64,000 nt of DNA from positions 51,462,001 through 51,526,000 of the forward strand of contig OZ076409.1 in the NCBI GenBank assembly GCA_964187785.1, given 5' to 3'. Positions 1 to 64,000 of this stretch are shown in pieces. Positions within the stretch are counted from its first letter, which is position 1. Each line of letters begins with the position of its first letter. Source of the DNA: Amphiscolops sp. MND2022 (Eukaryota). The notes under the pieces were generated by a model. That model had not been told where the DNA came from, made no database searches, and worked only from the letters and a program-made list of their open reading frames with translations. A program made the translations under genes and the position numbers.

Positions 1-2057
1 ATCTGAACTCTTTGGGTTTCGACCGCCTTCCCGAACCACCCGCAGGCCATTGTTTGGAAACCTTTTCCCCTGTAGCTGAGACATCAACTTGAGAATTGTT
101 CGGATACCGAAAAAGGTTCCACAAGATAGAATGTCGTGCCCATATTCCTATCAACAAATTCAAAACAGACTTTTTGTTGAAGACTCAAAACGTGAATCTA
201 TAGGTTATGACGGTTAAGCTGCATTCCAAAGAAGTGTGAAAGAATTCACAATCTTTGAGACAGAATTTAAAAGTATAAAGATGAAAATGCTCGGCAGCTT
301 ACAAAGAACATAGATATTTGTTAGGTGCCAGAAAACACAAATCAATGGATTTTTAATAGGCTTCATCTCCAATTTATTTTTTTACTTTTGACACTGAATG
401 TATTCGAACAAGCCAAGAAAGGCCCAAATGACTGACCCGCTTAAGACTCAAATAATGACAAAACTTCTGGAAACGATCATTGTGTAATTCCTGCCATATA
501 CTTAGATATGGCAAACATTGATAGTTCAGGTGTTTTCTTTTGAAAAATTATTCCAAACACTTGGGTGAAAATTGTTGATTTTTCGATCTTGAATCTTGAC
601 CAAAAACATTTTGAGAAGAAATTTGCTATATCAATACTGGTCTCGAAACTCGATAGAAGGATCCGTATAATCTTGACAAGATTCTTCAAAATTAAATACT
701 TTTACTTTTTGCTATTTCCGAAAACTCATAGGTACCTACATTTCAGGTGAACTTCTGCATGGAGAGACAAGACATTACTGCTGGTACGTGAAGAAAATTT
801 AGATATCGAGGGTGGAGGTAGTTTCGCAAGAAAATTACAATTTCAGAAAGATTTTTGTTTCTTAGAGATTTATTAATCGAAAAACAACTACAACCTGGCT
901 AAAATTGCGATCAACAAATCAGCCACTTTTAAAATCTCAATTTCTAACTCCGCAAGCTAAATCTCTAACTATTTCACGGTTACCAGAATCAGCCTCAGAT
1001 TCTAATGTTCGCTATCGAGGAGCACGAGTGTAATTTCGAACAAGCATCCTTCCTGCCTTCTGGAGACTCAATTTGGGGTTCTAGTTCTATAGCTCGCTCC
1101 TGGTTACGTGCCATTTCGGATTGTACCGGAGACGGAATTGGAATCCACATCAATACTATTGTATGTGGATTTCCATTCCTCTTCTGGTCCAATCGGATAT
1201 GGCTCGTACGTGTCCTCAAGATTGTGGTCCTTAACTTCCGTCATATTTGAAATTTACATTACTGAAAAATGTAACTCATTCACTCATGTACCAAAAATTG
1301 CCTAATGGACGACATTAAGTCTCGCTCGGGACATTGAGATTGTGACTTGTTTCGAATCATCAAAGGTTCCTTATTACTGGGGATTAGGGCCCTAGGGGTA
1401 ACGATTTCCGACTCACATGATTTCGGTATGGTTTAGTTTCTTGAAGCGGTTTCTTCAGAAAGGTTACTGATACAGTTTTATGCTCGGTAGAAATCGACTA
1501 CCTTCGTTGCTGAAATCCACTTAAGATATTACAACCCAAGGTCAATTGCCTCCTTTCTACTGGGCTTGTTGGCCGGTGCAGGTACCTCAAATAAGCCATG
1601 CGATTCTAGCATGAATGTAACTTGCATGTGTTTTACTTAGGGCTGCTAGATGGAAATCTTTGACAAGTTTTAGGGTTGTGGGGTCGACTGGTGAAGATTT
1701 GCGTATTGTTCACAATTTACCTATGGTTTTTCAATCGAAAATCAGGATGTTTTAGCCGAAAGCTAAAACCATCTCTTTTTGTTCTGGGTTTTTTTTTCAA
1801 AAAGTGGGAGTAAAATGTTGCCTCAGAGACACTTCAAGAGGTTTGACTTAAAATTTGAAATGCGTCGGAGGAAGTTGAAGCTTTGAACTTAAGCAAAGTT
1901 TTCGAACTCCCGCTCTTCAATCTTACCAATTTTGATGTTTAGCTCAAAGGTTCAGCTTCTTTGCCTATGGATTGTTGTTTTCCGACCCCACATTGTACAA
2001 ATGGGGGTGAAAAATCATGATCTGTGACGCGTTTTTTTCCAAATTCTGCCAAAACTC

Positions 2058-2165
2058 CACTTGATTGTCTCCATCCACTTGACTATCTATCCACTTGACT
2101 ATCTATCCACTTGACTATCTATCCTCTTGACTATCTATCAACTTGACTATTTATCAACTTGACTC
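2058..2165. repeat. 16-bp minisatellite (CCACTTGACTATCTAT)x~6
   Basis: Direct tandem copies are visible. It is followed by GGAATAAGATCTAAAG repeats and an inverted copy at ~2294-2312, suggesting a foldback-like element. Confidence 0.85.
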
Positions 2166-2371
2166 TGACTAGGTTAGAGGTTGAATAAGGAATAATATCT
2201 AAAGTCAAAAAAGGAAATAAGATCTAAAGTTTCAGGACGGGAATAAGATCTAAAGGGAAAAAGATCTAAAATCACTAAATTTTATACTTAATCTTTAGAT
2301 TCTATTCCCCCCTCCCAAAATAGCTATGGCTTAGTTGGTGAAGGCGAAAAGGGCGAAAAATATTCCGGTGC

Positions 2372-2909
2372 TTAGCGGGCGTCTTGTTTCCAATAAACTG
2401 TTTCTAAAAGTCTACTCTGCTTTTGTGTAAGAAAAAGCGCCCAACTATTACAGTGACTTGTTTTTCCCGTCAGATCACAGAATGGATGCGTGGCGTCCAC
2501 TTTTGAACATAGTTAAAGTACGCCGCCAGTAGTTAGGATGCGCGCTTCCCAAGCAGACGATCATCGGTTCGATTTCTACCGAGGACTAAGTTTCTCTATT
2601 TGCAAACCTTTGACGTGTCGATGAGTCTCCCCTTAAGGTTTTGCTGTCGTTAAATTTTCAGTCTTTTCTTCACCAAAGGTCTTTTCTTTGGTTTTCTGGA
2701 ACTCTGCGACTCTTTTCAATTTTTCTAACCAATGTGTGATGTTTTCATTTAAAGAAAAGCGTTTTTCGAGGCTGCAGATTGCCCTTTTGCATTTTTTTAT
2801 CACTATGAAAGTTGTGAAAATTCCCAAACGCCCCCTTGATCACTTCTATGAGACTTTGAGCTTTTTGAGCTTTAAGCGGGATGCAAGCTTTTGGCGTTCC
2901 CGACTAGTT
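2372..2909 (+). mobile_element. Degenerate Helentron-like non-autonomous element (HINE-type) carrying a tRNA-like segment at ~2522-2587
   Basis: Diverged versions of the family 5' (TTAGCGGGCG, AAAAGCGCCCAACTATTACAGTG) and 3' (TTTTGAGCTTTAAG..CGTTCCCGACTAGTT) motifs seen in the better-preserved copies. Confidence 0.55.
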
Positions 2910-2967
2910 CACCTTATCTCTAAAATATAGAGAAGTTGAAAAAGAATGGAGCTAGTGTACTACTGAC

Positions 2968-3270
2968 CTGTCTCTGGTACCGGGCACTCAGATACATTGA
3001 ACTCCTCAAACGTTGTCAACATGGTGTTGTGATCTTTGTGTCTTTCTAGTTTCAACTTTTTATACTCTTCAGTGAAGTTGGTTGAGCAAAAGGTCAACAA
3101 TCGACTTCTTCGAAGCAACTGTCGTTCTTTTGTGTCCAAAAAGTAGTCCATGTCAGCATCGAGTAACTGGTCTCTGGGAAATGCGCTAAGTATTGACTGT
3201 GGAATCTGTGCCCATATTTCGGGGGGAATTTTCACTAAAAGTATTGATCGTAGCTTTTTATCTGAAATCT
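2968..3270 (-). CDS. Possible isolated internal exon of an unidentified host gene
   Basis: Open frame (ISDKKLRSILLVKIPPEIWAQ...CPVPET) bounded by TTAACAG/TTTCAG acceptors and an AG|GTCAGT donor. No family recognised. Confidence 0.3.
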
Positions 3271-3600
3271 GTTAATATTTGAACTTACAGAAGTTTTAAA
3301 AACTTTTTCATGACAGTCTGTGAGTAAAACGCAAACTGACAGTTTACCCAAAATCGCACACAAAATATTTGTAACTAGTGGTTGCAGCCCTTTAAAATCC
3401 ATGGTTTGTGAAAAAGATTGTATAAAGACAAGCCCTAAAGTTTGGAGAGATCAAATGTTTTGAATTGACAGTATAGCACCGCTATAGCAGACGCCACCCT
3501 TTCTCTGATTGAAGGGCACTACAAACGACCGAGATGAGAGCAGGAAAATATCGCGGAGACGCAAAATGAAAAAAAGAACCAGAGCCGCATATGCGGTAAA

Positions 3601-4680
3601 GGAGTCGGCTTAAGTTTTTTCTTCTGAATCGCTCCAATCCCAGAATCATACGAATTTATTAAAATTGCACACATAGGATCATACTATGGTGTAGAAAATG
3701 ACTGTAGAAATTTTTGTTCGAATCGTATGGACAGTTTTTGAGAAAATCGGAAAATGGCGGTTTTTTTACCATTTTTGGTTAATTTTGGCTATGTTTCTCA
3801 CATCTCAGTCATACGAATTTAATGAAAATGCACATAAAGGACCATAATATAGTGTAGAAGGACTGTAGAAAATTTCGTTCAAATCGTACGGACAGTTTTT
3901 GAGAAAATCGAAAAAAATCGAAAAATGACTTTTTTGGCCATTTTTGGGCTAATTTTGGCTATGTTTCTCACATCCCAGCCATACGAGTTTAATGAAATTG
4001 CACATACGGGACCATAGTATGGTGTAGAATGACTGTAGAAAATTTCGTTCAAATCGTATGGACAGTTTTTGAGAAAATTGAAAAAAAAATCGAAAAAGGA
4101 ATGTTTTTCGGCCATTTTTGGGTTATTTTTGGCTATGTTTCTCACATCCCAGCCATAAGAATACAATGAAATTGCCCATAAAGGACCATGATAAGGGGTA
4201 GAATGACTGTAGAAAATTTCGTTCGAATCATTTGGACAGTTTTTGAGAAAATCGAAAAATATCGAAAATGACTGTATTTTGGCCACTTTTGGGCTAATTT
4301 TAGCTATGTTCGTCACATCCCAGCCATACAATTTTGATGCCATTGCACCTATAGGACTCTATTATGATGTAGAACGACTGTAGAAAATTTCGTTCGAATC
4401 GTATGGACAGTTTTGGAGAAAATCGAAAAAAGTCGAAAAATGGCTGTTTTTTGACATTTTTGGGCTAATTTTGGCTATGTTCCTCACATCCCAGCCATAT
4501 GATTTTGATGCCTTTGTTCGCGCAGGGGCCCCTTTGGGTGTAGAATGACAGTGCAAATCTTCGTGAAAATCGTATGAACAGTTTTTGAGAAATTTGAAAT
4601 TTTCATGAAAAGGTCGGGAGAAAACAAAACAAAAAAAAACAGGACGATTGCATAAGTAGTCGAAAATTTTTTCCGATTCC
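3601..4680. mobile_element. Putative TIR element filled with ~6 copies of a ~171-bp tandem repeat
   Basis: CATCCCAGCC-type anchors at 3801, 3971, 4145, 4316 and 4487. Ends GGAGTCGG / CCGATTCC, each flanked by TAAA. Confidence 0.7.
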
Positions 4681-7201
4681 TAAAAACAAAGATATTGGTT
4701 TTGCTTCATTTTCGATTGTATTTATTCACTACGAAGGTATTAACGCAAAGGTATTATAGATAAACCCAGAAAGAGGTCGCGCCCTTTGATTGTATTTGGC
4801 GCGCGTCGTCGAAAGGCATGCCTCGGCATGCCTACGGACGTCGGGCGTTGATTGAAAGTTAAATCGTTTAAAGGATTCTTTACATACAGCTTATAGTTCA
4901 GTCACAGGGGGTTAAAAAATGACTTTCTACGAGATGACCCAAATACATACAGATAGTTTTTGGACTGTCAGTTGTTTTTTTTCTCACGAGTACAGATCAG
5001 TGAATTATCGTTGCATTATCGAAGACATTCAAGCAAAATTAGACTAACCGTCCTTAAAAATTTGAAAAGAAATTGATAATTGAGTGACTGCTGATCTCAC
5101 AAAAAAGGAAACCTGGTTCAATTTATTCCGCAAGTTCTCAAGGTTACTACTTCTTTTCGTTCAGCGGAAATGCAAGTTGGTTTCCCACTATACTTTGTAC
5201 ACTCGACAGACTAAATCAACGGGAAAGAAGAGAAATATTCAACTCTGCACTTCCTCGTTGCCAAATTTAGTATCAACACTGGTGCGACAATCATAATTGA
5301 CGCGTAAAATAAACATTCCAATTTTTGTGAAGCTCAATCGCTTTAAGGGGTAGCATGGCATGAAGGGATGTGTGGGGTTTATCGTTATTTGAAAGCTTGG
5401 TTCAGTTGGCACTTCGAGCCACCTGAAACCAACCAGATTCAAACCTTAGTGCTCAAACTTTTTCTGATCAGTCCACTCGTTTGCAGAGCAACAGGTATTT
5501 TTTGAGACGACCTGCTTTCAGATTTCAGTTGTGTTTCATCTCGCAAACCCAAGAAAGCAGGTTGTGAACATTGGAGCCCAACAGTTCTCACCATATACCC
5601 TTTAGAATCAATTGGGATTTTCAATGAAATCGGTTGTTTTGCAGGAATTGTGAGAACTAGGTTGTGCTTTTGTTCTTTTCGCCAGTATCAAGCCATATTG
5701 AAAAGCACTGTGGTTTGAAAACGATGCTGCCCCGTGTACCATTTGAAACGCATTCTTGATTAGGAATTTTTTGATATTTAAAAAAATCATTCACATTTTG
5801 GACTCTTCAACGATACCAAAGCTTGTTTTTTTAAACGTGGTTATCATTGTTTTGACAAAGTACATTTTTTTTCTTCCCATTTTGGACGCTTGAATATAAC
5901 AGTTGTCCGATGTTTTTATCTGGTTAACACGCTTCAACACTCCTACGACATAAAAAGTGTCTTAAATGATAGAACTAAGTAGTATCCCAGACTTGAAATG
6001 CTTAGTTCAAGCTCCATATTTCAATAGATCTGTTTGCGTTTTCACGGTGCTTTCGAATTAGCAATGAAAAAGGGAGATTAATTGTTTGTCACAACCGATT
6101 TGAAGCGATATGGTGATAACTGCTAACAATTCATGCTTTTATTCGCAAAAAACCGATGTTAATTGCTTTGTAATAAACGAAGTATTGCACTGGCTAATTG
6201 TTCAACCTGTTCTAGTGACCACAAAATAGTGTCCTCAACGGAAACGCAATATCAATAAACCTAATATTTAATTGAAAACTTTTCAATAGTTCAAAGTTGT
6301 ATGGTCAACTTGATTTGAATTATAATGTGAAAAAGCCCAATAAATATGCGAAGAACACATTGAAATCCATTTTTGCGGTGAACGTGGAAACTATCATCTC
6401 AACTAAATTGTTTCTGAACCCTGAAAATTGAAACAACAAACTGGAATTGTTCCGCGTATGAGGACAATCTGTAGGACCTTAAAAGGGTTGATTTTAAAAA
6501 AAACGTGGTACGGCGGTTATTCATGTAAGTAATACTTTTACATAGCGAAATTTATGTCTCCCATATTACAGCAATTCATGACAAGCAGTTTTTATTGCTC
6601 ATATAGTATCTCAGTAACAAGCGTGGAATAAATAAATTAACGGATTTTAACCAATTAAGCTTAAAATGTCAAAGGGGGCAATTAATCCCATTTTCGGTAA
6701 TCTGGTAGAGATTGGGACTTCTGAAATACATGTTCTAAAAGGCAGTCAGTTCGTTTTAAATTTGATCTAGAACATCAGACGAGCAAGTCCTACGCGTATA
6801 TGGTGAAAACACCAATTTAAATGGAGCTAAGGAAGGTTTCTTCTCAAAAATGGCCAAATTTGGTCATTTGGGCATTTTGGACGAAACCTTATCAACTACA
6901 TGATGTGCTACGTAGTGCCTCTCGGATTATCGTTGAAGATCGACAACGATACAAGCGATTCATGAAATTTGCTTTTTGCCTCAAATTTGCACCAAAAGCG
7001 TCTGCTTTGCATTAAAAAAGTCACTTTTTGACCATTTCCGGTTCAAGGATGTCAATTCCGGTGCAACTTCTGGTCACTTCTTGTAGTGTGATGGATAAGT
7101 GTTCAGAAAGTACTAGGGTCCCACGATTCTCCGGGGCTTCAATCTTGGTCAAATGTGCACTTGTCACTTTTGCGACACAGAAAAAGTATGCGTGACGCAT
7201 G

Positions 7202-8381
7202 TTTCCGGTGAGGGGTGATACGTACGGGCTCAAAAAATTTTTTCCTTGAGACAACTTAGTCTAAACCTACTTTCAGTAAATAGCTGTCGGTGCGCTCAAC
7301 GCACTCGTTCACTCCGGAAATGGGCGAAGAACACAACTCTATCCAAAAAGGTCGAAAATTGCGACCGGAAGTGTCAAGTTGGCAATTTCCGGTGTGGGGG
7401 TGATGTTATCGAAAATTGAAAAACATCATCAGCAGGCTACTTAGACCGCCTACAAATACTTACCCGTATCGCTAGTACCAACTCAAGGCAAGCTATTAGC
7501 TTGTCAAGCAAAAAATACGCAAAAACGGTCTTTTTTGGCTCCATTTGACAAAAAAAGTGCAACAAAAAACTTTTTGCCAAACACACGACTATACCCCATC
7601 CTAATCATTTCTGATGCACTACCTACACGCCAAATTGCAGCCAAATCGTATGGAAGAGATTTGAGGCACATTTCCGCCGTCTTGGCATAAAAAAACTGGT
7701 CACTGATCAATGACCGGAATCATCAGGGAACCCTCCCCCGAGGCCGGAATTTTTTTGAAGGCGACCGCATGGACCACCCAAAGGTCAAACTTTTTCCGGT
7801 GAGGGGTGATACGTACGGGCTCAAAAAATTTTTTCCTTGAGACAACTTAGTCTAAACCTACTTTCAGTATTTAGCTGTCGGTGCGCTCAACGCACTCGTT
7901 CACACCGGAAATGGGCTCTGACTCTATCCAAAAAGGTCGAAAATTGCGACCGGAAGTGTCAAGTTGGCAATTTCCGGTGTGGGGTGATGTTATCGAAAAT
8001 TGAAAAACATCATCAGCAGGCTACTTAGACGCCTACAAATCCTTACCCGTATCGCTAGTACCAACTCAAGGCAAGGTATTAGCTTGTCAAGCAAAAAATA
8101 CGCAAAAACGGTCTTTTTTGGCTCTATTTGACAAAAAAAGTGCAACAAAAAACTTTTTGCCAAACACACGATTATACCCCATCCTAATCATTTCTGATGC
8201 ACTACCGACACGCCAAATTGCAGCCAAATCGTATGGAAGAGATTTGAGGCACATTTCCGCCGTCTTGGCATAAAAAAACTGGTTACTGATCAATGACCGT
8301 AATCATCAGGGAACCCTCCCCCGAGGCCGGAATTTTTTTGAAGGCGACCGCATGGACCACCCAAAGGTCAAACTTTTTCCG
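7202..8381. repeat. Near-identical tandem duplication, unit ~591 bp
   Basis: 7202-7792 is repeated at 7793-8381, with TTTCCG microhomology at the junctions. Duplicated ORFs 7504-7710 and 8087-8293 in the ORF track. Confidence 0.92.
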
Positions 8382-8401
8382 TTCACAATAATACATCACT
8401 A

Positions 8402-8923
8402 TTTTTAGTCGGCGCTTTTCTAGAGAAAAGTGCCCGACTCTTACAGTGAGTAGTTTTTTTTTTTTTTTTTTTTTTTTTTTCAGTTGACAATCTCACTCTG
8501 AGTGGTCCACTTTTCTTACAATTCTGCAATTCTGCGCAGAAGGCAAACTTTACTCCAAAGGGTCCCCCTTTCAGTTTTTACTTTTTCAAGGAAACATACA
8601 CAACCGGACGTGCCCAAAGGGTCCCCCCTTTGGATTTTTTTCGGCACTGTGCGACTTTTTTTCGAAAATTTTTGAAATTTATCAAAGGGTACCCCCTTGC
8701 ATTTTTTTTGAAATTTTCGGTTTGTAGAAAACGTTGAATGAGCCTGAATGGCCTTTTTTTGAGTTTTTCGGCATTTTGCGACTAAAAAATACTTTTTTTC
8801 GAAAAAAAATTTCAAAAATAATTTTTTTGAAAATTTTTTTTTCCAAATTTTTACAATAGTTGTTCCTTGAATATTTTTGAGCCTAAGATATGGCGCCGAC
8901 TTGGGACGTTCCCGTCTTGTTTT
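8402..8923 (+). mobile_element. Helentron-like non-autonomous element (HINE/DINE-1 architecture)
   Basis: 5' TTTTTAGTCGGCGC. 3' inverted GCGCCGACT followed by hairpin GGGACGTTCCC and GTCTTGTTTT. T-rich ends, no TSD, internal AAAGGGTCCCCC repeats. Confidence 0.7.
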
Positions 8924-8981
8924 CATTAACAATGAAGCTATGATATAATGCGCCGATGTACATGTTAGCTAGTAGTCTGAC

Positions 8982-9322
8982 TAGGGTCAGCATAAAATCA
9001 CGCGTGAACATGCCCAAAGATCACGCTCTGATTCACGCTATTTCGAATCAAAAATCACGCTAAATTCACGGACAAAAATCCGAGCAATAACTGAATTCAA
9101 TCCAATTTTCGAGAATTTTTGTACAAAAACAACAGTTGTTCGATAAGTTCCGATCCAAACTTTGAAGGTTTGAAGTGACAATATTTGAAAACTAGAAGTT
9201 ACTTCAAAACAAACATATTCCGCCAATTTATAGTTCCGCTGTAAAATCACGCCATGTCACGGAGCTTTCTAATTGGCTAGAAAATCACGCTAATTCACGC
9301 GCGTGATTTTCTGCTGGCCCTA
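8982..9322. mobile_element. hAT-type MITE
   Basis: TIR TAGGGTCAGCATAAAATCACGCG / CGCGTGATTTTCTGCTGGCCCTA. Perfect 8-bp TSD AGTCTGAC (8974-8981 and 9323-9330). Subterminal ATCACGC repeats. Confidence 0.9.
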
Positions 9323-9715
9323 AGTCTGACTTCGTTCAATACAGCTTTGAACCTGAATACACCATTGTCGGCAGTTCTGTTTAGTGCGGAATAAGAGATA
9401 CGATAAATGTACAATAAATCGTTCTGTGAACTTGATAAATAAAATTCGAGTCACTCGCGGCTGGAGATAGCAGTTCAATGTGCAAACATCAGTTCCCGAT
9501 TTCAAGTGCTCAAAAAGTAAATGTGTGAAGTCTTAAACGATAATTTATGGGAATATGATGCCCGCTAGCGATTTATGAATGAAGTGTTTTCGCAAAAAAT
9601 TATTCCTCTTGGAGACAAATTTAGCGATAGTTTGTCCTTCCCTTCTGATTTTCCGTACTCCCGGGCCATATTGCTGAAAATATTTTCCTGTTAATATCAG
9701 TGCCCTATGTTAGGT

Positions 9716-9813
9716 TTAAAAAACATCTCACCCTTTCGCAATTTCACAATTTTGACAAATGTAATTACATTTGCCAAAATTGTGAAATTGCGAAAAGGTG
9801 AGATGTTTTTTAA
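9716..9813. repeat. 98-bp spacer-less palindrome
   Basis: Arms mirror about 9764/9765 with two mismatches. TTAA at both ends. Confidence 0.92.
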
Positions 9814-9910
9814 GTACACCAAAACATTAAACCTAAAGGTGTACATTTGTATTCTGAGACGGTTTATAAAAATGCTCTAATATAAATTTGATTTATTAAA
9901 TTCGAAACTT

Positions 9911-10150
9911 CTAACCGTTGACTAATGAGCTGTTTGGCAAAGCGTTGGAAGGAAAATCGTCCAATGAGTCCATAATTGAGAGATAAAGGAAAACCATGAA
10001 GACGAACGCAATAGCAAGAATAGGGACACATATTGAGAACCAAGTTGCAATTCTCACTGATCTCAATTGTTTCCTTCGAGGTGGTATGCGTGATTTATAC
10101 AGAAAAGGAACTTTACTTTCAATGTCGTCAACTTTTGGATGCGCATGAAA
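9911..10150 (-). CDS. Possible terminal exon of a small single-pass membrane protein
   Basis: Basic stretch then a hydrophobic helix (VRIATWFSICVPILAIAFVFMVFLYLSIM). AATAAA about 15 nt after the stop on the minus strand. 5' boundary uncertain. Confidence 0.3.
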   Translation of the reverse strand, partial: FHAHPKVDDIESKVPFLYKSRIPPRRKQLRSVRIATWFSICVPILAIAFVFMVFLYLSIMDSLDDFPSNALPNSSLVNG

Positions 10151-11924
10151 TTGAAATACCGGTTGGAAGAAATAAAACCGCAAACAACTCACATAAAAAT
10201 GATTTGCAGAAAATGACTAGAAACCGGGCGAAGTGATCTTTGATGGCTCGCCTGAAAAGTCAATGAATAAATAGATTTCTTCAAATGACCCTAAAAATGT
10301 TTGGAAATCATCAAAAACATAAGAAATTTGAAAGACGTTTTAGGGTACCCTTTGGAGAAATAAAGGCTTTTTAAATACTAAACAAAATAGGCTCATAGCA
10401 AAACACTGTGCGTAGAGCCTGGATCAGTTAACCACTTGTCCGATTATTGGATTAAACAAATCTACCTCGATTTAAAAAAATTTAAGCAGTTGAGGCAAAA
10501 AAAGCCCGGAGATGAACGGATGCTCTGTACAATGGTATAAAAACAAATTGAATCACAAATAAATGCTACCAATGCTGGTTCAGAAAGAATTTTGTAAACT
10601 TTTCGTCATATTTTTGGTCAAGTTGAAAAGTCGCGAAAGCTACTTTTTGCAATGAAAATTGGATTGAATTTCAGTACAACGATTTTTTGTTCACTTGTCT
10701 TCTGTGAATGAATGTAGTGCCGGTTTATCGTTTATCCGTTTATTTTAAACGATTACCCGATTATGCTAAAATATTAACTGGTCCAAGCTCTGAATGTTTG
10801 CGTTTACGAAGAGCTTTGAAAATGGAGTAAACCTGAATATTTGGATTTTTGGTCCTGAATTTCCAAATGATCCAACCGGGCCTCGGCGGAAGAACATATT
10901 CAATGTAAAGAATACGTAATCTCCTTGAAATTGTGGGCATAATCAACTTAATAATATCAATGAAAGGATGATTAGGTTTCTTCTTCTTTGGGTTGCTGTA
11001 TTTATAAGTTCACAAGGACAATGAAATTACACAATACAGGGCACAACCCAAAAGTAGCACTAGCGAAGTGAAACAACCAGTAAGTTTTTTAGTATAAAAA
11101 GGAAAATGTTTCACAACAAAATCCATTAAAATTTGCACAATGTAACGTGTGAATCATGAAGAGTTGGGTAATTATCTCACAATGACTTCTGCAATCAAAA
11201 GTTACTTCTTTCAAGTTTTAAAAACGAATCAGTATGAATGAAATGTTTTTGGAAAACATTATTAAGTTTTTGCAATCTTTTGCTGAGATTTGTGTTAGAA
11301 TTTCATTGAATTACTAAATTCTAGCTAAATACCAAAATATTTTACGCCTCAAACTATTTTACAAATACATGCAAATAATCGTTCAAAACTTGCACAGAAT
11401 TTTCAAGATTGAAGTGAATATTTCGGTACTTTTATGATTAAAGTAGGCTTTTCGCTCTTTGAAAAGTCAAATATCTCTAAGAATAACGCAACAATGTTTT
11501 TCGTCTTCAAAATATACTGAAGGAATTATCGTTTATCGAGTATAAAAGTATGACATAGGAAAGAAGTCTGCACTTTGCGTGAGCAAGCAGGATTTTATAA
11601 TGGATCTTATGAATTTCAGCCCCTGTTTCCCTCAAGTACTCTTTTACGTTCAGAAGTATTAAATAGTATAGTAATTAAAATACACAAAAATTGAGCGCGA
11701 CTTAAGAAAGATGGAATACAGAAGGGTCCAAAAACTCCTGATAAAACTCATTTTACACTTACTTTTGGAGCTAAAATACGCTATAATATGTATTACAAAA
11801 CATTAGGATACCAAAGTCGATCATTTGACAAGAATCGTCTTTTCAGTGACGATTGAAATTTACATTAAACTACTAATTCATTCTTTATTCAGCACCAGAT
11901 TATAGATTTTCGACAATAATATAG

Positions 11925-12111
11925 TTGCCCAGATCCAAACCATAGGATCTACACGATTCTATGCAAACAATCAAGACCTTCATGCAATTCCATGCATGGA
12001 ACCGTACGGTTCATTACGACTTCATGCATGGATAAGGCATGAAGTTATTGCATGGATCCATGTTTACATGCATGGAATTGCATGGAATCACATGCTGCGC
12101 TAGATCCGAGC
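11925..12111. mobile_element. Small foldback/MITE-like element with CATGCATGG repeats
   Basis: Ends TGCCCAGATC / GATCCGAGC. Flanks ATAATATAG / ATAATATGG (9-bp TSD with one mismatch). Confidence 0.45.
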
Positions 12112-12869
12112 ATAATATGGATAATTGAACAAGCCATAACGTATTCAGATGTGACATGGTTATTTGTCAGCAACGCCTTGAGCAATTAGGCGGTTACCGA
12201 CCTAATTTTAAGGAGGGGCCGTGCGTCATGAAGCGTAGTTTGGAGGTAGGGTAGTGAGGGCGGGGGTTCTGTCATTCATAAAACCCCTCATATTCGCGGA
12301 GAGCCAGTTCGTTTCTGCATCCAGTATTGTCACAGATTTGCCTGTCCTTTTTTCCAGAAACTGACAAACCAGAGAAACGAAGATGAGCGTAGTACAGACT
12401 TGCGAGGTAGTGTTTGGTTGAAACTCTGTAAGACTTGTCAGCAATCTTTTGTGACCTTTGAGCGGTAACCATTTTTAAAAATTCAATATTGAGGTGGCTA
12501 GAGTTATTAGGCGCTGTTTCAGAAAAACAATGTCAACATTTTATAGGAAATCAAGATCGACAGTAACAATGAACTATAGTGTTTTATAACAAGCAGTCCC
12601 GGGCCGATAAGTTCCACTGTCGAGAAAACTGAAATAAATGTTTTTTGTGTTACCGGAGATATCTTCATATTTTACTACTCTTCTCTGTTCCCGTTGGATT
12701 CTAGAAGTTATTTTTCAACGTCAAAATTATGGTGCTTCTAACGGACCAAAAAAAGTCCTTTCCGTGTAAGAACAAAAGCGCATGTTTTCATCTGGTGTTA
12801 CGTTGGTACGATGATACAGAGAAGGAACCCACTGAAAAAAAAACTAAACCAGGGGACAGAGACCCGAAG

Positions 12870-15800
12870 CATTTCATCAATAATTTAGGTGCCTTTGATT
12901 CTCTGATGATGACTCTTGTTGCCGTCACGTCCACTAGACCGATGTCCGTTTGGAGGAGGTAGCGACGCAAGAGAAGATCTTCGGCTCCAATGTGATCAGC
13001 GAATACTATGAAGTTGCCTTTAAGGGTGTGCACCCCCAGTTGCAATTCGACTTCTTCCGCTATACCAATGATGTAGATGATGTTGCCGTTGGGAGCGTAG
13101 AGTTCGACGACGTATGGTAACAGGCTAAGGACGTGTGGAGAAGCGATCTTTTGTTAGGATCTAAAAGAGGGGATGGTGTCTGCAGATCCTATGTCAACCG
13201 TGCAGTACAGTGGTCTAGGCTCCTAAGGGTTGTCTCAAATGCGGCAACTACTGAAGAGGCCCTCTCGTTGCTCCGAGGTTCTTCTATGGAGTCTTGGACG
13301 CCTAGGTTGTAGCACCTTAGTCCTCGTCTTCCAACACACTTGCGGGAAGCGTTCTTCGGGACTACTACCGAATCAAATTCATGTCGACGCTCTCGACATT
13401 GATTGCTACTTGAATCGGAGCTGCAGTCATTACTTTTGCACAGCAGCTAACTTCGTCTCGTTGTCTTTTATTGAAGAGTGGAAGCGTTCATGACGTTGTT
13501 TTGTACTTGGTGGTTCTACATAGCGCTTCCTTCAGTTGAACTGAAGTTAAGTTGAGGCGCATCTTTTGTTCCGCTGAGAGCAGCAAGTATGTACATTTAT
13601 TTGTTTGTTTACTGTTTGGTGCTGGGGCTTCCAGTGTAGTCATTATTTGCTTTCGCCACGAGTAACAACTACTGCGCGAACGAGCCTTGTGCTTCCGTTA
13701 TGGAAAGTACTGAGCTTGAAGCATGCTTGAAGTAGTTGTTCTCGAGAAGCCTTGTCTGCTTGTGTGCTTGCTGTGAAATGCGGTGCCTTATTTGGTCAGT
13801 TAAATGGAATTACATAGTGTTTGGAGGATTGCCGGTACTGGTCGGTACAGGTGGTTCCTCGCACCCGCAAGTACTGTTGGACGGTGATTGTCAATAGTTC
13901 CACCGTTGGTGGTCTTATGGCATATTGGTCTTGCGCATACATCAGGGCTAGGTTACGCTCAAGTTTGTAGTTGAGCACTCCTTCAAAAAATTGCTGCCGC
14001 ATTTCGTGCCGTCGCACACCTACCACCTATTTTGGGAAGCCTTGACTGTGCAAGCCTTCGAATGCGTCCAACTATTACATATGGTCCTCTTCGGTGTTTT
14101 TAGTCGGCGCTTTTCTAGGGAAAAGTGCCCGACTCTTACAGTGGCTAGTTTTTTTTCTTTTTTTTTCGTCAGACCACAGACCTCATCGCGTATGTACCAC
14201 TTTTCACAGACTTCACTCTCGATCACATGTACTCGTCAGTACTCGGTTTACGGTGAACCCAGCGGTCATGGGTTCGAGTCCTTGCTTTTGCCAGAAACTT
14301 TTTCGAGCAATTTTTTTCGGCACTGTGCGAATCTTTCAATTTTTTTTCGACACTGTGCGACCTTTTTTTCGAAATTTTTGTTTGTCGCCAAAGGGTCCCC
14401 CTTCAAGTTTTTTGATTTTTTGCAGCAAACTGAAGTTTCAAAAAGCCCAAAGGGTCCCCCCTTTCTAGTTTTTCGGCACTATGAGACTGTTTCAAAACTC
14501 TCATTTTACGTTTTTTTCGAAAATTTTTCCAAAAAAATTTTTATATTTTTTAAATGTCTCCAAAGGGTCCCCCCTCAACTTTTATGATATTTTGCAACAG
14601 ACTGGATTTTCAAAAAGTGGAAAGGGTCCCCCTTTAACAAATTTTTTAAAAAATGCGCCTTTTTGAGCCTTAGATATAGCGCCGACTTTAGACGTTCCCG
14701 TCTTGTTCTAGTGTGTATTGATCCTGCCATATACTAAGCCAAACAGATACCATGCTTATTGAGCAAATACGTCTTCATCTGTGCTTCGCTTGGATTCTGA
14801 CGTTCGTTATGCAGTCGCTAGCTTCATTGTCTGAAAACTCAGCGATGGTACAATGGCTTAAGTTCTTTCAAAGTATGTAGCCTTTGCTTTTTCTAATAAT
14901 GTTTCAATAACAGCTTCCATTCTTCGATACTTTGTGGGCTTGTTTTTAATTTTTCAAGTCGCTATCATCTGTTCCAAGCCTTTAGGCTATTAGGCAATGC
15001 TGTTGTTATTTCGTTGGCTAAAACTTGTCTTCGCACCGTTCTAGGTGTCTGACATCCAGACGCTTCAATTTCTGTTTCCGTGTTCAATTTTTTTTCGTGC
15101 AAGCCTTTATTTGTGTGCTACTGATCAACGGCCGGGGCAGGCCGTTGTCAAAACAAACTACAGCGGGTTTCGGCCTTGTGTTAGTTGATGGAGAAGTGTC
15201 CTAATGAGAGTTTCCATCCATTGAACAGCTGAAAGCCGTGTAATTATTTCCAGTCGTCGAGATGCCCATTGCAAAGAGGTCGGTGGATACTTCGTCAAAG
15301 GGTCGGTCCCAGTGTGGCAACGTAGCAGCTCGGTGTGAACCATTCGTGGTACTTTACTAGTTTTTTGACGTTCGTTCCTATATGCAGAAGAAAATGGTAA
15401 CGTTGCCTGATATGAATACTCTGATTTAGGCTTGCTGTTTCGCTGAGGTGCAATCTTTCTGTAAAGTTAGTGTTGTTAAGGTAAAGCACTTGCAGATGCT
15501 TATTCATGCGACTCGATGTTCACGGCACTACCGGAGGTTGACTAAAAGAGGTCGCGGATTGTGCGACAGCCTCTTTTACCCCTTGGGATAAGGCTTTCAT
15601 TGTTGCCATGAGCTCTGTCAAGCGGTTGTTCGCATGCGTGTCTCAGCGTTGCATCAGATGTGACAAAGTCTACAGTAGATTGTCAGCTTGACAATTTCGC
15701 TCTTTTGCGAGTAATGTACTTTCCGGCTTGCGATCATCAGTCAATGTCTCTTGGTGCCTTTTCATGTTATTGATTGAAATTATTAACGTTTCTAATTTTT

Positions 15801-16250
15801 TTTCAACAACCGTCTGGCCCGCTGAGCATGGTCGCAACACTGCTCATCCTCGAGTCAAGGACTCAACTGAACTTTGCAGTTGGTCAATGATGGCGCCTGT
15901 GTCTAGGGGCGGCTTGCGGCAGGTAAGCAAAGAGGGTTGTTTTCCGTTACTTGAGTTCCAAGTTCCGCGTTTTGATATTGAACTAAGTCGTGCGCTATGT
16001 ACCCAACTACTGGTATTCTTCTCTTTGTCAATTCTGCTTCGTTTGAGTTGGGAGAGTTGTCCAAACTATCAAAAGAGGCATCCAGTGGAGGCCAAGTCCT
16101 ACGGGGACCCACAACAGCACAATCCCCAAATTTACAGTGTCCAGAATCACCGAGGTATATTCCTCTATTAGCATGGATGACTGCAGTGAGTTCATGCTCA
16201 TAATTTATCTGAATTCCCAATTTTTACTCTGGTCGAACTATTGGAAGTTG
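12870..16250 (-). mobile_element. Decayed Ty3/Gypsy relic (gag and protease region) related to the intact element at 42857-57878
   Basis: Peptides QLGVHTLKGNFIVFADHIGAEDLLL and RRHEMRQQFFEGVLNYKLERNLALMYAQDQY align with the intact polyprotein (QLGGHTLKTNFVVIADHIGSEDFLL; RRYEIMQRFIEGVRSFELKRNLALMYAQEQY). Many stops and frameshifts; boundaries approximate. Confidence 0.85.
14097..14707 (+). mobile_element. Helentron-like non-autonomous element inserted in the Gypsy relic
   Basis: TTTTTAGTCGGCGC...GCGCCGACTTTAGACGTTCCCGTCTTGTT. Internal B-box-like GGGTTCGAGTCC at ~14270. Confidence 0.7.
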
Positions 16251-17460
16251 CTCTTAGTTTTAACAGTAATCATACTTACTCTCAGAGTGGAAAACTGTTG
16301 ATATTTAAACCTTTATTTTTAATAGTGTTACAGGCGTCGTACGTCACTAGTTGTGTTACAAAATTTGTCTTCGACCAATTGAAGTAGGTATCTTGTTTTT
16401 TCGTTGATTTTTGTTTTCGGATTTTGTTTGTAGCTATCAACTCTAAGTGAGAATTCTGGCGCTGTCCATTGTAGCGTTTACGCGAAACTATGTTTTATCC
16501 ATTCGCAGGGCTTGAGAAGTGTGTGATCGAAAACGTTTTGGCTCTCTCAGTTGGTTTTACAGTGAACGCTAAAGTGATCAGCCTCTGAACGTTCCTTCAC
16601 TATTCGTATTGCTCTTCGTCAGTGAGCACAGTGGGGTCAAATGAGGGAGTTTGGAACTGGAGGTATATCTCGGTGGTAAGTTGAGTAAAAAACTCTTATT
16701 GTTAGAGCATCAAAGCGGCTTTTTCAGTTACAAAAGTATTGAACATCCAGAAATAGCGTTACTTTACGAGTCTAAACTCTAGCGGTCTTTCAGAATGGTA
16801 AGGTGTTTTAGTGGCCTTTTGGGAGTCAGTCAGATGTTTAAGGAGTAAGTTTATGCTATGTTGACTGTGTAACCGACTACGATGAAAAATGCGCTTTTCG
16901 CGTATTTCACTATAATGCCTCATGGACCGTTTTCCGTCGGACTGAGATTGTTGGAAGTGTCAAATCGTTACGCAAAACCTTTTGACGAACAGTAACACTG
17001 GCGTTTAGTGTAAGACTGAGGTCGTTGCTGCGTTGAAATAGTACGTCTTCTATGCAAAAGTCAGGAAATCAACTGTTTTTTGTCAAAACGTACGTCCGAG
17101 AAGGATGAAAATCATTTTTGATCTGGCCAGGGAACTGAAAGTGTACCACATGGACTGAAGCGTTGCCGCGCTAAACATGATTGCACTTGAATTGCGCTTG
17201 CTCAACAAAAGTGTTTTCCCACGCACTAGAAAAACACAATAGTGGGTTGCTCGGGCGATATTCGGTGATCCGAAGTGTCAAACCAATGATGTACACTAGA
17301 CACAGTGTTTTGTCAAATTTCACTAGTCAAATTTCATACAAAAGCCCATTTCTCCAAGTCGAGTGTTAGCAGGCTGCTGAAAGAGAACAAATCGTCGAGA
17401 TTTAGTACCGTTTAGTACCGTGTGTACGAAAGTGCAAAAAAGTTGGTGCTGGGATATCCC

Positions 17461-18120
17461 AAAACAAGCCGGGACCGGCCCAAGTCGGCGCCATATCCAA
17501 GGCTCAAAAATAGCAAAAAGACTTCCAAGTGTCAAGTACTCTTTTACAGTACTCGAAAATCGAATATTTTTGAAAAATTTTTTTTCGAAAAAATTTTATA
17601 CTCAAAAAAATGGACGGAGTGGCGCGCCGGGGCTCGCTGGCGCGAGCCCCTGGCGCGCTAATGTCTCACAATGCCGAAAAACTGAAAGGGGGGACCCTTT
17701 GAGGTTTTTCAACATCCATTCTGTCGCAAAACATGAAAAAATTGAAGAAAACAAAAATTTTCATTTTCGGGAAAAAATCTCACAATGCCGAAAAAAACTG
17801 AAAGGGGGGACCCTTTGGAATTTTTCAACATCCATTCTGTCGCAAAACATCAAAAAAATGCAGGGGGGACCCTTTGAGGAAAAAAGCCTCGCAGTGCCGA
17901 AAAAAATGAAAGGGGGGAGTCTTTGGTCTCGCCCGGTATGGTATGTTACACGGAAATACAGGAAAACCTTTTTGTTTCAGTTCGCTAGACCAAATAGTGC
18001 ATTTTGATGCAATAATATTTTGTAGAACTTTTGTAGAACTATTTTGGTCAGTTCGTGTGGATAGAAAAAAAGAGTCACTATAATAGTCGCGTTTCACTTC
18101 ATGAAGCGCCGACTAAAAAA
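17461..18120 (-). mobile_element. Helentron-like non-autonomous element
   Basis: Reverse complement of the same termini (AACAAGCCGGGACCGGCCCAAGTCGGCGCC ... GCGCCGACTAAAAA). GC hairpin at 17622-17658. Confidence 0.7.
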
Positions 18121-18769
18121 TTGCCATGTTCTCAACTAACGTTCTGTTTTTATGTCATTCTTACGCAAATTTTCAGCACAATTTCAGCTGAATTCTCTCA
18201 GAGATCAGTGACGCTAACGCAATGAACTTTGCACCACTACCTTAACTTGTTGTAATCGACACGAGTGTATTTGTTTTGACTTGTTTCTGTTGAGAGAAAT
18301 TTCGACTCGTGTCAGCTATACTACTTTTTGGGTTGCAAGAGTGTCGCAGAAATTGTTCGTTTCTCGCAAAATGCCCACAACCACAACCACAACCACTCGT
18401 GATTTTTGCAATAATACCGTTTTACTTTGTACTAGTTGAGAAAATTTAAACTAAACTTGACAGGTTCCGATTAAGGTCTCCTTGAAAATTTTCATATTGC
18501 TTCCTTTCTCAACAACATATGAGTACAGATTAATCGTTGTAATCGTTACCATTTCACGAGCCTCATTGAGTTTCGAATTGAGATTTGTCCTGGGTCCATT
18601 GAATTCTCTGGTTGCATGATCTCGCTTCTTAATTTTTCATGTTCCCTATGTTGAGTGGATGCTTTTGTCTGCTGCCCGGGCTGGGGGCACATGATGAACA
18701 AAAAGCGTTTTTTTAAACGCTGATTGATGACGTCGTTCTAATTCTGATCAATGAACGAAAAAACCATGT

Positions 18770-19537
18770 ACATACGTCTGAAAAAAGGAATAACGTATAA
18801 AGTCCTGAAAAACGCCCAAAACATCCATGAAATTGGAAGAAAACATAAGTCAATTACGATCTAAAACTAAAAAGTGATATGAAGTATAAAACGTGCCTCG
18901 GATATGTCCCCTTTTTTTGGTGCCCCGCGGCCCCTTGGACCGATTATATTCCCATCTTGCTAACCGAGGTCGAACAGGAGCAAAGACCTAGCCGGAACAG
19001 AGATATTAGTGGGAGCTGGTCTTTGCGCTGGCGAGGGCGAGCGCGCATTCACTGCATATGTCCCACATTACCATTTTTTCGCTTGCAGGAAGTCTTCTTT
19101 AGAAACAGGAAAAACGTCTAAAAGATTGCTATTCCCGGAAAGTGGTTTTTTAGGCGTTATTCCCGTTTTGTATTTAGATGTTATTCCGCAGAACTTCTTC
19201 CCGCTGCCACGTGTTTTGTTGATTTTTTGAAACTTTAGACGTTTTTGCCAATTTTAGACGTTCTTTTTGTTTTTCAGACGTAAATGATGATTTTTTGACA
19301 TTTTAAACGTCTGTCATTTGTAGACGTTATTCCCCTTTTTAGACGTTAATCCGCGTTTAGACGTTATTTCGCTTTTAGACGTTATTCCGCTTTTAGACGT
19401 TATTCCGCTTTTTAGACGTTAATCCCGTTCATATCAGATTTAGAAGTTATTCCTTTAGACGCTCTTCCCGGTGAACTTTTAGAGGTTATTCCCGGTGAAT
19501 GTTTAGACGTTATTTCTTAGACGTTAATCGTGTTCCC
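18770..19537. mobile_element. Foldback-like element with TTAGACGTTATTCC repeat arms and the shared structured core (18891-19067)
   Basis: An 18-19-bp tandem array at ~19320-19530, inverted units at ~18775-18800, and a core homologous to 38171-38360 and 42493-42683. Left end undefined. Confidence 0.6.
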
Positions 19538-20789
19538 ATTTTTCGAAGTCGAAAATCGAGAAAGACTGTCATTCGAACATCGAGAATGATTTTGTCGAGA
19601 TCTCGACAACTCTTGAATTCATTTCCTGATATGTGTCTGTCGTCCATTTAAATATGGTACCGAATGTAGTCACTCTTTTGGGGTTACTGCTTTTGCATTA
19701 GACCGGTATTCAACATTTTTCTGTTGCACAATATTCTCATCCAACAATATGTTCTATATCAGGCTCTGCGCTACTAAATTGTAGGTCTAGAAATTTTTTA
19801 AATGAACAAAACTATTACAATTAATGCTAATAAAGCCAAAATCTGGAATTTAGAATCGATTCAAAACCCTACAAGCATCGCGAATCGAAAGTGGAATTGA
19901 CTGGTGGTTTTAGACGGTCTGAAGAATTGAAGTTGGGATGGAATGGCAAATAATTGAATATGACTCAATTACGTGGAAACGAAACCGAAATCCCGTCTCG
20001 AAGTACTGTGTAATGATGTTTTCGAAACAGATTTTGACAACATAGCAAAGATGTAGTTTAGATGTCAACTTTTCCTGGACGCAGGTAGTTTATCTCCAGT
20101 ATGTTCTCGACTAATTTCCCTTTGGTTCTCTCTGTCACTGATAAAAATCCTTCTTCTGAGGTTTCTGTTTAAACACCGATGGCACTCGCAATTCTGCCGC
20201 TTCCTTTAAGGCGGTTAAAACCTTGAGAAAACAAACACTTTGAGAAAGGAACATTGAGAAAACCTAAACTTTCTTTCTGGCACGACATATTCAACAAATC
20301 CCTCACACCCCTTCCATCAAACAACAATACGCCTTGCACAGTTGCAGACATGATTGAAATCCTGAAAAAAACTCAAAATATCTGTCATCGGTATAGTTCA
20401 CTGTCAGTGGACGTTCGGTAGCATTTTGACAACGGACATAGGTGTGGATATTTTCAAGACTGGAATAAAAATAATCGAAGTCAGGAAACATTAGATATCG
20501 AGGGAGAAAACAACGATCCCAAAATGCTTGCTGATCTATCCGAACTACATCCCTCAGATCGCCTTGAAACCATCATAACTTATCTGAAGACTAATTCACT
20601 CCCTGGATGGAGAAGATCAAAAGTTGAAAGAAAGTCTTAAAAGACGAGAAGAAAGGAACAAAGAAGATGAAATGAGAAAATCAATTAAGTGTAAGTCAAT
20701 TAGTTTTTGTTTTTCTGTACTTTGACGCATCGCTGAGTTCACTCTTGCGTATGCTGCTTGGTGTAGTTGCACAGAAGCTCCTTTTACTT

Positions 20790-23088
20790 ATCCTTGAAAA
20801 TTTCGCACTGTAAAGCCTGCAAGAGAAACATCAGCTCAAAAGACTTTGTCTCCCACTGTCTGGTATGTGGAACTAAAATGCAATTGAACACCACCTGCAC
20901 AGGTCTATCAAACGTTGCACTAATTGGCTACAAAGAACTAGATGGTCGTGTCGCCTTTCTCTGCGACAACTGGTACTATGTCGAAAGTAGAAGAAAAACT
21001 GAGAATTGGACACCAAACAATGTAGTAACAAACTGAATGAAAAACGCGATAGACTAGAGCGGAGTATTGAAAAATCTATGGACACTAGAGAAAAAACTGC
21101 TTCTGAAAAATGCGAAAGTCGCTTTTAAGAAGTTGTTAATACTGTGAATGAGAGAAAAGATTGAACTCAAAGTCGATGCTTTTCCGAAAAGAATTGACTC
21201 GAAGGGTCAGTCTGAGAAACATCACAAAATTTTATCAGGTTGTCAAGCTCTCGCGTACAGGGTCTACCTGAAGCCATGACCGAAAGTAACGAAGAAATCG
21301 ATATACTTGCAAACGAAAAATTGAAAGAGGTAACTTACGAAATAGGAGTTGAAGTCAAAATTGACAAAATTCAGAGACTAGAGAGTTTTGAGAGAGAACA
21401 CACTACTCCAAGATACACAATTGTCACACTGAGCAACAATTGGGACATGCGAATAGTTCTGGCCAAGAGCTCTGAAAAACTAACTAGAATGAAAGAGATG
21501 GGCATACACCTTCTTCCTGCACTTTCCGCCGAAGACGAGAAACGGGAAAACTTGTGCCTAAAAAACAGCGAGAACTCTTGCAAAACGGCATTCTGCTATC
21601 GCTGCTGAAAGTAAGAAACTTCCATTTATTTTTGTACGACAGAAACAATGAGTTGGAACGCATTCGGTCGACGGAGATTGCTTGGCTATCAAACTTACAT
21701 TGCATACTAATCAAGACACGAAGTTTGATTGATACCGAGCGAAGTATTAAATTAGCAACTGCGATTAGTATTAGTCCTTTCGAGGCACTGTGTTTGACAG
21801 AAACATGGATCGTTGCAAATGTGAATGATGCTGAACTATACCTCAATAACTTCAAAAAATTCGCAATGGAAAGAGAACCCACGAAAACCGGTGCTTCAAA
21901 TCATTGTGGAGTACTATTTGCTATCAACAAACACATGCCGGTTTCGAAATTGAACATCAAACTTCAATTGTGTTGCGTAGTTGCGTACTTGTTCAATTGG
22001 AAACGCCAATTCCCATATGCACTTTTTATCATCCTCCAAAAAAGTGTCCATACAGATACACAACTGCCGGTTTTACTCTTTTGACTACTTTTTTGCTTCT
22101 TCATAAGCACACGTCAATTATACTATGCCAAGATTTAGGTTTTCCCACAATCTAATTGGAACGCAAATCAGAACACGAATTGGCAAGAAAATGATATGCT
22201 AATAACATTGGAACAGCCCAACGCCGAAAAGATTGTACATGTTCCAACATGTGGCAGAAACATCCTGTTTGTGGTCAATGCCCATTTTGTCTGCGCAGAA
22301 ATCTATGTAGACACTAGATTTGAAAATGCATGACTTCTCAAACCATAAGCTATTAGCCATGAAAAAGCCAATATTTGAATGCTACTACAGTTTCGGATCA
22401 GCTGATTACGATGCAATTCAAGAAAAATTAAAAACAAGAACATTTCAACAAGTGTGTCATATCAACGTTAACAGGATGAAATTGAATACTGCAACAGTAT
22501 AATAGATCAATTTGTACCGGGAAGAACAGGACATCGACAGAGCTCACCCATTTGGAAGTCCTCGAACACCTCCAATCTTTTGAAACACCTCCAAGCTCAG
22601 CGTGAGCTGTACAAAGCAAAACCGACTTCTTACAGAAAACAGAAGTGAAAGGAGCTGAAAAAGACTTTACTAGAAGAAGCTGAACGTGACAAATCCGAAT
22701 ACCAAAAAGTTTGTTCTGAACCGAAATACCATCTTCTTTTTCAAACATTTCAAGTCTATGAATAAAACTGCCAAGATTCCAGACAAACTAAGACTTGGCG
22801 AGGAAACTGTCTCGAATGTTTAGGAGAAGGTTGAGTTATTCAACCGTTTCTTCAAATCGGCCTTTTCCCTCAACTCTTCTGCTAAGTCAGTAGTTTTAAA
22901 TCCGAACCACGACCAAGAGCCTACACTCACAAACTTTTCCAAATTGAAGAAAAGTATCACGTTGGTTCTTGAGAATGCAGATATTACCAAATCTAGAGGA
23001 CATGAAGCGAAACCTGCTGATTTTTTTTTCAAAAAATAGCTAAACCAAGGAGTCACCATCTGCATCTGATATTTAAAGCGATCAAGCG
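20790..23088 (+). mobile_element. Decayed CR1/L2-like LINE (PHD-finger ORF1 and APE endonuclease), cut by the assembly gap
   Basis: CKAC..CLVC..C..LCDN PHD remnant; RVQGLPE..PRYTIVTL ORF1 motif; APE motifs RSL, LCLTETW, GVLFAIN, YHPP, DLGFPTI, SNH. Multiple disruptions. Confidence 0.8.
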
Positions 23089-23288
23089 NNNNNNNNNNNN
23101 NNNNNNNNNNNNNNNNNNNNNNNNNNNNNNNNNNNNNNNNNNNNNNNNNNNNNNNNNNNNNNNNNNNNNNNNNNNNNNNNNNNNNNNNNNNNNNNNNNNN
23201 NNNNNNNNNNNNNNNNNNNNNNNNNNNNNNNNNNNNNNNNNNNNNNNNNNNNNNNNNNNNNNNNNNNNNNNNNNNNNNNNNNNNNNNN
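23089..23288. other. Assembly gap (200 N)
   Basis: Run of N. Confidence 1.
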
Positions 23289-24139
23289 AATTGGTCAACT
23301 TCTCGCAACTCGGACAGATTTCTAGCAATAATAGGGAAAAAAAAATTTGCAAATGGACAGATTTCTAGCAATAAAAGGGAAAAATAAAAATTTTTGCAAA
23401 ATGTTTGAAAAAGCTCCAAAACTGTTTCAGAAAGCAGTTTGTCCCTTGTAGTGTTAAAGTTTGGTGAAAGGGTTTAAAATAAAACTCGGCTTCATTATTT
23501 CTTTTGCAGTTTGTATGAACTCCTCCTATTTTACACAACATGTTATTCTACTGAGTAACCATTATTTCTCGACTTTTTTCTAATTCTTCGACTTACTTAG
23601 ATGTTTTCAAATTTGTCAGCAATTGCTACTGATGCCATAGAAACCTAGAGAAAACATCTGAGGCATGATATCCAAGGTAAAAAAAGAGCCAGGATTTTAA
23701 AACATGCGTTTCATACAAGTAAAGGCAGTTGAAAATGTTTCGGAAATTATGACGAAAGGAATAAAGTTTACAAAAAAACAAAATGAGAACTATTTTACCA
23801 TTTTAAAAAAAGTCTATCACGTTGACTCAAACATTCTTGTGATGCAATCATATAATTCCTTTGCAAATTCAATATAGTAAAACTGTAAAAGTTTTATATT
23901 CATAATACGATTACCGCCCATCATAAATTAAGTTTTTTTAATATAGTCAATCTAACTATCTAAGTCATGATATTCAAAGTAAAAAGTTGTCAGGATTTTA
24001 AAACAAGCATTTCATACGGGTAAAAGCTTTTAAAATGTTCAGGAAAGATATGAACAAAATTTTCGAGAATGAAAATGAGAACAGTTTTCAACATTAAAAA
24101 AGTTCTAGCAATTTTGTTGAATAATGTTGAATAAAAATC

Positions 24140-25480
24140 ACTGCCTCGGGAACTTCTTGTTTACGTTGATCCAGGCAGCCTTTACCTTGTGGTATATCTT
24201 GTGGGCAGACACTTTTCTCAATTGCGGTTGTAATTCCGTCAAATTAGCTTCAACTTCTGACTTTTGGATTGTCGGTAGTGCCATATGGAAAAAACTGCAT
24301 GCTATTTTTTCTTTCTCTGTCCAAGGCTTTTTAGTACTTATGAATTGTTTCGTTCTTTAATATATAATATTCGTTTTCTCTCTAAAACGGCAGGGGTATT
24401 CGAGGTTTTCGGGGTTTTCGGTGTTTTTGGTGTTTTTGGGGTTTGCGGGGTTCGCGGAAAATCAATACAGTCATCGAGGCTGTTGTCTGAAATGTCCTCG
24501 TCCATGCCGTCGTCGTCTTCTTCTTCTTCTTCAGCTTTCACCCTCTTGCTGAGGGTGCGCTCTCCTCCCGTCTGGTTCTGCAGGCGCGGAGGTGTCGAGC
24601 CAGGATTATGGCTGCAACTGGATATTCGCATTGAGGGCATGGGACACATCTGACCATGTATTTTCTGGACTGTGGTGCTTCGGGGGCGGAAGGGCAACAC
24701 TTCTTCCCATGTCTTGCGTAGTTTGCTGACTGGATTAATTTTCCGCACTTGCTGCACTGGGTCGAGGACCCGACTTTTTTTCTCCTTGGCATCTTTTTTG
24801 GTGGTTTTTGAGCTTGTTTTCGAATTTGAACTCGGTTTGACATTTTCCGCAATTAAATGATGTGGTCGCTTGGCGGTGCATGTGTTTGATGTGGATGCTT
24901 AATCCTCCCGCGGTTCTACAGATCTTCTGGCATTCAGGGCATGTAAGGTCTCTCCGGGTGATTGTCATGTTCCTGAGCGTGTCCTGAGCATTTTCTCTGT
25001 TTCTGTTTCCTCGGCTAGTTTCCCACTTTGCTAGGTGGTCGTTCCGTTTCCGGAATATTTCTTCCCACGTTTGTGGTTGGCCATGAGGACATCTAGATTT
25101 GTGGGGTCAATTCCCGCTTCCTTCACATTCTCTCTTCTTCTTTCCAAGGATCTTTAGTATTTCTGAGTGTTTTCATGCTTTTAATGAATAATATTCGTTT
25201 TTTCTCTGAAGTGGCAGGTGTGGTCGAGGTTTTCGGAGTTTTCGGTGTCTTCGGGATTTGCGGGGTTTGCTGGGTTCGCGGAAAATCAATGTTGTCATCG
25301 AGGCTGTTGTCTGAATTGTCGTCGTCCTTGTCGTCGTCGTCGATGCCGTCGTCGTCGACGTCTTTGTCGTCTTCCAGATTCCTGGCACGCTTTATTGCCG
25401 ATCTGCTTACGTCATGGGTTGAATTCAAGGACGTCCGTTGGTAGTTTCTTGTCTCGGAGTTTCTCTGACGACCTCCTCCT
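24140..25480 (-). pseudogene. Frameshifted C2H2/C2HC zinc-finger protein with a duplicated acidic/TPKT block and Myb-like W motif
   Basis: CPECQK..HIKHMH, CGKC..HQKRC, CSKC..HGKKC and CPQC..HLRAC in shifting frames. The block DDxIDFPRT-(TPK)n-RIL-PW occurs twice (24320-24530 and 25130-25380). Confidence 0.65.
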
Positions 25481-25663
25481 CAGTGCCCTCTTCTTCCTCC
25501 TGCATTTGCTCAGGCTCCTCTGTCACTGTCCGCAGTGTGTTGCTGTATATATTCAATACCGAAATGGTCGGCTTCAGTGACTCCTAAAATCATTAACACA
25601 TTGTGTGAACAAGAAGTAAATTACACAATACGTTAAACACACAAGTTTTGTTTAAAAAATGTT

Positions 25664-26475
25664 CTAAGCAAGAAAATATCCAAGTGAATAAAAATATTCG
25701 ATATAATTACTCTGATAGAGTTTACTGGCCGTGGTCTCTGATTGTGCGGTTTGGGCTAAATGTGCGTCTTTGTGGTTTTGAGACAGTTCCAGCCCGGTCA
25801 TGTGCATCTCCCAGAACCTTCGTACTGGGTATGCATTAAACCGCACCAGGTTTGGATCGTCCTGGAACAGTTCTGTGAAAGTGTCGCAGATTAAATAGGA
25901 CATTTTGGTCTGCTGCCGGGACTTGGTGTTGGGGAACATGAGGGAAGGTATTGTGGGGTACTCGCTCATCATCTTTTCCCTCATTTCGTCCAAGAACGTG
26001 ATCTGGTCTGCCTCAATCATGACAGCAACGTCATAGTATTTCGCAGTCTTGTGGTCGCTGGTTTCATAGACGTGTCCAGTTTTCTAGTGGGAGTCGAAGC
26101 ACTCCCACGTCACGTTCAATATGGGACCAGGCCTGACGTTGAGGCTACATTGAAGAAGAAAGAAGCTGAGAGCTTTCAGTGTACTCGTCGACAATTTTTC
26201 CTTTTTCAAGTCCCGTTCCAGCATCTCAATGACTTGCTGCTGTCTCTTTGTGGCTTGGTTGACTGGGCACGCGGGACAAGTTGTCTTTCTTGCTTTCTTT
26301 GGAAAAACGGGTGCAAACTTTCTTGATGCATCTCTCAGCGCCTTCTGCATAGTCGAAAAGGAGAATTCCTTTTTCAATTGCCTTTTCTCGTATGTGTGGC
26401 AGTAGTCAAGGAAAACCTTATAGTGCGACATGTACTAATTTGTTTTGCTCGGTTCCCATTGTCTTCTGAGGTCAA
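25664..26475 (-). pseudogene. Tyrosine recombinase (Crypton/PLV-type) with one in-frame stop in the catalytic domain
   Basis: ORFs 26084-26431 and 25664-26020 are in the same frame across a TAG: LNVRPGPILNVT..SDHKTAKYY..LMFPN..NAYPVRRFW..QTAQSETTASKLY, giving the R, K, xxR, (H>Q)S..TA..Y catalytic pattern. Confidence 0.75.
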
Positions 26476-27084
26476 CTGTAGGAAAAAAATGCAAAACTCA
26501 GAACATTTTTTGACCAAAAGGTCTATATGTAGTGGGTCGATTCTGAAGACCATGTTGATTTAGGGATATGGCCAGTTGGACAGTTTTTCAAGTTTTTCCT
26601 AGTTGCAACTTGTCATCGATTTATTTTAATTTATTTCATTAAATATTTATAAAGAAAACAAGTAAATACCTTTCAATAGCTGGAATCAGCGCTTTGGGCT
26701 CTCTTTACCCAAACGTGTCCCCAAAAAAACGAAAGGAAGCTCTTCAGCAAGTCTCGTCCTCGCTCGTCGCAGACGCCTTCGTCAGACAAAACCCTTTGCC
26801 TCTTTCTCTAAATTCGTGGTTGGTGAATACAGTCACCAGAGACGTATGACTCTCCCTCAGCAAATGGCTATTGCGCAACTTCGTGCGCAATTCAAGTGCA
26901 AAAGATCTAGAACCGGCAACTAAGACCTTAGTATTCTAGCGTTTACCACTAACTACCTAATAAACAATTTGTGTGTTTGAAAACCATCGTATGTAAAAAC
27001 TAAATAAAATAATGTTTGTTTATGACAAGAACAAAAAAACCCTTTATCATTATAAGTTTTGTATTTTCATACCGACCTCGGGTT

Positions 27085-27815
27085 TTCAAAAAGTCCTTCA
27101 AGTTTCTAAGGTCCTTCTCAGTCAGCAAACGCCTTGAATTGATGCTCCTTCAAATCCGTCTTTCTTTTGCAAATAAAGTTTAAAAAGTTTGTTCGTCCCA
27201 TTTCTAGCCGTTCATTTCCGTGTTCCGTGCAAGAGTAAACACAAGGCTCTGAACAAGCAAAAATTGTCTTTTGAAGGTTGTCTTGTGTTTTGTTCAAATG
27301 TGAGGCAGTTGACAGTTCGATTTTTCAGTAGAGGCTCAGACAGCACAGCTTCTTTACAACCCATCGGAATATCTCTGAGTAGCGCTGCAAATATTGTCAC
27401 ATTTGTCAGTTTAAGGAATCTCCACTTTGTGTTGACTCGTTTGACTCAATGACATCTTTCCCAGCAAGCATTTTTCAATGTGTACTAAGTCGTCCCGAGT
27501 ACTAAGCAATTCGGACTTCTCCAACAGAATATTATTCTCGTGTGCATACAAATAACAACAGCTAGCGTCTTCGATATTTTTCAAAACAAAGCTAAAAGCC
27601 AGATTAATTCTAGCTGCACATTTTAGTTGTTGAAACACATAGTTCAGCTTTGAAATGACTTTTTGTAGCACTGAGAGAGTCCAATGCAAAATTGAAAACT
27701 CTGTGACAACATTTTCCAACTGCGAATCAACAAGGAAATGTTCACAGGCATGTAGCTCTTCCTTGAGATTGTCATCATCGATCCCTGTGGTGGTATTAGG
27801 AACGTTAGTTGTACA
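27085..27815 (-). pseudogene. N-terminal region of a Maverick protein-primed DNA polymerase B (catalytic core absent)
   Basis: LKCAARINLAFSFVLKNIED..YAHENN..LLE and DNFCLFRALCLLLHG resemble Maverick pPolB N-terminal motifs. Divergent orientation to the capsid module. Confidence 0.55.
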
Positions 27816-29429
27816 TTTCCCAAATGAAATCTGACGCGTTGTAAAAACTTTACTTCAAAATCAAACACGTTGCAAAAATTTAACTCTAAAATTTGACAAG
27901 ACGAACAAATTTTACTTTGAAGTCTGACAAGACAAAAATTTTACTTCAAAATCTGACAAGACGTGAACAATTTTGCTTCAAAATCTGTCTTTTTAATAAT
28001 GTACCGCTAATGGAAAGTTTGTCGTTTCGACGGAGTGAAATGGGTAAAAACCTGTCTTTTTAAAAATAAAAACACCTTCAAAATCTGTATTTTTAATTTT
28101 TTCATCTCGTGTAAAATCTGACGCGCTGTATAAATATTGCAAAAAATCTGACATGTTGTTAACTTTTCGCTTTGAAATCTGACACGTAATAATTTCACTT
28201 TAAAATCTGACAACAAAGTGTTTTTCTTGCAAAAGTGTGCATTTTAATTTCACTCAAGTATGAGCAAGTGTTTCGACCTTCGTGACATAGTATGGGATGA
28301 AGTTTGAACTATTGGAGCTTTCTTGTTGCTCTTACTAGCAGTCGTTGCAACCGCAGCTCTCATTGGTCTATTTGTTGTCGTGGTGAGACTTCCTATCAAT
28401 CTCTACAATCCACTTTTTGCTGAAAAAAAAACAGCGGTTAGTTTACAAATATTTAACTTTGAAAAATACTAAATTACTCTCATAATTTCTGTAAACATCT
28501 ACAAAAACAATCTATAATTTTTATCATTCCTCATTCAATTTTAGTCTTTAACTTAATCAATGCTTCCTGCAAAAACTGATCCACCCGTTTGTGTTGAAAT
28601 TGTCTTTTGCAACGAACTCAGTAAATGTCTCTTGTTTTTATTTACGCAACAGCCTCTTTTTTGCTATACTCAGCATTCTTTCAACCGTCTTGTGGCGTTG
28701 ATTGAATCGTGCAGCTCGTTCAATGTTTTCAAATACTTGTCCATTTTTGGTAACAATCTTTCCATCAAAGCGATACTGGAATAATGTATAAAGGCAGTCG
28801 ACCAACTGATATGTAAATTAAAAAGTGTCCCATTTTTGCATCAACTCATTATTATCCTTCTCTGCAAAGAGCAAAATGTGTTATTTAAAATTGAGAACGA
28901 TACATATGGAATTTTCGTGTTGAGCAACGCAATAGTCTTTGCTGACAAGATACTTTTCATATGTGTTTACAGAAGTGTGTACACTCTTTCTAGAGTATAC
29001 AGAGTAAAAGCTTGGAACAACTTGCATCATCACAGCAGCCATCGGAGCGTTGAGTTTTTGTTGAACAAACTGAATCTGAAAAGATGGAAGTGTTACCCTA
29101 AAAGGAATAGTCACGTGACTTCCATAAAAAAGAATTGCAGGAAAGATGACCTAATAAGGAAAGATGACATAAGAATTTTGAATGACAACACAAACATTAT
29201 CTTAAAAGGAAATGTCTTCCTCTTATGGAAAACGAGGTGTAAACATTTCCAAAAATGGAATAGTCACGTGACCAAAGTATTATAAAAGTATATTTTCAGT
29301 TCCAACCATAATTTCATTTTGAATCGGTAAACAAAAGTTGCTTGTTCCAGAACACAACACCGACTCTGACGATTATTACGATCGACCCTACTTTACCCAG
29401 AACTCACTCTTGTCAAGAAGCAGCCGCGA

Positions 29430-30480
29430 AATGGAATCTGCAATGAATGCAACTTCAGACAAATCAGTTTGCACAGACTTTGTGGACTTTGGCAAGCACC
29501 AAGACAGATTTGGACGCTTTTCGTGGACCAAAAATGAGAAGAATTACTCGGAAGTGCACTTCAAAGTCTTTTAAAAAGACATGCCAACGAGTTCAAGCGA
29601 TATCAATGTGTTTCGCTGGGTCAATACGACTTTAGGCAGTTCTTGCGGTTTCGAAATCAAATGATTGTTGCTGCCGACAACTTAACAAAGGAGGAAAATT
29701 TGCCTTACATCAATGTTGTTGGACTATCCAGAGACCCTGACGGACAACTGAAGCACGCTCACAAGGTTATTGAGGTTGCAGATAGGGCCAAGCGCAAAGT
29801 GTGTGTTACATTGCTGCTCAACAAAGAGGACAAACCCGAAACATCCTACCCGCAGATACGACTCTTTACACGCAGGACGGTGGAAGAAATATTTCAACAA
29901 CTTGTCTATGTGAACTATAAAATTGATGAATTTTAAAAATTTACTAGATGTAATGAAGTCTGTTTGTGATCAAGTGTTTGATAACAAACATCTTTGTAAT
30001 ATTGTTTGAATGAATCGCAAACTTTTTTATTACAACTTTCAGTTTTTCAATCAAGCTAGTGAGAATGAGTTGGAACATTAGAGAAAATAGAAACTTGTTT
30101 CTTAGGTTGAAAACAAAGGTGGGACTTTATCATTTTGTCATTCGAACACCAAAATCTTCTCCCACAAAATTTACTCTAACAATAGCCGAATTGCAACAAT
30201 TACTAGAGCTCGAACAAAACGAGGACGAAATTTCTTGCCCTGAATGGACAATTTACAATGGTAACAAACATTTTGCGTAGGAATTCAAACCGATAAAGAC
30301 CAAGTACACATTGTAGTGTATCGTTATCGCAATAATACCTACCTCAAGGATACTGAAATTGAATTAAAGCTAGCAGAGTACAAGCCGCTACTTGCTATAC
30401 GGTTGTATCTTTTAGGCTACTTGGATACATTATACAAGCAATGCATCGTATTGGATGAATCCACAATCCATAATTGAGTT
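29430..30480 (+). pseudogene. Two disrupted Maverick accessory ORFs, possibly PC4-like ssDNA-binding folds
   Basis: Repeated beta-strands plus helix pattern (YSEVHFKVF; QIRLFTRR..YVNYKIDEF; FTLTIAELQQL). TATAAAAG at 29281. Confidence 0.35.
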
Positions 30481-31705
30481 GTTCCCTGCCCGAAACGGAC
30501 GTACTGTTTCTAGTCAACGTATTTCGTTTTTAATCAGGGTTGAAGCTCCGCTTTACAAAGAATATTGTACAAAAAATGCTATATCTTAGCGCATGACATT
30601 TATTGGACGAGAACATTTCACTCCACGAATTGGACCACGAATTTCCTTTTGAGGAATTAATTAGTTATTCATACAAAATTCTCCGTTTTGCCAAAGTGTT
30701 CAGACTACATGCAATACTACATGACGCTGCCGGCGCTGTTTATTTGCACAAAGGCAAAGGACCGGGATACTGTTAAATGATTGGTCGAGGTCCAAACTCG
30801 TGTTTATTGAGTCACGTGACTGGACTTTTGTATTGTCTCTACTTGAAATTGTTTGCTCCCTCCATTTTCAATTTTGTAGACTTTTAGTCAGGTCGCTTAT
30901 TGTGTTGGAATCTGAACTTGCGGAAAAAGTGTAGTCAAGGAATTGGGTGTTTATATTGATGGACAAGTATTTGTGTATTCCTTTAAACCACCCAAAAATT
31001 ATCAACCAACACATCAAACACTCTGATGTACCCAAAACTTGCACAAAATTGATTGGAAAAGTGATTCACTGGACTATAGCTGTATCAACACCATGTTGGA
31101 TGAATTGCGACAAAACAGAACCGAGTATTTTGCAAAAGGATTGGAAAAGTTTACATTTTTGAGCACATTACTGGGTAAGTTTGTGAAAAACTTGGATGAC
31201 TATGGTTGCCCCAAGATTCAACGTTTAAACACTGACTGGTTGGCACTAACTATCCCTACAGACACAAAATCAATATACACTGGGCTGAGCGGAAAGAATA
31301 GCATTTGGAGTATGGACTGTGCAACATTTCAATTTGTAAATTTATTGTACGTCTTTGTATTCCTCATTCATATTATTTTAAAATTTTTTGTTCAACTGAA
31401 ATTTTTTCCATTGGAGATTCATTCTTACAGATACACTCTCACCTAGCAAGCTAGATGACAGAGACTAACCTCAACTTAGAAAAAATTGTTTTTGACGGAA
31501 ATAACTGTGAACGAAAATCAAGGACGTTCGTGGGACAATCCTACTCAAGATCAATAATTGTGTTTTTGTCCCAGTTTTTTGTTATTTTGCTGATATTTTT
31601 GCGTAGCTTTTAGAAAATTCATTGGGCAACAAGTAGTGAAGAATCTACAGTGTGTGTTGGAATTTTGTGTAGCGCAGCAGGAGTTATTGTTCCAACGCGG
31701 AGACT

Positions 31706-32413
31706 ATGACCAATTGATATCCACTAAAAACTGCGTCTTCCTTTCTATGGTTGGACAGAGTGAATCTCGGAACAACCGATTTACGAGTGGTTAACTAATG
31801 GAACTTTTCAGCCCAATTATGACAAGATTTACTTTTTTACCAATATTATCAATCACTACACGACAAAATGGAAAAAGAAATTGATTATTTCGAGTTTGTC
31901 AAGGGAGTGATTTTTGAATTGAATAATTCCTTGAAAAACAACGATACAAAATATCTCCTCATTTTTGACGATTCTTGTGAGGAAGTGTGCACTTCCAAAG
32001 AATTTGTCAAAAATGCCACGGCTGGAAGACACCGCGGACTTAGCACTTTATACATTAAACAGAACTTGTTTCACAAGAGCACTCTCGGACGCGATATTGA
32101 GCTACAAATTACACACATTGCATTGTTCAAGTCGCCTCGGGTTTTTCTGCAGATAAATACGCTTAGTATTCAACTAGGTCTAGGTTCCTCTCTAGTGGAT
32201 TTGTACAGAGATGCAATGTCTGTTCTTTTTGGTCATTTGCTAATTGATTTATCGCCGCGAAGAGACGATAGATTACGTTACTGCACAAATAGTGGAAAGA
32301 TTCCTTCAAAATTTTACGTACCAGAGAGTTTGAAGCATTTGACAACTTTGGACGATGAGCACACAAAATCTCTCTATTCTCCAATCATTTTCCAATCATT
32401 TTCCCGCAAGTGA
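31706..32413 (+). pseudogene. A32/FtsK-like genome-packaging ATPase
   Basis: Degenerate Walker A (MVGQSESR), Walker B LLIFDD, GRHRGLSTLYIKQNLF, IALFKSPR, LLIDL. 5' frameshift. Confidence 0.88.
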
Positions 32414-33079
32414 AAAAGTCAATTTCTCAAATCGTGTCCAAACGAGTTTATTCGATTTATAGGCGAGTGCATAGTAAACATACTTCGAGGAAACTTGCAA
32501 AGCGTAAAAAGACATCATGTTATTAAGTAAAAACGAGAGTTGAACTTACTCTCTTTGAAGCGGACTACATGGAAACAGAGATGAGATGTCTTGACGTCAG
32601 AGAGAGGTTTACAACTGGTTGATACCATTACGCCGTTTGTGATTATTCACTTGTCTTGATATGCAACAGTTTGTCCTTGTACCTGCTTCACTTCTCAACA
32701 AACTAAAAACAACAAAGTCCACGACGTTAAAAGTGGACCTATCCAAATATCACTCTCAACAAACTCCTACGTCCCAAGTTGATTCGCTGAAAAAGAATAT
32801 AAACAAAATGTGGTTTACCAAGGAGACTCCTTGGTTGACAAACTTTTAGCATCCCCACGCATACAGTTCTCTCTCTAACACTATCGTGCTAGACGGTACA
32901 GATACTAGAGAATTGTTGCAAGATTTTGTTCAACATTTGCGTAGAAAGAACGCTGACGTACCCGACATTTACTGTACTTTACTGGACGCAGCCGACATTT
33001 CTTCTAGTATAGCGCTCAACCAGAATGCCAAAGCAAAAGAGAGATTAAACTGGTTCCCTTTCATCTGAGCGACAAAATC

Positions 33080-33959
33080 TTCAAAGACTATATACACATG
33101 GTCCTGCAACATATTGCTCTGCGAGATCTGGCAAAGGCTAGCAAGCTACCGTTTTCCAAGGTTCGACTTTTTTTACATTCAAAAGACTCCTATACAAACT
33201 GTACACTTACAACGCAAGTTTAGACGTAAACGAGCATTTGCTAGATACAAGAATGAACCTTGGTGTATGGACTTGGCATATGTTGATAAACTATCAAAGG
33301 ATAACAGAGAAAAAGAGTACTTGCTAGTTCGCCAGGACGTGTTTGACAAAACAATAGACGTAAGAGGATTGAAAACAAAACACTCTAAAGAGGCACTTAT
33401 AGTCATTGCGCAAATGATTACCAAGCGGAAAAGACCACAACAAATTTGGGTTGACAAGGGAAAAGAATTTGCTTGTGAATATAAAAACTTTTTTTGCAAC
33501 AGAGAATGTATACAGATTTTTTCAGCAATGAGTGAAACAAAAGCAGCATTCGCCGAGAGAGCCATTCGTTCATTGAAAAACGTATTGTATCGCTACATTG
33601 AAGATTATGGATACAAGTATATTCACAAGTTGTCTCAATTTGTTACAACGCTGAATACGAGAAGGAATTGATCAATAGATATGAAGCCGTGCAGTGTTAA
33701 GAACTCTGAGTTTTTGGCTGTGCTATACAGTAAGCCAATCAGAGACTTTAACAAACCAAAGTTCGAAGTGGAATTCCGCGTCCGAATTTGCAAGCAAGAA
33801 TCACCGTTCAGAAAAGGATACAAGCCGCAGCTTACAAACGATATTTTCAAAATTATTGTACTTGCTACATGCAAACCACCCACATATAACTTACAAGATG
33901 AACAAGGTGAAGTTATTAAAGGCAAGTTTTATGAAAAGGAGTTGATTAGAGTCATTTAG
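33080..33959 (+). pseudogene. rve (DDE) integrase of Maverick
   Basis: WCMDLA, YLLVRQDVF, IWVDKGKEF, KAAFAERAIRSLK, FRKGYKPQ, IKGKFYEKEL. Stop at 33669. Confidence 0.9.
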
Positions 33960-33961
33960 AT

Positions 33962-34767
33962 ATGGATTCATTTACAAAAGTGTTGGTTTCTAATGCGTCA
34001 TCTGGACTGTTTCCTGACAATAGAATCAGTTCTTTTACAATTTTTTTTTACCTGATCAAGTCAATTTGGATGGTCAATGGGAGGTTGCAATTTGGGGAAT
34101 TTCCTACCCCTCAATGTACCAGAATGTTACAGATGGGAAATTTTTATTTTTTGACGCAATTTACTCCAAGATGACAACTGCCTACTACTTATAACCTGGG
34201 TTGTAATCTTCCGTACCCGACATTGTGGAAGCATGGAATTTGCTTATGCAAGGCAGAAACAATCACAATGAAAATTGCATTACTGTTAAAGAATCTCATC
34301 GCACGCAAAAAATTGAACATTCACTCATTAGTGACGACTCGAGCCTAGTCATTTTCAGTTCAGACTTGGGAAATACATTTGGTGGCGATGTTGGAGACAA
34401 CAAGGGAGTTTTGATGCGACGTAAGGGACCTCATGAGCCAAAGTTTGCGTACGATATTGTTTGTATTCATTCGCTAATGATTTACACTGATTTTGCGGAG
34501 TACAACATTGTTGGAGACACAAAAGCACCCCTATTACGTTGCTTCCTTCTCATTTACAAGCTGAAATCCGGAGACGTAATCACTAATGGACAAAACATAA
34601 ATTACCAAACTTTTAGTAACCTTCAATTTCGTCGACTACTGAAAAATCCCTTTCATAGTATACATATTGATCTGAGGGACACCTCGGGTGAAAAGACTTC
34701 ATTTGTCTCTGTTGGAATCACAAGTCTTGTGCTAATGTTTAGAAATGTTTTTGACATTCATTACTAA
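33962..34767 (+). pseudogene. Minor capsid protein (penton-like)
   Basis: LVSNASSGLFPDNRISSFT N-terminus; MIYTDFAEYNIVGDTKAPLLR and IHIDLRDTSG C-terminal motifs. Frameshifted. Confidence 0.85.
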
Positions 34768-34783
34768 CGAAAAACACTGCGAA

Positions 34784-35145
34784 ATGGTTGCCTCAAGAGA
34801 ACTTGAACTACCGTATTATAGAGGAGTGACAAGGCAACGCTGAAGAGGATTTGGAGCAATTGCTCAAGTTTTTGGGAGAACCGCAGTTCCTTTTGTTTAA
34901 AAAAATTTAACGTCCCAGCTGCACGAAGTGTTGGAGCTGACTTGTTGGAGTTTGCTGTCTCTGAAATGGCAGAAGTATTTAGTGGAAAGAAAAATTTGAA
35001 CTCGCCTGTAACAAGTGTTGTTAAAAAGACATTGAGAAAACAACTAGGTGGCGGTAGCAAGAGAACGCGCAGATTCATTCCTACAAAATCCACCAACATA
35101 AATAGTCGCTTGCGCAGAGACATTTTAACAAAACTTTCACGCTAA
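34784..35145 (+). pseudogene. Small basic Maverick core/membrane-active protein
   Basis: YYRGVTRQR*RGFGAIAQVFGRTAVP and KQLGGG motifs, located between penton and hexon. Confidence 0.55.
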
Positions 35146-35151
35146 ACATGA

Positions 35152-35446
35152 ATGCACAAAACAATTTTCGGTTACCAAATTTTTGTGACCGTTTCTGGTA
35201 GTGGTGGCGGTAAAGTGACAGTTGTCGATGACGTACTTTCCTCGCATGAACAACAAATTTATCCTACAACGTCATTGGATGAAAACAGTATCGAGTTTGA
35301 ATTTCAAACTGATCGCAACAATAACACTGATTTGCGTCAAACGTATTTGTCTTTGGTACTGAAATTGGTGAAGCATCGTTGATTTTATTCATAGAAAAAA
35401 GAAGTCAAAAAGGAACACAATGAGGCAGAAGATGAAAAACTGATGC

Positions 35447-35487
<41 letters not shown>

Positions 35488-36519
35488 TTCCCTTAATTAC
35501 CCATGTGAACAACATCATGCGCTCTATTTTCTTCAATGCGGAAGATTAAACATAAAATCAGCAAGTTTACAATTCAGATGGACTTTATGCTCATAAATTT
35601 TACATTTCCAACAGTTTTAAAGGAGCCATCTCTGAGTACAAGGGAGTGCTACATTGTGAAGTTATGACTTCGAAGCAAATCCAGAAGACGCCATGGATAA
35701 CCGCTTGGAGGATCCATTCTTTCCAAGAAGAATGAAAATTTTCTCCAGACCAAAAAGATTTATTTTGTGTGGTAAAATGGGTGTGGATTTTTTCACCACT
35801 TCAGAGCTATTGTACCCAAACATGAAAGTTAGAATCCGACTCATTAGAGCTCGACCCAATTTTTACATGATTAGTGACAATCCTTACGTTAGCCTTGGAA
35901 TTGTGGATTGTTCGCTTTATAATCGCCGTATTAAATTCGAAGACGCCACTCAAAGACGATTATCAGAAGAAGCGATATCATAGTGTACAGTCCTGTAGAA
36001 TACAACTACTTGGACACAATTGCCAAAACTTTTATCACCGCCCGAGAAAATCAATTTATACAAGAAAACACTTTCAATAGTGCACCCATCCGACTAATCG
36101 CCATAGCAACGAACACAAATTCTGCCTCTACTGGTTCTTTTACTGAAAATCCCTACTTGTATCAGCAGTTTGGATTGAGACACATTAGAGTACTGGGCGG
36201 GGGTCAATCTGTTGTTGACTATGACACGTCCGATAATTGCCGTCTCTATGTTACAACAAGGAGAGCAATGAGCTTTCATGACGATTTACCGTCAATCCCA
36301 ATTGCGAATTTCAAGGATCACTATGTGCTCTTGTTTGATTTGACATCAATGCAAGACACAACTGAACATAACCACTATCCGGAATTGATTGGCGAACAAT
36401 TGCGACTGGAACTCAACTTTAATGAAGCGCTCGAAAGTGTAACAGAAGTCATTATATTGGGTGAACGAATGTCGTCGGTTGCAGTCGACAAGTGTGGCGT
36501 TGTCGGTAAAAATACCTAA
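35152..36519 (+). pseudogene. Major capsid protein (double jelly-roll, hexon-like)
   Basis: IYPTTSLDENSIEFEF..DLRQTYLSL; LLYPNMKVRIRLIRARPNF; PIRLIAIA..TGSFTENPY; LFDLT; LRLELNF. Several frameshifts. Confidence 0.85.
35448..35483 (+). repeat. (GAC)12 microsatellite within the major capsid gene
   Basis: Direct observation. Confidence 0.95.
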
Positions 36520-36520
36520 A

Positions 36521-36946
36521 ATCGATGGCATTGCATTGCGACAGATTATTGATCGTTTTCCTCTCCTCAAGTATCGGTACATCGGCTCATTTCCTTCTGA
36601 TTGTGTCCCTAAGCTTCCAAATGATACATTTGCCATTGTCAATACTGAATCAAGTTACATGTCTGGCGAACACTGGGTAATGATTGCCATGTTTAAACAG
36701 CAATTGTGTTTTGCAGACTCTCTCGGTGGATCATGCATTTTTCTCAAGCAAGACTACCACAAAATGGTTCCAGTAAAGTTGCAGTCACCTTCTAGCGTTT
36801 GTGGATTCTATGCCATATATGCAGCTTTTCATCTCTTCAAGTTCCAGCAAGAGCAAATTACAGGATTTCACGACATTAATGTACTCTCTTATATTAGTAA
36901 TTATATGGAAACCATGCTAATTGTAAAGTGCAGTTTATACATGTGA
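36521..36946 (+). pseudogene. Adenain-like cysteine protease
   Basis: IVNT..GEHWV, FADSLG and LQ..SSVCGFY carry the H-D-Q-C catalytic residues. Frame is open but the start codon is lost. Confidence 0.88.
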
Positions 36947-37521
36947 TTGTAGTACATTTATACATTATATATTAGTTTTTTTGATCATTTAAACATGATT
37001 TTTTTTTCTCAACACATAGCAGTCAAGTAATTAGCGCAACCTCTATGGCGGATAAGTTATTCCCGTGGCGGATAAATTTTTGCAGTGGTGGATAAAATAT
37101 GACGCGGGCGGATAAAATATTGCCGGGGGGGGGTAAAATCTTTCTCGCGGGCGGCGGTTGGCAGCAGCCAAAAAGCTTTCCTACCCAAAATCTCAGTGCC
37201 CAAAATGTCGCACATTGCCGAAAAACCCCTATAACCTATCTTAAAACACTCCCGAAGCTATTCCCTATCTTTATACATTGAGCACATATTTATACATTAG
37301 CAAACAATCGGTTACAAACCTTTGAGTCAAGTCGTCAGCCAATCAGGAGCGAGCACGACCCGAGTAGGCAGCCAAAGGGTATACGCCCCAACTACACGAC
37401 AAACAATCGAACGAGTCCTGAGGGTGGAAGAGCCTTCTCGGCTATGGGCTCCAGTCAGCTCGCTATAGCCTATCTTAAAACATGTGGGTGTTCCACCTGA
37501 TCTGCTCACCATCTGTCTACT

Positions 37522-37715
37522 GACGGGGTTTCACAAACATCATTAATTTTGGGTATCAAGTATTCATCAGGGGGATCTGTCAGTCTTTAGGATTTCTTTT
37601 CAAATGAACGCTTGAATTAAAAAGGGTGTAGCTTAAGTATTACTTCGCACCACCTGTGCCTGCTTTCAATTTTTTGTCCGATTTCTCTTTTTTCCTCTCT
37701 CAATTGACATAGATT
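37522..37715 (-). mobile_element. 5' fragment of a CRE-like non-LTR element
   Basis: Diverged duplicate of 39561-39750. Confidence 0.75.
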
Positions 37716-37982
37716 CTAAGACATGCTATCCGGCACATTTTGCGGACAACTGGCGAAAATTTTGCCTACAGCGATAAGACGAAGTCCACCATCGGGCTTT
37801 TTTAGCGCAATTAGTTTCGCACCAAAGAAGTACGGCAGCAGATCGAAAGGTAAATTTCCTTCGAGAATCACATTCGCAACATTTGTCAGGGCTCTGAGAA
37901 AAATCAGTCCAGTTTGCCCGTTCGATTTTGCAGACAAATCTTTCAAAACGTGGGTCGAAATGCCATCCAAAACTGCACTAGC

Positions 37983-38484
37983 AGGCTTCGGGCATTAAGT
38001 GCGATTTAATAAGTTCGAATTTGAACCAGTGCAATAAGTTCGAAAGGAGTAGTTTCGAGACACCAAGTTCGAAATTTCATATCGGGTTAAAACGGTTTAA
38101 ACTGGACATCCTTCACACAAGATCCTGAGAGCTCCACCGCCTAGAATCTAGAGGAATCTAAAACTGAAATGTGTGGCATAACCGGTGTATGCACGCTCGC
38201 CCTCACCGTCGCAAAGACCAGCTCCCACTACCATCGCTTCGCGAACTCTGTCCCCGCTAAGTCTTTGCTCCTGTTCGACCTCGCTTGGCAAGATGGGAAC
38301 ATAAGCAGCCCAAAGGGGCCGCGAGGCACTAGATGAAATGTGGAAGTATCAGAGGCACGTTTTCTAGTTAGTTCAAAATTCGAACACAGTGACTCGAACT
38401 TGTTCCGGTTTTTGGAAAATTCGAACTTAGTCAATTCGAAATTAAAACTTGAACTTATGCGTTCGAACTTATTACCGTGCCTCG
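37983..38484. mobile_element. Foldback-like element with AAGTTCGAA arms and the shared core (38171-38360, minus strand)
   Basis: CTAGC duplicated at 37978-37982 and 38485-38489; removal restores colinearity with the other CRE copy. Inverted arrays AAGTTCGAA / TTCGAACTT. Confidence 0.8.
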
Positions 38485-38896
38485 CTAGCGTCGTTGGGAA
38501 AGGACATGAGAGCCTTGTGCACAAAGAACTCCGAAGTTGGAAAACAATCGATATCTGTGGGGTCCGGAAAAGAGGAAGTTCCCCTCTGCGGAAGTTTCAA
38601 CTCGAGTGCCGCGTAAGTGTCGACCATGATATCTGCAATCTTGTCGCCTACTGCCATTCTGATTCCTGCCTTAACATTACCTTCGTCCTAATTAGTTCAT
38701 ATGGAACGCAGTCGTCGATATTACTCGCATTTCTGTTGCGGCTTTCTGTCGCATTTCAATTTTTCTCAATGACACCTTCCCTAATACGCTTGTTGATATC
38801 TGCACTTAGTGATTACCTCTGGCGTTTATCTCGAGGTGGTTTTTTCTTAAAAAACCAACTTAGTTAGGAGAGCAATTGGCATCACAAGGCGATATT

Positions 38897-39554
38897 TGGT
38901 AGAAAGTAAGTTTGTAGAGAGCGAGTTTGTAGAAATATCTTTGTTTAAAATTGATAGTAAGATTGTAGAAAAAGGGTGGCTAAAAATAGGTCGAATTTTT
39001 CTGGTCGAAAGGTCAGAGGTCGAACCTTTTGATCAAATTGCAGGGATCGAATGGAATGTGGTCGAATTTTATCGTATTTGTTGTATGGCTCGGTCGCTTC
39101 GCTCCCTTCGCCAAGTAGCAACATTGAGGCATGCCATATGGCACGTCGCTCCGCTTCGCTTCGCTCCTGCATTCAGGGCACTAGGGATATGTGAACATGT
39201 CTTAATACGTCATAAAAAATTCGATCCGAGTTGTTTCGATCCCTTTCAAAAATTTGGTATGTTGACCTGAGGACTAACTCTGATTTTCGATCCCGTTCCT
39301 TCGACCTATTTCCGCCCACCCGTAGAAAGAAATTCTACAAGCTTACCCACCCATAGTAAGTTTGTAGAACTCTACTTGCTTCGTAGAACTTGCTTTAAAA
39401 AACTTACAATCCGAATGTAGTCGGTAATTTTGTAGAAAACAACCTTGTAGAAGTAAGTTTGTAGACAAGTGATAGTGAGTTTGTAGAAAAGAAATCTACA
39501 ATTTTACCAATCCAATGTAAATTTGTAGAATTCTACAAACTTACTATAATCCCA
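38897..39554. mobile_element. Foldback-like element with AGTTTGTAGAA repeats
   Basis: Ends TGGTAGAAAGTAAGTTTGTAGA / TCTACAAACTTACTATAATCCCA. ATATT duplicated at 38892-38896 and 39555-39559. Confidence 0.7.
38974..39321. mobile_element. Nested Mutator-like MITE
   Basis: TIR GGGTGG..AAATAGGTCGAA / TTCGACCTATTT..CCACCC. 9-bp TSD GTAGAAAAA / GTAGAAAGA. Confidence 0.75.
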
Positions 39555-40344
39555 ATATTCGACGGGGTTTCACAAATATCATTCATTTTGGGTATCAAGT
39601 TTTCAGCTAGGGGGATCCGTGAATTTTTATGAACTCTTTTCAAGTGAACGCTTGAATTAAAAGGCTTCTACCTGAAGTACTACTTCGCAGCACTGGACCT
39701 GCTTTTAATTTTTCTCCTTTTTCTCTTTTCCTCTCTCAGATGACATAGATCGTCGCCAATAGTTGTGCCCCGTAGGTCATCATGTAGGGGTGAGATGACA
39801 CACACCCGTGATCTACAATAAACGATAAAGGACTGCTACCACTACACATGCCAGCCACTATCTCACTAGAGGACTACAGACTGCACTTCCTTCAAAACTT
39901 TTATTCTAAAAACCAAGAAACTCCAATAAACCACAAAGCTTTTGGCTACTGAACTATTATTCTAAATTTACTCCAGTTACAAATTGTTAGACTCAACATT
40001 CTCCCGCAAATAGGGGCTTAATCTCACTAGCCTAATTGTTGTTATAGACTTGTTGGATAGCTTCAGAGATGGCAATGATTTGAGTTTGAGACAACTGGAC
40101 AACATCTCTGACGCTGTTTTGTTGGTTTGTCGCTGCACTTGGTCTGAAAGAACCATCACAACCCGGTGAGATAATTCCATTTTTATTTCATTTTAACAAT
40201 TCAAGGTTTTGTTCTATATACGGATGCTTCACTGTTGTGATTGTATTTTGGGGAGATTGGCATACACCCAAATGTGGTATTCCTGCAAATGGTTAGGTTT
40301 CGAGGTTGAGTTGTGATGAAAAACAACGAAACCTGCATCGCTCC

Positions 40345-42273
40345 GAAGTGTCTGAACGACTGCGTTCCATTTGCACTAAATTAGACGAAGGTAATGTTAC
40401 GGCCGGAATCAGAATGGCAGTAGGCGACGACAAGATTGCAGATTTCACGGTCGACAACTACGCTGCCCTTAAGTTGAAACATCCGCAGAGGGAAACTTGC
40501 TCTGTTCCGGACCCCACAGATATCGATTGTTTTTCAACCTCGGAGTTTTTCGTCCACAAGGCTCTTTTGTCCTTCCCCAACGGCTCTACTGCAGGGTTGG
40601 ATGGCATTTCGCCCCAAATTTTGGACGATTTGACTGCCAAGTCGAACGGGCAAACTGGACTGAATTTTCTCAGAGCCTTAACAAATCTTGTGAATGTGAT
40701 TCTCGAAGGAAAAGTTTCTTTCGAACTTCGGCCGTACTTCTTCGGTGCGAAACTAATTGCGCTAAAAAAGCCCGATGAAGGACTTCGTCCTATCGCTGTA
40801 GGCAATACTTTCCGCCGATTGTCCGCAAAATGTGCCGGATACCACGTCTTCGAATCACGTAAAACAAGATATGGAAATCGACAAGTAGGTGTAGGTACCA
40901 AAAGGGGGCGCTGAATTGGCCTCACATGTTCTCCGTTGTTTGATAAAAAACCCTCAGCCCAAAGAAAACGTAATTTTGATAATTGACTTTAAAAAGGCTT
41001 TCAATTCGATAAACCGGCAATTCATGCTAAAGAAAGTTTTTGAAATACACCCTGAAATTTATAAGTATTCACACTCTGCGTACAGTCAGCCAAGTTTTCT
41101 TTTTTACGGTGATTCAGTAATCAAATCTTGTGAAGGGACCCAGCAAGGAGATCCTGAGTCTCCAGCTTTGCTTTCGGATTCCATTCAGGATCTGATTGAC
41201 AGTTTGGAGTCGAAAATAAACTTATGGTACCTTGACGATGGAAATTTAAGTGATGATTACCGAACCGTTTTGAAAGATCTCAAAAAATTTGTTGAAGCGG
41301 AAAGAACGCTGGGACTCGAAATTAAACCCACGAAAAGTTTAATTGTTTTCCCTGGTGACATCACTGAAAAACGAAAATCGACAATTTTAGCATCTTTCCA
41401 AAAACTTTGCCCCGGGATCAAAACACCAAAGAAATATGAACTTATCATTCTTGGTTCACCGCTCGGTCAAAAATCACAAGCAGACCTATTGGAAAAGAAA
41501 ATTAATGAACTGGAAAAAGTTAACGAGATTGTTGAAAAACTAGATGCGCACTATGGTTTTTTATGTTGAAAAATTGCTTCAGTTTGCCAAAGTTGTTGTA
41601 CTTCCTGAGAACCAGTACATGTTTTAATCATCCAGCTCTCTTGGAGAAATATGACAAAACCGTGCGCGACGGACTTTCCAAAGTGTGTAACGTGAACTTC
41701 GACGATATTTCGAGTACTCAGCTGGCTCTGCCTGCTGAGATGGGTGGTCTTGGGGTTTCATCCGCATCATTATTAGCACTTCCCGCCTTTTTGGCCTCAG
41801 CTTTTGGTGCGAGTGATTTTCTCACGATGATTTTCTCGGAAACATTCGAAGATGTTTCGTTTACAAAAACGCTTGAGAAGTGGTTGAGTTTGACGAATGA
41901 ACAGGAAAGTCCCCTCGATGGAACTCAGAAAACTTGGACACAACCTGTCTACGTCAAAACCGCCCAAGATTTGATTTCTAGAATGGATGACAAACGTTCG
42001 AAAGTTTTCAACGCTCATCAAGGCAAATTCGGGTCTCAATGGCTGAACGTCGTTCCTTGCAAGAACCTAGGCCTGAAACTTGATGATCAGCAACTTCGAA
42101 TTTCAATTGGTTTGCGTCTCGGTGCCAACATCTGCGTTGCGCATACGTGCCACTGTGGTAAAAGAGTTGAACGGGACGGTTTACACGGTCTTTCTTGCAC
42201 CAAGAGTGCTGGTCGCTTCTCACGTCATGCTACTCTCAATTCCCTCATAAAGCAGACGTTGGGATCTCTGGAC
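40345..42273 (+). mobile_element. CRE-clade RLE non-LTR retrotransposon, RT part (5'-truncated, frameshifted)
   Basis: LRPIAVGNTFRRL, IDFKKAFNS, GTQQGDP, WYLDDG, LGSPLG, LP..MGGLG, CHCG..GLHGLSC..RH. Two frameshifts (~40910 and ~41560). Confidence 0.9.
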
Positions 42274-42856
42274 GGGTACAAGACATATTGCTTAATTCCA
42301 TATTGCTCAATGCCATATTGCCTAATTTTGTGGACATATTGCTTAATAATTTTTAAGCAATATGGATAATGCCATATTGCTCAATTTTGTGGACATATTG
42401 CTTAATAATTTTAAGGCAATATGGATGTGTTTTCACATTGAGTAATGAGTGATGAATCGAGTAATGCGTCGGATCTAAGTGACACTTATAACACGTGCCT
42501 CGGATATGTCCCCATTTCCTCTGGTGGCCCGCGGCCCCTTGGGGCCGCTCATATTCCCATTTTGCTAAGCGAGGTTGAACAGGAGCAAAGACCTAGCGGG
42601 AACGGAGATCGCGAAGCGATCGTAGTGGGAGCTGGTCTTTGCGTCGGTGAGGGCGAGCGTGCATACATCGCATATGCCCCACATAATATTTTCGCTTTCA
42701 GAACACATATTAGATCATAAAGGCGTTAGACCTAAGTATTTTAGATAAAAATAGATCTGAAAGTTAGACCTACCGTTGAATCTAATTCCATACGACACAT
42801 ATCATACTCAGAACACATATTAGATCATAAGACCTATTAGATCATATTAGACCTAA

Positions 42857-43569
42857 TGTAACGTCCACCAGTCAAGGTCAAAAATTTCAAAAATTCGAAG
42901 AATACCCAAAAAGTGTGCGAATCAAAATGGCCGACCTAGCAGGTCGTTAAAATCGAAAGGGAAGCACACACAACGCAAAAAGACCCCCCCCCAGACCACA
43001 GAGAAGACCGAAAAGCAGCGAAAGAAGATATTCAGAAGCAGAAATTAGCCAATACCCTAGTGTTGTGCCATCAAAACCGGAAAATCGCAAGAATGAGCCG
43101 GAAAAGGGATGAAGAAGAAGGTGCGATTTTTGCGTGAGTTGAACCCAAGGCTCAAAACTCGCTGAGAACTGTTCAGAATGCCTCCCCAGTGCTGTTTTAT
43201 AGTATTTTGGCAGATTTTCAGGTGTTTGTTAATGGTAAAACTGGAAGGTGTTGATTTTAGACGTTATTCTTTTAATTGAGATGTGCTCTGACTAAACCCC
43301 TGTTTTCAGACCTCGGAGGTATGTAGGATCGCAGGAAGCCTTCAGGACCGTTTTTACGTGCTTGTGGGACGTGTCCGGACTTTGAGTGTGCCGGCACGTC
43401 GCCACGGAGCTCTAATATGAGGAGTCTCCTCGGCGTCTTGGAAAAGTCCCTACAGAGACCATTTGGGACTTAAAACTAATGTTTAGGTTGTTGTAAGACA
43501 CTGGTCTCTTGTTAAGGCAACCTGGGCATTGTCCCGGTTCTGGAATGTAGCTGTTAGCTTGACGTTACA
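42857..43569 (+). repeat. 5' LTR
   Basis: TG...CA with a 9-bp terminal inverted repeat. About 9 substitutions versus the 3' LTR, counted by eye. Confidence 0.97.
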
Positions 43570-43585
43570 TCTAGGATAGTTTTTA

Positions 43586-43603
43586 TGGCGCCCCACAAGG
43601 GAC
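43586..43603 (+). promoter_or_regulatory. Candidate primer-binding site (tRNA-Lys-like), displaced from the LTR
   Basis: TGGCGCCCCACAAGGGAC matches the tRNA-Lys3 PBS TGGCGCCCGAACAGGGAC at 15/18 positions but lies 16 nt downstream of the LTR. Confidence 0.4.
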
Positions 43604-46586
43604 GTTTTTTCCATCTTTTCGCCATAATTGGAGTTTTTCCTGCTTTCCGGCCCTGCTAGGTCCGGATCTAGGAAAACTTGCTGGTGAGTCCTAGATTGTT
43701 TTTATTGCTTTTATCTAGCCCTTTGGGCCTTGTATTAGTGTTTTTCCTGCGTTTCCTGCATGTTTCCGAGGTCTCCAGCCTGAAAAAGACAATAGAGACA
43801 GGGTACCCCCTTGTACCTTATCTGTACTTATTGAAAGAGCTATTCCGGCCTATCCGGAACGTGTTTTAACGGGTTTTCCAGCTTCTTTTCAGCCAATTGG
43901 CAATGTACAGGGACTGCGAGGACGGTTCGTGAAGACCCGAGCTAGCTGAGTGCAGGACTACAGGTGCTTCACGTCATAGCCTCTTCCTCCCCACCTGGTG
44001 CCGATTCACCGAAGACAGCTGGGTTATTTCGTTCCCTTTACGTTTTCTAGCCCCAAATTAGTATTCCCAGGCCTGTTTTTGCATAAACTAACTGAGAAAA
44101 ATACCCACAGGGTGTTTGCATCAATTATTTTGAAGTTTGAGCTCGGAAACATCGAAAATTACACTAATAATAGCTCAAATATCGAATTTTCCCGTTTTGG
44201 AAGCCAGAATCTTGTAGAATTGTATACGGCCTATAGGAATACCTGAAAAACGTTCTGTCAGACCTACAAGGTCAAGAATAAACTTTTTTGTTGGGCTGAT
44301 TTTTTGAAAAACATGAAAAATTCAGCAACTTTTGTTTAAAAATCGTCAAAATTGGCCATTTTGACCAATTTTGGTAAGGGCGAAGCATTGGGTGTTTGTT
44401 CCCAAGCCTCTTGAAAGGCCCAAAAATTTTGTTGTTGTGCTTGGTAGTACGCAATACTACTACCAAGACGGTTTTTGACCACCCCCAATATAAATTGAAG
44501 TTTTAACATCACTTTTCTTTCATTAAAATAGACCTGAGTACAGGACCCCAAATACCTGAGAGGTATAACATCAAAAGTAATAATTGAAAGAACCCCAGTC
44601 CCCTAAATAAAGTAGTTACACCTTCCTACTGTACTGTTAAAACCATCTCGAACCTCTGGGAACCGAAGAATAAAAAGGGAAAATACGTGTTTTTCATAGG
44701 TGTTCCCAGAGTGTCCAAGGTGTAACCTAAAATCAATTTTGAGAGACCTTATTTGGAACCTGCCAGGTTTCGCTCGCCTATTTTCTGTTAGTAGAGAGTA
44801 CTAGATTACTAACGCCGAAAACCGCGAGTGATTCCAACCAGTGGTTGTTGAGAAATAGTCCAAAACGTGCTATTTTTGCGACATTATCGGAACATTGAAA
44901 TAGTGTTTCAAAGAAAGGTCGAAATCTCTCCTAGCAAGAGTAGCCCAAAACGGATTGCACCATCGTGTAGACCGCAAAAAGTTACGTTAGTGGTGTAATT
45001 TTCGTAGCGCTACCATTACTAGTGATCGAGAAATCTTAGCCGCAGTTTTGCTCAAAAATGATCCGAAAATGTCGAAAAAATTGAATTTTAGTTGAGCATA
45101 GTGCAATACCTCGAAGGTACCCCAACACTAAAATTCTTGCATTTTCGTGCACACGGCACTGGATCCTGACGATTTGTGCAATTTGAGCAGCCGGCTACTA
45201 GCCAAAGCTGAGAAATTGACATTTTTGTGATTTTTGACCCGAAAAAGCGGTACCCCTGGTACATCAAGGTTTTGTCACTTCATATCGCCAGATATAGATC
45301 AAAGCACCTCGCCGCTGAATTTTTCTGTTATGTGGGCATAATTCACGCTCGCATACAAAATTTCAAGTAGCTAGGAAGCCTGGAAGGCGAGTTTGACAGA
45401 CTTGTGTGAATTTCGCAACATAGTCGATTTTTCAAGTAACATTGGTGAGCGACCCTGAAGCACGAGGAAACAATTTTGGCGCAATCGGCGGTTAGTTTCT
45501 CACGATTTAGCCACTGTAGTATACCGTGTTATATTTTCAGGTCGCTACTAGCTCTAGAAGTGATTTCCACCATCCCCAGGCGTGCACTTTGGTGAAAAAA
45601 ATTGCTGATTTTGAGAAATTTTGCGAAAAATTCACATATTTTTCGTAAGTGTAGTTGCAAGAAAGGGCTCAAACGACCCTAATTCTACACCAGGCACCCA
45701 TAGCACGTCCTGCCGAGGTAATCAGATTCGAGCTAGCTCAACCCTGAGATCCTGGGTTTGTGAAAAGCTGTTGACGAGACATAGGAGTGAAAAACACAAA
45801 AAACGTGTTTTCTCTACTGACGGCCACCGAAGTCACCTAAGTACGAGCTAATAGCTATAGCCACGTTGGCCTCGACTGAGAAGTGACGTGAGAAAGCTAG
45901 AACGCATCTAGGAGTTTTTTAGGAGACTTAGACTTCGGACGCGGTGCGTCTCAAGACAGAAAATTGAGTATAGTAGCATTTGAAATAGTGAAGATCTGTA
46001 TTTCTATTGATCGTGCTACGATCAGATTGGGAAAACCCTCTCGTTCGAAGGTGTCCTGACATTTGCTCACCCCCAAGGTCTATTCCCCAATTCCCCTTTT
46101 TTGTAGTAATCCCTCTCGTGCTCTCTTATTAAAGGGCAGTGCGAGTAACATAAAGCACGTTTGTGAAGCAAAGTACGGTGATTTCTTGAATAAACCTCCG
46201 TAAAACCTTGCTAGCGTGCCAAAACTTTTTTGTTCGCTCCAACCGCGTAGCCTGTGGCTGGATTAAGCGTAGTTTAGTGCAAGTAGCTTGTCAAAGTACC
46301 TCAAAAAAAACTTAAAAGGCTTAACTTTAACTTTTCGTAGGATAACTATCTCCAGTTAGTGGGGAAGCAAACCTTTCTGTTCTAATTATTGCATGTAATC
46401 TGGAGTCTGAGGTTTGCGAAGGCCAGCTATTTTCGATTTAGAATCTAGAAAGCAATCACGAGCTGCAAGCTCCAGAACGTAGTGGTCCCATAGTTTAGTT
46501 TAAATAATAGTTAGGGAGTACATCGAAAACTTCCTATTTTTGTTTGTCTTGCGTTTGACTTTGCACAAAGAAGGATAGAGTGAGTA

Positions 46587-49500
46587 ATGAAAAAAGCCAA
46601 AGCCCTGTTCAAAAGCTGGGTTACCAGAGGAAACAGTAGTCAGAGCAGTCCATCGAGCATGAAATCAGGCGAGATTGAGTATCTGAAGTCTTTGAATGAG
46701 TCGAACAGGCAGTCTAGTGGCTTCCACGCTACGAATCCATTTGCAAGTGGTGTAGAGGAGTTGTCTAGGCTTAGTGCACGTGCTGAGATAGCAGCGGATG
46801 ACATGATTGCAAACATGTTTTTATACGACGTCATGTCAAATAACATGTCAAATGCCGAGCAAAACTCGCAAATGGCATACATCAGCCAACTAAACTCCTC
46901 TCGAGCATCTTCGGATAGCGCTTACTTTGTAAATGGCACTGCCATGAACTGTGGCAGCGTCTGGCCTCCCGTGAATAACTCTGCGATTGCCTGGGCAGAT
47001 TGGCCAATTTCAAATCTAGAACAAGCTACTAGCTCGGACATCAGCAAATGGGTAGAGAACATGAATGCAGGCACGGCCTTTGGAGAGATTACACCACAAG
47101 TGAGTCTGGATGTGGACCCGCTGGGTTCCGGAGTTCCTGTGTTTGCTGCTAGTAGGAGCGCTGTTGCTGACACCGCAAGTACTCCTCCAGGAAACCAGCT
47201 GGGAAAGCGGGAGACAATAAAAGAGGTGAACTTCCAGAACTATACCTTAACCACATCACCTCTGCTAGGCCCTAGTACCTTCCAACTAGGAGGGACGGCA
47301 ATTTCCCAATATTCACGCTCAAATAGCATAGCGTCCCCAAGCTCGACCATCACTGGCTGCATCAAGGAAACTGAAGCCACCAGGGAAGACTTGGGACGGA
47401 GCTTAGCACAGTTGAAACAAGTCCAAGCCAATTTAGTCCAAGAGAATGGTGACCATGCTCAGCCAGCTGAAGTCTTAATGAAAGAAATGGAGGAACTGAG
47501 AAGAGGAGTAATTGAAATGAAGATGGAAGGGCACATCAATCAGGGCAAAATGGAAACCTCAATGGCATCAGTCAAGGGTTTAACTGAAAAGCTCATATCG
47601 GAAATGACTGCGATAATGGCGCAAAGAGATCACCAAGCCGATGAACGACTGACGCTCATTTCCGAAACTATGCATCGCAGAGACATAGATGTCGACAAGC
47701 GCATGGTGGACCTCATGACTACAGTTCAAGAGTTGACCCTAGGGGTAAGAGCTGTAGTGGCGACGGTACCAAGTCGTCCTTCACCTGTGCCGGTGGCACT
47801 AAACCCTGCGAACGTACCATCCACTAATGAATCTTCAATTCAGCAACCCACCAATAGAGAAGTAGTTCAGCGCCAGAGCAGAACGAAACCCGATCAAAGA
47901 AACTTGAATCCAGAAACAGTAGAAGATGCTGCAAAAAGCAATACACCGAACACAATACATGGGCAAGCGTTAGCCGAAGCAATAACAACCGCGATGTCCA
48001 AGGGTTTGGAACCATTGCTAGCAGCAAAAGAAGCCAAAAATATACCAACAAAATACCGCGGTACGCGCGACGGGATAATAGATGTTTGGCTAATGCTCAT
48101 GAAACGTTATTTGGAGAAAGCACACGCAAAGGATACTCCACTGGACAGAGCATGGACCATCGTTGAATTCCTAGAGAATGAGGCACAAGTCTACATCATG
48201 AACAAATCCGAGGCTGAGCGCGACACGGATGAAAAAGTCTTTGCGCTACTAGCGCGTCGATTTGGAACGGGATCTAGCAAGTTCCAAATACAACAGCAGT
48301 TCCGTACACGCAATCAGTCCGACAACGAAGACTACATGCAATATCTTGACGCTCTTGAAGGTTTGCGCAGCCAAGGTTTTCCTAACGAGGACGTTACTGT
48401 AAGGCGTTACGAAATCATGCAGAGGTTCATTGAAGGGGTACGCAGCTTTGAGTTGAAGCGAAATCTCGCACTCATGTACGCACAAGAACAGTACGTGGAT
48501 ACACCTCCAACAGTGGAAGCACTACGGTTCACGGTACAACAATACTTGCATATGCGCGGCCCCATCCGCTCTGAGAACTATCCAGCGCCTCAGCAACACC
48601 AAGAGCCGTTACTTCCTAGCCACCAAAACCCGATACCGGCAGCGGCTCCTCAAGCGCCTAATGGGCAGCTACCTCCACAGCCAGTGGCAGTTCGACAGCA
48701 ACCACCGAAGCCATCTAGAGCGTGTGTCAATTGTGGCGACCCGTCACATTTTGTTGCCGATTGCACTTTGAAAGATCGCGCACACAAACCAGTGCCTCAA
48801 CTAGTTACTTCATGTCGAACAAACCCAGCTGGTGAATGGTCTTGTCCTTCTAACTCTCAGGGCATGAATAACGACGTTGTGCCTGCGGCACTACCAGCAC
48901 AAGCACCGCCCACACTACGCGTCACTTTTGATTGCACGGGCAACATTGCATCCGAATGCATGGTGCCTGGGAATGCAGCAACAGAAGAACAAGTGAAAGC
49001 GGCGTGGTACGCCCCTTTCGCGAATTTCGCGGACATTATAGATACTGATGATCAAATACGGGTGATCTCAACTTCAGAAGAAGGAGGCCCCTCACGTCCT
49101 GTGGTTGTGACTTGCGGTGAAAAACAAATCTTGACGACGCTTGAAGCCCCAGCACCTGATTGTACTGAGACTTTAATTTCTATCCACTTGCTATTATCAG
49201 CAGAACAAAAAGCACGTCCAAACCTCACGTTGGCACAACTAAAAGAGGAACTTTGCCGCAATACCAGTCTCACGATAGCTTCGAGACCCTTACCGCATTT
49301 TACTAGAGATGACGAGACCAAGCTAGCCCAAATACACAAGGTCAAAACAATCGCGCCAGTCCCCATTGCAATCACGGTTGATGGTGTCGACATGAAATTC
49401 GACGCGATTGTTGTCCTGGAAGGACACTTTCCGCAGGGACTGTACTTGGGCAGGCAAGAAATGCGCTGTTATAACATCGGAGTGCAGGATGCACAAGGAG

Positions 49501-52500
49501 AGGCCCAGATTGATGAGCGAGCCTCGCTAGTCGTTGCATTCGGAACTACTTTGCAAAAACCGATACCACTCTTCGGCATGATAGACACCGGTTCGGGAGT
49601 CTCCATCCTCTCATTGAGCGCGTACAAGAAAATTGCACCCCAGCATGAACTGAACCTGTCACCGTACGATCTTGAACTCTTCGCTGCCAATGGCAAGACC
49701 ATCACCACCGTTGGAATAGCCGAAGACGTAAGCTTTCAGCTTGGCGGACATACTCTGAAGACCAACTTTGTAGTCATAGCCGATCACATTGGTTCAGAGG
49801 ATTTTCTCCTGGGTCGGAACTTCTTGCGCACATACAACGTGTTGGTGGACCTGGCTGCCATGAAAGTAACCATCCGTGACCCGGAAACGCCTAGGATCTT
49901 CAAAGCAGTTCACGAGGTCAGTGACCCAGAGCAATCATTCGTTGTTTCTGCCGAGGAGGTTACTTTAGGGCCTTTCGAACGAAAAGTTGTGCGCGCGAAG
50001 ATCATAACGCAGCAGCCCAACGAGTTTCATTTTCGTAACGTAATGGTGCACCCATGTAGCATTAGGTCCAACTCATTGTTTGATTCAGAAGATACACTTA
50101 CTTCCGTGGGAGAAGACGGTGTAGTTTTTTTAGCCCTAAGAAACCAAACTGCTAAAGAAGGGGTAAGAATCAAGGAACAAACCGTAGTTGGGAAAGCGGT
50201 GCTCACCAATTTTGTGTTCAACTCCGTTCCCATTCAAGACAGTCGTGAAGCTTCGAAGCTTTCAGCCGAATTTGTGAATCAAGTGCACAGAGACTTAGAT
50301 TTGGACACGAGTTCAGAGTTTAGTTCCTTTGCACAGAACTTTTTGTCTTCAACTGAGCCGTCAGAGATGGGCCTATCGGAAAATGAAAAACGCAAAAGGA
50401 CAGATCCACTATTGCTGAAGCCGATCCCAGGCCCCGACCTCTCTTCCGTCCTTTCTTCTTGGGGGGAAGGGGCGAGAGACAAATTAGCGAGCGTTTTGAG
50501 TGAATACGATGACCTGTTCATGAAAAATAAATCCGACATAGGACGATGCAAAATTGCGAAAGATCGCATAGAGCTAGAGCCGGAGGCTATACCACACAGA
50601 GAAGGGGCAAGGCGCATGTCTCCCGACAAAGCAGCCAAAGCAAACCAAGAAGTGCAGAATTTGTTAGCTCTAGATTTGATTCAACCCTCTTACTCGCCGT
50701 GGGCTAGTGGGATTGTCATGGTGAAAAAGAAATCAGGCGAGCTTCGCTTTTGCTGTGACTTCCGCCCGCTGAACGATGTAACAGTGAAAGACGCGTTCCC
50801 ACTGCCCAGGATTGATGAAAGTCTTTCAAGGATCGCGAATGCAAAAATCTTCACGAGCATCGACTTAGCGTGGGCCTTTTGGCAGATTCCACTGAAGAAA
50901 CGTGACCGCAGAAAGACCGCGTTCGCGTGCGAGCTTGGAATGTTCGAATGGCGACGAATGCCCTTTGGGCTTTGCAATGCATCGGCCACCTTTCAGCGGT
51001 CGATCACGAGAGCTCTTCAGAAGATTCAACAACGCCATGGAAGTGTTGTCATGGCATACATTGACGACACAGTAATTGCCACCGAAACAATTGAAGATCA
51101 TTTGGAGAGGATCAGAGAGGTGTTCGAGTGTCTCAGAGAGGCAGGTTTCAAGATGCGAGCCGAGAAGTGTGATTTCATGCGCACTGAAACCAAACACCTC
51201 GGACGGGTAGTCTCAGCCGAAGGCATAAAACCAGACCCGGCAGCTGTTAGCAAAATCCAAGAATGGATGCCCCCGAGAAATAAAGAAGAACTTCAAAGCT
51301 TCCTTGGATTTGCGAACTACTACCGGGACTTCATTCCTTTTCACGCTGCTAAGGTGCAACCTATGCAGGAGTTGTTAAGGAAGAACCAACACTTCTACTG
51401 GAAAGAAAAACATCAAGGAGCGTTTGATTCAGTGAAACAGGCATTAGCCGATGCCACAGCTTTGGCAGCGCCAAACGAAGAAGGACGTTTTGTTTTGGAC
51501 ACAGATGCCAGTGCAGTTGCTATAGCCGGCATACTGCACCAAGAACAACAATACAATGGGAAAACCATTCTTCGTCCCATCGTTTATGGCAGCAAGTCAC
51601 TGACTCGAACACAAATGAATTATGGCGCCCCGAAGCTGGAAATGTATGCAGTATTCTATTTTATCGAGAAGTTTCATTCCTACCTTGCAGGTCGGGAATT
51701 CACGCTGCGCGTGGATAACCAGGCTCTCTCGTGGCTGAAGACATATTCAATGGATCAGGCCATGATTGGACGCTGGATTGCGCGCCTCGACCAATATCAC
51801 TTCAAGACGATCCACAGACCACGCACGCAACACAGAAATGCAGACGGTCTTAGCAAAAGGACCAATGACTACGTGCATCGGGAGAAGATTGTGGAAGCTC
51901 TACCAGAAGTGAGCAAGGGATTCAGCTTCATGTCCCAGAAAGACTACGAAGAACTCCCCACTGTGCCATATATCGACAAACATGGAAAATTCACCCCAAA
52001 CCATCCAGAGCTTCCACCCGAAGCTCGAGCACAACTCCCCGTGCTGTATATTTTAAAGAAGCCACCAAAGGAGGATCTAACCTCAGATCAGTCTTTGAGC
52101 TCCATACCGTGGTATCCACAGGTGCAATGGGAAAACACTCCGACATCAACCGAAAACGACAGACCAAATTGTATCCTTAGTGTAACAACCAAAGTGCCAG
52201 CGGCACGTCTCGACACCACCAAACGCGACCCAGCGTTGCGTAGATTGCCAATGCAGTGTCAAGAACAAGCTGATGTCCTTAGGCTAGTTGGGACTGAGCT
52301 TCACGAGCATCAGTCGACAATACGTGGATTGAAGGATCTACATCTAGCTCAAAACAGGGATGTTCATCTTCTAGCGCTGAAGAAGCTCATGAAGAACGAG
52401 CCATTGGATGACGCTTTGTTCCCCGAGGATGTGCAAGACTTTGCCAAACGGTACTTTCATCAGAAAAAAGACCTACTGTTCTTGAACCAAAATGACATTT

Positions 52501-53918
52501 TATGTGTCAATTACATTCCGCAGCAACGCGCGATGCACGTACGACCGTGTATGATTGTCGTGCCCCAGCTCTACCAGCATGAAATCTTGTACAGAGCGCA
52601 TGATGAATCAGGACACCAAGGCGTTGGCAAAGTATTGGCGAGGATACAAGAGCGCCACACTTGGCCAGGCATCAAGCGTGATGTCGTCAATCATAATAAG
52701 CATTGCTTAACATGCCAACAGACGAAGCATCCCGCTGGGATTCCCTGTTACCCCCTACAGAGTATCAACAGCAGCAATTTTAATGACCTGGTGCAATTTG
52801 ACCATTTGAAATTGTGCAAGACAACGTCAGGAAATAATGGATTGCTAGTCATCATCGACCATTTTACCAAGTTTGCAGAGGCAATCCCATGTGCACACGA
52901 TGAATATGACGCACAGACGACTGCAAGGATTATCCTAAACAAATGGTTCGCAAGACATGGCACTCCTGCCAGAATGCAGTCTGACAACGCCACCAATTTC
53001 ACTGCCGAAATTGCTCAAGAATTGATGAAAGCCTCGCAAGTAACCAAGGTGACGTCTACTCCAGCTCATCCGAGAGGCAACGGTTTAGTGGAACGCCAGA
53101 ACCGAACGTTACTGACCTTGCTCCGAGTCTACACGTCTCGCAGAATGCTTGACTGGGATGAGCACATAGACGGAGTCTTGGGTGCCTACAATTCGACTAG
53201 ACATGCAACAACCGGATTTTCCCCGTATATGCTCCAACATGGCGCAGAAAAATCCATTCCGCTCTCGTTTATATACCCAGAATTCGCAGCGCGAGAGTTC
53301 GAATCAAAAGAAGAATTTGTAGAGCACCTACTTGCCAGACAACAAGAAATCCACGAGCTTGTTCGCCGAAACACTCATCAGGCGCAAATACGACAAAAAC
53401 AGAAGTTTGACAGGCATTTGAAGGCAAAAGCTCACGCCGTGGGTGATGCCGTTTGGGTTTTTTGCCACATAATCCCCAAGGGCGGTACCCGCAAACTTCT
53501 TCGTGCCTGGCGTGGACCTCACAAGGTCACGGATGTGTTACAAGATGGAAGATTGTACGTTTTGGATACAGGTCAAAAGGTTCATTTTGAGCGTCTGAAG
53601 AAGCATGTGCCAGCGCCATGGGATTGGGCAGCACATCAACCCTTCGGGTTAGACCAGAATGTAGCCATCGTCGCAGATCCATACGTGGAAGAAAGCAATG
53701 AGGAGATAACGTCAGATATATCACGAGACTCATTTCTTCCAGAACAACTGCCGGAGGCATCGTTCGAAATGGAATCAACCGCGCCTGTCCCACCGCGCAC
53801 GATTCAGACACGTACTCAGTCCGCTCTGGAACGAGGAATCCCACGTAGACGATTCAGTCACTTTGGATATCCGTCTGAGTCGGAATCTGACAGAAGAACC
53901 AATGGATCAACCCATTGA
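46587..53918 (+). CDS. Gag-Pol polyprotein (capsid, CCHC knuckle, aspartic protease, RT, RNase H, integrase)
   Basis: 2443-aa open frame: CVNCGDPSHFVADC, IDTGSG, FCCDFRPLN, MPFGLCNA, YIDD, DTDAS..E..VDNQAL..NADGLS, H..GH..CLTC, D/D/E integrase, WRGPH. Confidence 0.97.
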   Translation: MKKAKALFKSWVTRGNSSQSSPSSMKSGEIEYLKSLNESNRQSSGFHATNPFASGVEELSRLSARAEIAADDMIANMFLYDVMSNNMSNAEQNSQMAYISQLNSSRASSDSAYFVNGTAMNCGSVWPPVNNSAIAWADWPISNLEQATSSDISKWVENMNAGTAFGEITPQVSLDVDPLGSGVPVFAASRSAVADTASTPPGNQLGKRETIKEVNFQNYTLTTSPLLGPSTFQLGGTAISQYSRSNSIASPSSTITGCIKETEATREDLGRSLAQLKQVQANLVQENGDHAQPAEVLMKEMEELRRGVIEMKMEGHINQGKMETSMASVKGLTEKLISEMTAIMAQRDHQADERLTLISETMHRRDIDVDKRMVDLMTTVQELTLGVRAVVATVPSRPSPVPVALNPANVPSTNESSIQQPTNREVVQRQSRTKPDQRNLNPETVEDAAKSNTPNTIHGQALAEAITTAMSKGLEPLLAAKEAKNIPTKYRGTRDGIIDVWLMLMKRYLEKAHAKDTPLDRAWTIVEFLENEAQVYIMNKSEAERDTDEKVFALLARRFGTGSSKFQIQQQFRTRNQSDNEDYMQYLDALEGLRSQGFPNEDVTVRRYEIMQRFIEGVRSFELKRNLALMYAQEQYVDTPPTVEALRFTVQQYLHMRGPIRSENYPAPQQHQEPLLPSHQNPIPAAAPQAPNGQLPPQPVAVRQQPPKPSRACVNCGDPSHFVADCTLKDRAHKPVPQLVTSCRTNPAGEWSCPSNSQGMNNDVVPAALPAQAPPTLRVTFDCTGNIASECMVPGNAATEEQVKAAWYAPFANFADIIDTDDQIRVISTSEEGGPSRPVVVTCGEKQILTTLEAPAPDCTETLISIHLLLSAEQKARPNLTLAQLKEELCRNTSLTIASRPLPHFTRDDETKLAQIHKVKTIAPVPIAITVDGVDMKFDAIVVLEGHFPQGLYLGRQEMRCYNIGVQDAQGEAQIDERASLVVAFGTTLQKPIPLFGMIDTGSGVSILSLSAYKKIAPQHELNLSPYDLELFAANGKTITTVGIAEDVSFQLGGHTLKTNFVVIADHIGSEDFLLGRNFLRTYNVLVDLAAMKVTIRDPETPRIFKAVHEVSDPEQSFVVSAEEVTLGPFERKVVRAKIITQQPNEFHFRNVMVHPCSIRSNSLFDSEDTLTSVGEDGVVFLALRNQTAKEGVRIKEQTVVGKAVLTNFVFNSVPIQDSREASKLSAEFVNQVHRDLDLDTSSEFSSFAQNFLSSTEPSEMGLSENEKRKRTDPLLLKPIPGPDLSSVLSSWGEGARDKLASVLSEYDDLFMKNKSDIGRCKIAKDRIELEPEAIPHREGARRMSPDKAAKANQEVQNLLALDLIQPSYSPWASGIVMVKKKSGELRFCCDFRPLNDVTVKDAFPLPRIDESLSRIANAKIFTSIDLAWAFWQIPLKKRDRRKTAFACELGMFEWRRMPFGLCNASATFQRSITRALQKIQQRHGSVVMAYIDDTVIATETIEDHLERIREVFECLREAGFKMRAEKCDFMRTETKHLGRVVSAEGIKPDPAAVSKIQEWMPPRNKEELQSFLGFANYYRDFIPFHAAKVQPMQELLRKNQHFYWKEKHQGAFDSVKQALADATALAAPNEEGRFVLDTDASAVAIAGILHQEQQYNGKTILRPIVYGSKSLTRTQMNYGAPKLEMYAVFYFIEKFHSYLAGREFTLRVDNQALSWLKTYSMDQAMIGRWIARLDQYHFKTIHRPRTQHRNADGLSKRTNDYVHREKIVEALPEVSKGFSFMSQKDYEELPTVPYIDKHGKFTPNHPELPPEARAQLPVLYILKKPPKEDLTSDQSLSSIPWYPQVQWENTPTSTENDRPNCILSVTTKVPAARLDTTKRDPALRRLPMQCQEQADVLRLVGTELHEHQSTIRGLKDLHLAQNRDVHLLALKKLMKNEPLDDALFPEDVQDFAKRYFHQKKDLLFLNQNDILCVNYIPQQRAMHVRPCMIVVPQLYQHEILYRAHDESGHQGVGKVLARIQERHTWPGIKRDVVNHNKHCLTCQQTKHPAGIPCYPLQSINSSNFNDLVQFDHLKLCKTTSGNNGLLVIIDHFTKFAEAIPCAHDEYDAQTTARIILNKWFARHGTPARMQSDNATNFTAEIAQELMKASQVTKVTSTPAHPRGNGLVERQNRTLLTLLRVYTSRRMLDWDEHIDGVLGAYNSTRHATTGFSPYMLQHGAEKSIPLSFIYPEFAAREFESKEEFVEHLLARQQEIHELVRRNTHQAQIRQKQKFDRHLKAKAHAVGDAVWVFCHIIPKGGTRKLLRAWRGPHKVTDVLQDGRLYVLDTGQKVHFERLKKHVPAPWDWAAHQPFGLDQNVAIVADPYVEESNEEITSDISRDSFLPEQLPEASFEMESTAPVPPRTIQTRTQSALERGIPRRRFSHFGYPSESESDRRTNGSTH

Positions 53919-55935
53919 AGAACCACAGCAACCAGTGGTTCATCCTGATATTGATGACCTAGAACCGCTGTATTCCGATCAAGAGGAAGTCTTACCTGAA
54001 CCAGCACCAAGCTTGGTACCTTCACCGTCAGGAACGTCCGCACCATTGCTTTCGAACCCGGCTTTAACCGATACATTGAGTAATTTTCCACTGTTCAGTT
54101 CTCGAGCTGGTAGCTCGGTAGGACTAGAACTTGCCGAGGAAGCCGAACCCCAAGAAGGAACTGACAGAGAAATTCAAGAACCCGGTCAAAGCATGGAAAC
54201 GTTACCCTCATCAGGGAGAACTGCAACTAGAAGAGGCAGACCAAGAGGCAGACCTCCAGGTCGTAGAAGAGGAAGTACCACTTCATCAAGCAGAACACTT
54301 ACAAGAGCGCACAGACCTTACACGCGAGCGAGAGGCCGAGTAAGAGCCAGAGCTCAGTCTCAAACTTTGGAACGTGCAATGACATTACCCAACATAGCGG
54401 AAAGCATATCGCCAGAGCAACGAGAAGCGGAGCAACCAACCCCTTCACAAGCCCCACCTTATCAGCTACGACGTAACAGAGCACCACGATACAGGTGTGG
54501 AACCTCTTGTTCCCGCAACTGTAGTTGCGTCAACCTAGTTGAAGTGAGAACACCGGACAAGCGATTGGCCCGGGGAGTGGACGCTCCTGCTCTTGACTTA
54601 GCCGACACCGAAATATTCGAAGACCATATACAACATACAATCAGGTCCATACACGCAAAGGACCAGGATGTTCCACAAGTACATCATGTTGTAATTTCAA
54701 TAGAAAAGACGTACTCGAGCATTGGACCAGGTGTGGTCCCACCATTGGAAACCACGCTAAAGGCCATGCAAGGAACACCGCCCTCAGACTGTCCCACCTA
54801 TCGGTTCAAGGAGTGGACGTGGCACGACAAGAGCGGATTAGAGTTTACGTTGGCCGCTATCATTCCCCCGCTCCCACCATCGATGGTATTTGGAAAAATA
54901 GAGCCAGAAGACACGAAAGTAGCAATGGTACGCTGTATCACCGCGCAAAAGCTATGGCAACAATACGGTGTGACCTCCCCCCCTGGAGATGTGTATCACC
55001 CAACGGCTAGTTGGTGGCTATTAGTCACCTCCTTGGACGAAACATCACCAGTGAACACAGGAACGCTATTGATTTGTCTAGAGAACTTGCGTACACTTGT
55101 AGAGTTCGAGGACACACTTTGTTTTCATCTAACAGATATCTATCGCGGGAAATTCCTTAGTCAACATTGGTTACAGCTACTAGCTATCACTTTCTGTCGC
55201 CAAGCCTAAATACGCCTGCTGGACAAAAACACGTATACGTTTGAGAACCCAGTGACCGTGCTAGAAGCACTCTCCGTAGTTCATGATTGGTCTTGCACGA
55301 ATTTGGGAGACAGGCCTTTGCGCAGAACAGTGTGGCAAGACCGTAAAGCCATTCTAGATCATCTCAAACCAAGTCAAGATAATCAAAGCACCGTCACGGG
55401 AAAACTGTTGACAACGCACCCGAAAGTCAAGCCGAACTATCTACCATGGATATCTTACGATGAAACCGATATACTGCAAGCACGTGGTACCGTGGTAATA
55501 TGCTGTCCGGCTGATCTTCTGTCATACTCAGCAATGGCGCGTTACGTCATCAGGGAATATGGCCAAGAAGAGATTTTCAAACTACGACCAGCTGTAGGAA
55601 AAGCCATACACCTCGCCAAATCACCAGATGCGCCATGGAATAACGACATGTTTCTACTATTCACAAGAGCCTCCAACAAACATCCCATGTTACATGATGC
55701 GCTACATCTGTGCCTGACAGATCTGGTGCAGAAGCTCGCCCAAGCTCAAATTACCCGAGTTCACCTTCCTATCTATGATCCTGAAAGGTCAATCAACATA
55801 CTACCAGCTTGGTATTCAATGTTGAGAGATCACTTCATTGACTCAGACGTTGACATAGTTCTCCATGACAGGGTGTATGTGTCGATTGCATCAGTCAAAG
55901 CACACCCTAGCCACGTAAAGCACAAGCTTGATTGA
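53863..55935 (+). CDS. Extra 3' reading frame of the Gypsy element: acidic linker, AT-hook, Cys cluster, two macrodomain-like (TARG1/OARD1-type) folds; one internal TAA
   Basis: ORFs 53863-55209 and 55252-55935 share a frame across TAA 55207-55209. RRGRPRGRP motif. The C-terminal 140 aa pattern-match TARG1. Confidence 0.75.
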
Positions 55936-57165
55936 AAGCCTGTAGCACTCAGAAATAGCCATTCGAAAGGCCACTTGCCTTCTTTTAAACTTATGTGTCG
56001 TTTTAACTAATTGGCGAACTGGTTCTTAATACGGATTGTTTTACTATCTGTCTCGTCTGTGTCTGATCATATTGTATTTCGCTCCAATTCAAAAAAGGTC
56101 TTAATCTACAACTGCTGCTTGTTTTACAGTTGTGTCCTATTTCGCTGAACCTGTGCGGTATCAGATCATAAATCCCAGTTACATCCCCGCAACTTCCTCA
56201 GATTATACCCCAGGTGCTACACACCAACGCAGTATGCTATCGTTTCTTGTTTGTACACAATGCATTAATCTTTCACTTGGTTGAGAGAGCGGTCCGAGCA
56301 ATGTGGATCCAACTGACAGCGGCAAGAAGTCAATATAATTGTCCGGAGATCAACGTCAACCAACTGCTGTTATCAACTATGGAATGGTGAAACCGTACAT
56401 GATAAGAGACGAATATGTGGTCAATTTCAAACCACCAGCCTCCAAACATTTGACTCAGCGTGTGATTTGTGCGAAGCACCCCGTACGGAACCGGTTCCAG
56501 ATACAATCACGCATTTGTCGTCTGAATAAGTGTTATACGTTCCAGCCACATGGTTGTTAGCTTCAGAAATGCTTGTTCTGCCAGACTTTTATACACTTGA
56601 ATGGACGATGAGTGAACTTTGAGAAGTGAGCACAGTGCCTGAAACGGGTCCCAAACAAACATGAGAACACAATGGACTGAATGGACTCTCACCTGGTGAT
56701 TTTCTTTGACGTGTTACATGTTGTATCTCTATATTGGAGCTATTCATGTGGCATCGCACCCAATTCAAGTGCTCTTGTGCATTCTGTAATACCCAATCTG
56801 GTAGGTGGGTCCCAACTTGGTGCCTCCCTGCCCAAAAACAAAAAATTTGCAATTGAAATTCCTGCAACTATGCTTTCTTGCAATTCTTGGAATGCCGCGT
56901 ACATTACCACCCTTCAAAGAAGTTTTAACTAGATTGAAACGAGTGGAAAGAGTTTTCTTTTAGAGAAAATGTTTTTCATCCTCTAGAATGTTGAAAAAGT
57001 GCTAAATTCAAAAGATGAAAAAGTGCTAATGTCAAAAAAAAGTGCTGTAAAAATGATGCAGAAATTTGGAGCAGTAAAAAAATGAAATAATGTTGCTAAA
57101 AGACCCGCTGGGTATGTATCATTCTCTCTCGTTTGCCGAGGACGACAAACTACGGCCTGGGAGGA

Positions 57166-57878
57166 TGTAACGTCCACCAGTCAAGGTCAAAAATTTCAAA
57201 AATTCGAAGAATACCCAAAAAGTGTGCGAATCAAAATGGCCGACCTAGCAGGTCGTTAAAATCGAAAAGGAAGCACACACAACGCAAAAAGACGCCCCCC
57301 CAGACCACAGAGAAGACCGAAAAGCAGCGAAAGAAGATATTCAGAAGCAGAAATTAGCCAATACCCCAGTGTTGTGCCATCAAAACCGGAAAATCGCAAG
57401 AATGAGCTGGAAAAGGGATGAAGAAGAAGGTGCGATTTTTGCGTGAGTTGAACCCAAAGCTCAAAACTCGCTGAGAACTGTTCAGAATGCCTCCCCAGTG
57501 CTGTTTTATAGTATTTTGGCAGATTTTCAGGTGTTTGTTAATGGTAAAACTGGAAGGTGTTGATTTTAGACGTTATTCACTTAATTGAGATGTGCTCTGA
57601 CTAAACCCCTGTTTTCAGACCTCGGAGGTATGTAGGATCGCAGGAAGCCTTTAGGACCGTTTTTACGTGCTTGTGGGACGTGTCCGGACTTTGAGTGTGC
57701 CGGCACGTCGCCACGGAGCTCTAATATGAGGAGTCTCCTCGGCGTCTTGGAAAAGTCCCTACAGAGACCATTTGGGACTAAAAACTAATGTTTAGGTTGT
57801 TGTAAGACACTGGTCTCTTGTTAAGGCAACCTGGGCATTGTCCCGGTTCTGGAATGTAGCTGTTAGCTTGACGTTACA
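57166..57878 (+). repeat. 3' LTR
   Basis: Copy of 42857-43569, preceded by a short purine tract GGGAGGA. Confidence 0.97.
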
Positions 57879-58050
57879 TAAAGTCCATATTGTACTGTAC
57901 TAGGTCCATATTGCTTAAAATAATGTCCATATTGCTTAAAATGATGTTCATAATGCTTAGAATGATGTCCATATTGCCTAAAAAATTTTAAGCAATTCGT
58001 ACATGGTCGATTTTCAAGCAATATGGCATTAAGCAATATGACTTGAAGCC

Positions 58051-58555
58051 CTCTGGACTTGCCTTCATTGCTCGAACCGCGTGGACTGTATCGAACTGAT
58101 GGCAAACGCCCAGACGGTGTTACCATGATTCCTTGGGAAATGGGTAAACAGCTTGTGTGGGATGTCACGGTTGTGGATGCTCTTGCACCCAGTCGCCTGA
58201 ATCAAGGCTCTTTATGCAACTCGGGAACCACCGCCACCGAGGCTGAAGCGCGTAAAATTGAGAAGTATCGCGAATTAATAGACAATGGATACATTGTTCA
58301 GTCGGTGGCCTTGAAAGTATTGGGTTCTTTAGGCGAGAGCTGTGAAATTTTCATCACGCGTCTCTAAAATGCTCTGTCGTTCGCACGACGATCAACGAGC
58401 TGGCTGCTTTTTGAAGCAACGGATTTCAATGGCTCTTCAGATCGGCAATGCGGCCTGTGTTCTAGGAACTGTGAGCGACAGAGATGCGTTCGAGGAAATT
58501 TATTACATATAGCCTAATTTTTTTGACCTTCATATCAAAGCAGCTATAAAAAAAA
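58051..58555 (+). mobile_element. CRE-clade element, restriction-like endonuclease and 3' end
   Basis: EP..KRPDG.T.IPW..GK.LVWDVTVVD..E..K..KY, then (frameshift) FLKQRISMALQIGNAACVLGT. Stop at 58512 and a short A tail. Confidence 0.9.
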
Positions 58556-58569
58556 TTTCACCGGTCGAC

Positions 58570-58750
58570 TGCATAGTGGCTGGTTTGAGTAGTTTGTTGG
58601 TTGTTTTTTTTGGTACTGGTATAGTGGCTGGTATGGGGTTCCCTTTTTTCATTGCAGACCACGGGTGTGTGTCTTCTCCCCCCAACATGATGATACACAT
58701 GGCACTTGATTGATGACGAAGATCCATGATATCTGATAGAAAAAAAATCT
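58570..58750 (+). mobile_element. 5' leader fragment of another CRE-like copy
   Basis: ATAGTGGCTGG and ATTGCAGACCACGGGTGTGTGTC..CATGATGA match the reverse complement of 39730-39865. Confidence 0.6.
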
Positions 58751-59016
58751 CACTAGACACCGAGCCAAAACAACTAGGAAAAAGTATAGTCGTCTGTGGG
58801 TTTTGAAAATTTTCTAACAACGGGTTCGCCACACGTGCTACAAATATTAGACTTATTCGACTGTCACGCTTAGAAAGAACATTACTGCACCGTGCGGAAC
58901 ATTACTTTTGAAATTTGTTCGAATACCGGACTTCGGTTCATTTGGTATTGTCAGCTTTCAAATCACCTGAAGTGATGCTTTTTGTCACCTTGTTCCAGAT
59001 AACGATGTGAAAAAAA

Positions 59017-59565
59017 ATGAAACCAACGCCGCTTTTTGGAGGTGCCCTTACCATGCTGATTCCTGAGAATGCCGTGGACGCTAGTAAATTTAGACAGGTC
59101 CCCGATAACCAGGAGGTTTTTCTACACGACAAAAACACCCAAAGTTTAATTATAGACATTCTTGAAATGCCCGATTGTAATTCTGTTGCTTTTTCAAAAC
59201 ACCCAGCATCTTTCCATTTTGAAGTTCTAGGATCTGATAATGAAGTAAATCCCGAAGTACTGAGTAATGGTGTTTTCGAAACCGATTTTGTCAACATACC
59301 TGGCTCAAGTTTTTGCTCAGAATGTGAAGTCTGCGTTTCTTCTGTTTCTGGAATCCAGCCCGTGAAAAAATTCAATCAGTTAGCGGAAACAAACTTGCAG
59401 ATGCATGTCGTGGTTTTCCGACTAGAAGAATTTCAGACCGATATTGTGCTCAGTTTCAACGACCCCGATGATAAAGGAGAAGATGATTGTTGGGATAAAA
59501 ATTTATTTATGGAAATGTCAAAGTCTTTGAGATTACTGGACACATCTCTATTCATCACTCAGTAG
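59017..59565 (+). CDS. RANGRF: Ran guanine nucleotide release factor (Mog1), intronless
   Basis: PLFGGA..DAS.FRQVPDNQEVF..QSLIIDILE and RL..QTDIVLSFNDP..SLRLLD.SLF are Mog1/PsbP family hallmarks. Confidence 0.93.
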   Translation: MKPTPLFGGALTMLIPENAVDASKFRQVPDNQEVFLHDKNTQSLIIDILEMPDCNSVAFSKHPASFHFEVLGSDNEVNPEVLSNGVFETDFVNIPGSSFCSECEVCVSSVSGIQPVKKFNQLAETNLQMHVVVFRLEEFQTDIVLSFNDPDDKGEDDCWDKNLFMEMSKSLRLLDTSLFITQ

Positions 59566-60418
59566 ATTAATCATTTAATTTGAAGAATTTTTTAAATTTC
59601 AGCATTGCCACTTTTACACTGACTTTTCTCGATTTTATCGAATTCGCTTTCCAAGTTTTTAGAATTCTTGAAAAAACTATCATGGTAGTTTTTTTCAACC
59701 ATTTTGTGTCCTTGTACATTTATCACTGTCGTGGACTTATCTTTTTTTCGGGTTACCACTCGAATTTTCCTTCCTCTCAATTCCGTATTTTAAAGACACG
59801 AAGTAACCAAGAAGTAACGAATTTCACTGGTTTCATTTTCAGATAATTCGGGCTCAGTGTTATTAAAAAGGATACTCGAAAGGTCCCTTTTTTCTCCAAT
59901 TCTCATCCAATTTTGCGAATTTGGCATTCGTGACTTGTTAAGTTTCGTCGAGATGTGACCTCATGTTTGACCGCTATTTCAGTGCTATTTTTCTCATGTT
60001 AAGTTGAAGCTTCACCACGTCCAATAAATTGAGCTGGCGTTGAAAATAGATGTTCATGACGCTCATTATTTGATTGTGCTGATCTCATAATTAAAAATAG
60101 TTGAAACAAAATTCAGTCTGAAGTTATCTAGCATCAGAAGTCATCCGTGGTTTAAGTTTCTATTCGTGCTATCCTCAACTGATTTCAAAGGAATAATTGT
60201 TCACATCGTTCATTTTTTTCAACTGAGATTTTTACAATGTACAAATTCGCGCCAACCGTTCAGAAGCTTTTTTGATGGACCAAGACTAAAAATAAGTTTT
60301 CTCATTTAAGTTCGTTTTTTTTCACTGGCTGATCGTCTTATACCCGATGACTTTATTGTCTCGAATTTTTCAGGTAGATTGAATTCTGACGTCATAGAAA
60401 TTCGGCGTCATCAACTGC

Positions 60419-60641
60419 ATGACAATGGAGTTGAGTGGCGGAAGTGTTAGTGCTGTGACGTCGTCGCCTTCCACTTCGTTTACTAGTAGCGGTAGTGGCA
60501 ATGGATGGACAAGTCTTCCAGTGGGTGAAACATGTGAGAAGATAGAGTACTACCAAGAGGTCAATGTCCTATTATGTTATCACCAGCCTCCCGATGGATC
60601 AGGAGCTCGTTGCAGAATCGATGTTCTAGAATCCACAACAG
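60419..60641 (+). CDS. BIRC6: BIRC6/Bruce coding exon 1
   Basis: IEYYQEVNVLL..IDVLESTTG resembles BIRC6 LSYHPALNAIL..IKVIDGTSG. Phase-1 donor G|GTAAAA. Confidence 0.75.
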
Positions 60642-60864
60642 GTAAAATTGTTGTTTGATATGTTGTGTCTTATTGGTTTAAAACGTTTATTTAATTGAAA
60701 ATGAAATACCAGTACTTAGAGTTGCTCAGGATGTTTCAATGCCTAGATTCGTTTGAGATGTATTTCTTGTTGCTTATGGTATTACCTTTTAGTACTTTTG
60801 AAAATCCTGTTCACTGGCTTCGTTATTAAATCCGGGTGTTGACTATAAAGTTATATTGTGACAG

Positions 60865-61067
60865 GACAAACGCTCAGAAGTTATTCTCTTCCATATCCCG
60901 TGGACCACTTGTTGACTCTGCGTAAACAGGAGAAGATCTTGATAGCAAGGGGGGATTTGATTGGTTTCACGAGAGAAGTCGGTGGATGTCTTTATCTCAT
61001 GCCCTGTTTACAACTTCCCGTATCTTCATTACTTGATGAAGTCTTGCTCGAACTCACTTTTGATGAA
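60865..61067 (+). CDS. BIRC6: BIRC6/Bruce coding exon 2
   Basis: ACAG| acceptor and |GTAAGG donor. EKILIARGDLIGFTREVGGCLYLMPCLQLPVSSLLDEVLLEL aligns with DKVIFVDDYAVGCRKDLNGILLLDTALQTPVSKQDDVVQLEL. Confidence 0.82.
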
Positions 61068-61390
61068 GTAAGGATCTCTTCGCTATATAGTTTGTGTATT
61101 TCAAGTTTCCTAACTTGCGCCTTTTAATTAATATTTTTGCGCGAGTTGGAATAATATTGTAACGCGGACAGCATTTTTACCATATCGCGAACGTGTGTTT
61201 ACTAATTAATCATTTGCTGACAGCATTGCTTACATTCAAATACAAATGGAAGTCATTTCCGCTTGTAGCTTCCTCCATTCAAGTAACAAAGCGTATAGTC
61301 CAAGATTTGAATGCTTTCAGTCAAATCTAAAATAGCATTTTCGTAAAATTCAGAATTTAGAATTCTTTTAAATCTTTCAATATTTTTCAG

Positions 61391-61835
61391 GCTAAGGCAT
61401 TACAACCCTGCTTGACCGAATTGAAGACTCTTTATTACGTAGAGGAGAATATGAAACAACTTGCAACTGATATGGAAAACCAACTGGCCTCAAGTTTGAG
61501 TGGATTCTCACAATTGAATGACTCTCACGACCGAGGGTCGCCTGAAACCACAAATTTTGTGAAGAAAATGAAATGGATTAGTGTGAAGTTGAAATTCCAG
61601 CTGAAACAGTTCCTCGATATTATTTGCGCGATTTTCAACTTCAAAGTGGAGTCGAATGGAAAAACAAAAGAAACTAGCAGTGAAGACTGTACAGTTATGC
61701 CTATTCTTTTCAGTATTTTGAACCGACTGGCACCTCTACATGCGGAAGCCCACAGAACCTTTTTGAAACTGGAAGAGCGTGTCAGCAAAGCCAAACAGGG
61801 ACCTCATGACATCACATCTGGCATACATGTTCCAG
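61391..61835 (+). CDS. BIRC6: BIRC6/Bruce coding exon 3 (gene continues beyond the window)
   Basis: TTTTTCAG| acceptor in frame. KMKWISVKLKF and MPILFSILNRL match KVAKWATVTFHL and LPVASSVMDRL. Donor CAG|GTACC. Confidence 0.8.
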
Positions 61836-61976
61836 GTACCTATCTGATTAAACCTCTTGAAAGTACCCAATTAATTACTAGTGAAAAATAGTGTTTCATT
61901 TCAATATGTCTTGCGAGTAAATAATCTAAAATAAATTTTACAAACATTTTATCATTGATTGTTGCATTCATTGATC

Positions 61977-62814
61977 TTTTTTAGTCGGCGCTTTTCTTGA
62001 GAAGAGCCGACTATAGTCATGGCTTTTCGTCGGTTTTTTAATTTTTTTCGATACACCTGAAGTGCCCAAAATAGTTCTACCAAAAGTTCAACAAAATTTA
62101 GCCCAGGGAACTGAACCAAAAAGGTTTCCCGTGTAACATACAATACCAGACGAGACTAAAGGATCCCCTTTTCAGTGTTTTTCGGCATTGTGAGATTTTT
62201 TTGGAAAAAAAATGTTTCCCCAAAGGTCCCCTTCAATTTTTTGGATTTTTTCGACAGAATGGATGTTGAAAAATCCCAAAGGGTCCCCGTCCCCCTTTCA
62301 TTTTTTTCGGCATTGTGAGACATTTCACTAAAAACAACGTTTTGCGAGCATAGAGCACTCCTTAGGATTTTGCCACTATTCCTCAATTTTTAGTTTTTTT
62401 AGATGTCTTGTCTCCAGTTGGGGAAAATGTGGTTCTCAAGTCTTATGCGTATCTTTTTTTAGTCGGCGCTTTTCGTAGAAAATGCAAACTATAGCAGTGA
62501 CTTTTCTTTTTTTAAGACCAACGAAGTGACAAAGTTTTATAAGCTGGCTTGTACTAACATTAACTGCCACACTACTTCTACTGGCACTTGAGGTTAATTA
62601 GGTATTTTTGAGGTCCCCTTTTACATTTTTCGGCACTATGCGACTTACCGGAGAACACAAAAAAATTTTTTAAAAAATTCGAAAAAATTCGGATTTTTTT
62701 TTCATTTTTTTCCTCGTGCATGTGCTGTAGAAGAAAACACTTTGATACTTTGAAGTCCTTTTGCTGTTTTTGAGCCTTAGATATGGCGCCGACTTGGGCC
62801 TGTCCCGGCTTGTT
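61977..62814 (+). mobile_element. Two adjacent or nested Helentron-like elements in a BIRC6 intron
   Basis: 5' motif TTTTAGTCGGCGC at ~61979 and ~62457. 3' GGCGCCGACTTGGGCCTGTCCCGGCTTGTT ends at 62814. Confidence 0.7.
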
Positions 62815-63139
62815 CATTATTCATGCTAAAAAAGATGCAATTTAGCTGCACGAAATTAACAGTATTTCCATTGGCTGATTAGATATTGCATCTCAAATTT
62901 TTTATGCGGTCTCTATTATGGCGGTATTTCTGCAGTCACTGGAAAAATTCTCTATACTACTTGCTGTTCTTTGGTTGTAAAAGTTTGATGAACATTATAA
63001 CTGTGTCAACTTGTATATAGACATTGAGATTCAGACATTAAAATGCGGATTTATACTACCAAAATGGTCTCCATTATAATCGTTCTGAAAATTTTCGGCG
63101 ATAACTTATATCGAAGTTTGAGAGTCATAATTTTCTTTT

Positions 63140-64000
63140 AAAAATGTGCCCGGCTATTATAGTGACTAGTTTTGAATTTTTCGTAAGACTACAGAATGTA
63201 TGCGAATGGTACACTTTTCAACAGTTTGTTCATACCGCCAGTAGTTAGAATGCGCGCTTCCCTAGCAGATGGTCGTCAGTTCGATGCCTTACTCGGACTA
63301 AGTATCTTTGTTTGCAAAAACCTTGACATGTCAAAGGATTCCCCTTTGGTGTTTTTTTTTCGACAGCGGCTTTTTTTACACTTGCGATAAGCAAGTGTTA
63401 TGGGAAAGTGCGGGTGCTTTATTTTTTCCGCGCGACAACTCTCTCGTTTCAGACTGCAAGTCGCATAATTCAGACTTTTTTGGTCTAGCGGAAGATGCTT
63501 GCTTTTCAACCCAGAGGGTCCGGGTTCGAACCCGTGCCTATGCGCCAATTTTTTTTTACAAAATTTTCGAAGCAGAAGATTCTCACTTTTTTCGACAATA
63601 TGAGACGCCCCCCCCCCTCCCCCTTTTCGGCTTTTTGAGACTTATTTTCGAAAATTTTTTAATGTCCCCAAAGGGTTCTCCCTTCATTTTTTTTGATATT
63701 TTGCAACAGAACGAACGTTAAAAAATTCAAAAGGGTCTCTTCTTTCAGATTTTTCGGCACTATGAGACTATTAAAAATTCGCATATTTTCCGAAGTCTCA
63801 AAATGGTCCCCCTTCAATTTTTTTGAAATATCGCAAAAGAATGGATGTTAAAAAGTTTCAAAGAACCCCCCTTTCACAGTTTTCAGCCTTGTGAGATTTT
63901 TCAAAAGTAATAATTTTTGTCTTAAAGTTAGGTTTTCTCAGGCCCAGCACGCTATTTCCGATTTTTTTTCAAAGACCGGTGTTTTTCATATGCGACTTTT
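63140..64000 (+). mobile_element. Partial Helentron-like element with two tRNA-like segments (~63235-63300, ~63475-63545)
   Basis: Family motif AAAATGTGCCCGGCTATTATAGTG and AAAGGGT/CCCC repeats. TGGTCTAGCGG A-box and GGTTCGAACCC B-box. Confidence 0.6.

Follow-up and report, generated by a model that had tools for sequence, protein, structure and literature searches.

In TIR elements, capture of filler DNA has been described with breakpoints biased to the element interior (PMC8277862), and Pack-MULEs are known to carry GC-rich cargo (PMC5861414). Similarly, central parts have been exchanged between non-autonomous families (PMC3014272), and Mu elements with divergent TIRs exchange internal parts (PMC10401008). 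The exchanges described in this literature stay inside a single superfamily or involve related TIRs, which counts against extending them to hosts with unrelated arms. Here we analysed a window of 64 kb, by which we mean the whole stretch of DNA under study, in which one non-coding segment, the core, recurs in the centres of foldback elements with dissimilar arms. Protein searches and a cluster look-up returned no close relative with a name, and the repeat content suggests that the DNA comes from an animal. A search of literature full text gave no account of one core common to unrelated foldback families.

One core in the spacers of dissimilar foldback elements

The core is GC-rich, spans ~200 bp and is present in three copies with 84-88% identity (83.6-87.6% over ungapped columns), namely copy 1 at 18886..19088 (+), copy 2 at 38169..38365 (-) and copy 3 at 42488..42701 (+). 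Self-BLAST of the window pairs 18882-19077 with 38369-38160, 18885-19088 with 42487-42701 and 38169-38366 with 42684-42487 (E 8e-40 to 4e-62 for the three core-core alignments), and a profile HMM and a covariance model each recover the same three copies and zero extra in 64 kb. The positions given in the original prediction are thereby confirmed, but its 3' limit falls short, as copies 1 and 3 share a further 17 nt of homology on that side. Contigs of the public run X1 contribute two more copies whose flanks are again different, giving five different flank sets for five copies (three from the window and two from X1).

In copy-3 coordinates, the 5' end of the core lies at 42487-88 in four of the five copies and at 42510 in the remaining one, and the 3' ends lie at 42676, 42684, 42685, 42701 and 42701. 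Individual cores diverge from the majority sequence by 1-8% in a star-like pattern, and one of them, with 1 change over 125 nt, is close to the master. Four minority states are common to more than one copy and produce four different groupings of copies, as expected from recombination or homoplasy.

Each of the three window copies occupies the central spacer of a miniature DNA transposon of the foldback type, between the arms and never within them, for which random placement gives a chance of roughly 0.01 (spacer shares estimated). Left and right arms of each host are inverted relatives, with a score reached by 0/100 shuffles in 3/3 hosts. Across hosts, 0/12 arm pairs are significant (30-100 of 100 shuffles as good, 13/100 at the lowest), in agreement with the original description of inverted arrays of a different unit in each host.

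The left arm of host E1 (18692..18890, +) consists of decayed inverted copies of a TTAGACGTTATTCC unit, and its right arm (19150..19537, +) is an array of TTAGACGTTATTCC units with the terminus ...GTGTTCCC; the outer left end and the TSD of E1 were looked for and not found. A coreless relative of the E1 arms is present at 2188-2309. Host E2 (37983..38482, no strand assigned) is a foldback MITE with AAGTTCGAA units that sits in a copy of a non-LTR retroelement. Host E3 has a left arm (42274..42427, +) with a GGGT terminus and CCATATTGCTTAA units, and a right arm (57879..58050, +) 15 kb distant, beyond a Gypsy-like LTR retrotransposon (42857..57878, +; LTRs 98.7% identical) that inserted later into E3 and lies outside the cassette. 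E3 itself interrupts another non-LTR copy (RVT_1; 40297..42273, resuming at 58059, +), of the family that also hosts E2. This family covers ~5% of the window and contains two of the three window hosts as well as one X1 copy.

The TSD of E3, CTCTGGAC at 42266-42273 and 58051-58058, is exact over 8 bp, and the uninterrupted homologues P0012 and P0014 confirm the empty site. For E2, the TSD can be read either as CTAGC (5 bp, exact), which places the element end at 38484, or as CACTAGC/CGCTAGC (7 bp with one mismatch), which yields the symmetric ends AGGC...GCCT. Of the two TSD lengths predicted originally, 8 bp thus stands, and 5 bp is one of two equally possible readings. With E2 ambiguous and no TSD found for E1, it does not follow that the hosts belong to different superfamilies. 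The combination of Merlin-like 5'-GG ends with an 8- or 9-bp TSD is found in E3 and not in E2, which starts with AGG. Compared with the 8-10 bp of MULE-like TSDs, E3 has 8 bp and E2 has 5 or 7 bp; the TSD range of Phantom is 7-12 bp. Of the 47 ORF-sized pieces of the window, 15 were scanned, and none of these showed a MULE-type transposase partner.

The hosts might instead constitute one modular family with repeat arms rewritten fast around a fixed core, as the original prediction also proposed. Foldback arms are indeed unstable, those of E3 containing 59-bp and 15-bp duplications, and 7-9-bp TSDs with GG-type ends would be compatible with a single superfamily. However, arms and termini share no similarity between hosts whose cores are only 1-8% off the majority sequence, and erasure that fast would be unexpected for arm repeats that serve as transposase binding sites, as described for Muta1 (PMC5499845). 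We therefore regard a single modular family as very improbable.

Folding and sequence constraint of the core

The stem GCAAAGAC/GTCTTTGC is present in 3/3 window copies. The hairpins GCGGCCCC-TT-GGGGCCGC and GATCGC-GAA-GCGATC are both perfect in the 42.5-kb copy (copy 3) only, and the latter, GAA-loop hairpin is absent from the 18.9-kb copy (copy 1) through an 11-nt deletion, exactly as had been noted before. The wider claim of a structured RNA or ssDNA signal fares less well. No window copy folds significantly better than its shuffles (z +1.07 to -1.48, 12 tests), and 0/61 pairs covary among the three window copies. When all five copies are tallied, the pairs yield 1 compensatory, 11 one-sided and 23 broken cells, and variable columns are equally frequent at paired and unpaired positions (30/122 and 17/69, 24.6% each). 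In Rfam 15, the window scan gave zero matches on the cores at E<=1; copy 3 scanned by itself gave a best E of 2, and copy 2 gave no match.

The original prediction had named absence of covariation as evidence against it. Absence is indeed what we observe, but with five young copies of one master the test has little power, and one helix is kept better than chance. This 12-bp bulged stem (GCAAAGACC-T-AGC / GCTGGTCTTTGC, 42585..42642, +) is unbroken in 5/5 copies, with 0 broken cells where 4.7 would be expected (P 0.005 taken singly, about 0.05 once ten helices are allowed for; P 0.08 for the three named stems jointly), and both changes within it yield G-U pairs. The GAA-loop hairpin of one X1 copy carries a single C-G to T-A double change. 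The majority sequence forms two perfect short hairpins, as do 1.2% of 5000 shuffles, and has an RNA z of -1.9. Taken from alignment and folding, these features may weakly hint that the folded shape of the core ever mattered.

A selected cis-acting module would be one way for it to matter. The core could serve several transposase families as promoter, 5' exon and short intron derived from their autonomous elements, or as a structured RNA or ssDNA signal raising transposition, and MITE families acquiring it would spread better. Such selection would agree with the recurrence of the core in five different contexts, with the intact 12-bp stem, and with the C-G to T-A double change, in a genome whose CpG o/e of 0.94 indicates no depletion. 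Moreover, a TATA-like start, a GT at 42647 and a downstream pyrimidine run with CAG are present in 3/3 window copies, and the GT...AG stretch at the 3' end of copy 3 (42647-42701, +) resembles a putative 55-nt intron. As a described precedent, the foldback MULE Tm1-HH carries an RNA motif, a histone hairpin, in its interior (PMC3169594). Against this stand the folding, covariation and Rfam results above, as well as the evenly spread variation of the core, with 3-7 variable columns in every 20 nt, and the putative splice donor, which is GC in copy 1 and gone in one X1 copy. Hammerhead, box C/D and B-box motifs are absent from the core (no CTGANGA), and an HDV-like descriptor, run with no positive control, matches 0/6 strands when strict and 1/6 when relaxed (one of three copies), the relaxed form also matching elsewhere in the window. 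We consider a selected module of this kind doubtful.

Several further candidates were rejected. Look-alikes of 7SK, SRP, Y RNA, H/ACA, telomerase RNA, twister and the histone stem-loop have no Rfam support, and an ANANNA box turns up frequently on either strand. Evolution of the core is not significantly slower than that of the flank in X1 record 1 (10/167 vs 12/124, P 0.27).

Mobility and origin of the core

Its length of ~200 nt, its GC-richness and its star-like divergence would also suit an ordinary SINE that had happened to insert into three MITEs, the alternative against which the original prediction had been set. The core, however, contains neither a tRNA-like head nor A/B boxes (5S, 7SL and tRNA Pol III types), lacks a poly-A or simple-repeat tail, and has no conserved TSD around it, the best repeats being 4-5 bp and different in each copy. 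It does not resemble the ends of the window LINEs, and 3/3 copies lie within foldback spacers. A SINE origin is already largely refuted and is the explanation to which we attach the least credence.

A tiny mobile element that generates no TSD, of rolling-circle or tyrosine-recombinase type and with a preference for foldback spacers, would account for the 5' end common to 4/5 copies, the star-like divergence around a near-master copy and the five flank sets with no TSD. An imperfect direct repeat (11/13 nt) lies near both core ends, and one X1 copy is alignable only from within the first repeat to within the second. Yet this repeat is not significant (30/300 shuffles as good) and homology extends past it on both sides; the best sub-terminal inverted repeat measures 5 nt and is equalled by 251/300 shuffles. 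The 3' ends are spread over three locations, and TT|TT flanks, TC...CTRR ends or TT flanks with a 3' palindrome are not seen at the core junctions. Free-standing window copies number 0/3, though the window is transposon-dense. On balance, such an element appears rather unlikely.

In a further reading, eukaryotic cut-and-paste transposons would have in the core a non-coding hyperparasite or an accessory that they share, ~200 nt long with a constrained 12-bp stem, spreading across unrelated foldback families. It would do so by self-insertion into spacers, or as an RNA or ssDNA boosting or steering host mobility, the latter in line with the one non-LTR family that contains two window hosts and one X1 copy; we judge this improbable by either route.

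Neither a host gene nor an autonomous element was found as parent of the core, and self-BLAST and HMM revealed no parental copy within the window. There is no conserved reading frame in the core; an open frame containing VVGAGL in two copies was dismissed as a sign of coding origin, its differences being nearly all residue-changing and copy 1 being frameshifted (by eye). Pattern scans gave 0, 1 and 0 matches in viral contigs, 0, 2 and 1 in genome contigs and 0 and 0 in metagenome contigs. At the four loci inspected, similarity is confined to the pattern itself, and 2.2 chance matches are expected for the genome-contig scan with two. A phage BLAST with the core produced a sole match of 30 nt (E 0.2). 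The core is not a collage of arm units (only 1/30 comparisons at <=15 of 300 shuffles), and guide-like pairing of core or flanks with host insertion sites is seen in none of 12 comparisons (best 49/300 shuffles). The element at 38974-39321 has a GC-rich centre whose similarity to the core is marginal (9-22 of 300 shuffles) and is missed by HMM and CM.

Proposed cargo exchange and comparison with known systems

We favour, with a probability of roughly 0.42, the reading that foldback MITE families of MULE/Merlin-like type have exchanged the core as cargo through Pack-TIR-like template-switch repair, and that it is now decaying. The core would be non-coding cargo, not mobile on its own, of foldback miniature DNA transposons with long arms built from short repeats, ends of the GG type and 7-9-bp TSDs (Muta1/Tm1-type MULE or Merlin). 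Within a single MITE family, one master core may have multiplied to abundance. Breakage or excision of elements from other families would have set off repair synthesis from the arms, which could switch template to a core-bearing element and copy the core into the spacer, and each chimera would then be mobilised by the transposase recognising its own arms. The copies would later have decayed without visible constraint. In this sequence of events we infer the host superfamily, the template-switch mechanism and the absence of function.

The originally predicted swapping between TIR families fits the data in so far as 3/3 window copies lie in unrelated foldback spacers and 2/2 X1 copies have other flanks. 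Clustered, non-identical ends and the 17-nt piece common to two hosts are predicted by co-transfer of donor spacer. The coreless relative of the E1 arms, the unrelated arms and the central placement also speak for cargo exchange, and the equal variation of paired and unpaired columns for cargo without constraint. In contrast, neutral filler would be expected to have scattered ends and to turn up in fewer hosts, whereas the 5' end agrees within 2 nt in 4/5 copies and the five copies have five flank sets. The preserved 12-bp stem, the hairpins of the majority sequence and the failure to find a parent likewise count against it.

If the core is passive cargo, it would cleanly mark the natural transfer of DNA between transposon families whose ends are unrelated, a process so far argued mostly from related elements, and repeat libraries would be prone to wrong merging or splitting of such families. 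If it is selected or self-mobile, it would represent a module carried by unrelated transposases, comparable to Fanzor-like cargo but non-coding. Fanzor1 is likewise described as a single cargo that DNA transposons of many superfamilies have captured, but it is a protein gene (PMC3627910), whereas the core has no ORF and no guide-like match to insertion sites.

Like the HINE/DINE-1 Helentrons, as described in PMC4067079, the core is short, non-coding and TSD-less with small palindromes, but it lacks their 12-15-bp subTIRs, 3' palindrome before a T run and TT flanks. Non-autonomous Cryptons have 4-6-bp terminal direct repeats and no TIR; the core has the imperfect 11/13-nt repeat, matched by 30/300 shuffles.

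The hosts recall Muta1 (PMC5499845) and Merlin (PMC8101967) as characterised there, in that GGGT ends, subterminal repeats of short length and 8-/9-bp TSDs are seen in E3 and in the element next to it at 38974-39321. E2, however, begins with AGG and has a TSD of 5 or 7 bp, and MULE and Merlin are indistinguishable for hosts known here without transposase. The foldback MULE Tm1-HH of Meloidogyne likewise has composite arms of 13-15-bp repeats and a conserved non-coding interior with a hairpin, and its 8-10-bp TSD is matched by the 8 bp of E3, but its described members all belong to one TIR family and its motif is a histone stem-loop (PMC3169594); the hairpin of the core, with a loop of 2 nt, does not match a histone model in Rfam.

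In Anolis hobo MITEs (PMC3014272) and maize Mu heteromorphs (PMC10401008), central parts likewise move between different-ended elements and found new families. The partner TIRs in those accounts are related, whereas the arms here have no detectable similarity. A close parallel is provided by the Pack-TIRs of animals and the Pack-MULEs of plants, in which foreign, GC-rich, non-transposase DNA lies inside a TIR element, captured by template switching with breakpoints biased to the centre (PMC8277862, PMC5861414). Non-transposase cargo between TIRs is also what we find at this locus. Their cargoes, as reported, are identifiable host fragments, mostly captured once (PMC8277862, PMC5861414), whereas here a single piece, for which no parent was found, is present in three or more arm families that are unrelated to one another.

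Shared core and unrelated arms

The three copies of the GC-rich non-coding core, located at 18886-19088 (+), 38169-38365 (-) and 42488-42701 (+), are 83.6-87.6% identical in pairwise alignments over 183-198 columns and match one another at E 8e-40 to 4e-62 in a BLAST comparison of the window with itself. Their GC content is 54-57%; that of the window is 38-40%. Searches with an unfiltered profile HMM and with a covariance model both recover these copies and find no fourth in the 64 kb, so that the shared core of the original prediction is real; its hairpins, checked in the sequence, are likewise present as described. Homology extends from a TATAA-like stretch (42487-88) to CACAT (42684), past which copies 1 and 3 have a further 17 nt in common, terminating in CAG.

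The foldback hosts of copies 1 to 3 are referred to as E1, E2 and E3. E3 (42274-58050), divided by a younger Gypsy insertion at 42857-57878, has 18-bp ends that start with GG and differ at three positions, with an exact 8-bp duplication on both flanks. It interrupts a retroelement that reads ...GSLD on the left side and LPSLLEPRG... on the right, and the homologues P0012 and P0014 are uninterrupted at the insertion point. Given the exact duplication and the unbroken homologues, the insertion of E3 is a clean cut-and-paste event. E2 (37983-38482) lies within a different copy from that retroelement family, and its duplication can be read either as an exact one of 5 bp, which leaves two terminal bases unpaired, or as one of 7 bp with a single mismatch, which makes the ends symmetric. 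Of the different TSD lengths originally proposed, the exact 8 bp of E3 thus stands, while the 5 bp of E2 is only one of two equal readings. The right end of E1 is clear, at 19537; its left arm is decayed, and neither a left end nor a TSD was found there. The outer end of E2 (38476-38484) is an inverted repeat of the 9 nt that open the core (CGTGCCTCG), a match that is not significant in an arm-versus-core test.

The left and right arms of any one host are related in inverted orientation, with 0 of 100 shuffles reaching their score. Of 12 pairs of arms taken from different hosts, none is significant by shuffling, which bears out the claim of unrelated repeat arms. A small foldback at 2188-2309 has arms related to those of E1 (0/100 shuffles), and the AT-rich spacer between them lacks the core.

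GG-type ends, short subterminal repeats and 8-9-bp TSDs match foldback MULEs of the Muta1/Tm1 type (PMC5499845, PMC3169594) and, equally, Merlin (PMC8101967). Since these features suit both alike, a difference in TSD length is not proof of separate superfamilies. The subterminal arm repeats of Muta1-type elements are described as transposase binding sites (PMC5499845), and the different arm units therefore do imply that the hosts belong to different transposase families.

Identity, divergence and folding of the core

The proposed structured RNA has no counterpart in Rfam, where no family matches the core. No tRNA was detected in it, a B box and a hammerhead core were looked for and not found, and a descriptor run without positive control gave no consistent HDV-like fold. 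A conserved reading frame is absent across the copies, and no TSD or tail of the core's own was found. HINE/DINE-1 elements are defined by sub-terminal inverted repeats and TT flanks (PMC4067079), whereas the core has neither; under the definition used for Cryptons (PMC3212892), its terminal direct repeat is present but non-significant. Descent from the arm units was rejected, as the core bears no likeness to them, and no guide-like match links it to the host insertion sites. A pattern search of prokaryotic, viral and metagenomic collections returned no homologue.

Two further copies come from a public sequencing run (X1), which has a small fraction of words in common with the window and of which two contigs align to 42150-42900. 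Record 2 covers 42488-42685 of the core with 20 differences, flanked by unrelated sequence at either side. Record 1 follows the retroelement through the last base of E3's TSD (12 differences in 124), continues with 162 other letters, and then carries core 42510-42676 (10 differences) before unrelated letters. The table of X1 differences, which leaves out changes near contig ends, lists 7 of these 10 and 17 of the 20, one being an indel. Because the match breaks off precisely at the TSD and leaves no letter ambiguous, record 1 is most simply read as a retroelement copy without E3 and with another core-bearing insert nearby; alternatively, the 162 letters may represent a diverged E3 arm. Short pieces of the loose ends of X1 gave no convincing match to the window. 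The five copies, two of them from what may be another species, have five sets of flanks.

At the 125 positions reported in all five copies, changes from the majority sequence number 6, 10, 10, 1 and 10, and four shared minority states each join a different pair of copies. The pattern is a star with one near-master copy. Variable columns are evenly distributed along the core (3-7 per 20 nt) and equally frequent at paired (30/122) and unpaired (17/69) positions of the best fold (P 1.0). Of the cells scored for 61 pairs in the five copies, 23 are broken, 11 one-sided and 1 compensatory; among the three window copies alone no pair covaries (0/61, and 0/55 in an independent consensus fold). No copy folds significantly better than its shuffles on either strand, as RNA or as DNA. 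The majority sequence has an RNA z of -1.9 and two short hairpins that are perfect, as in 1.2% of shuffles. The bulged 12-bp stem at 42585-42642 is unbroken in all five copies, with 4.7 broken cells expected (P 0.005; ~0.05 allowing for ten helices), a hint and no more of past constraint on one stem. Breaks in the two remaining named stems are as frequent as expected, and the three jointly give P 0.08. The structured cassette originally envisaged is possible, but draws no support from covariation, fold energy or paired versus unpaired variation.

Surrounding repeats and genes

The window is eukaryotic and dense in repeats, whose make-up suggests an animal source. Besides a Gypsy-like element and copies of non-LTR retroelements it contains decayed ORFs and numerous small foldbacks. 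The young Gypsy-like LTR element inside E3 (42857-57878) has LTRs 98.7% identical, a 2444-aa ORF followed by two more frames, and unequal flanking bases (CTAA / TAAA). Copies of the RT-encoding non-LTR family that hosts E2 and E3, which we take to be CRE-like, lie at 37400-38715, 40297-42273 and 58059-58520; in an X1 contig a core copy lies at most 162 nt from the E3 site in this family. A foldback MITE at 38974-39321, with GGTCGAA units, GGG...CCC ends and a 9-bp TSD with one mismatch, is nested within another foldback of AGTTTGTAGAA units (about 38897-39552). The inner element has a GC-rich centre of 130 bp, in which GCGAAGC occurs three times and which resembles the core no more than marginally.

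A decayed cluster at 27400-37000, presumably Polinton-like, combines pieces of integrase (rve, E 4e-6) and A32-like ATPase (E 0.002) with unnamed ORFs. A dispersed, internally repetitive family has four copies at 70-90% identity (8400-8930, 14100-14710, 17460-18070 and 62040-63920). The near-perfect 98-bp palindrome at 9716-9813, below gathering for two miRNA models, is probably a tiny MITE. A 171-bp satellite-like array (about 5 copies) lies at 3637-4599, a tandem duplication of 590 bp at 96% lies at 7202-8381, and a single-exon host gene at 59011-59565 matches Pfam PF04603 (Mog1 family, named from hits). CpG observed/expected is 0.94 for the whole window and 0.87-1.12 for repeats, indicating no methylation-driven CpG loss in the repeats.

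Proposed transfer of the core between elements

Beyond the demonstrated steps, namely a common core, unrelated arms and one clean insertion, we infer a transfer route by template switching. A host element would be broken or excised and repair would begin; the repair would switch template, thereby carrying the core into the spacer, and the new core-bearing element would then be transposed by its host's own transposase. This route fits the central position of the core in 3/3 hosts, its ragged 3' ends and lack of a TSD, as well as the 17-nt extension common to two hosts and the core-less E1 relative at 2188-2309.

Template switching accounts poorly for the recurrence of one piece, always with the same 5' end, in so many hosts, and for this reason two rivals survive. 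The core might be a selected module, either a promoter plus leader that may contain a 55-nt intron or a folded signal, for which Tm1-HH (PMC3169594) and Fanzor1, a cargo in five superfamilies (PMC3627910), offer comparisons. It might also be a tiny TSD-less element favouring foldback spacers. Two of the three window hosts and X1 record 1 sit in one retroelement family that makes up ~5% of the window, which is unexplained; the two window hosts are neighbours and do not count as independent of local history.

In the full texts searched, a scope that leaves most subscription papers and the repeat databases outside, no case is reported of one non-coding core in foldback families with unrelated arms. 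The core is a real, tidy example of cargo common to several MITE families. The proposed transfer follows the gap-filling/FoSTeST logic known from animal Pack-TIRs (PMC8277862), and elements in Anolis (PMC3014272) and maize (PMC10401008) are described as exchanging parts in this way.

Follow-up and report, generated by a model that had tools for sequence, protein, structure and literature searches.

A one-off junction between a decayed Maverick and a tyrosine recombinase transposon in the genome of Amphiscolops sp. MND2022

Does a Maverick (Polinton) of Amphiscolops sp. MND2022 carry a tyrosine recombinase (YR) in addition to its own rve integrase, or do the two genes belong to different elements? 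The question arises at one locus in the window, by which we mean the whole stretch of 64,000 nucleotides that was analysed (contig OZ076409.1, positions 51,462,001 to 51,526,000). The initial annotation described an intron-containing YR and zinc-finger module in place of the Maverick polymerase core, and proposed either a dual-integrase Maverick or a new Crypton-like element inserted in, or fused to, a Maverick. We find that three dead elements, namely a Maverick, a YR transposon and a LINE, meet at this locus in a one-off chimera, whose parts are arranged as follows.

23277..24137, minus strand: 3' non-coding end of the YR transposon, which enters a 200-N assembly gap
24138..24517, minus strand: second copy of a ~214 bp duplication, conserved C-terminal helical domain and stop codon
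24520..25127, minus strand: 5'-truncated LINE 3' end with C2H2/C2HC fingers and a GAA-repeat tail, inserted in the last exon of the YR gene
25128..25583, minus strand: first part of the last exon, an acidic and Pro/Thr-rich linker that includes the first copy of the ~214 bp duplication
25584..25710, minus strand: intron 2 (GT-AG), conserved across copies
25711..26477, minus strand: YR core exon, inactivated (two stops, two frameshifting gaps, His to Gln)
26478..26669, minus strand: intron 1, with limits as in the relatives, its acceptor altered in the window copy
26670..26955, minus strand: exon upstream of the YR core, containing stops (5' limit approximate)
27054..27126, minus strand: zinc-finger exon stump of the YR transposon; the exon extends 5' in 12 of the 12 other copies holding the region
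27125..27126: breakpoint, two bases common to both parent sequences (microhomology)
27127..27854, minus strand: N-terminal remnant of the pPolB gene (found by tblastn), frameshifted and cut at the junction
27127..37521, strand not given: decayed Maverick/Polinton whose left ~3.9 kb is missing (most of pPolB and the left terminus)

The composite locus and its junction

The Maverick retains ATPase, rve, capsid-like and protease pieces on the plus strand, so the rve integrase is present in the window as had been claimed, and its right terminus lies at 37521. The pPolB-like N-terminus was likewise correctly placed on the minus strand, but it ends at 27127 and not at ~27085, and its frame runs into a stop codon one codon past the join. 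The polymerase gene of this copy is broken by frameshifts, whereas other copies run on in long open frames. Overall, the window Maverick is 84% identical to the other copies, which reach 99.7-100% among themselves in this repeat-rich genome of 1.07 Gb. An ORF at 20303-20572 was considered as a continuation of pPolB and set aside, being unsupported by tblastn.

As a candidate Maverick component, the YR shows neither enclosure by Maverick termini nor recurrent linkage to Maverick genes. Of the enclosure that had been envisaged, the right terminus exists and none was found on the left, beyond the YR. There are 14 DNA copies of the window YR element, the window included, and Maverick DNA or proteins lie near none of the 13 others (~20 kb examined at each, less at contig ends). 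The same is true of 20 loci of other families, picked from 154 YR matches, so that none of the 33 other YR loci examined is linked to a Maverick. From the Maverick side, 11 of 11 other copies have further polymerase sequence beyond the position of the junction and none shows YR DNA within 1.5 kb; the three Mavericks examined over 10 kb on each side have no YR either (3/3). Co-location across the genome is at chance level: one of 133 YR loci, the window itself, lies within 20 kb of a Maverick ATPase gene, with 0.75 expected by chance (133 distinct YR loci, from 150 listed matches, against 150 listed ATPase genes; the best 147 of 827 YR candidates and the best 150 of 1308 ATPase candidates were scored).

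The junction itself is sharp. Similarity to 12 of the 13 other YR copies ends exactly at 27126, and those 12 copies share further sequence past this point, inside a zinc-finger coding exon. Position 27126 lies in the middle of an exon and 8-10 kb short of the element's left end, which makes the join a breakpoint of later origin and not a transposon end. The window alone spans it among the 41 matches listed (40 of 75 candidates scored). There is no fusion frame, the YR exon being in a different frame from the polymerase. Neither the lost 8-10 kb of the transposon nor the lost ~3.9 kb of the Maverick turns up elsewhere in the window or in the 30 kb on either side of it. SET and JmjC sequence, both of which belong to the parent transposon (below), is likewise lacking in the window and 30 kb beyond, and an arrangement in which the Maverick inserted into the YR element and displaced its 5' part rightwards is for this reason unsupported. 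The YR half is 83-85% identical to its relatives (80% in one case) and the Maverick half 84%, which points to a similar age for the two; between young copies, identity is 97-100% in both families.

We are very confident of a junction history in which a deletion joined a dead Maverick polymerase gene to the 3' third of a dead YR transposon. Neighbouring or nested dead insertions would have been brought together by an old deletion at two bases of microhomology, which would have removed the sequence now lost from both elements; the lost extents are observed. The transposon may have lain either in the Maverick or beside it, its right end now running into the assembly gap. The description of a Crypton-like element fused to a Maverick holds in outline, while its insertion there does not, given the mid-exon position of 27126.

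Other accounts of the adjacency fare less well. The two halves are directly adjacent and on the same strand, and a YR takes the place of rve in some Polinton-like viruses (from the available text of PMC12220804), as would suit a lineage of dual-integrase Mavericks that had exchanged the polymerase core for a YR module. The absence of linkage at the 33 other loci and the chance level of co-location count against such a lineage, as do the uniqueness of the junction among the matches listed, the ends of its own that the YR half has elsewhere, the lack of a left Maverick terminus beyond the YR, and the broken state of both halves; in the loci examined it is rejected, on the very outcome (YR copies elsewhere never linked to a Maverick) that the initial annotation had named as refuting it, and we give it almost no credence. 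The exact stop of similarity at 27126 could also suggest a short (~3.8 kb) Crypton cleanly inserted in pPolB, with its natural end at that position, but the 12 copies that share coding-exon sequence past it rule against a natural end there, the element's actual left end lies another 8-10 kb away, and the remaining pPolB is not on the far side, all of which makes this reading extremely improbable.

A join made by the assembly between two repeats is a different matter, because the junction is known from the assembly, and 200-N gaps stand at the ends of several such elements, one of them 3.8 kb from the junction. No gap occurs at the junction itself, however, and the overlap is a mere two bases. 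In addition, both halves are old and differ by about 15% from the nearest relatives listed, and therefore offer no near-identical repeat that would invite a mis-join. We regard an artefact as unlikely, and retain the deletion between dead elements as the explanation of the join.

The C2H2 segment, which had been taken for part of the YR module, belongs to the third element, a LINE 3' end. The block at 24520-25127 has 38 genomic matches, the best 87-94% identical; in other genomic copies this LINE end is preceded by a reverse transcriptase (RVT_1, E 8e-8), and the block is missing in all 13 other YR copies. A ~214 bp stretch of the last YR exon is duplicated on either side of the insert, the two copies being 85% alike. 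Among other copies of the LINE, a long target duplication was seen in one of eight (75 bp), most loci being without both ends, and a literature search on long LINE target duplications returned nothing. Further LINE debris lies to the left of the YR segment, with the 200-N gap at 23077-23276, which begins shortly before the expected right inverted repeat.

The recombinase and its parent transposon

The YR had been placed on the same strand beyond the polymerase remnant, and its R, K, xxRR and Y motifs are indeed there. With two stops, two frameshifting gaps and a Gln at the box II His position, the window copy is dead. Its own pieces have no match to Pfam Phage_integrase, and 3 of 60 aligned YR homologs do. 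An uninterrupted relative (L028), used as the query, gave 104 homologs among cluster representatives, and these are the basis of the alignment and the structural model. The predicted structure of this intact relative (pLDDT 95.7) takes the YR fold, in agreement with the integrase fold initially proposed. By Foldseek, its nearest PDB structures are XerA, Tn1549 Int and XerH, with Cre lower; the top PDB matches are all YRs, at prob 1.0 and a best E of 0.016, i.e., above 0.001, and a phage (viral) integrase model matches at E 3e-4. PDB searches by sequence, single and profile, gave nothing meaningful. The catalytic residues are present in most of the 60 aligned rows (R 55, K 54, R 50, H 45, Y 42, with gaps counted as misses), and the second His position is N or T. 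Judged by the modelled fold and these residues, the YR is a genuine member of the family.

Both introns are likewise real by homology, since an intronless paralog family (L106, L108 and L110, about 50% identical) joins the exons as predicted, in one frame through both exon joins. For intron 1, the donor named at the outset (26669) is conserved across copies, but the acceptor is not the one named (26476): that of the relatives maps to 26478 and is altered here, and the AG first named sits two bases downstream, out of frame. The second intron, expected near 25705-25585, is borne out as 25710-25584. Beyond it, the acidic segment of the initial annotation matches the acidic, Pro/Thr-rich linker of the last exon, while the Myb-like segment keeps its resemblance and little else, having no Pfam Myb match and one weak Atlas look-alike (0.77).

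By comparison with the other copies, the window YR is the 3' third of a dispersed DNA transposon of 11-13.5 kb. The transposon ends are sharp, inverted over 17-20 bp, and lie beside (TA)n or TA-rich DNA, a flank seen at seven of seven right ends and four of four intact left ends. One copy (C10) has both ends and measures 11,137 bp; another (C1) is about 13.5 kb, its right end falling in a gap; and an internally deleted copy is 5.8 kb. The C3 and C1 subfamily has an additional 180 bp tandem array. One spliced gene occupies one strand and encodes, in order, SET, zinc finger, YR, acidic region and helical tail; a divergent gene on the opposite strand encodes a zinc finger followed by JmjC. YR intron 1 contains, starting at 26621, a ~70 bp copy of the sequence at the left end of the element, and the JmjC frame has the same sequence, inverted, at its 5' end. 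A precise excision of the SET module between these internal end-like sites was considered and dropped, since the sole internally deleted copy (C5d) breaks elsewhere. In the C3 copy, ORF lists and Pfam scans contain no reverse transcriptase (RT). The family is young, with copies 97-99.7% identical, and diverse, as reflected by the 154 YR matches in the genome.

The SET domain is closest to KMT5B (E 4e-14, a PDB sequence match), and the NHSC motif occurs in 12 of 12 same-family copies scanned. The JmjC domain matches KDM7A, KDM2A and PHF8 (E 3e-7 to 2e-6, PDB sequences) and has the HxD..H motifs, its Pfam JmjC match being at E 0.095, in one exon. Within the family, SET is found in 12 and the JmjC core in 10 of the 13 other copies. 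Among the 20 loci of other families, a SET precedes the YR in 19; 14 of these SETs are SUV4-20-like and five of a second type whose best match is weak (KMT5A, E 1e-5, vs EZH2, E 3e-5). A JmjC lies inside the microsatellite-bounded unit at 5 of these 20 loci, from three families, and a sixth match lies outside its unit; in all, four families add a KDM7/KDM2-like JmjC gene. Most of the other-family YR loci have microsatellites nearby, with TTA, TAG and TAGA repeats. A single open frame runs through SET and YR in L106, L124, L126 and an unrelated record (P0059); one search aimed at longer fusion proteins with the YR exon found none, which is weak evidence, and others did find fusions. Atlas look-alikes of the SET-YR protein, which we treat as leads only, come from chordate-rich clusters (scores of 0.93-0.95) and a mollusc-rich cluster (0.87).

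Pairwise dN/dS values, where dS is measurable, are 0.12-0.32 for the YR, 0.22-0.39 for SET and 0.22-0.41 for JmjC, as rough counts against one copy that include dead copies and, for JmjC, gappy alignments; most of the distant families are saturated in dS. These ratios indicate that all three domains are under purifying selection. Taken as a whole, the history of the junction together with this account of the parent element is in our judgement highly likely.

Relation to known elements and the predicted chromatin enzymes

Among named groups, the best fit is CryptonV, which the family resembles by description. Some CryptonV families insert specifically in microsatellites (PMC8869645), and the group is listed in PMC4455052 and PMC5753468 and named in PMC13465017, as far as the available text of these sources goes. 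Both are animal YR-encoding DNA transposons without RT, situated in microsatellites. The size of 11-13.5 kb, the SET fusion, the JmjC gene and the inverted ends are differences, in that the available parts of those sources do not mention them, and Repbase entries may describe them. The classical Cryptons (CryptonF, A, I and S) share with the family a YR as the only transposase, introns and a proposed circle, but according to the accessible portions of PMC3212892 and PMC13465315 they are without terminal inverted repeats and have direct repeats of 4-6 bp, in contrast to the inverted ends of 17-20 bp seen here. The family therefore departs from the classical (F/A/I/S) definition in having inverted ends, any direct repeats being unreadable within (TA)n. 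Neither DUF3504 (CryptonA) nor GCR1_C matches any of the 60 aligned YR homologs, and DUF3504 is also absent from 37 full-length homologs. The DIRS/Ngaro definition does not apply either, no RT-RNase H gene appearing in the ORF lists or Pfam scans of the C3 copy.

Starships are giant fungal elements with a DUF3435 captain at the 5' end and, in the available text of PMC13004909 and PMC13465315, are likewise mobilised by a YR, with cargo genes and short inverted ends. The present family differs in being animal and far smaller, in having its YR 3' and fused to SET, and in having fixed chromatin enzymes as cargo; DUF3435 has no Pfam match among the 60 aligned or the 37 full-length homologs, and one Atlas look-alike scores 0.76. 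With the YR-encoding Polinton-like viruses the locus shares a YR beside Polinton-type genes, but there the YR is recurrent, reaching 78% of one cluster in the part of PMC12220804 available, as opposed to one broken locus here. As for the enzymes, KMT5B/C (SUV4-20), KMT5A (SET8) and KDM7/PHF8/KDM2 are the best PDB sequence matches, with motifs kept; here they differ in being transposon-encoded, the SET fused to a recombinase and the JmjC placed after zinc-finger-like sequence. In the literature outside Repbase Reports and most subscription papers, no paper that we found describes Cryptons with a SET or JmjC cargo, and PMC4738411 offered nothing of relevance to the comparison.

A circular excision product has been proposed for Cryptons, and the sites on which YRs act consist of inverted repeats around a short spacer (accessible text of PMC3212892). 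By analogy, the YR would bind the inverted ends and excise the element as a circle, and the joined inverted ends would form a YR site that recombines with AT-rich microsatellites without target duplication, as for Cryptons. Circle-type transposition of this kind is probable for the YR element. At the sites bound by the YR, the fused SET, a predicted H4K20 methyltransferase, would place marks on chromatin; the JmjC, a predicted demethylase, would remove repressive methylation and so keep the element expressed. This chromatin role is plausible, falling slightly short of what we would call probable. Known substrates of PHF8 and KDM7 are H4K20me1 and H3K9me2, and the choice of repair is guided by H4K20 methylation.

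A broader reading is offered tentatively, and as it stands we think it rather unlikely. A microsatellite-targeting YR lineage, widespread in animals, would carry its own predicted H4K20 toolkit, with which the element sets methylation at its own ends, escaping silencing and steering repair at excision and integration sites; the internal copies of its ends would be putative YR sites. As part of the same joint and equally speculative claim, the H4K20 writer would have been swapped between SUV4-20-like and SET8-like forms, with several families adding a KDM7-like eraser, and the end copies in the YR intron and at the JmjC 5' end may regulate or rearrange modules.

The SET and JmjC domains may instead modify the element's own proteins or merely bind chromatin, with no action on host histones that aids transposition. 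This is a real possibility, though we would not call it the expected one. Enzyme activity is predicted from sequence, the SET8-like assignment is weak, as its E-values above indicate, and 1 of the 20 other-family loci is without a detected SET; 15 of the 20 have no JmjC inside the element, and JmjC is therefore dispensable in many families. On the other hand, the SET NHSC and JmjC HxD..H motifs are kept, selection is purifying, and both SET types match H4K20 enzymes best. We consider it likely, as a prediction, that the cargo enzymes help the element to stay active or to move.

The locus itself is ordinary transposon debris, and its dissection removes the false lead of a two-integrase Maverick. 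The parent family matters more: its site-specific recombinase is fused to a predicted histone methyltransferase, and it adds a predicted demethylase. If active, it would provide a microsatellite-targeting recombinase with a capacity of ~11-13 kb, and a direct, testable case of an animal transposon that rewrites chromatin marks for itself.

Retroelements and a second Maverick family in and beside the window

The zinc-finger LINE, whose 3' end sits inside the last exon of the window YR copy, belongs to a family in which two copies have unusually long flanking direct duplications, of 214 and 75 bp (L-numbers here and below denote other stretches of the same genome).

Window 24304-24517 and 25128-25341: 214 bp direct duplication around the LINE
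L149:1210-1282 and 2101-2175: 75 bp direct duplication around the LINE

To the right of the Maverick, the window contains the following retrotransposons.

Window 42856-57464: Gypsy-type LTR retrotransposon, terminal repeats 98% identical
Window 40297-42369 and 37716-38687: non-LTR retrotransposon with an RVT_1 match and a Cys/His-rich C-terminus

The gag-pol frame of the Gypsy-type element is open over 2444 codons, and a Pfam scan of its two extra frames, at 53710-55209 (499 aa) and 55210-55935 (241 aa), gave no match. The second copy of this non-LTR retrotransposon, inverted and in fragments, lies immediately right of the Maverick terminus. Another, distant Maverick family (28-40% protein identity) is found 8-14 kb past the right end of the window, at L064:8382-8936 and L065:320-4029.

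Assembly gaps and duplicated copies

The right end of the YR transposon lies at or close to a 200-N assembly gap in 6 of 14 copies, and the flanking microsatellites are probably the cause of these gaps.

L015, L017, L024, L028, L032 and window 23077-23276: 200-N gaps by right ends

As assembled, the transposon is duplicated, in tandem and in part, at L019 and L017 (both on C1, the window contig, 22.158-22.187 Mb) and at L024, with the last exon and right end repeated; the C1 duplicates (L019/L017) are spaced 13.7 kb apart.

Flanks, end-like sites and SET types of related elements

A family represented at L116:2808 to L117:3188 (on C7; 10,381 bp) is flanked by (TTA)n and encodes a YR protein that is just 43-51% identical, yet its right terminal motif is the same as that of the transposon. 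At L126-L128, several YR and other insertions sit in (TAG)n/(GTA)n arrays that are very long, at 0.4-2.5 kb.

Three mutually related end-like sites of ~70 bp occur at the left terminus, in YR intron 1 and, inverted, at the JmjC 5' end.

L018:5448, L028:4662, L029:647-752 and window 26621: related ~70 bp end-like sites

In the L116 family the JmjC gene and the YR point the same way, and in the others the two are divergent. Related YRs are preceded by either of two SET types, assigned by sequence match: SUV4-20-like (L028, L106-L120) or SET8-like (L124, L126, L130, L138, L144), the latter group being flanked by (TAG)n.
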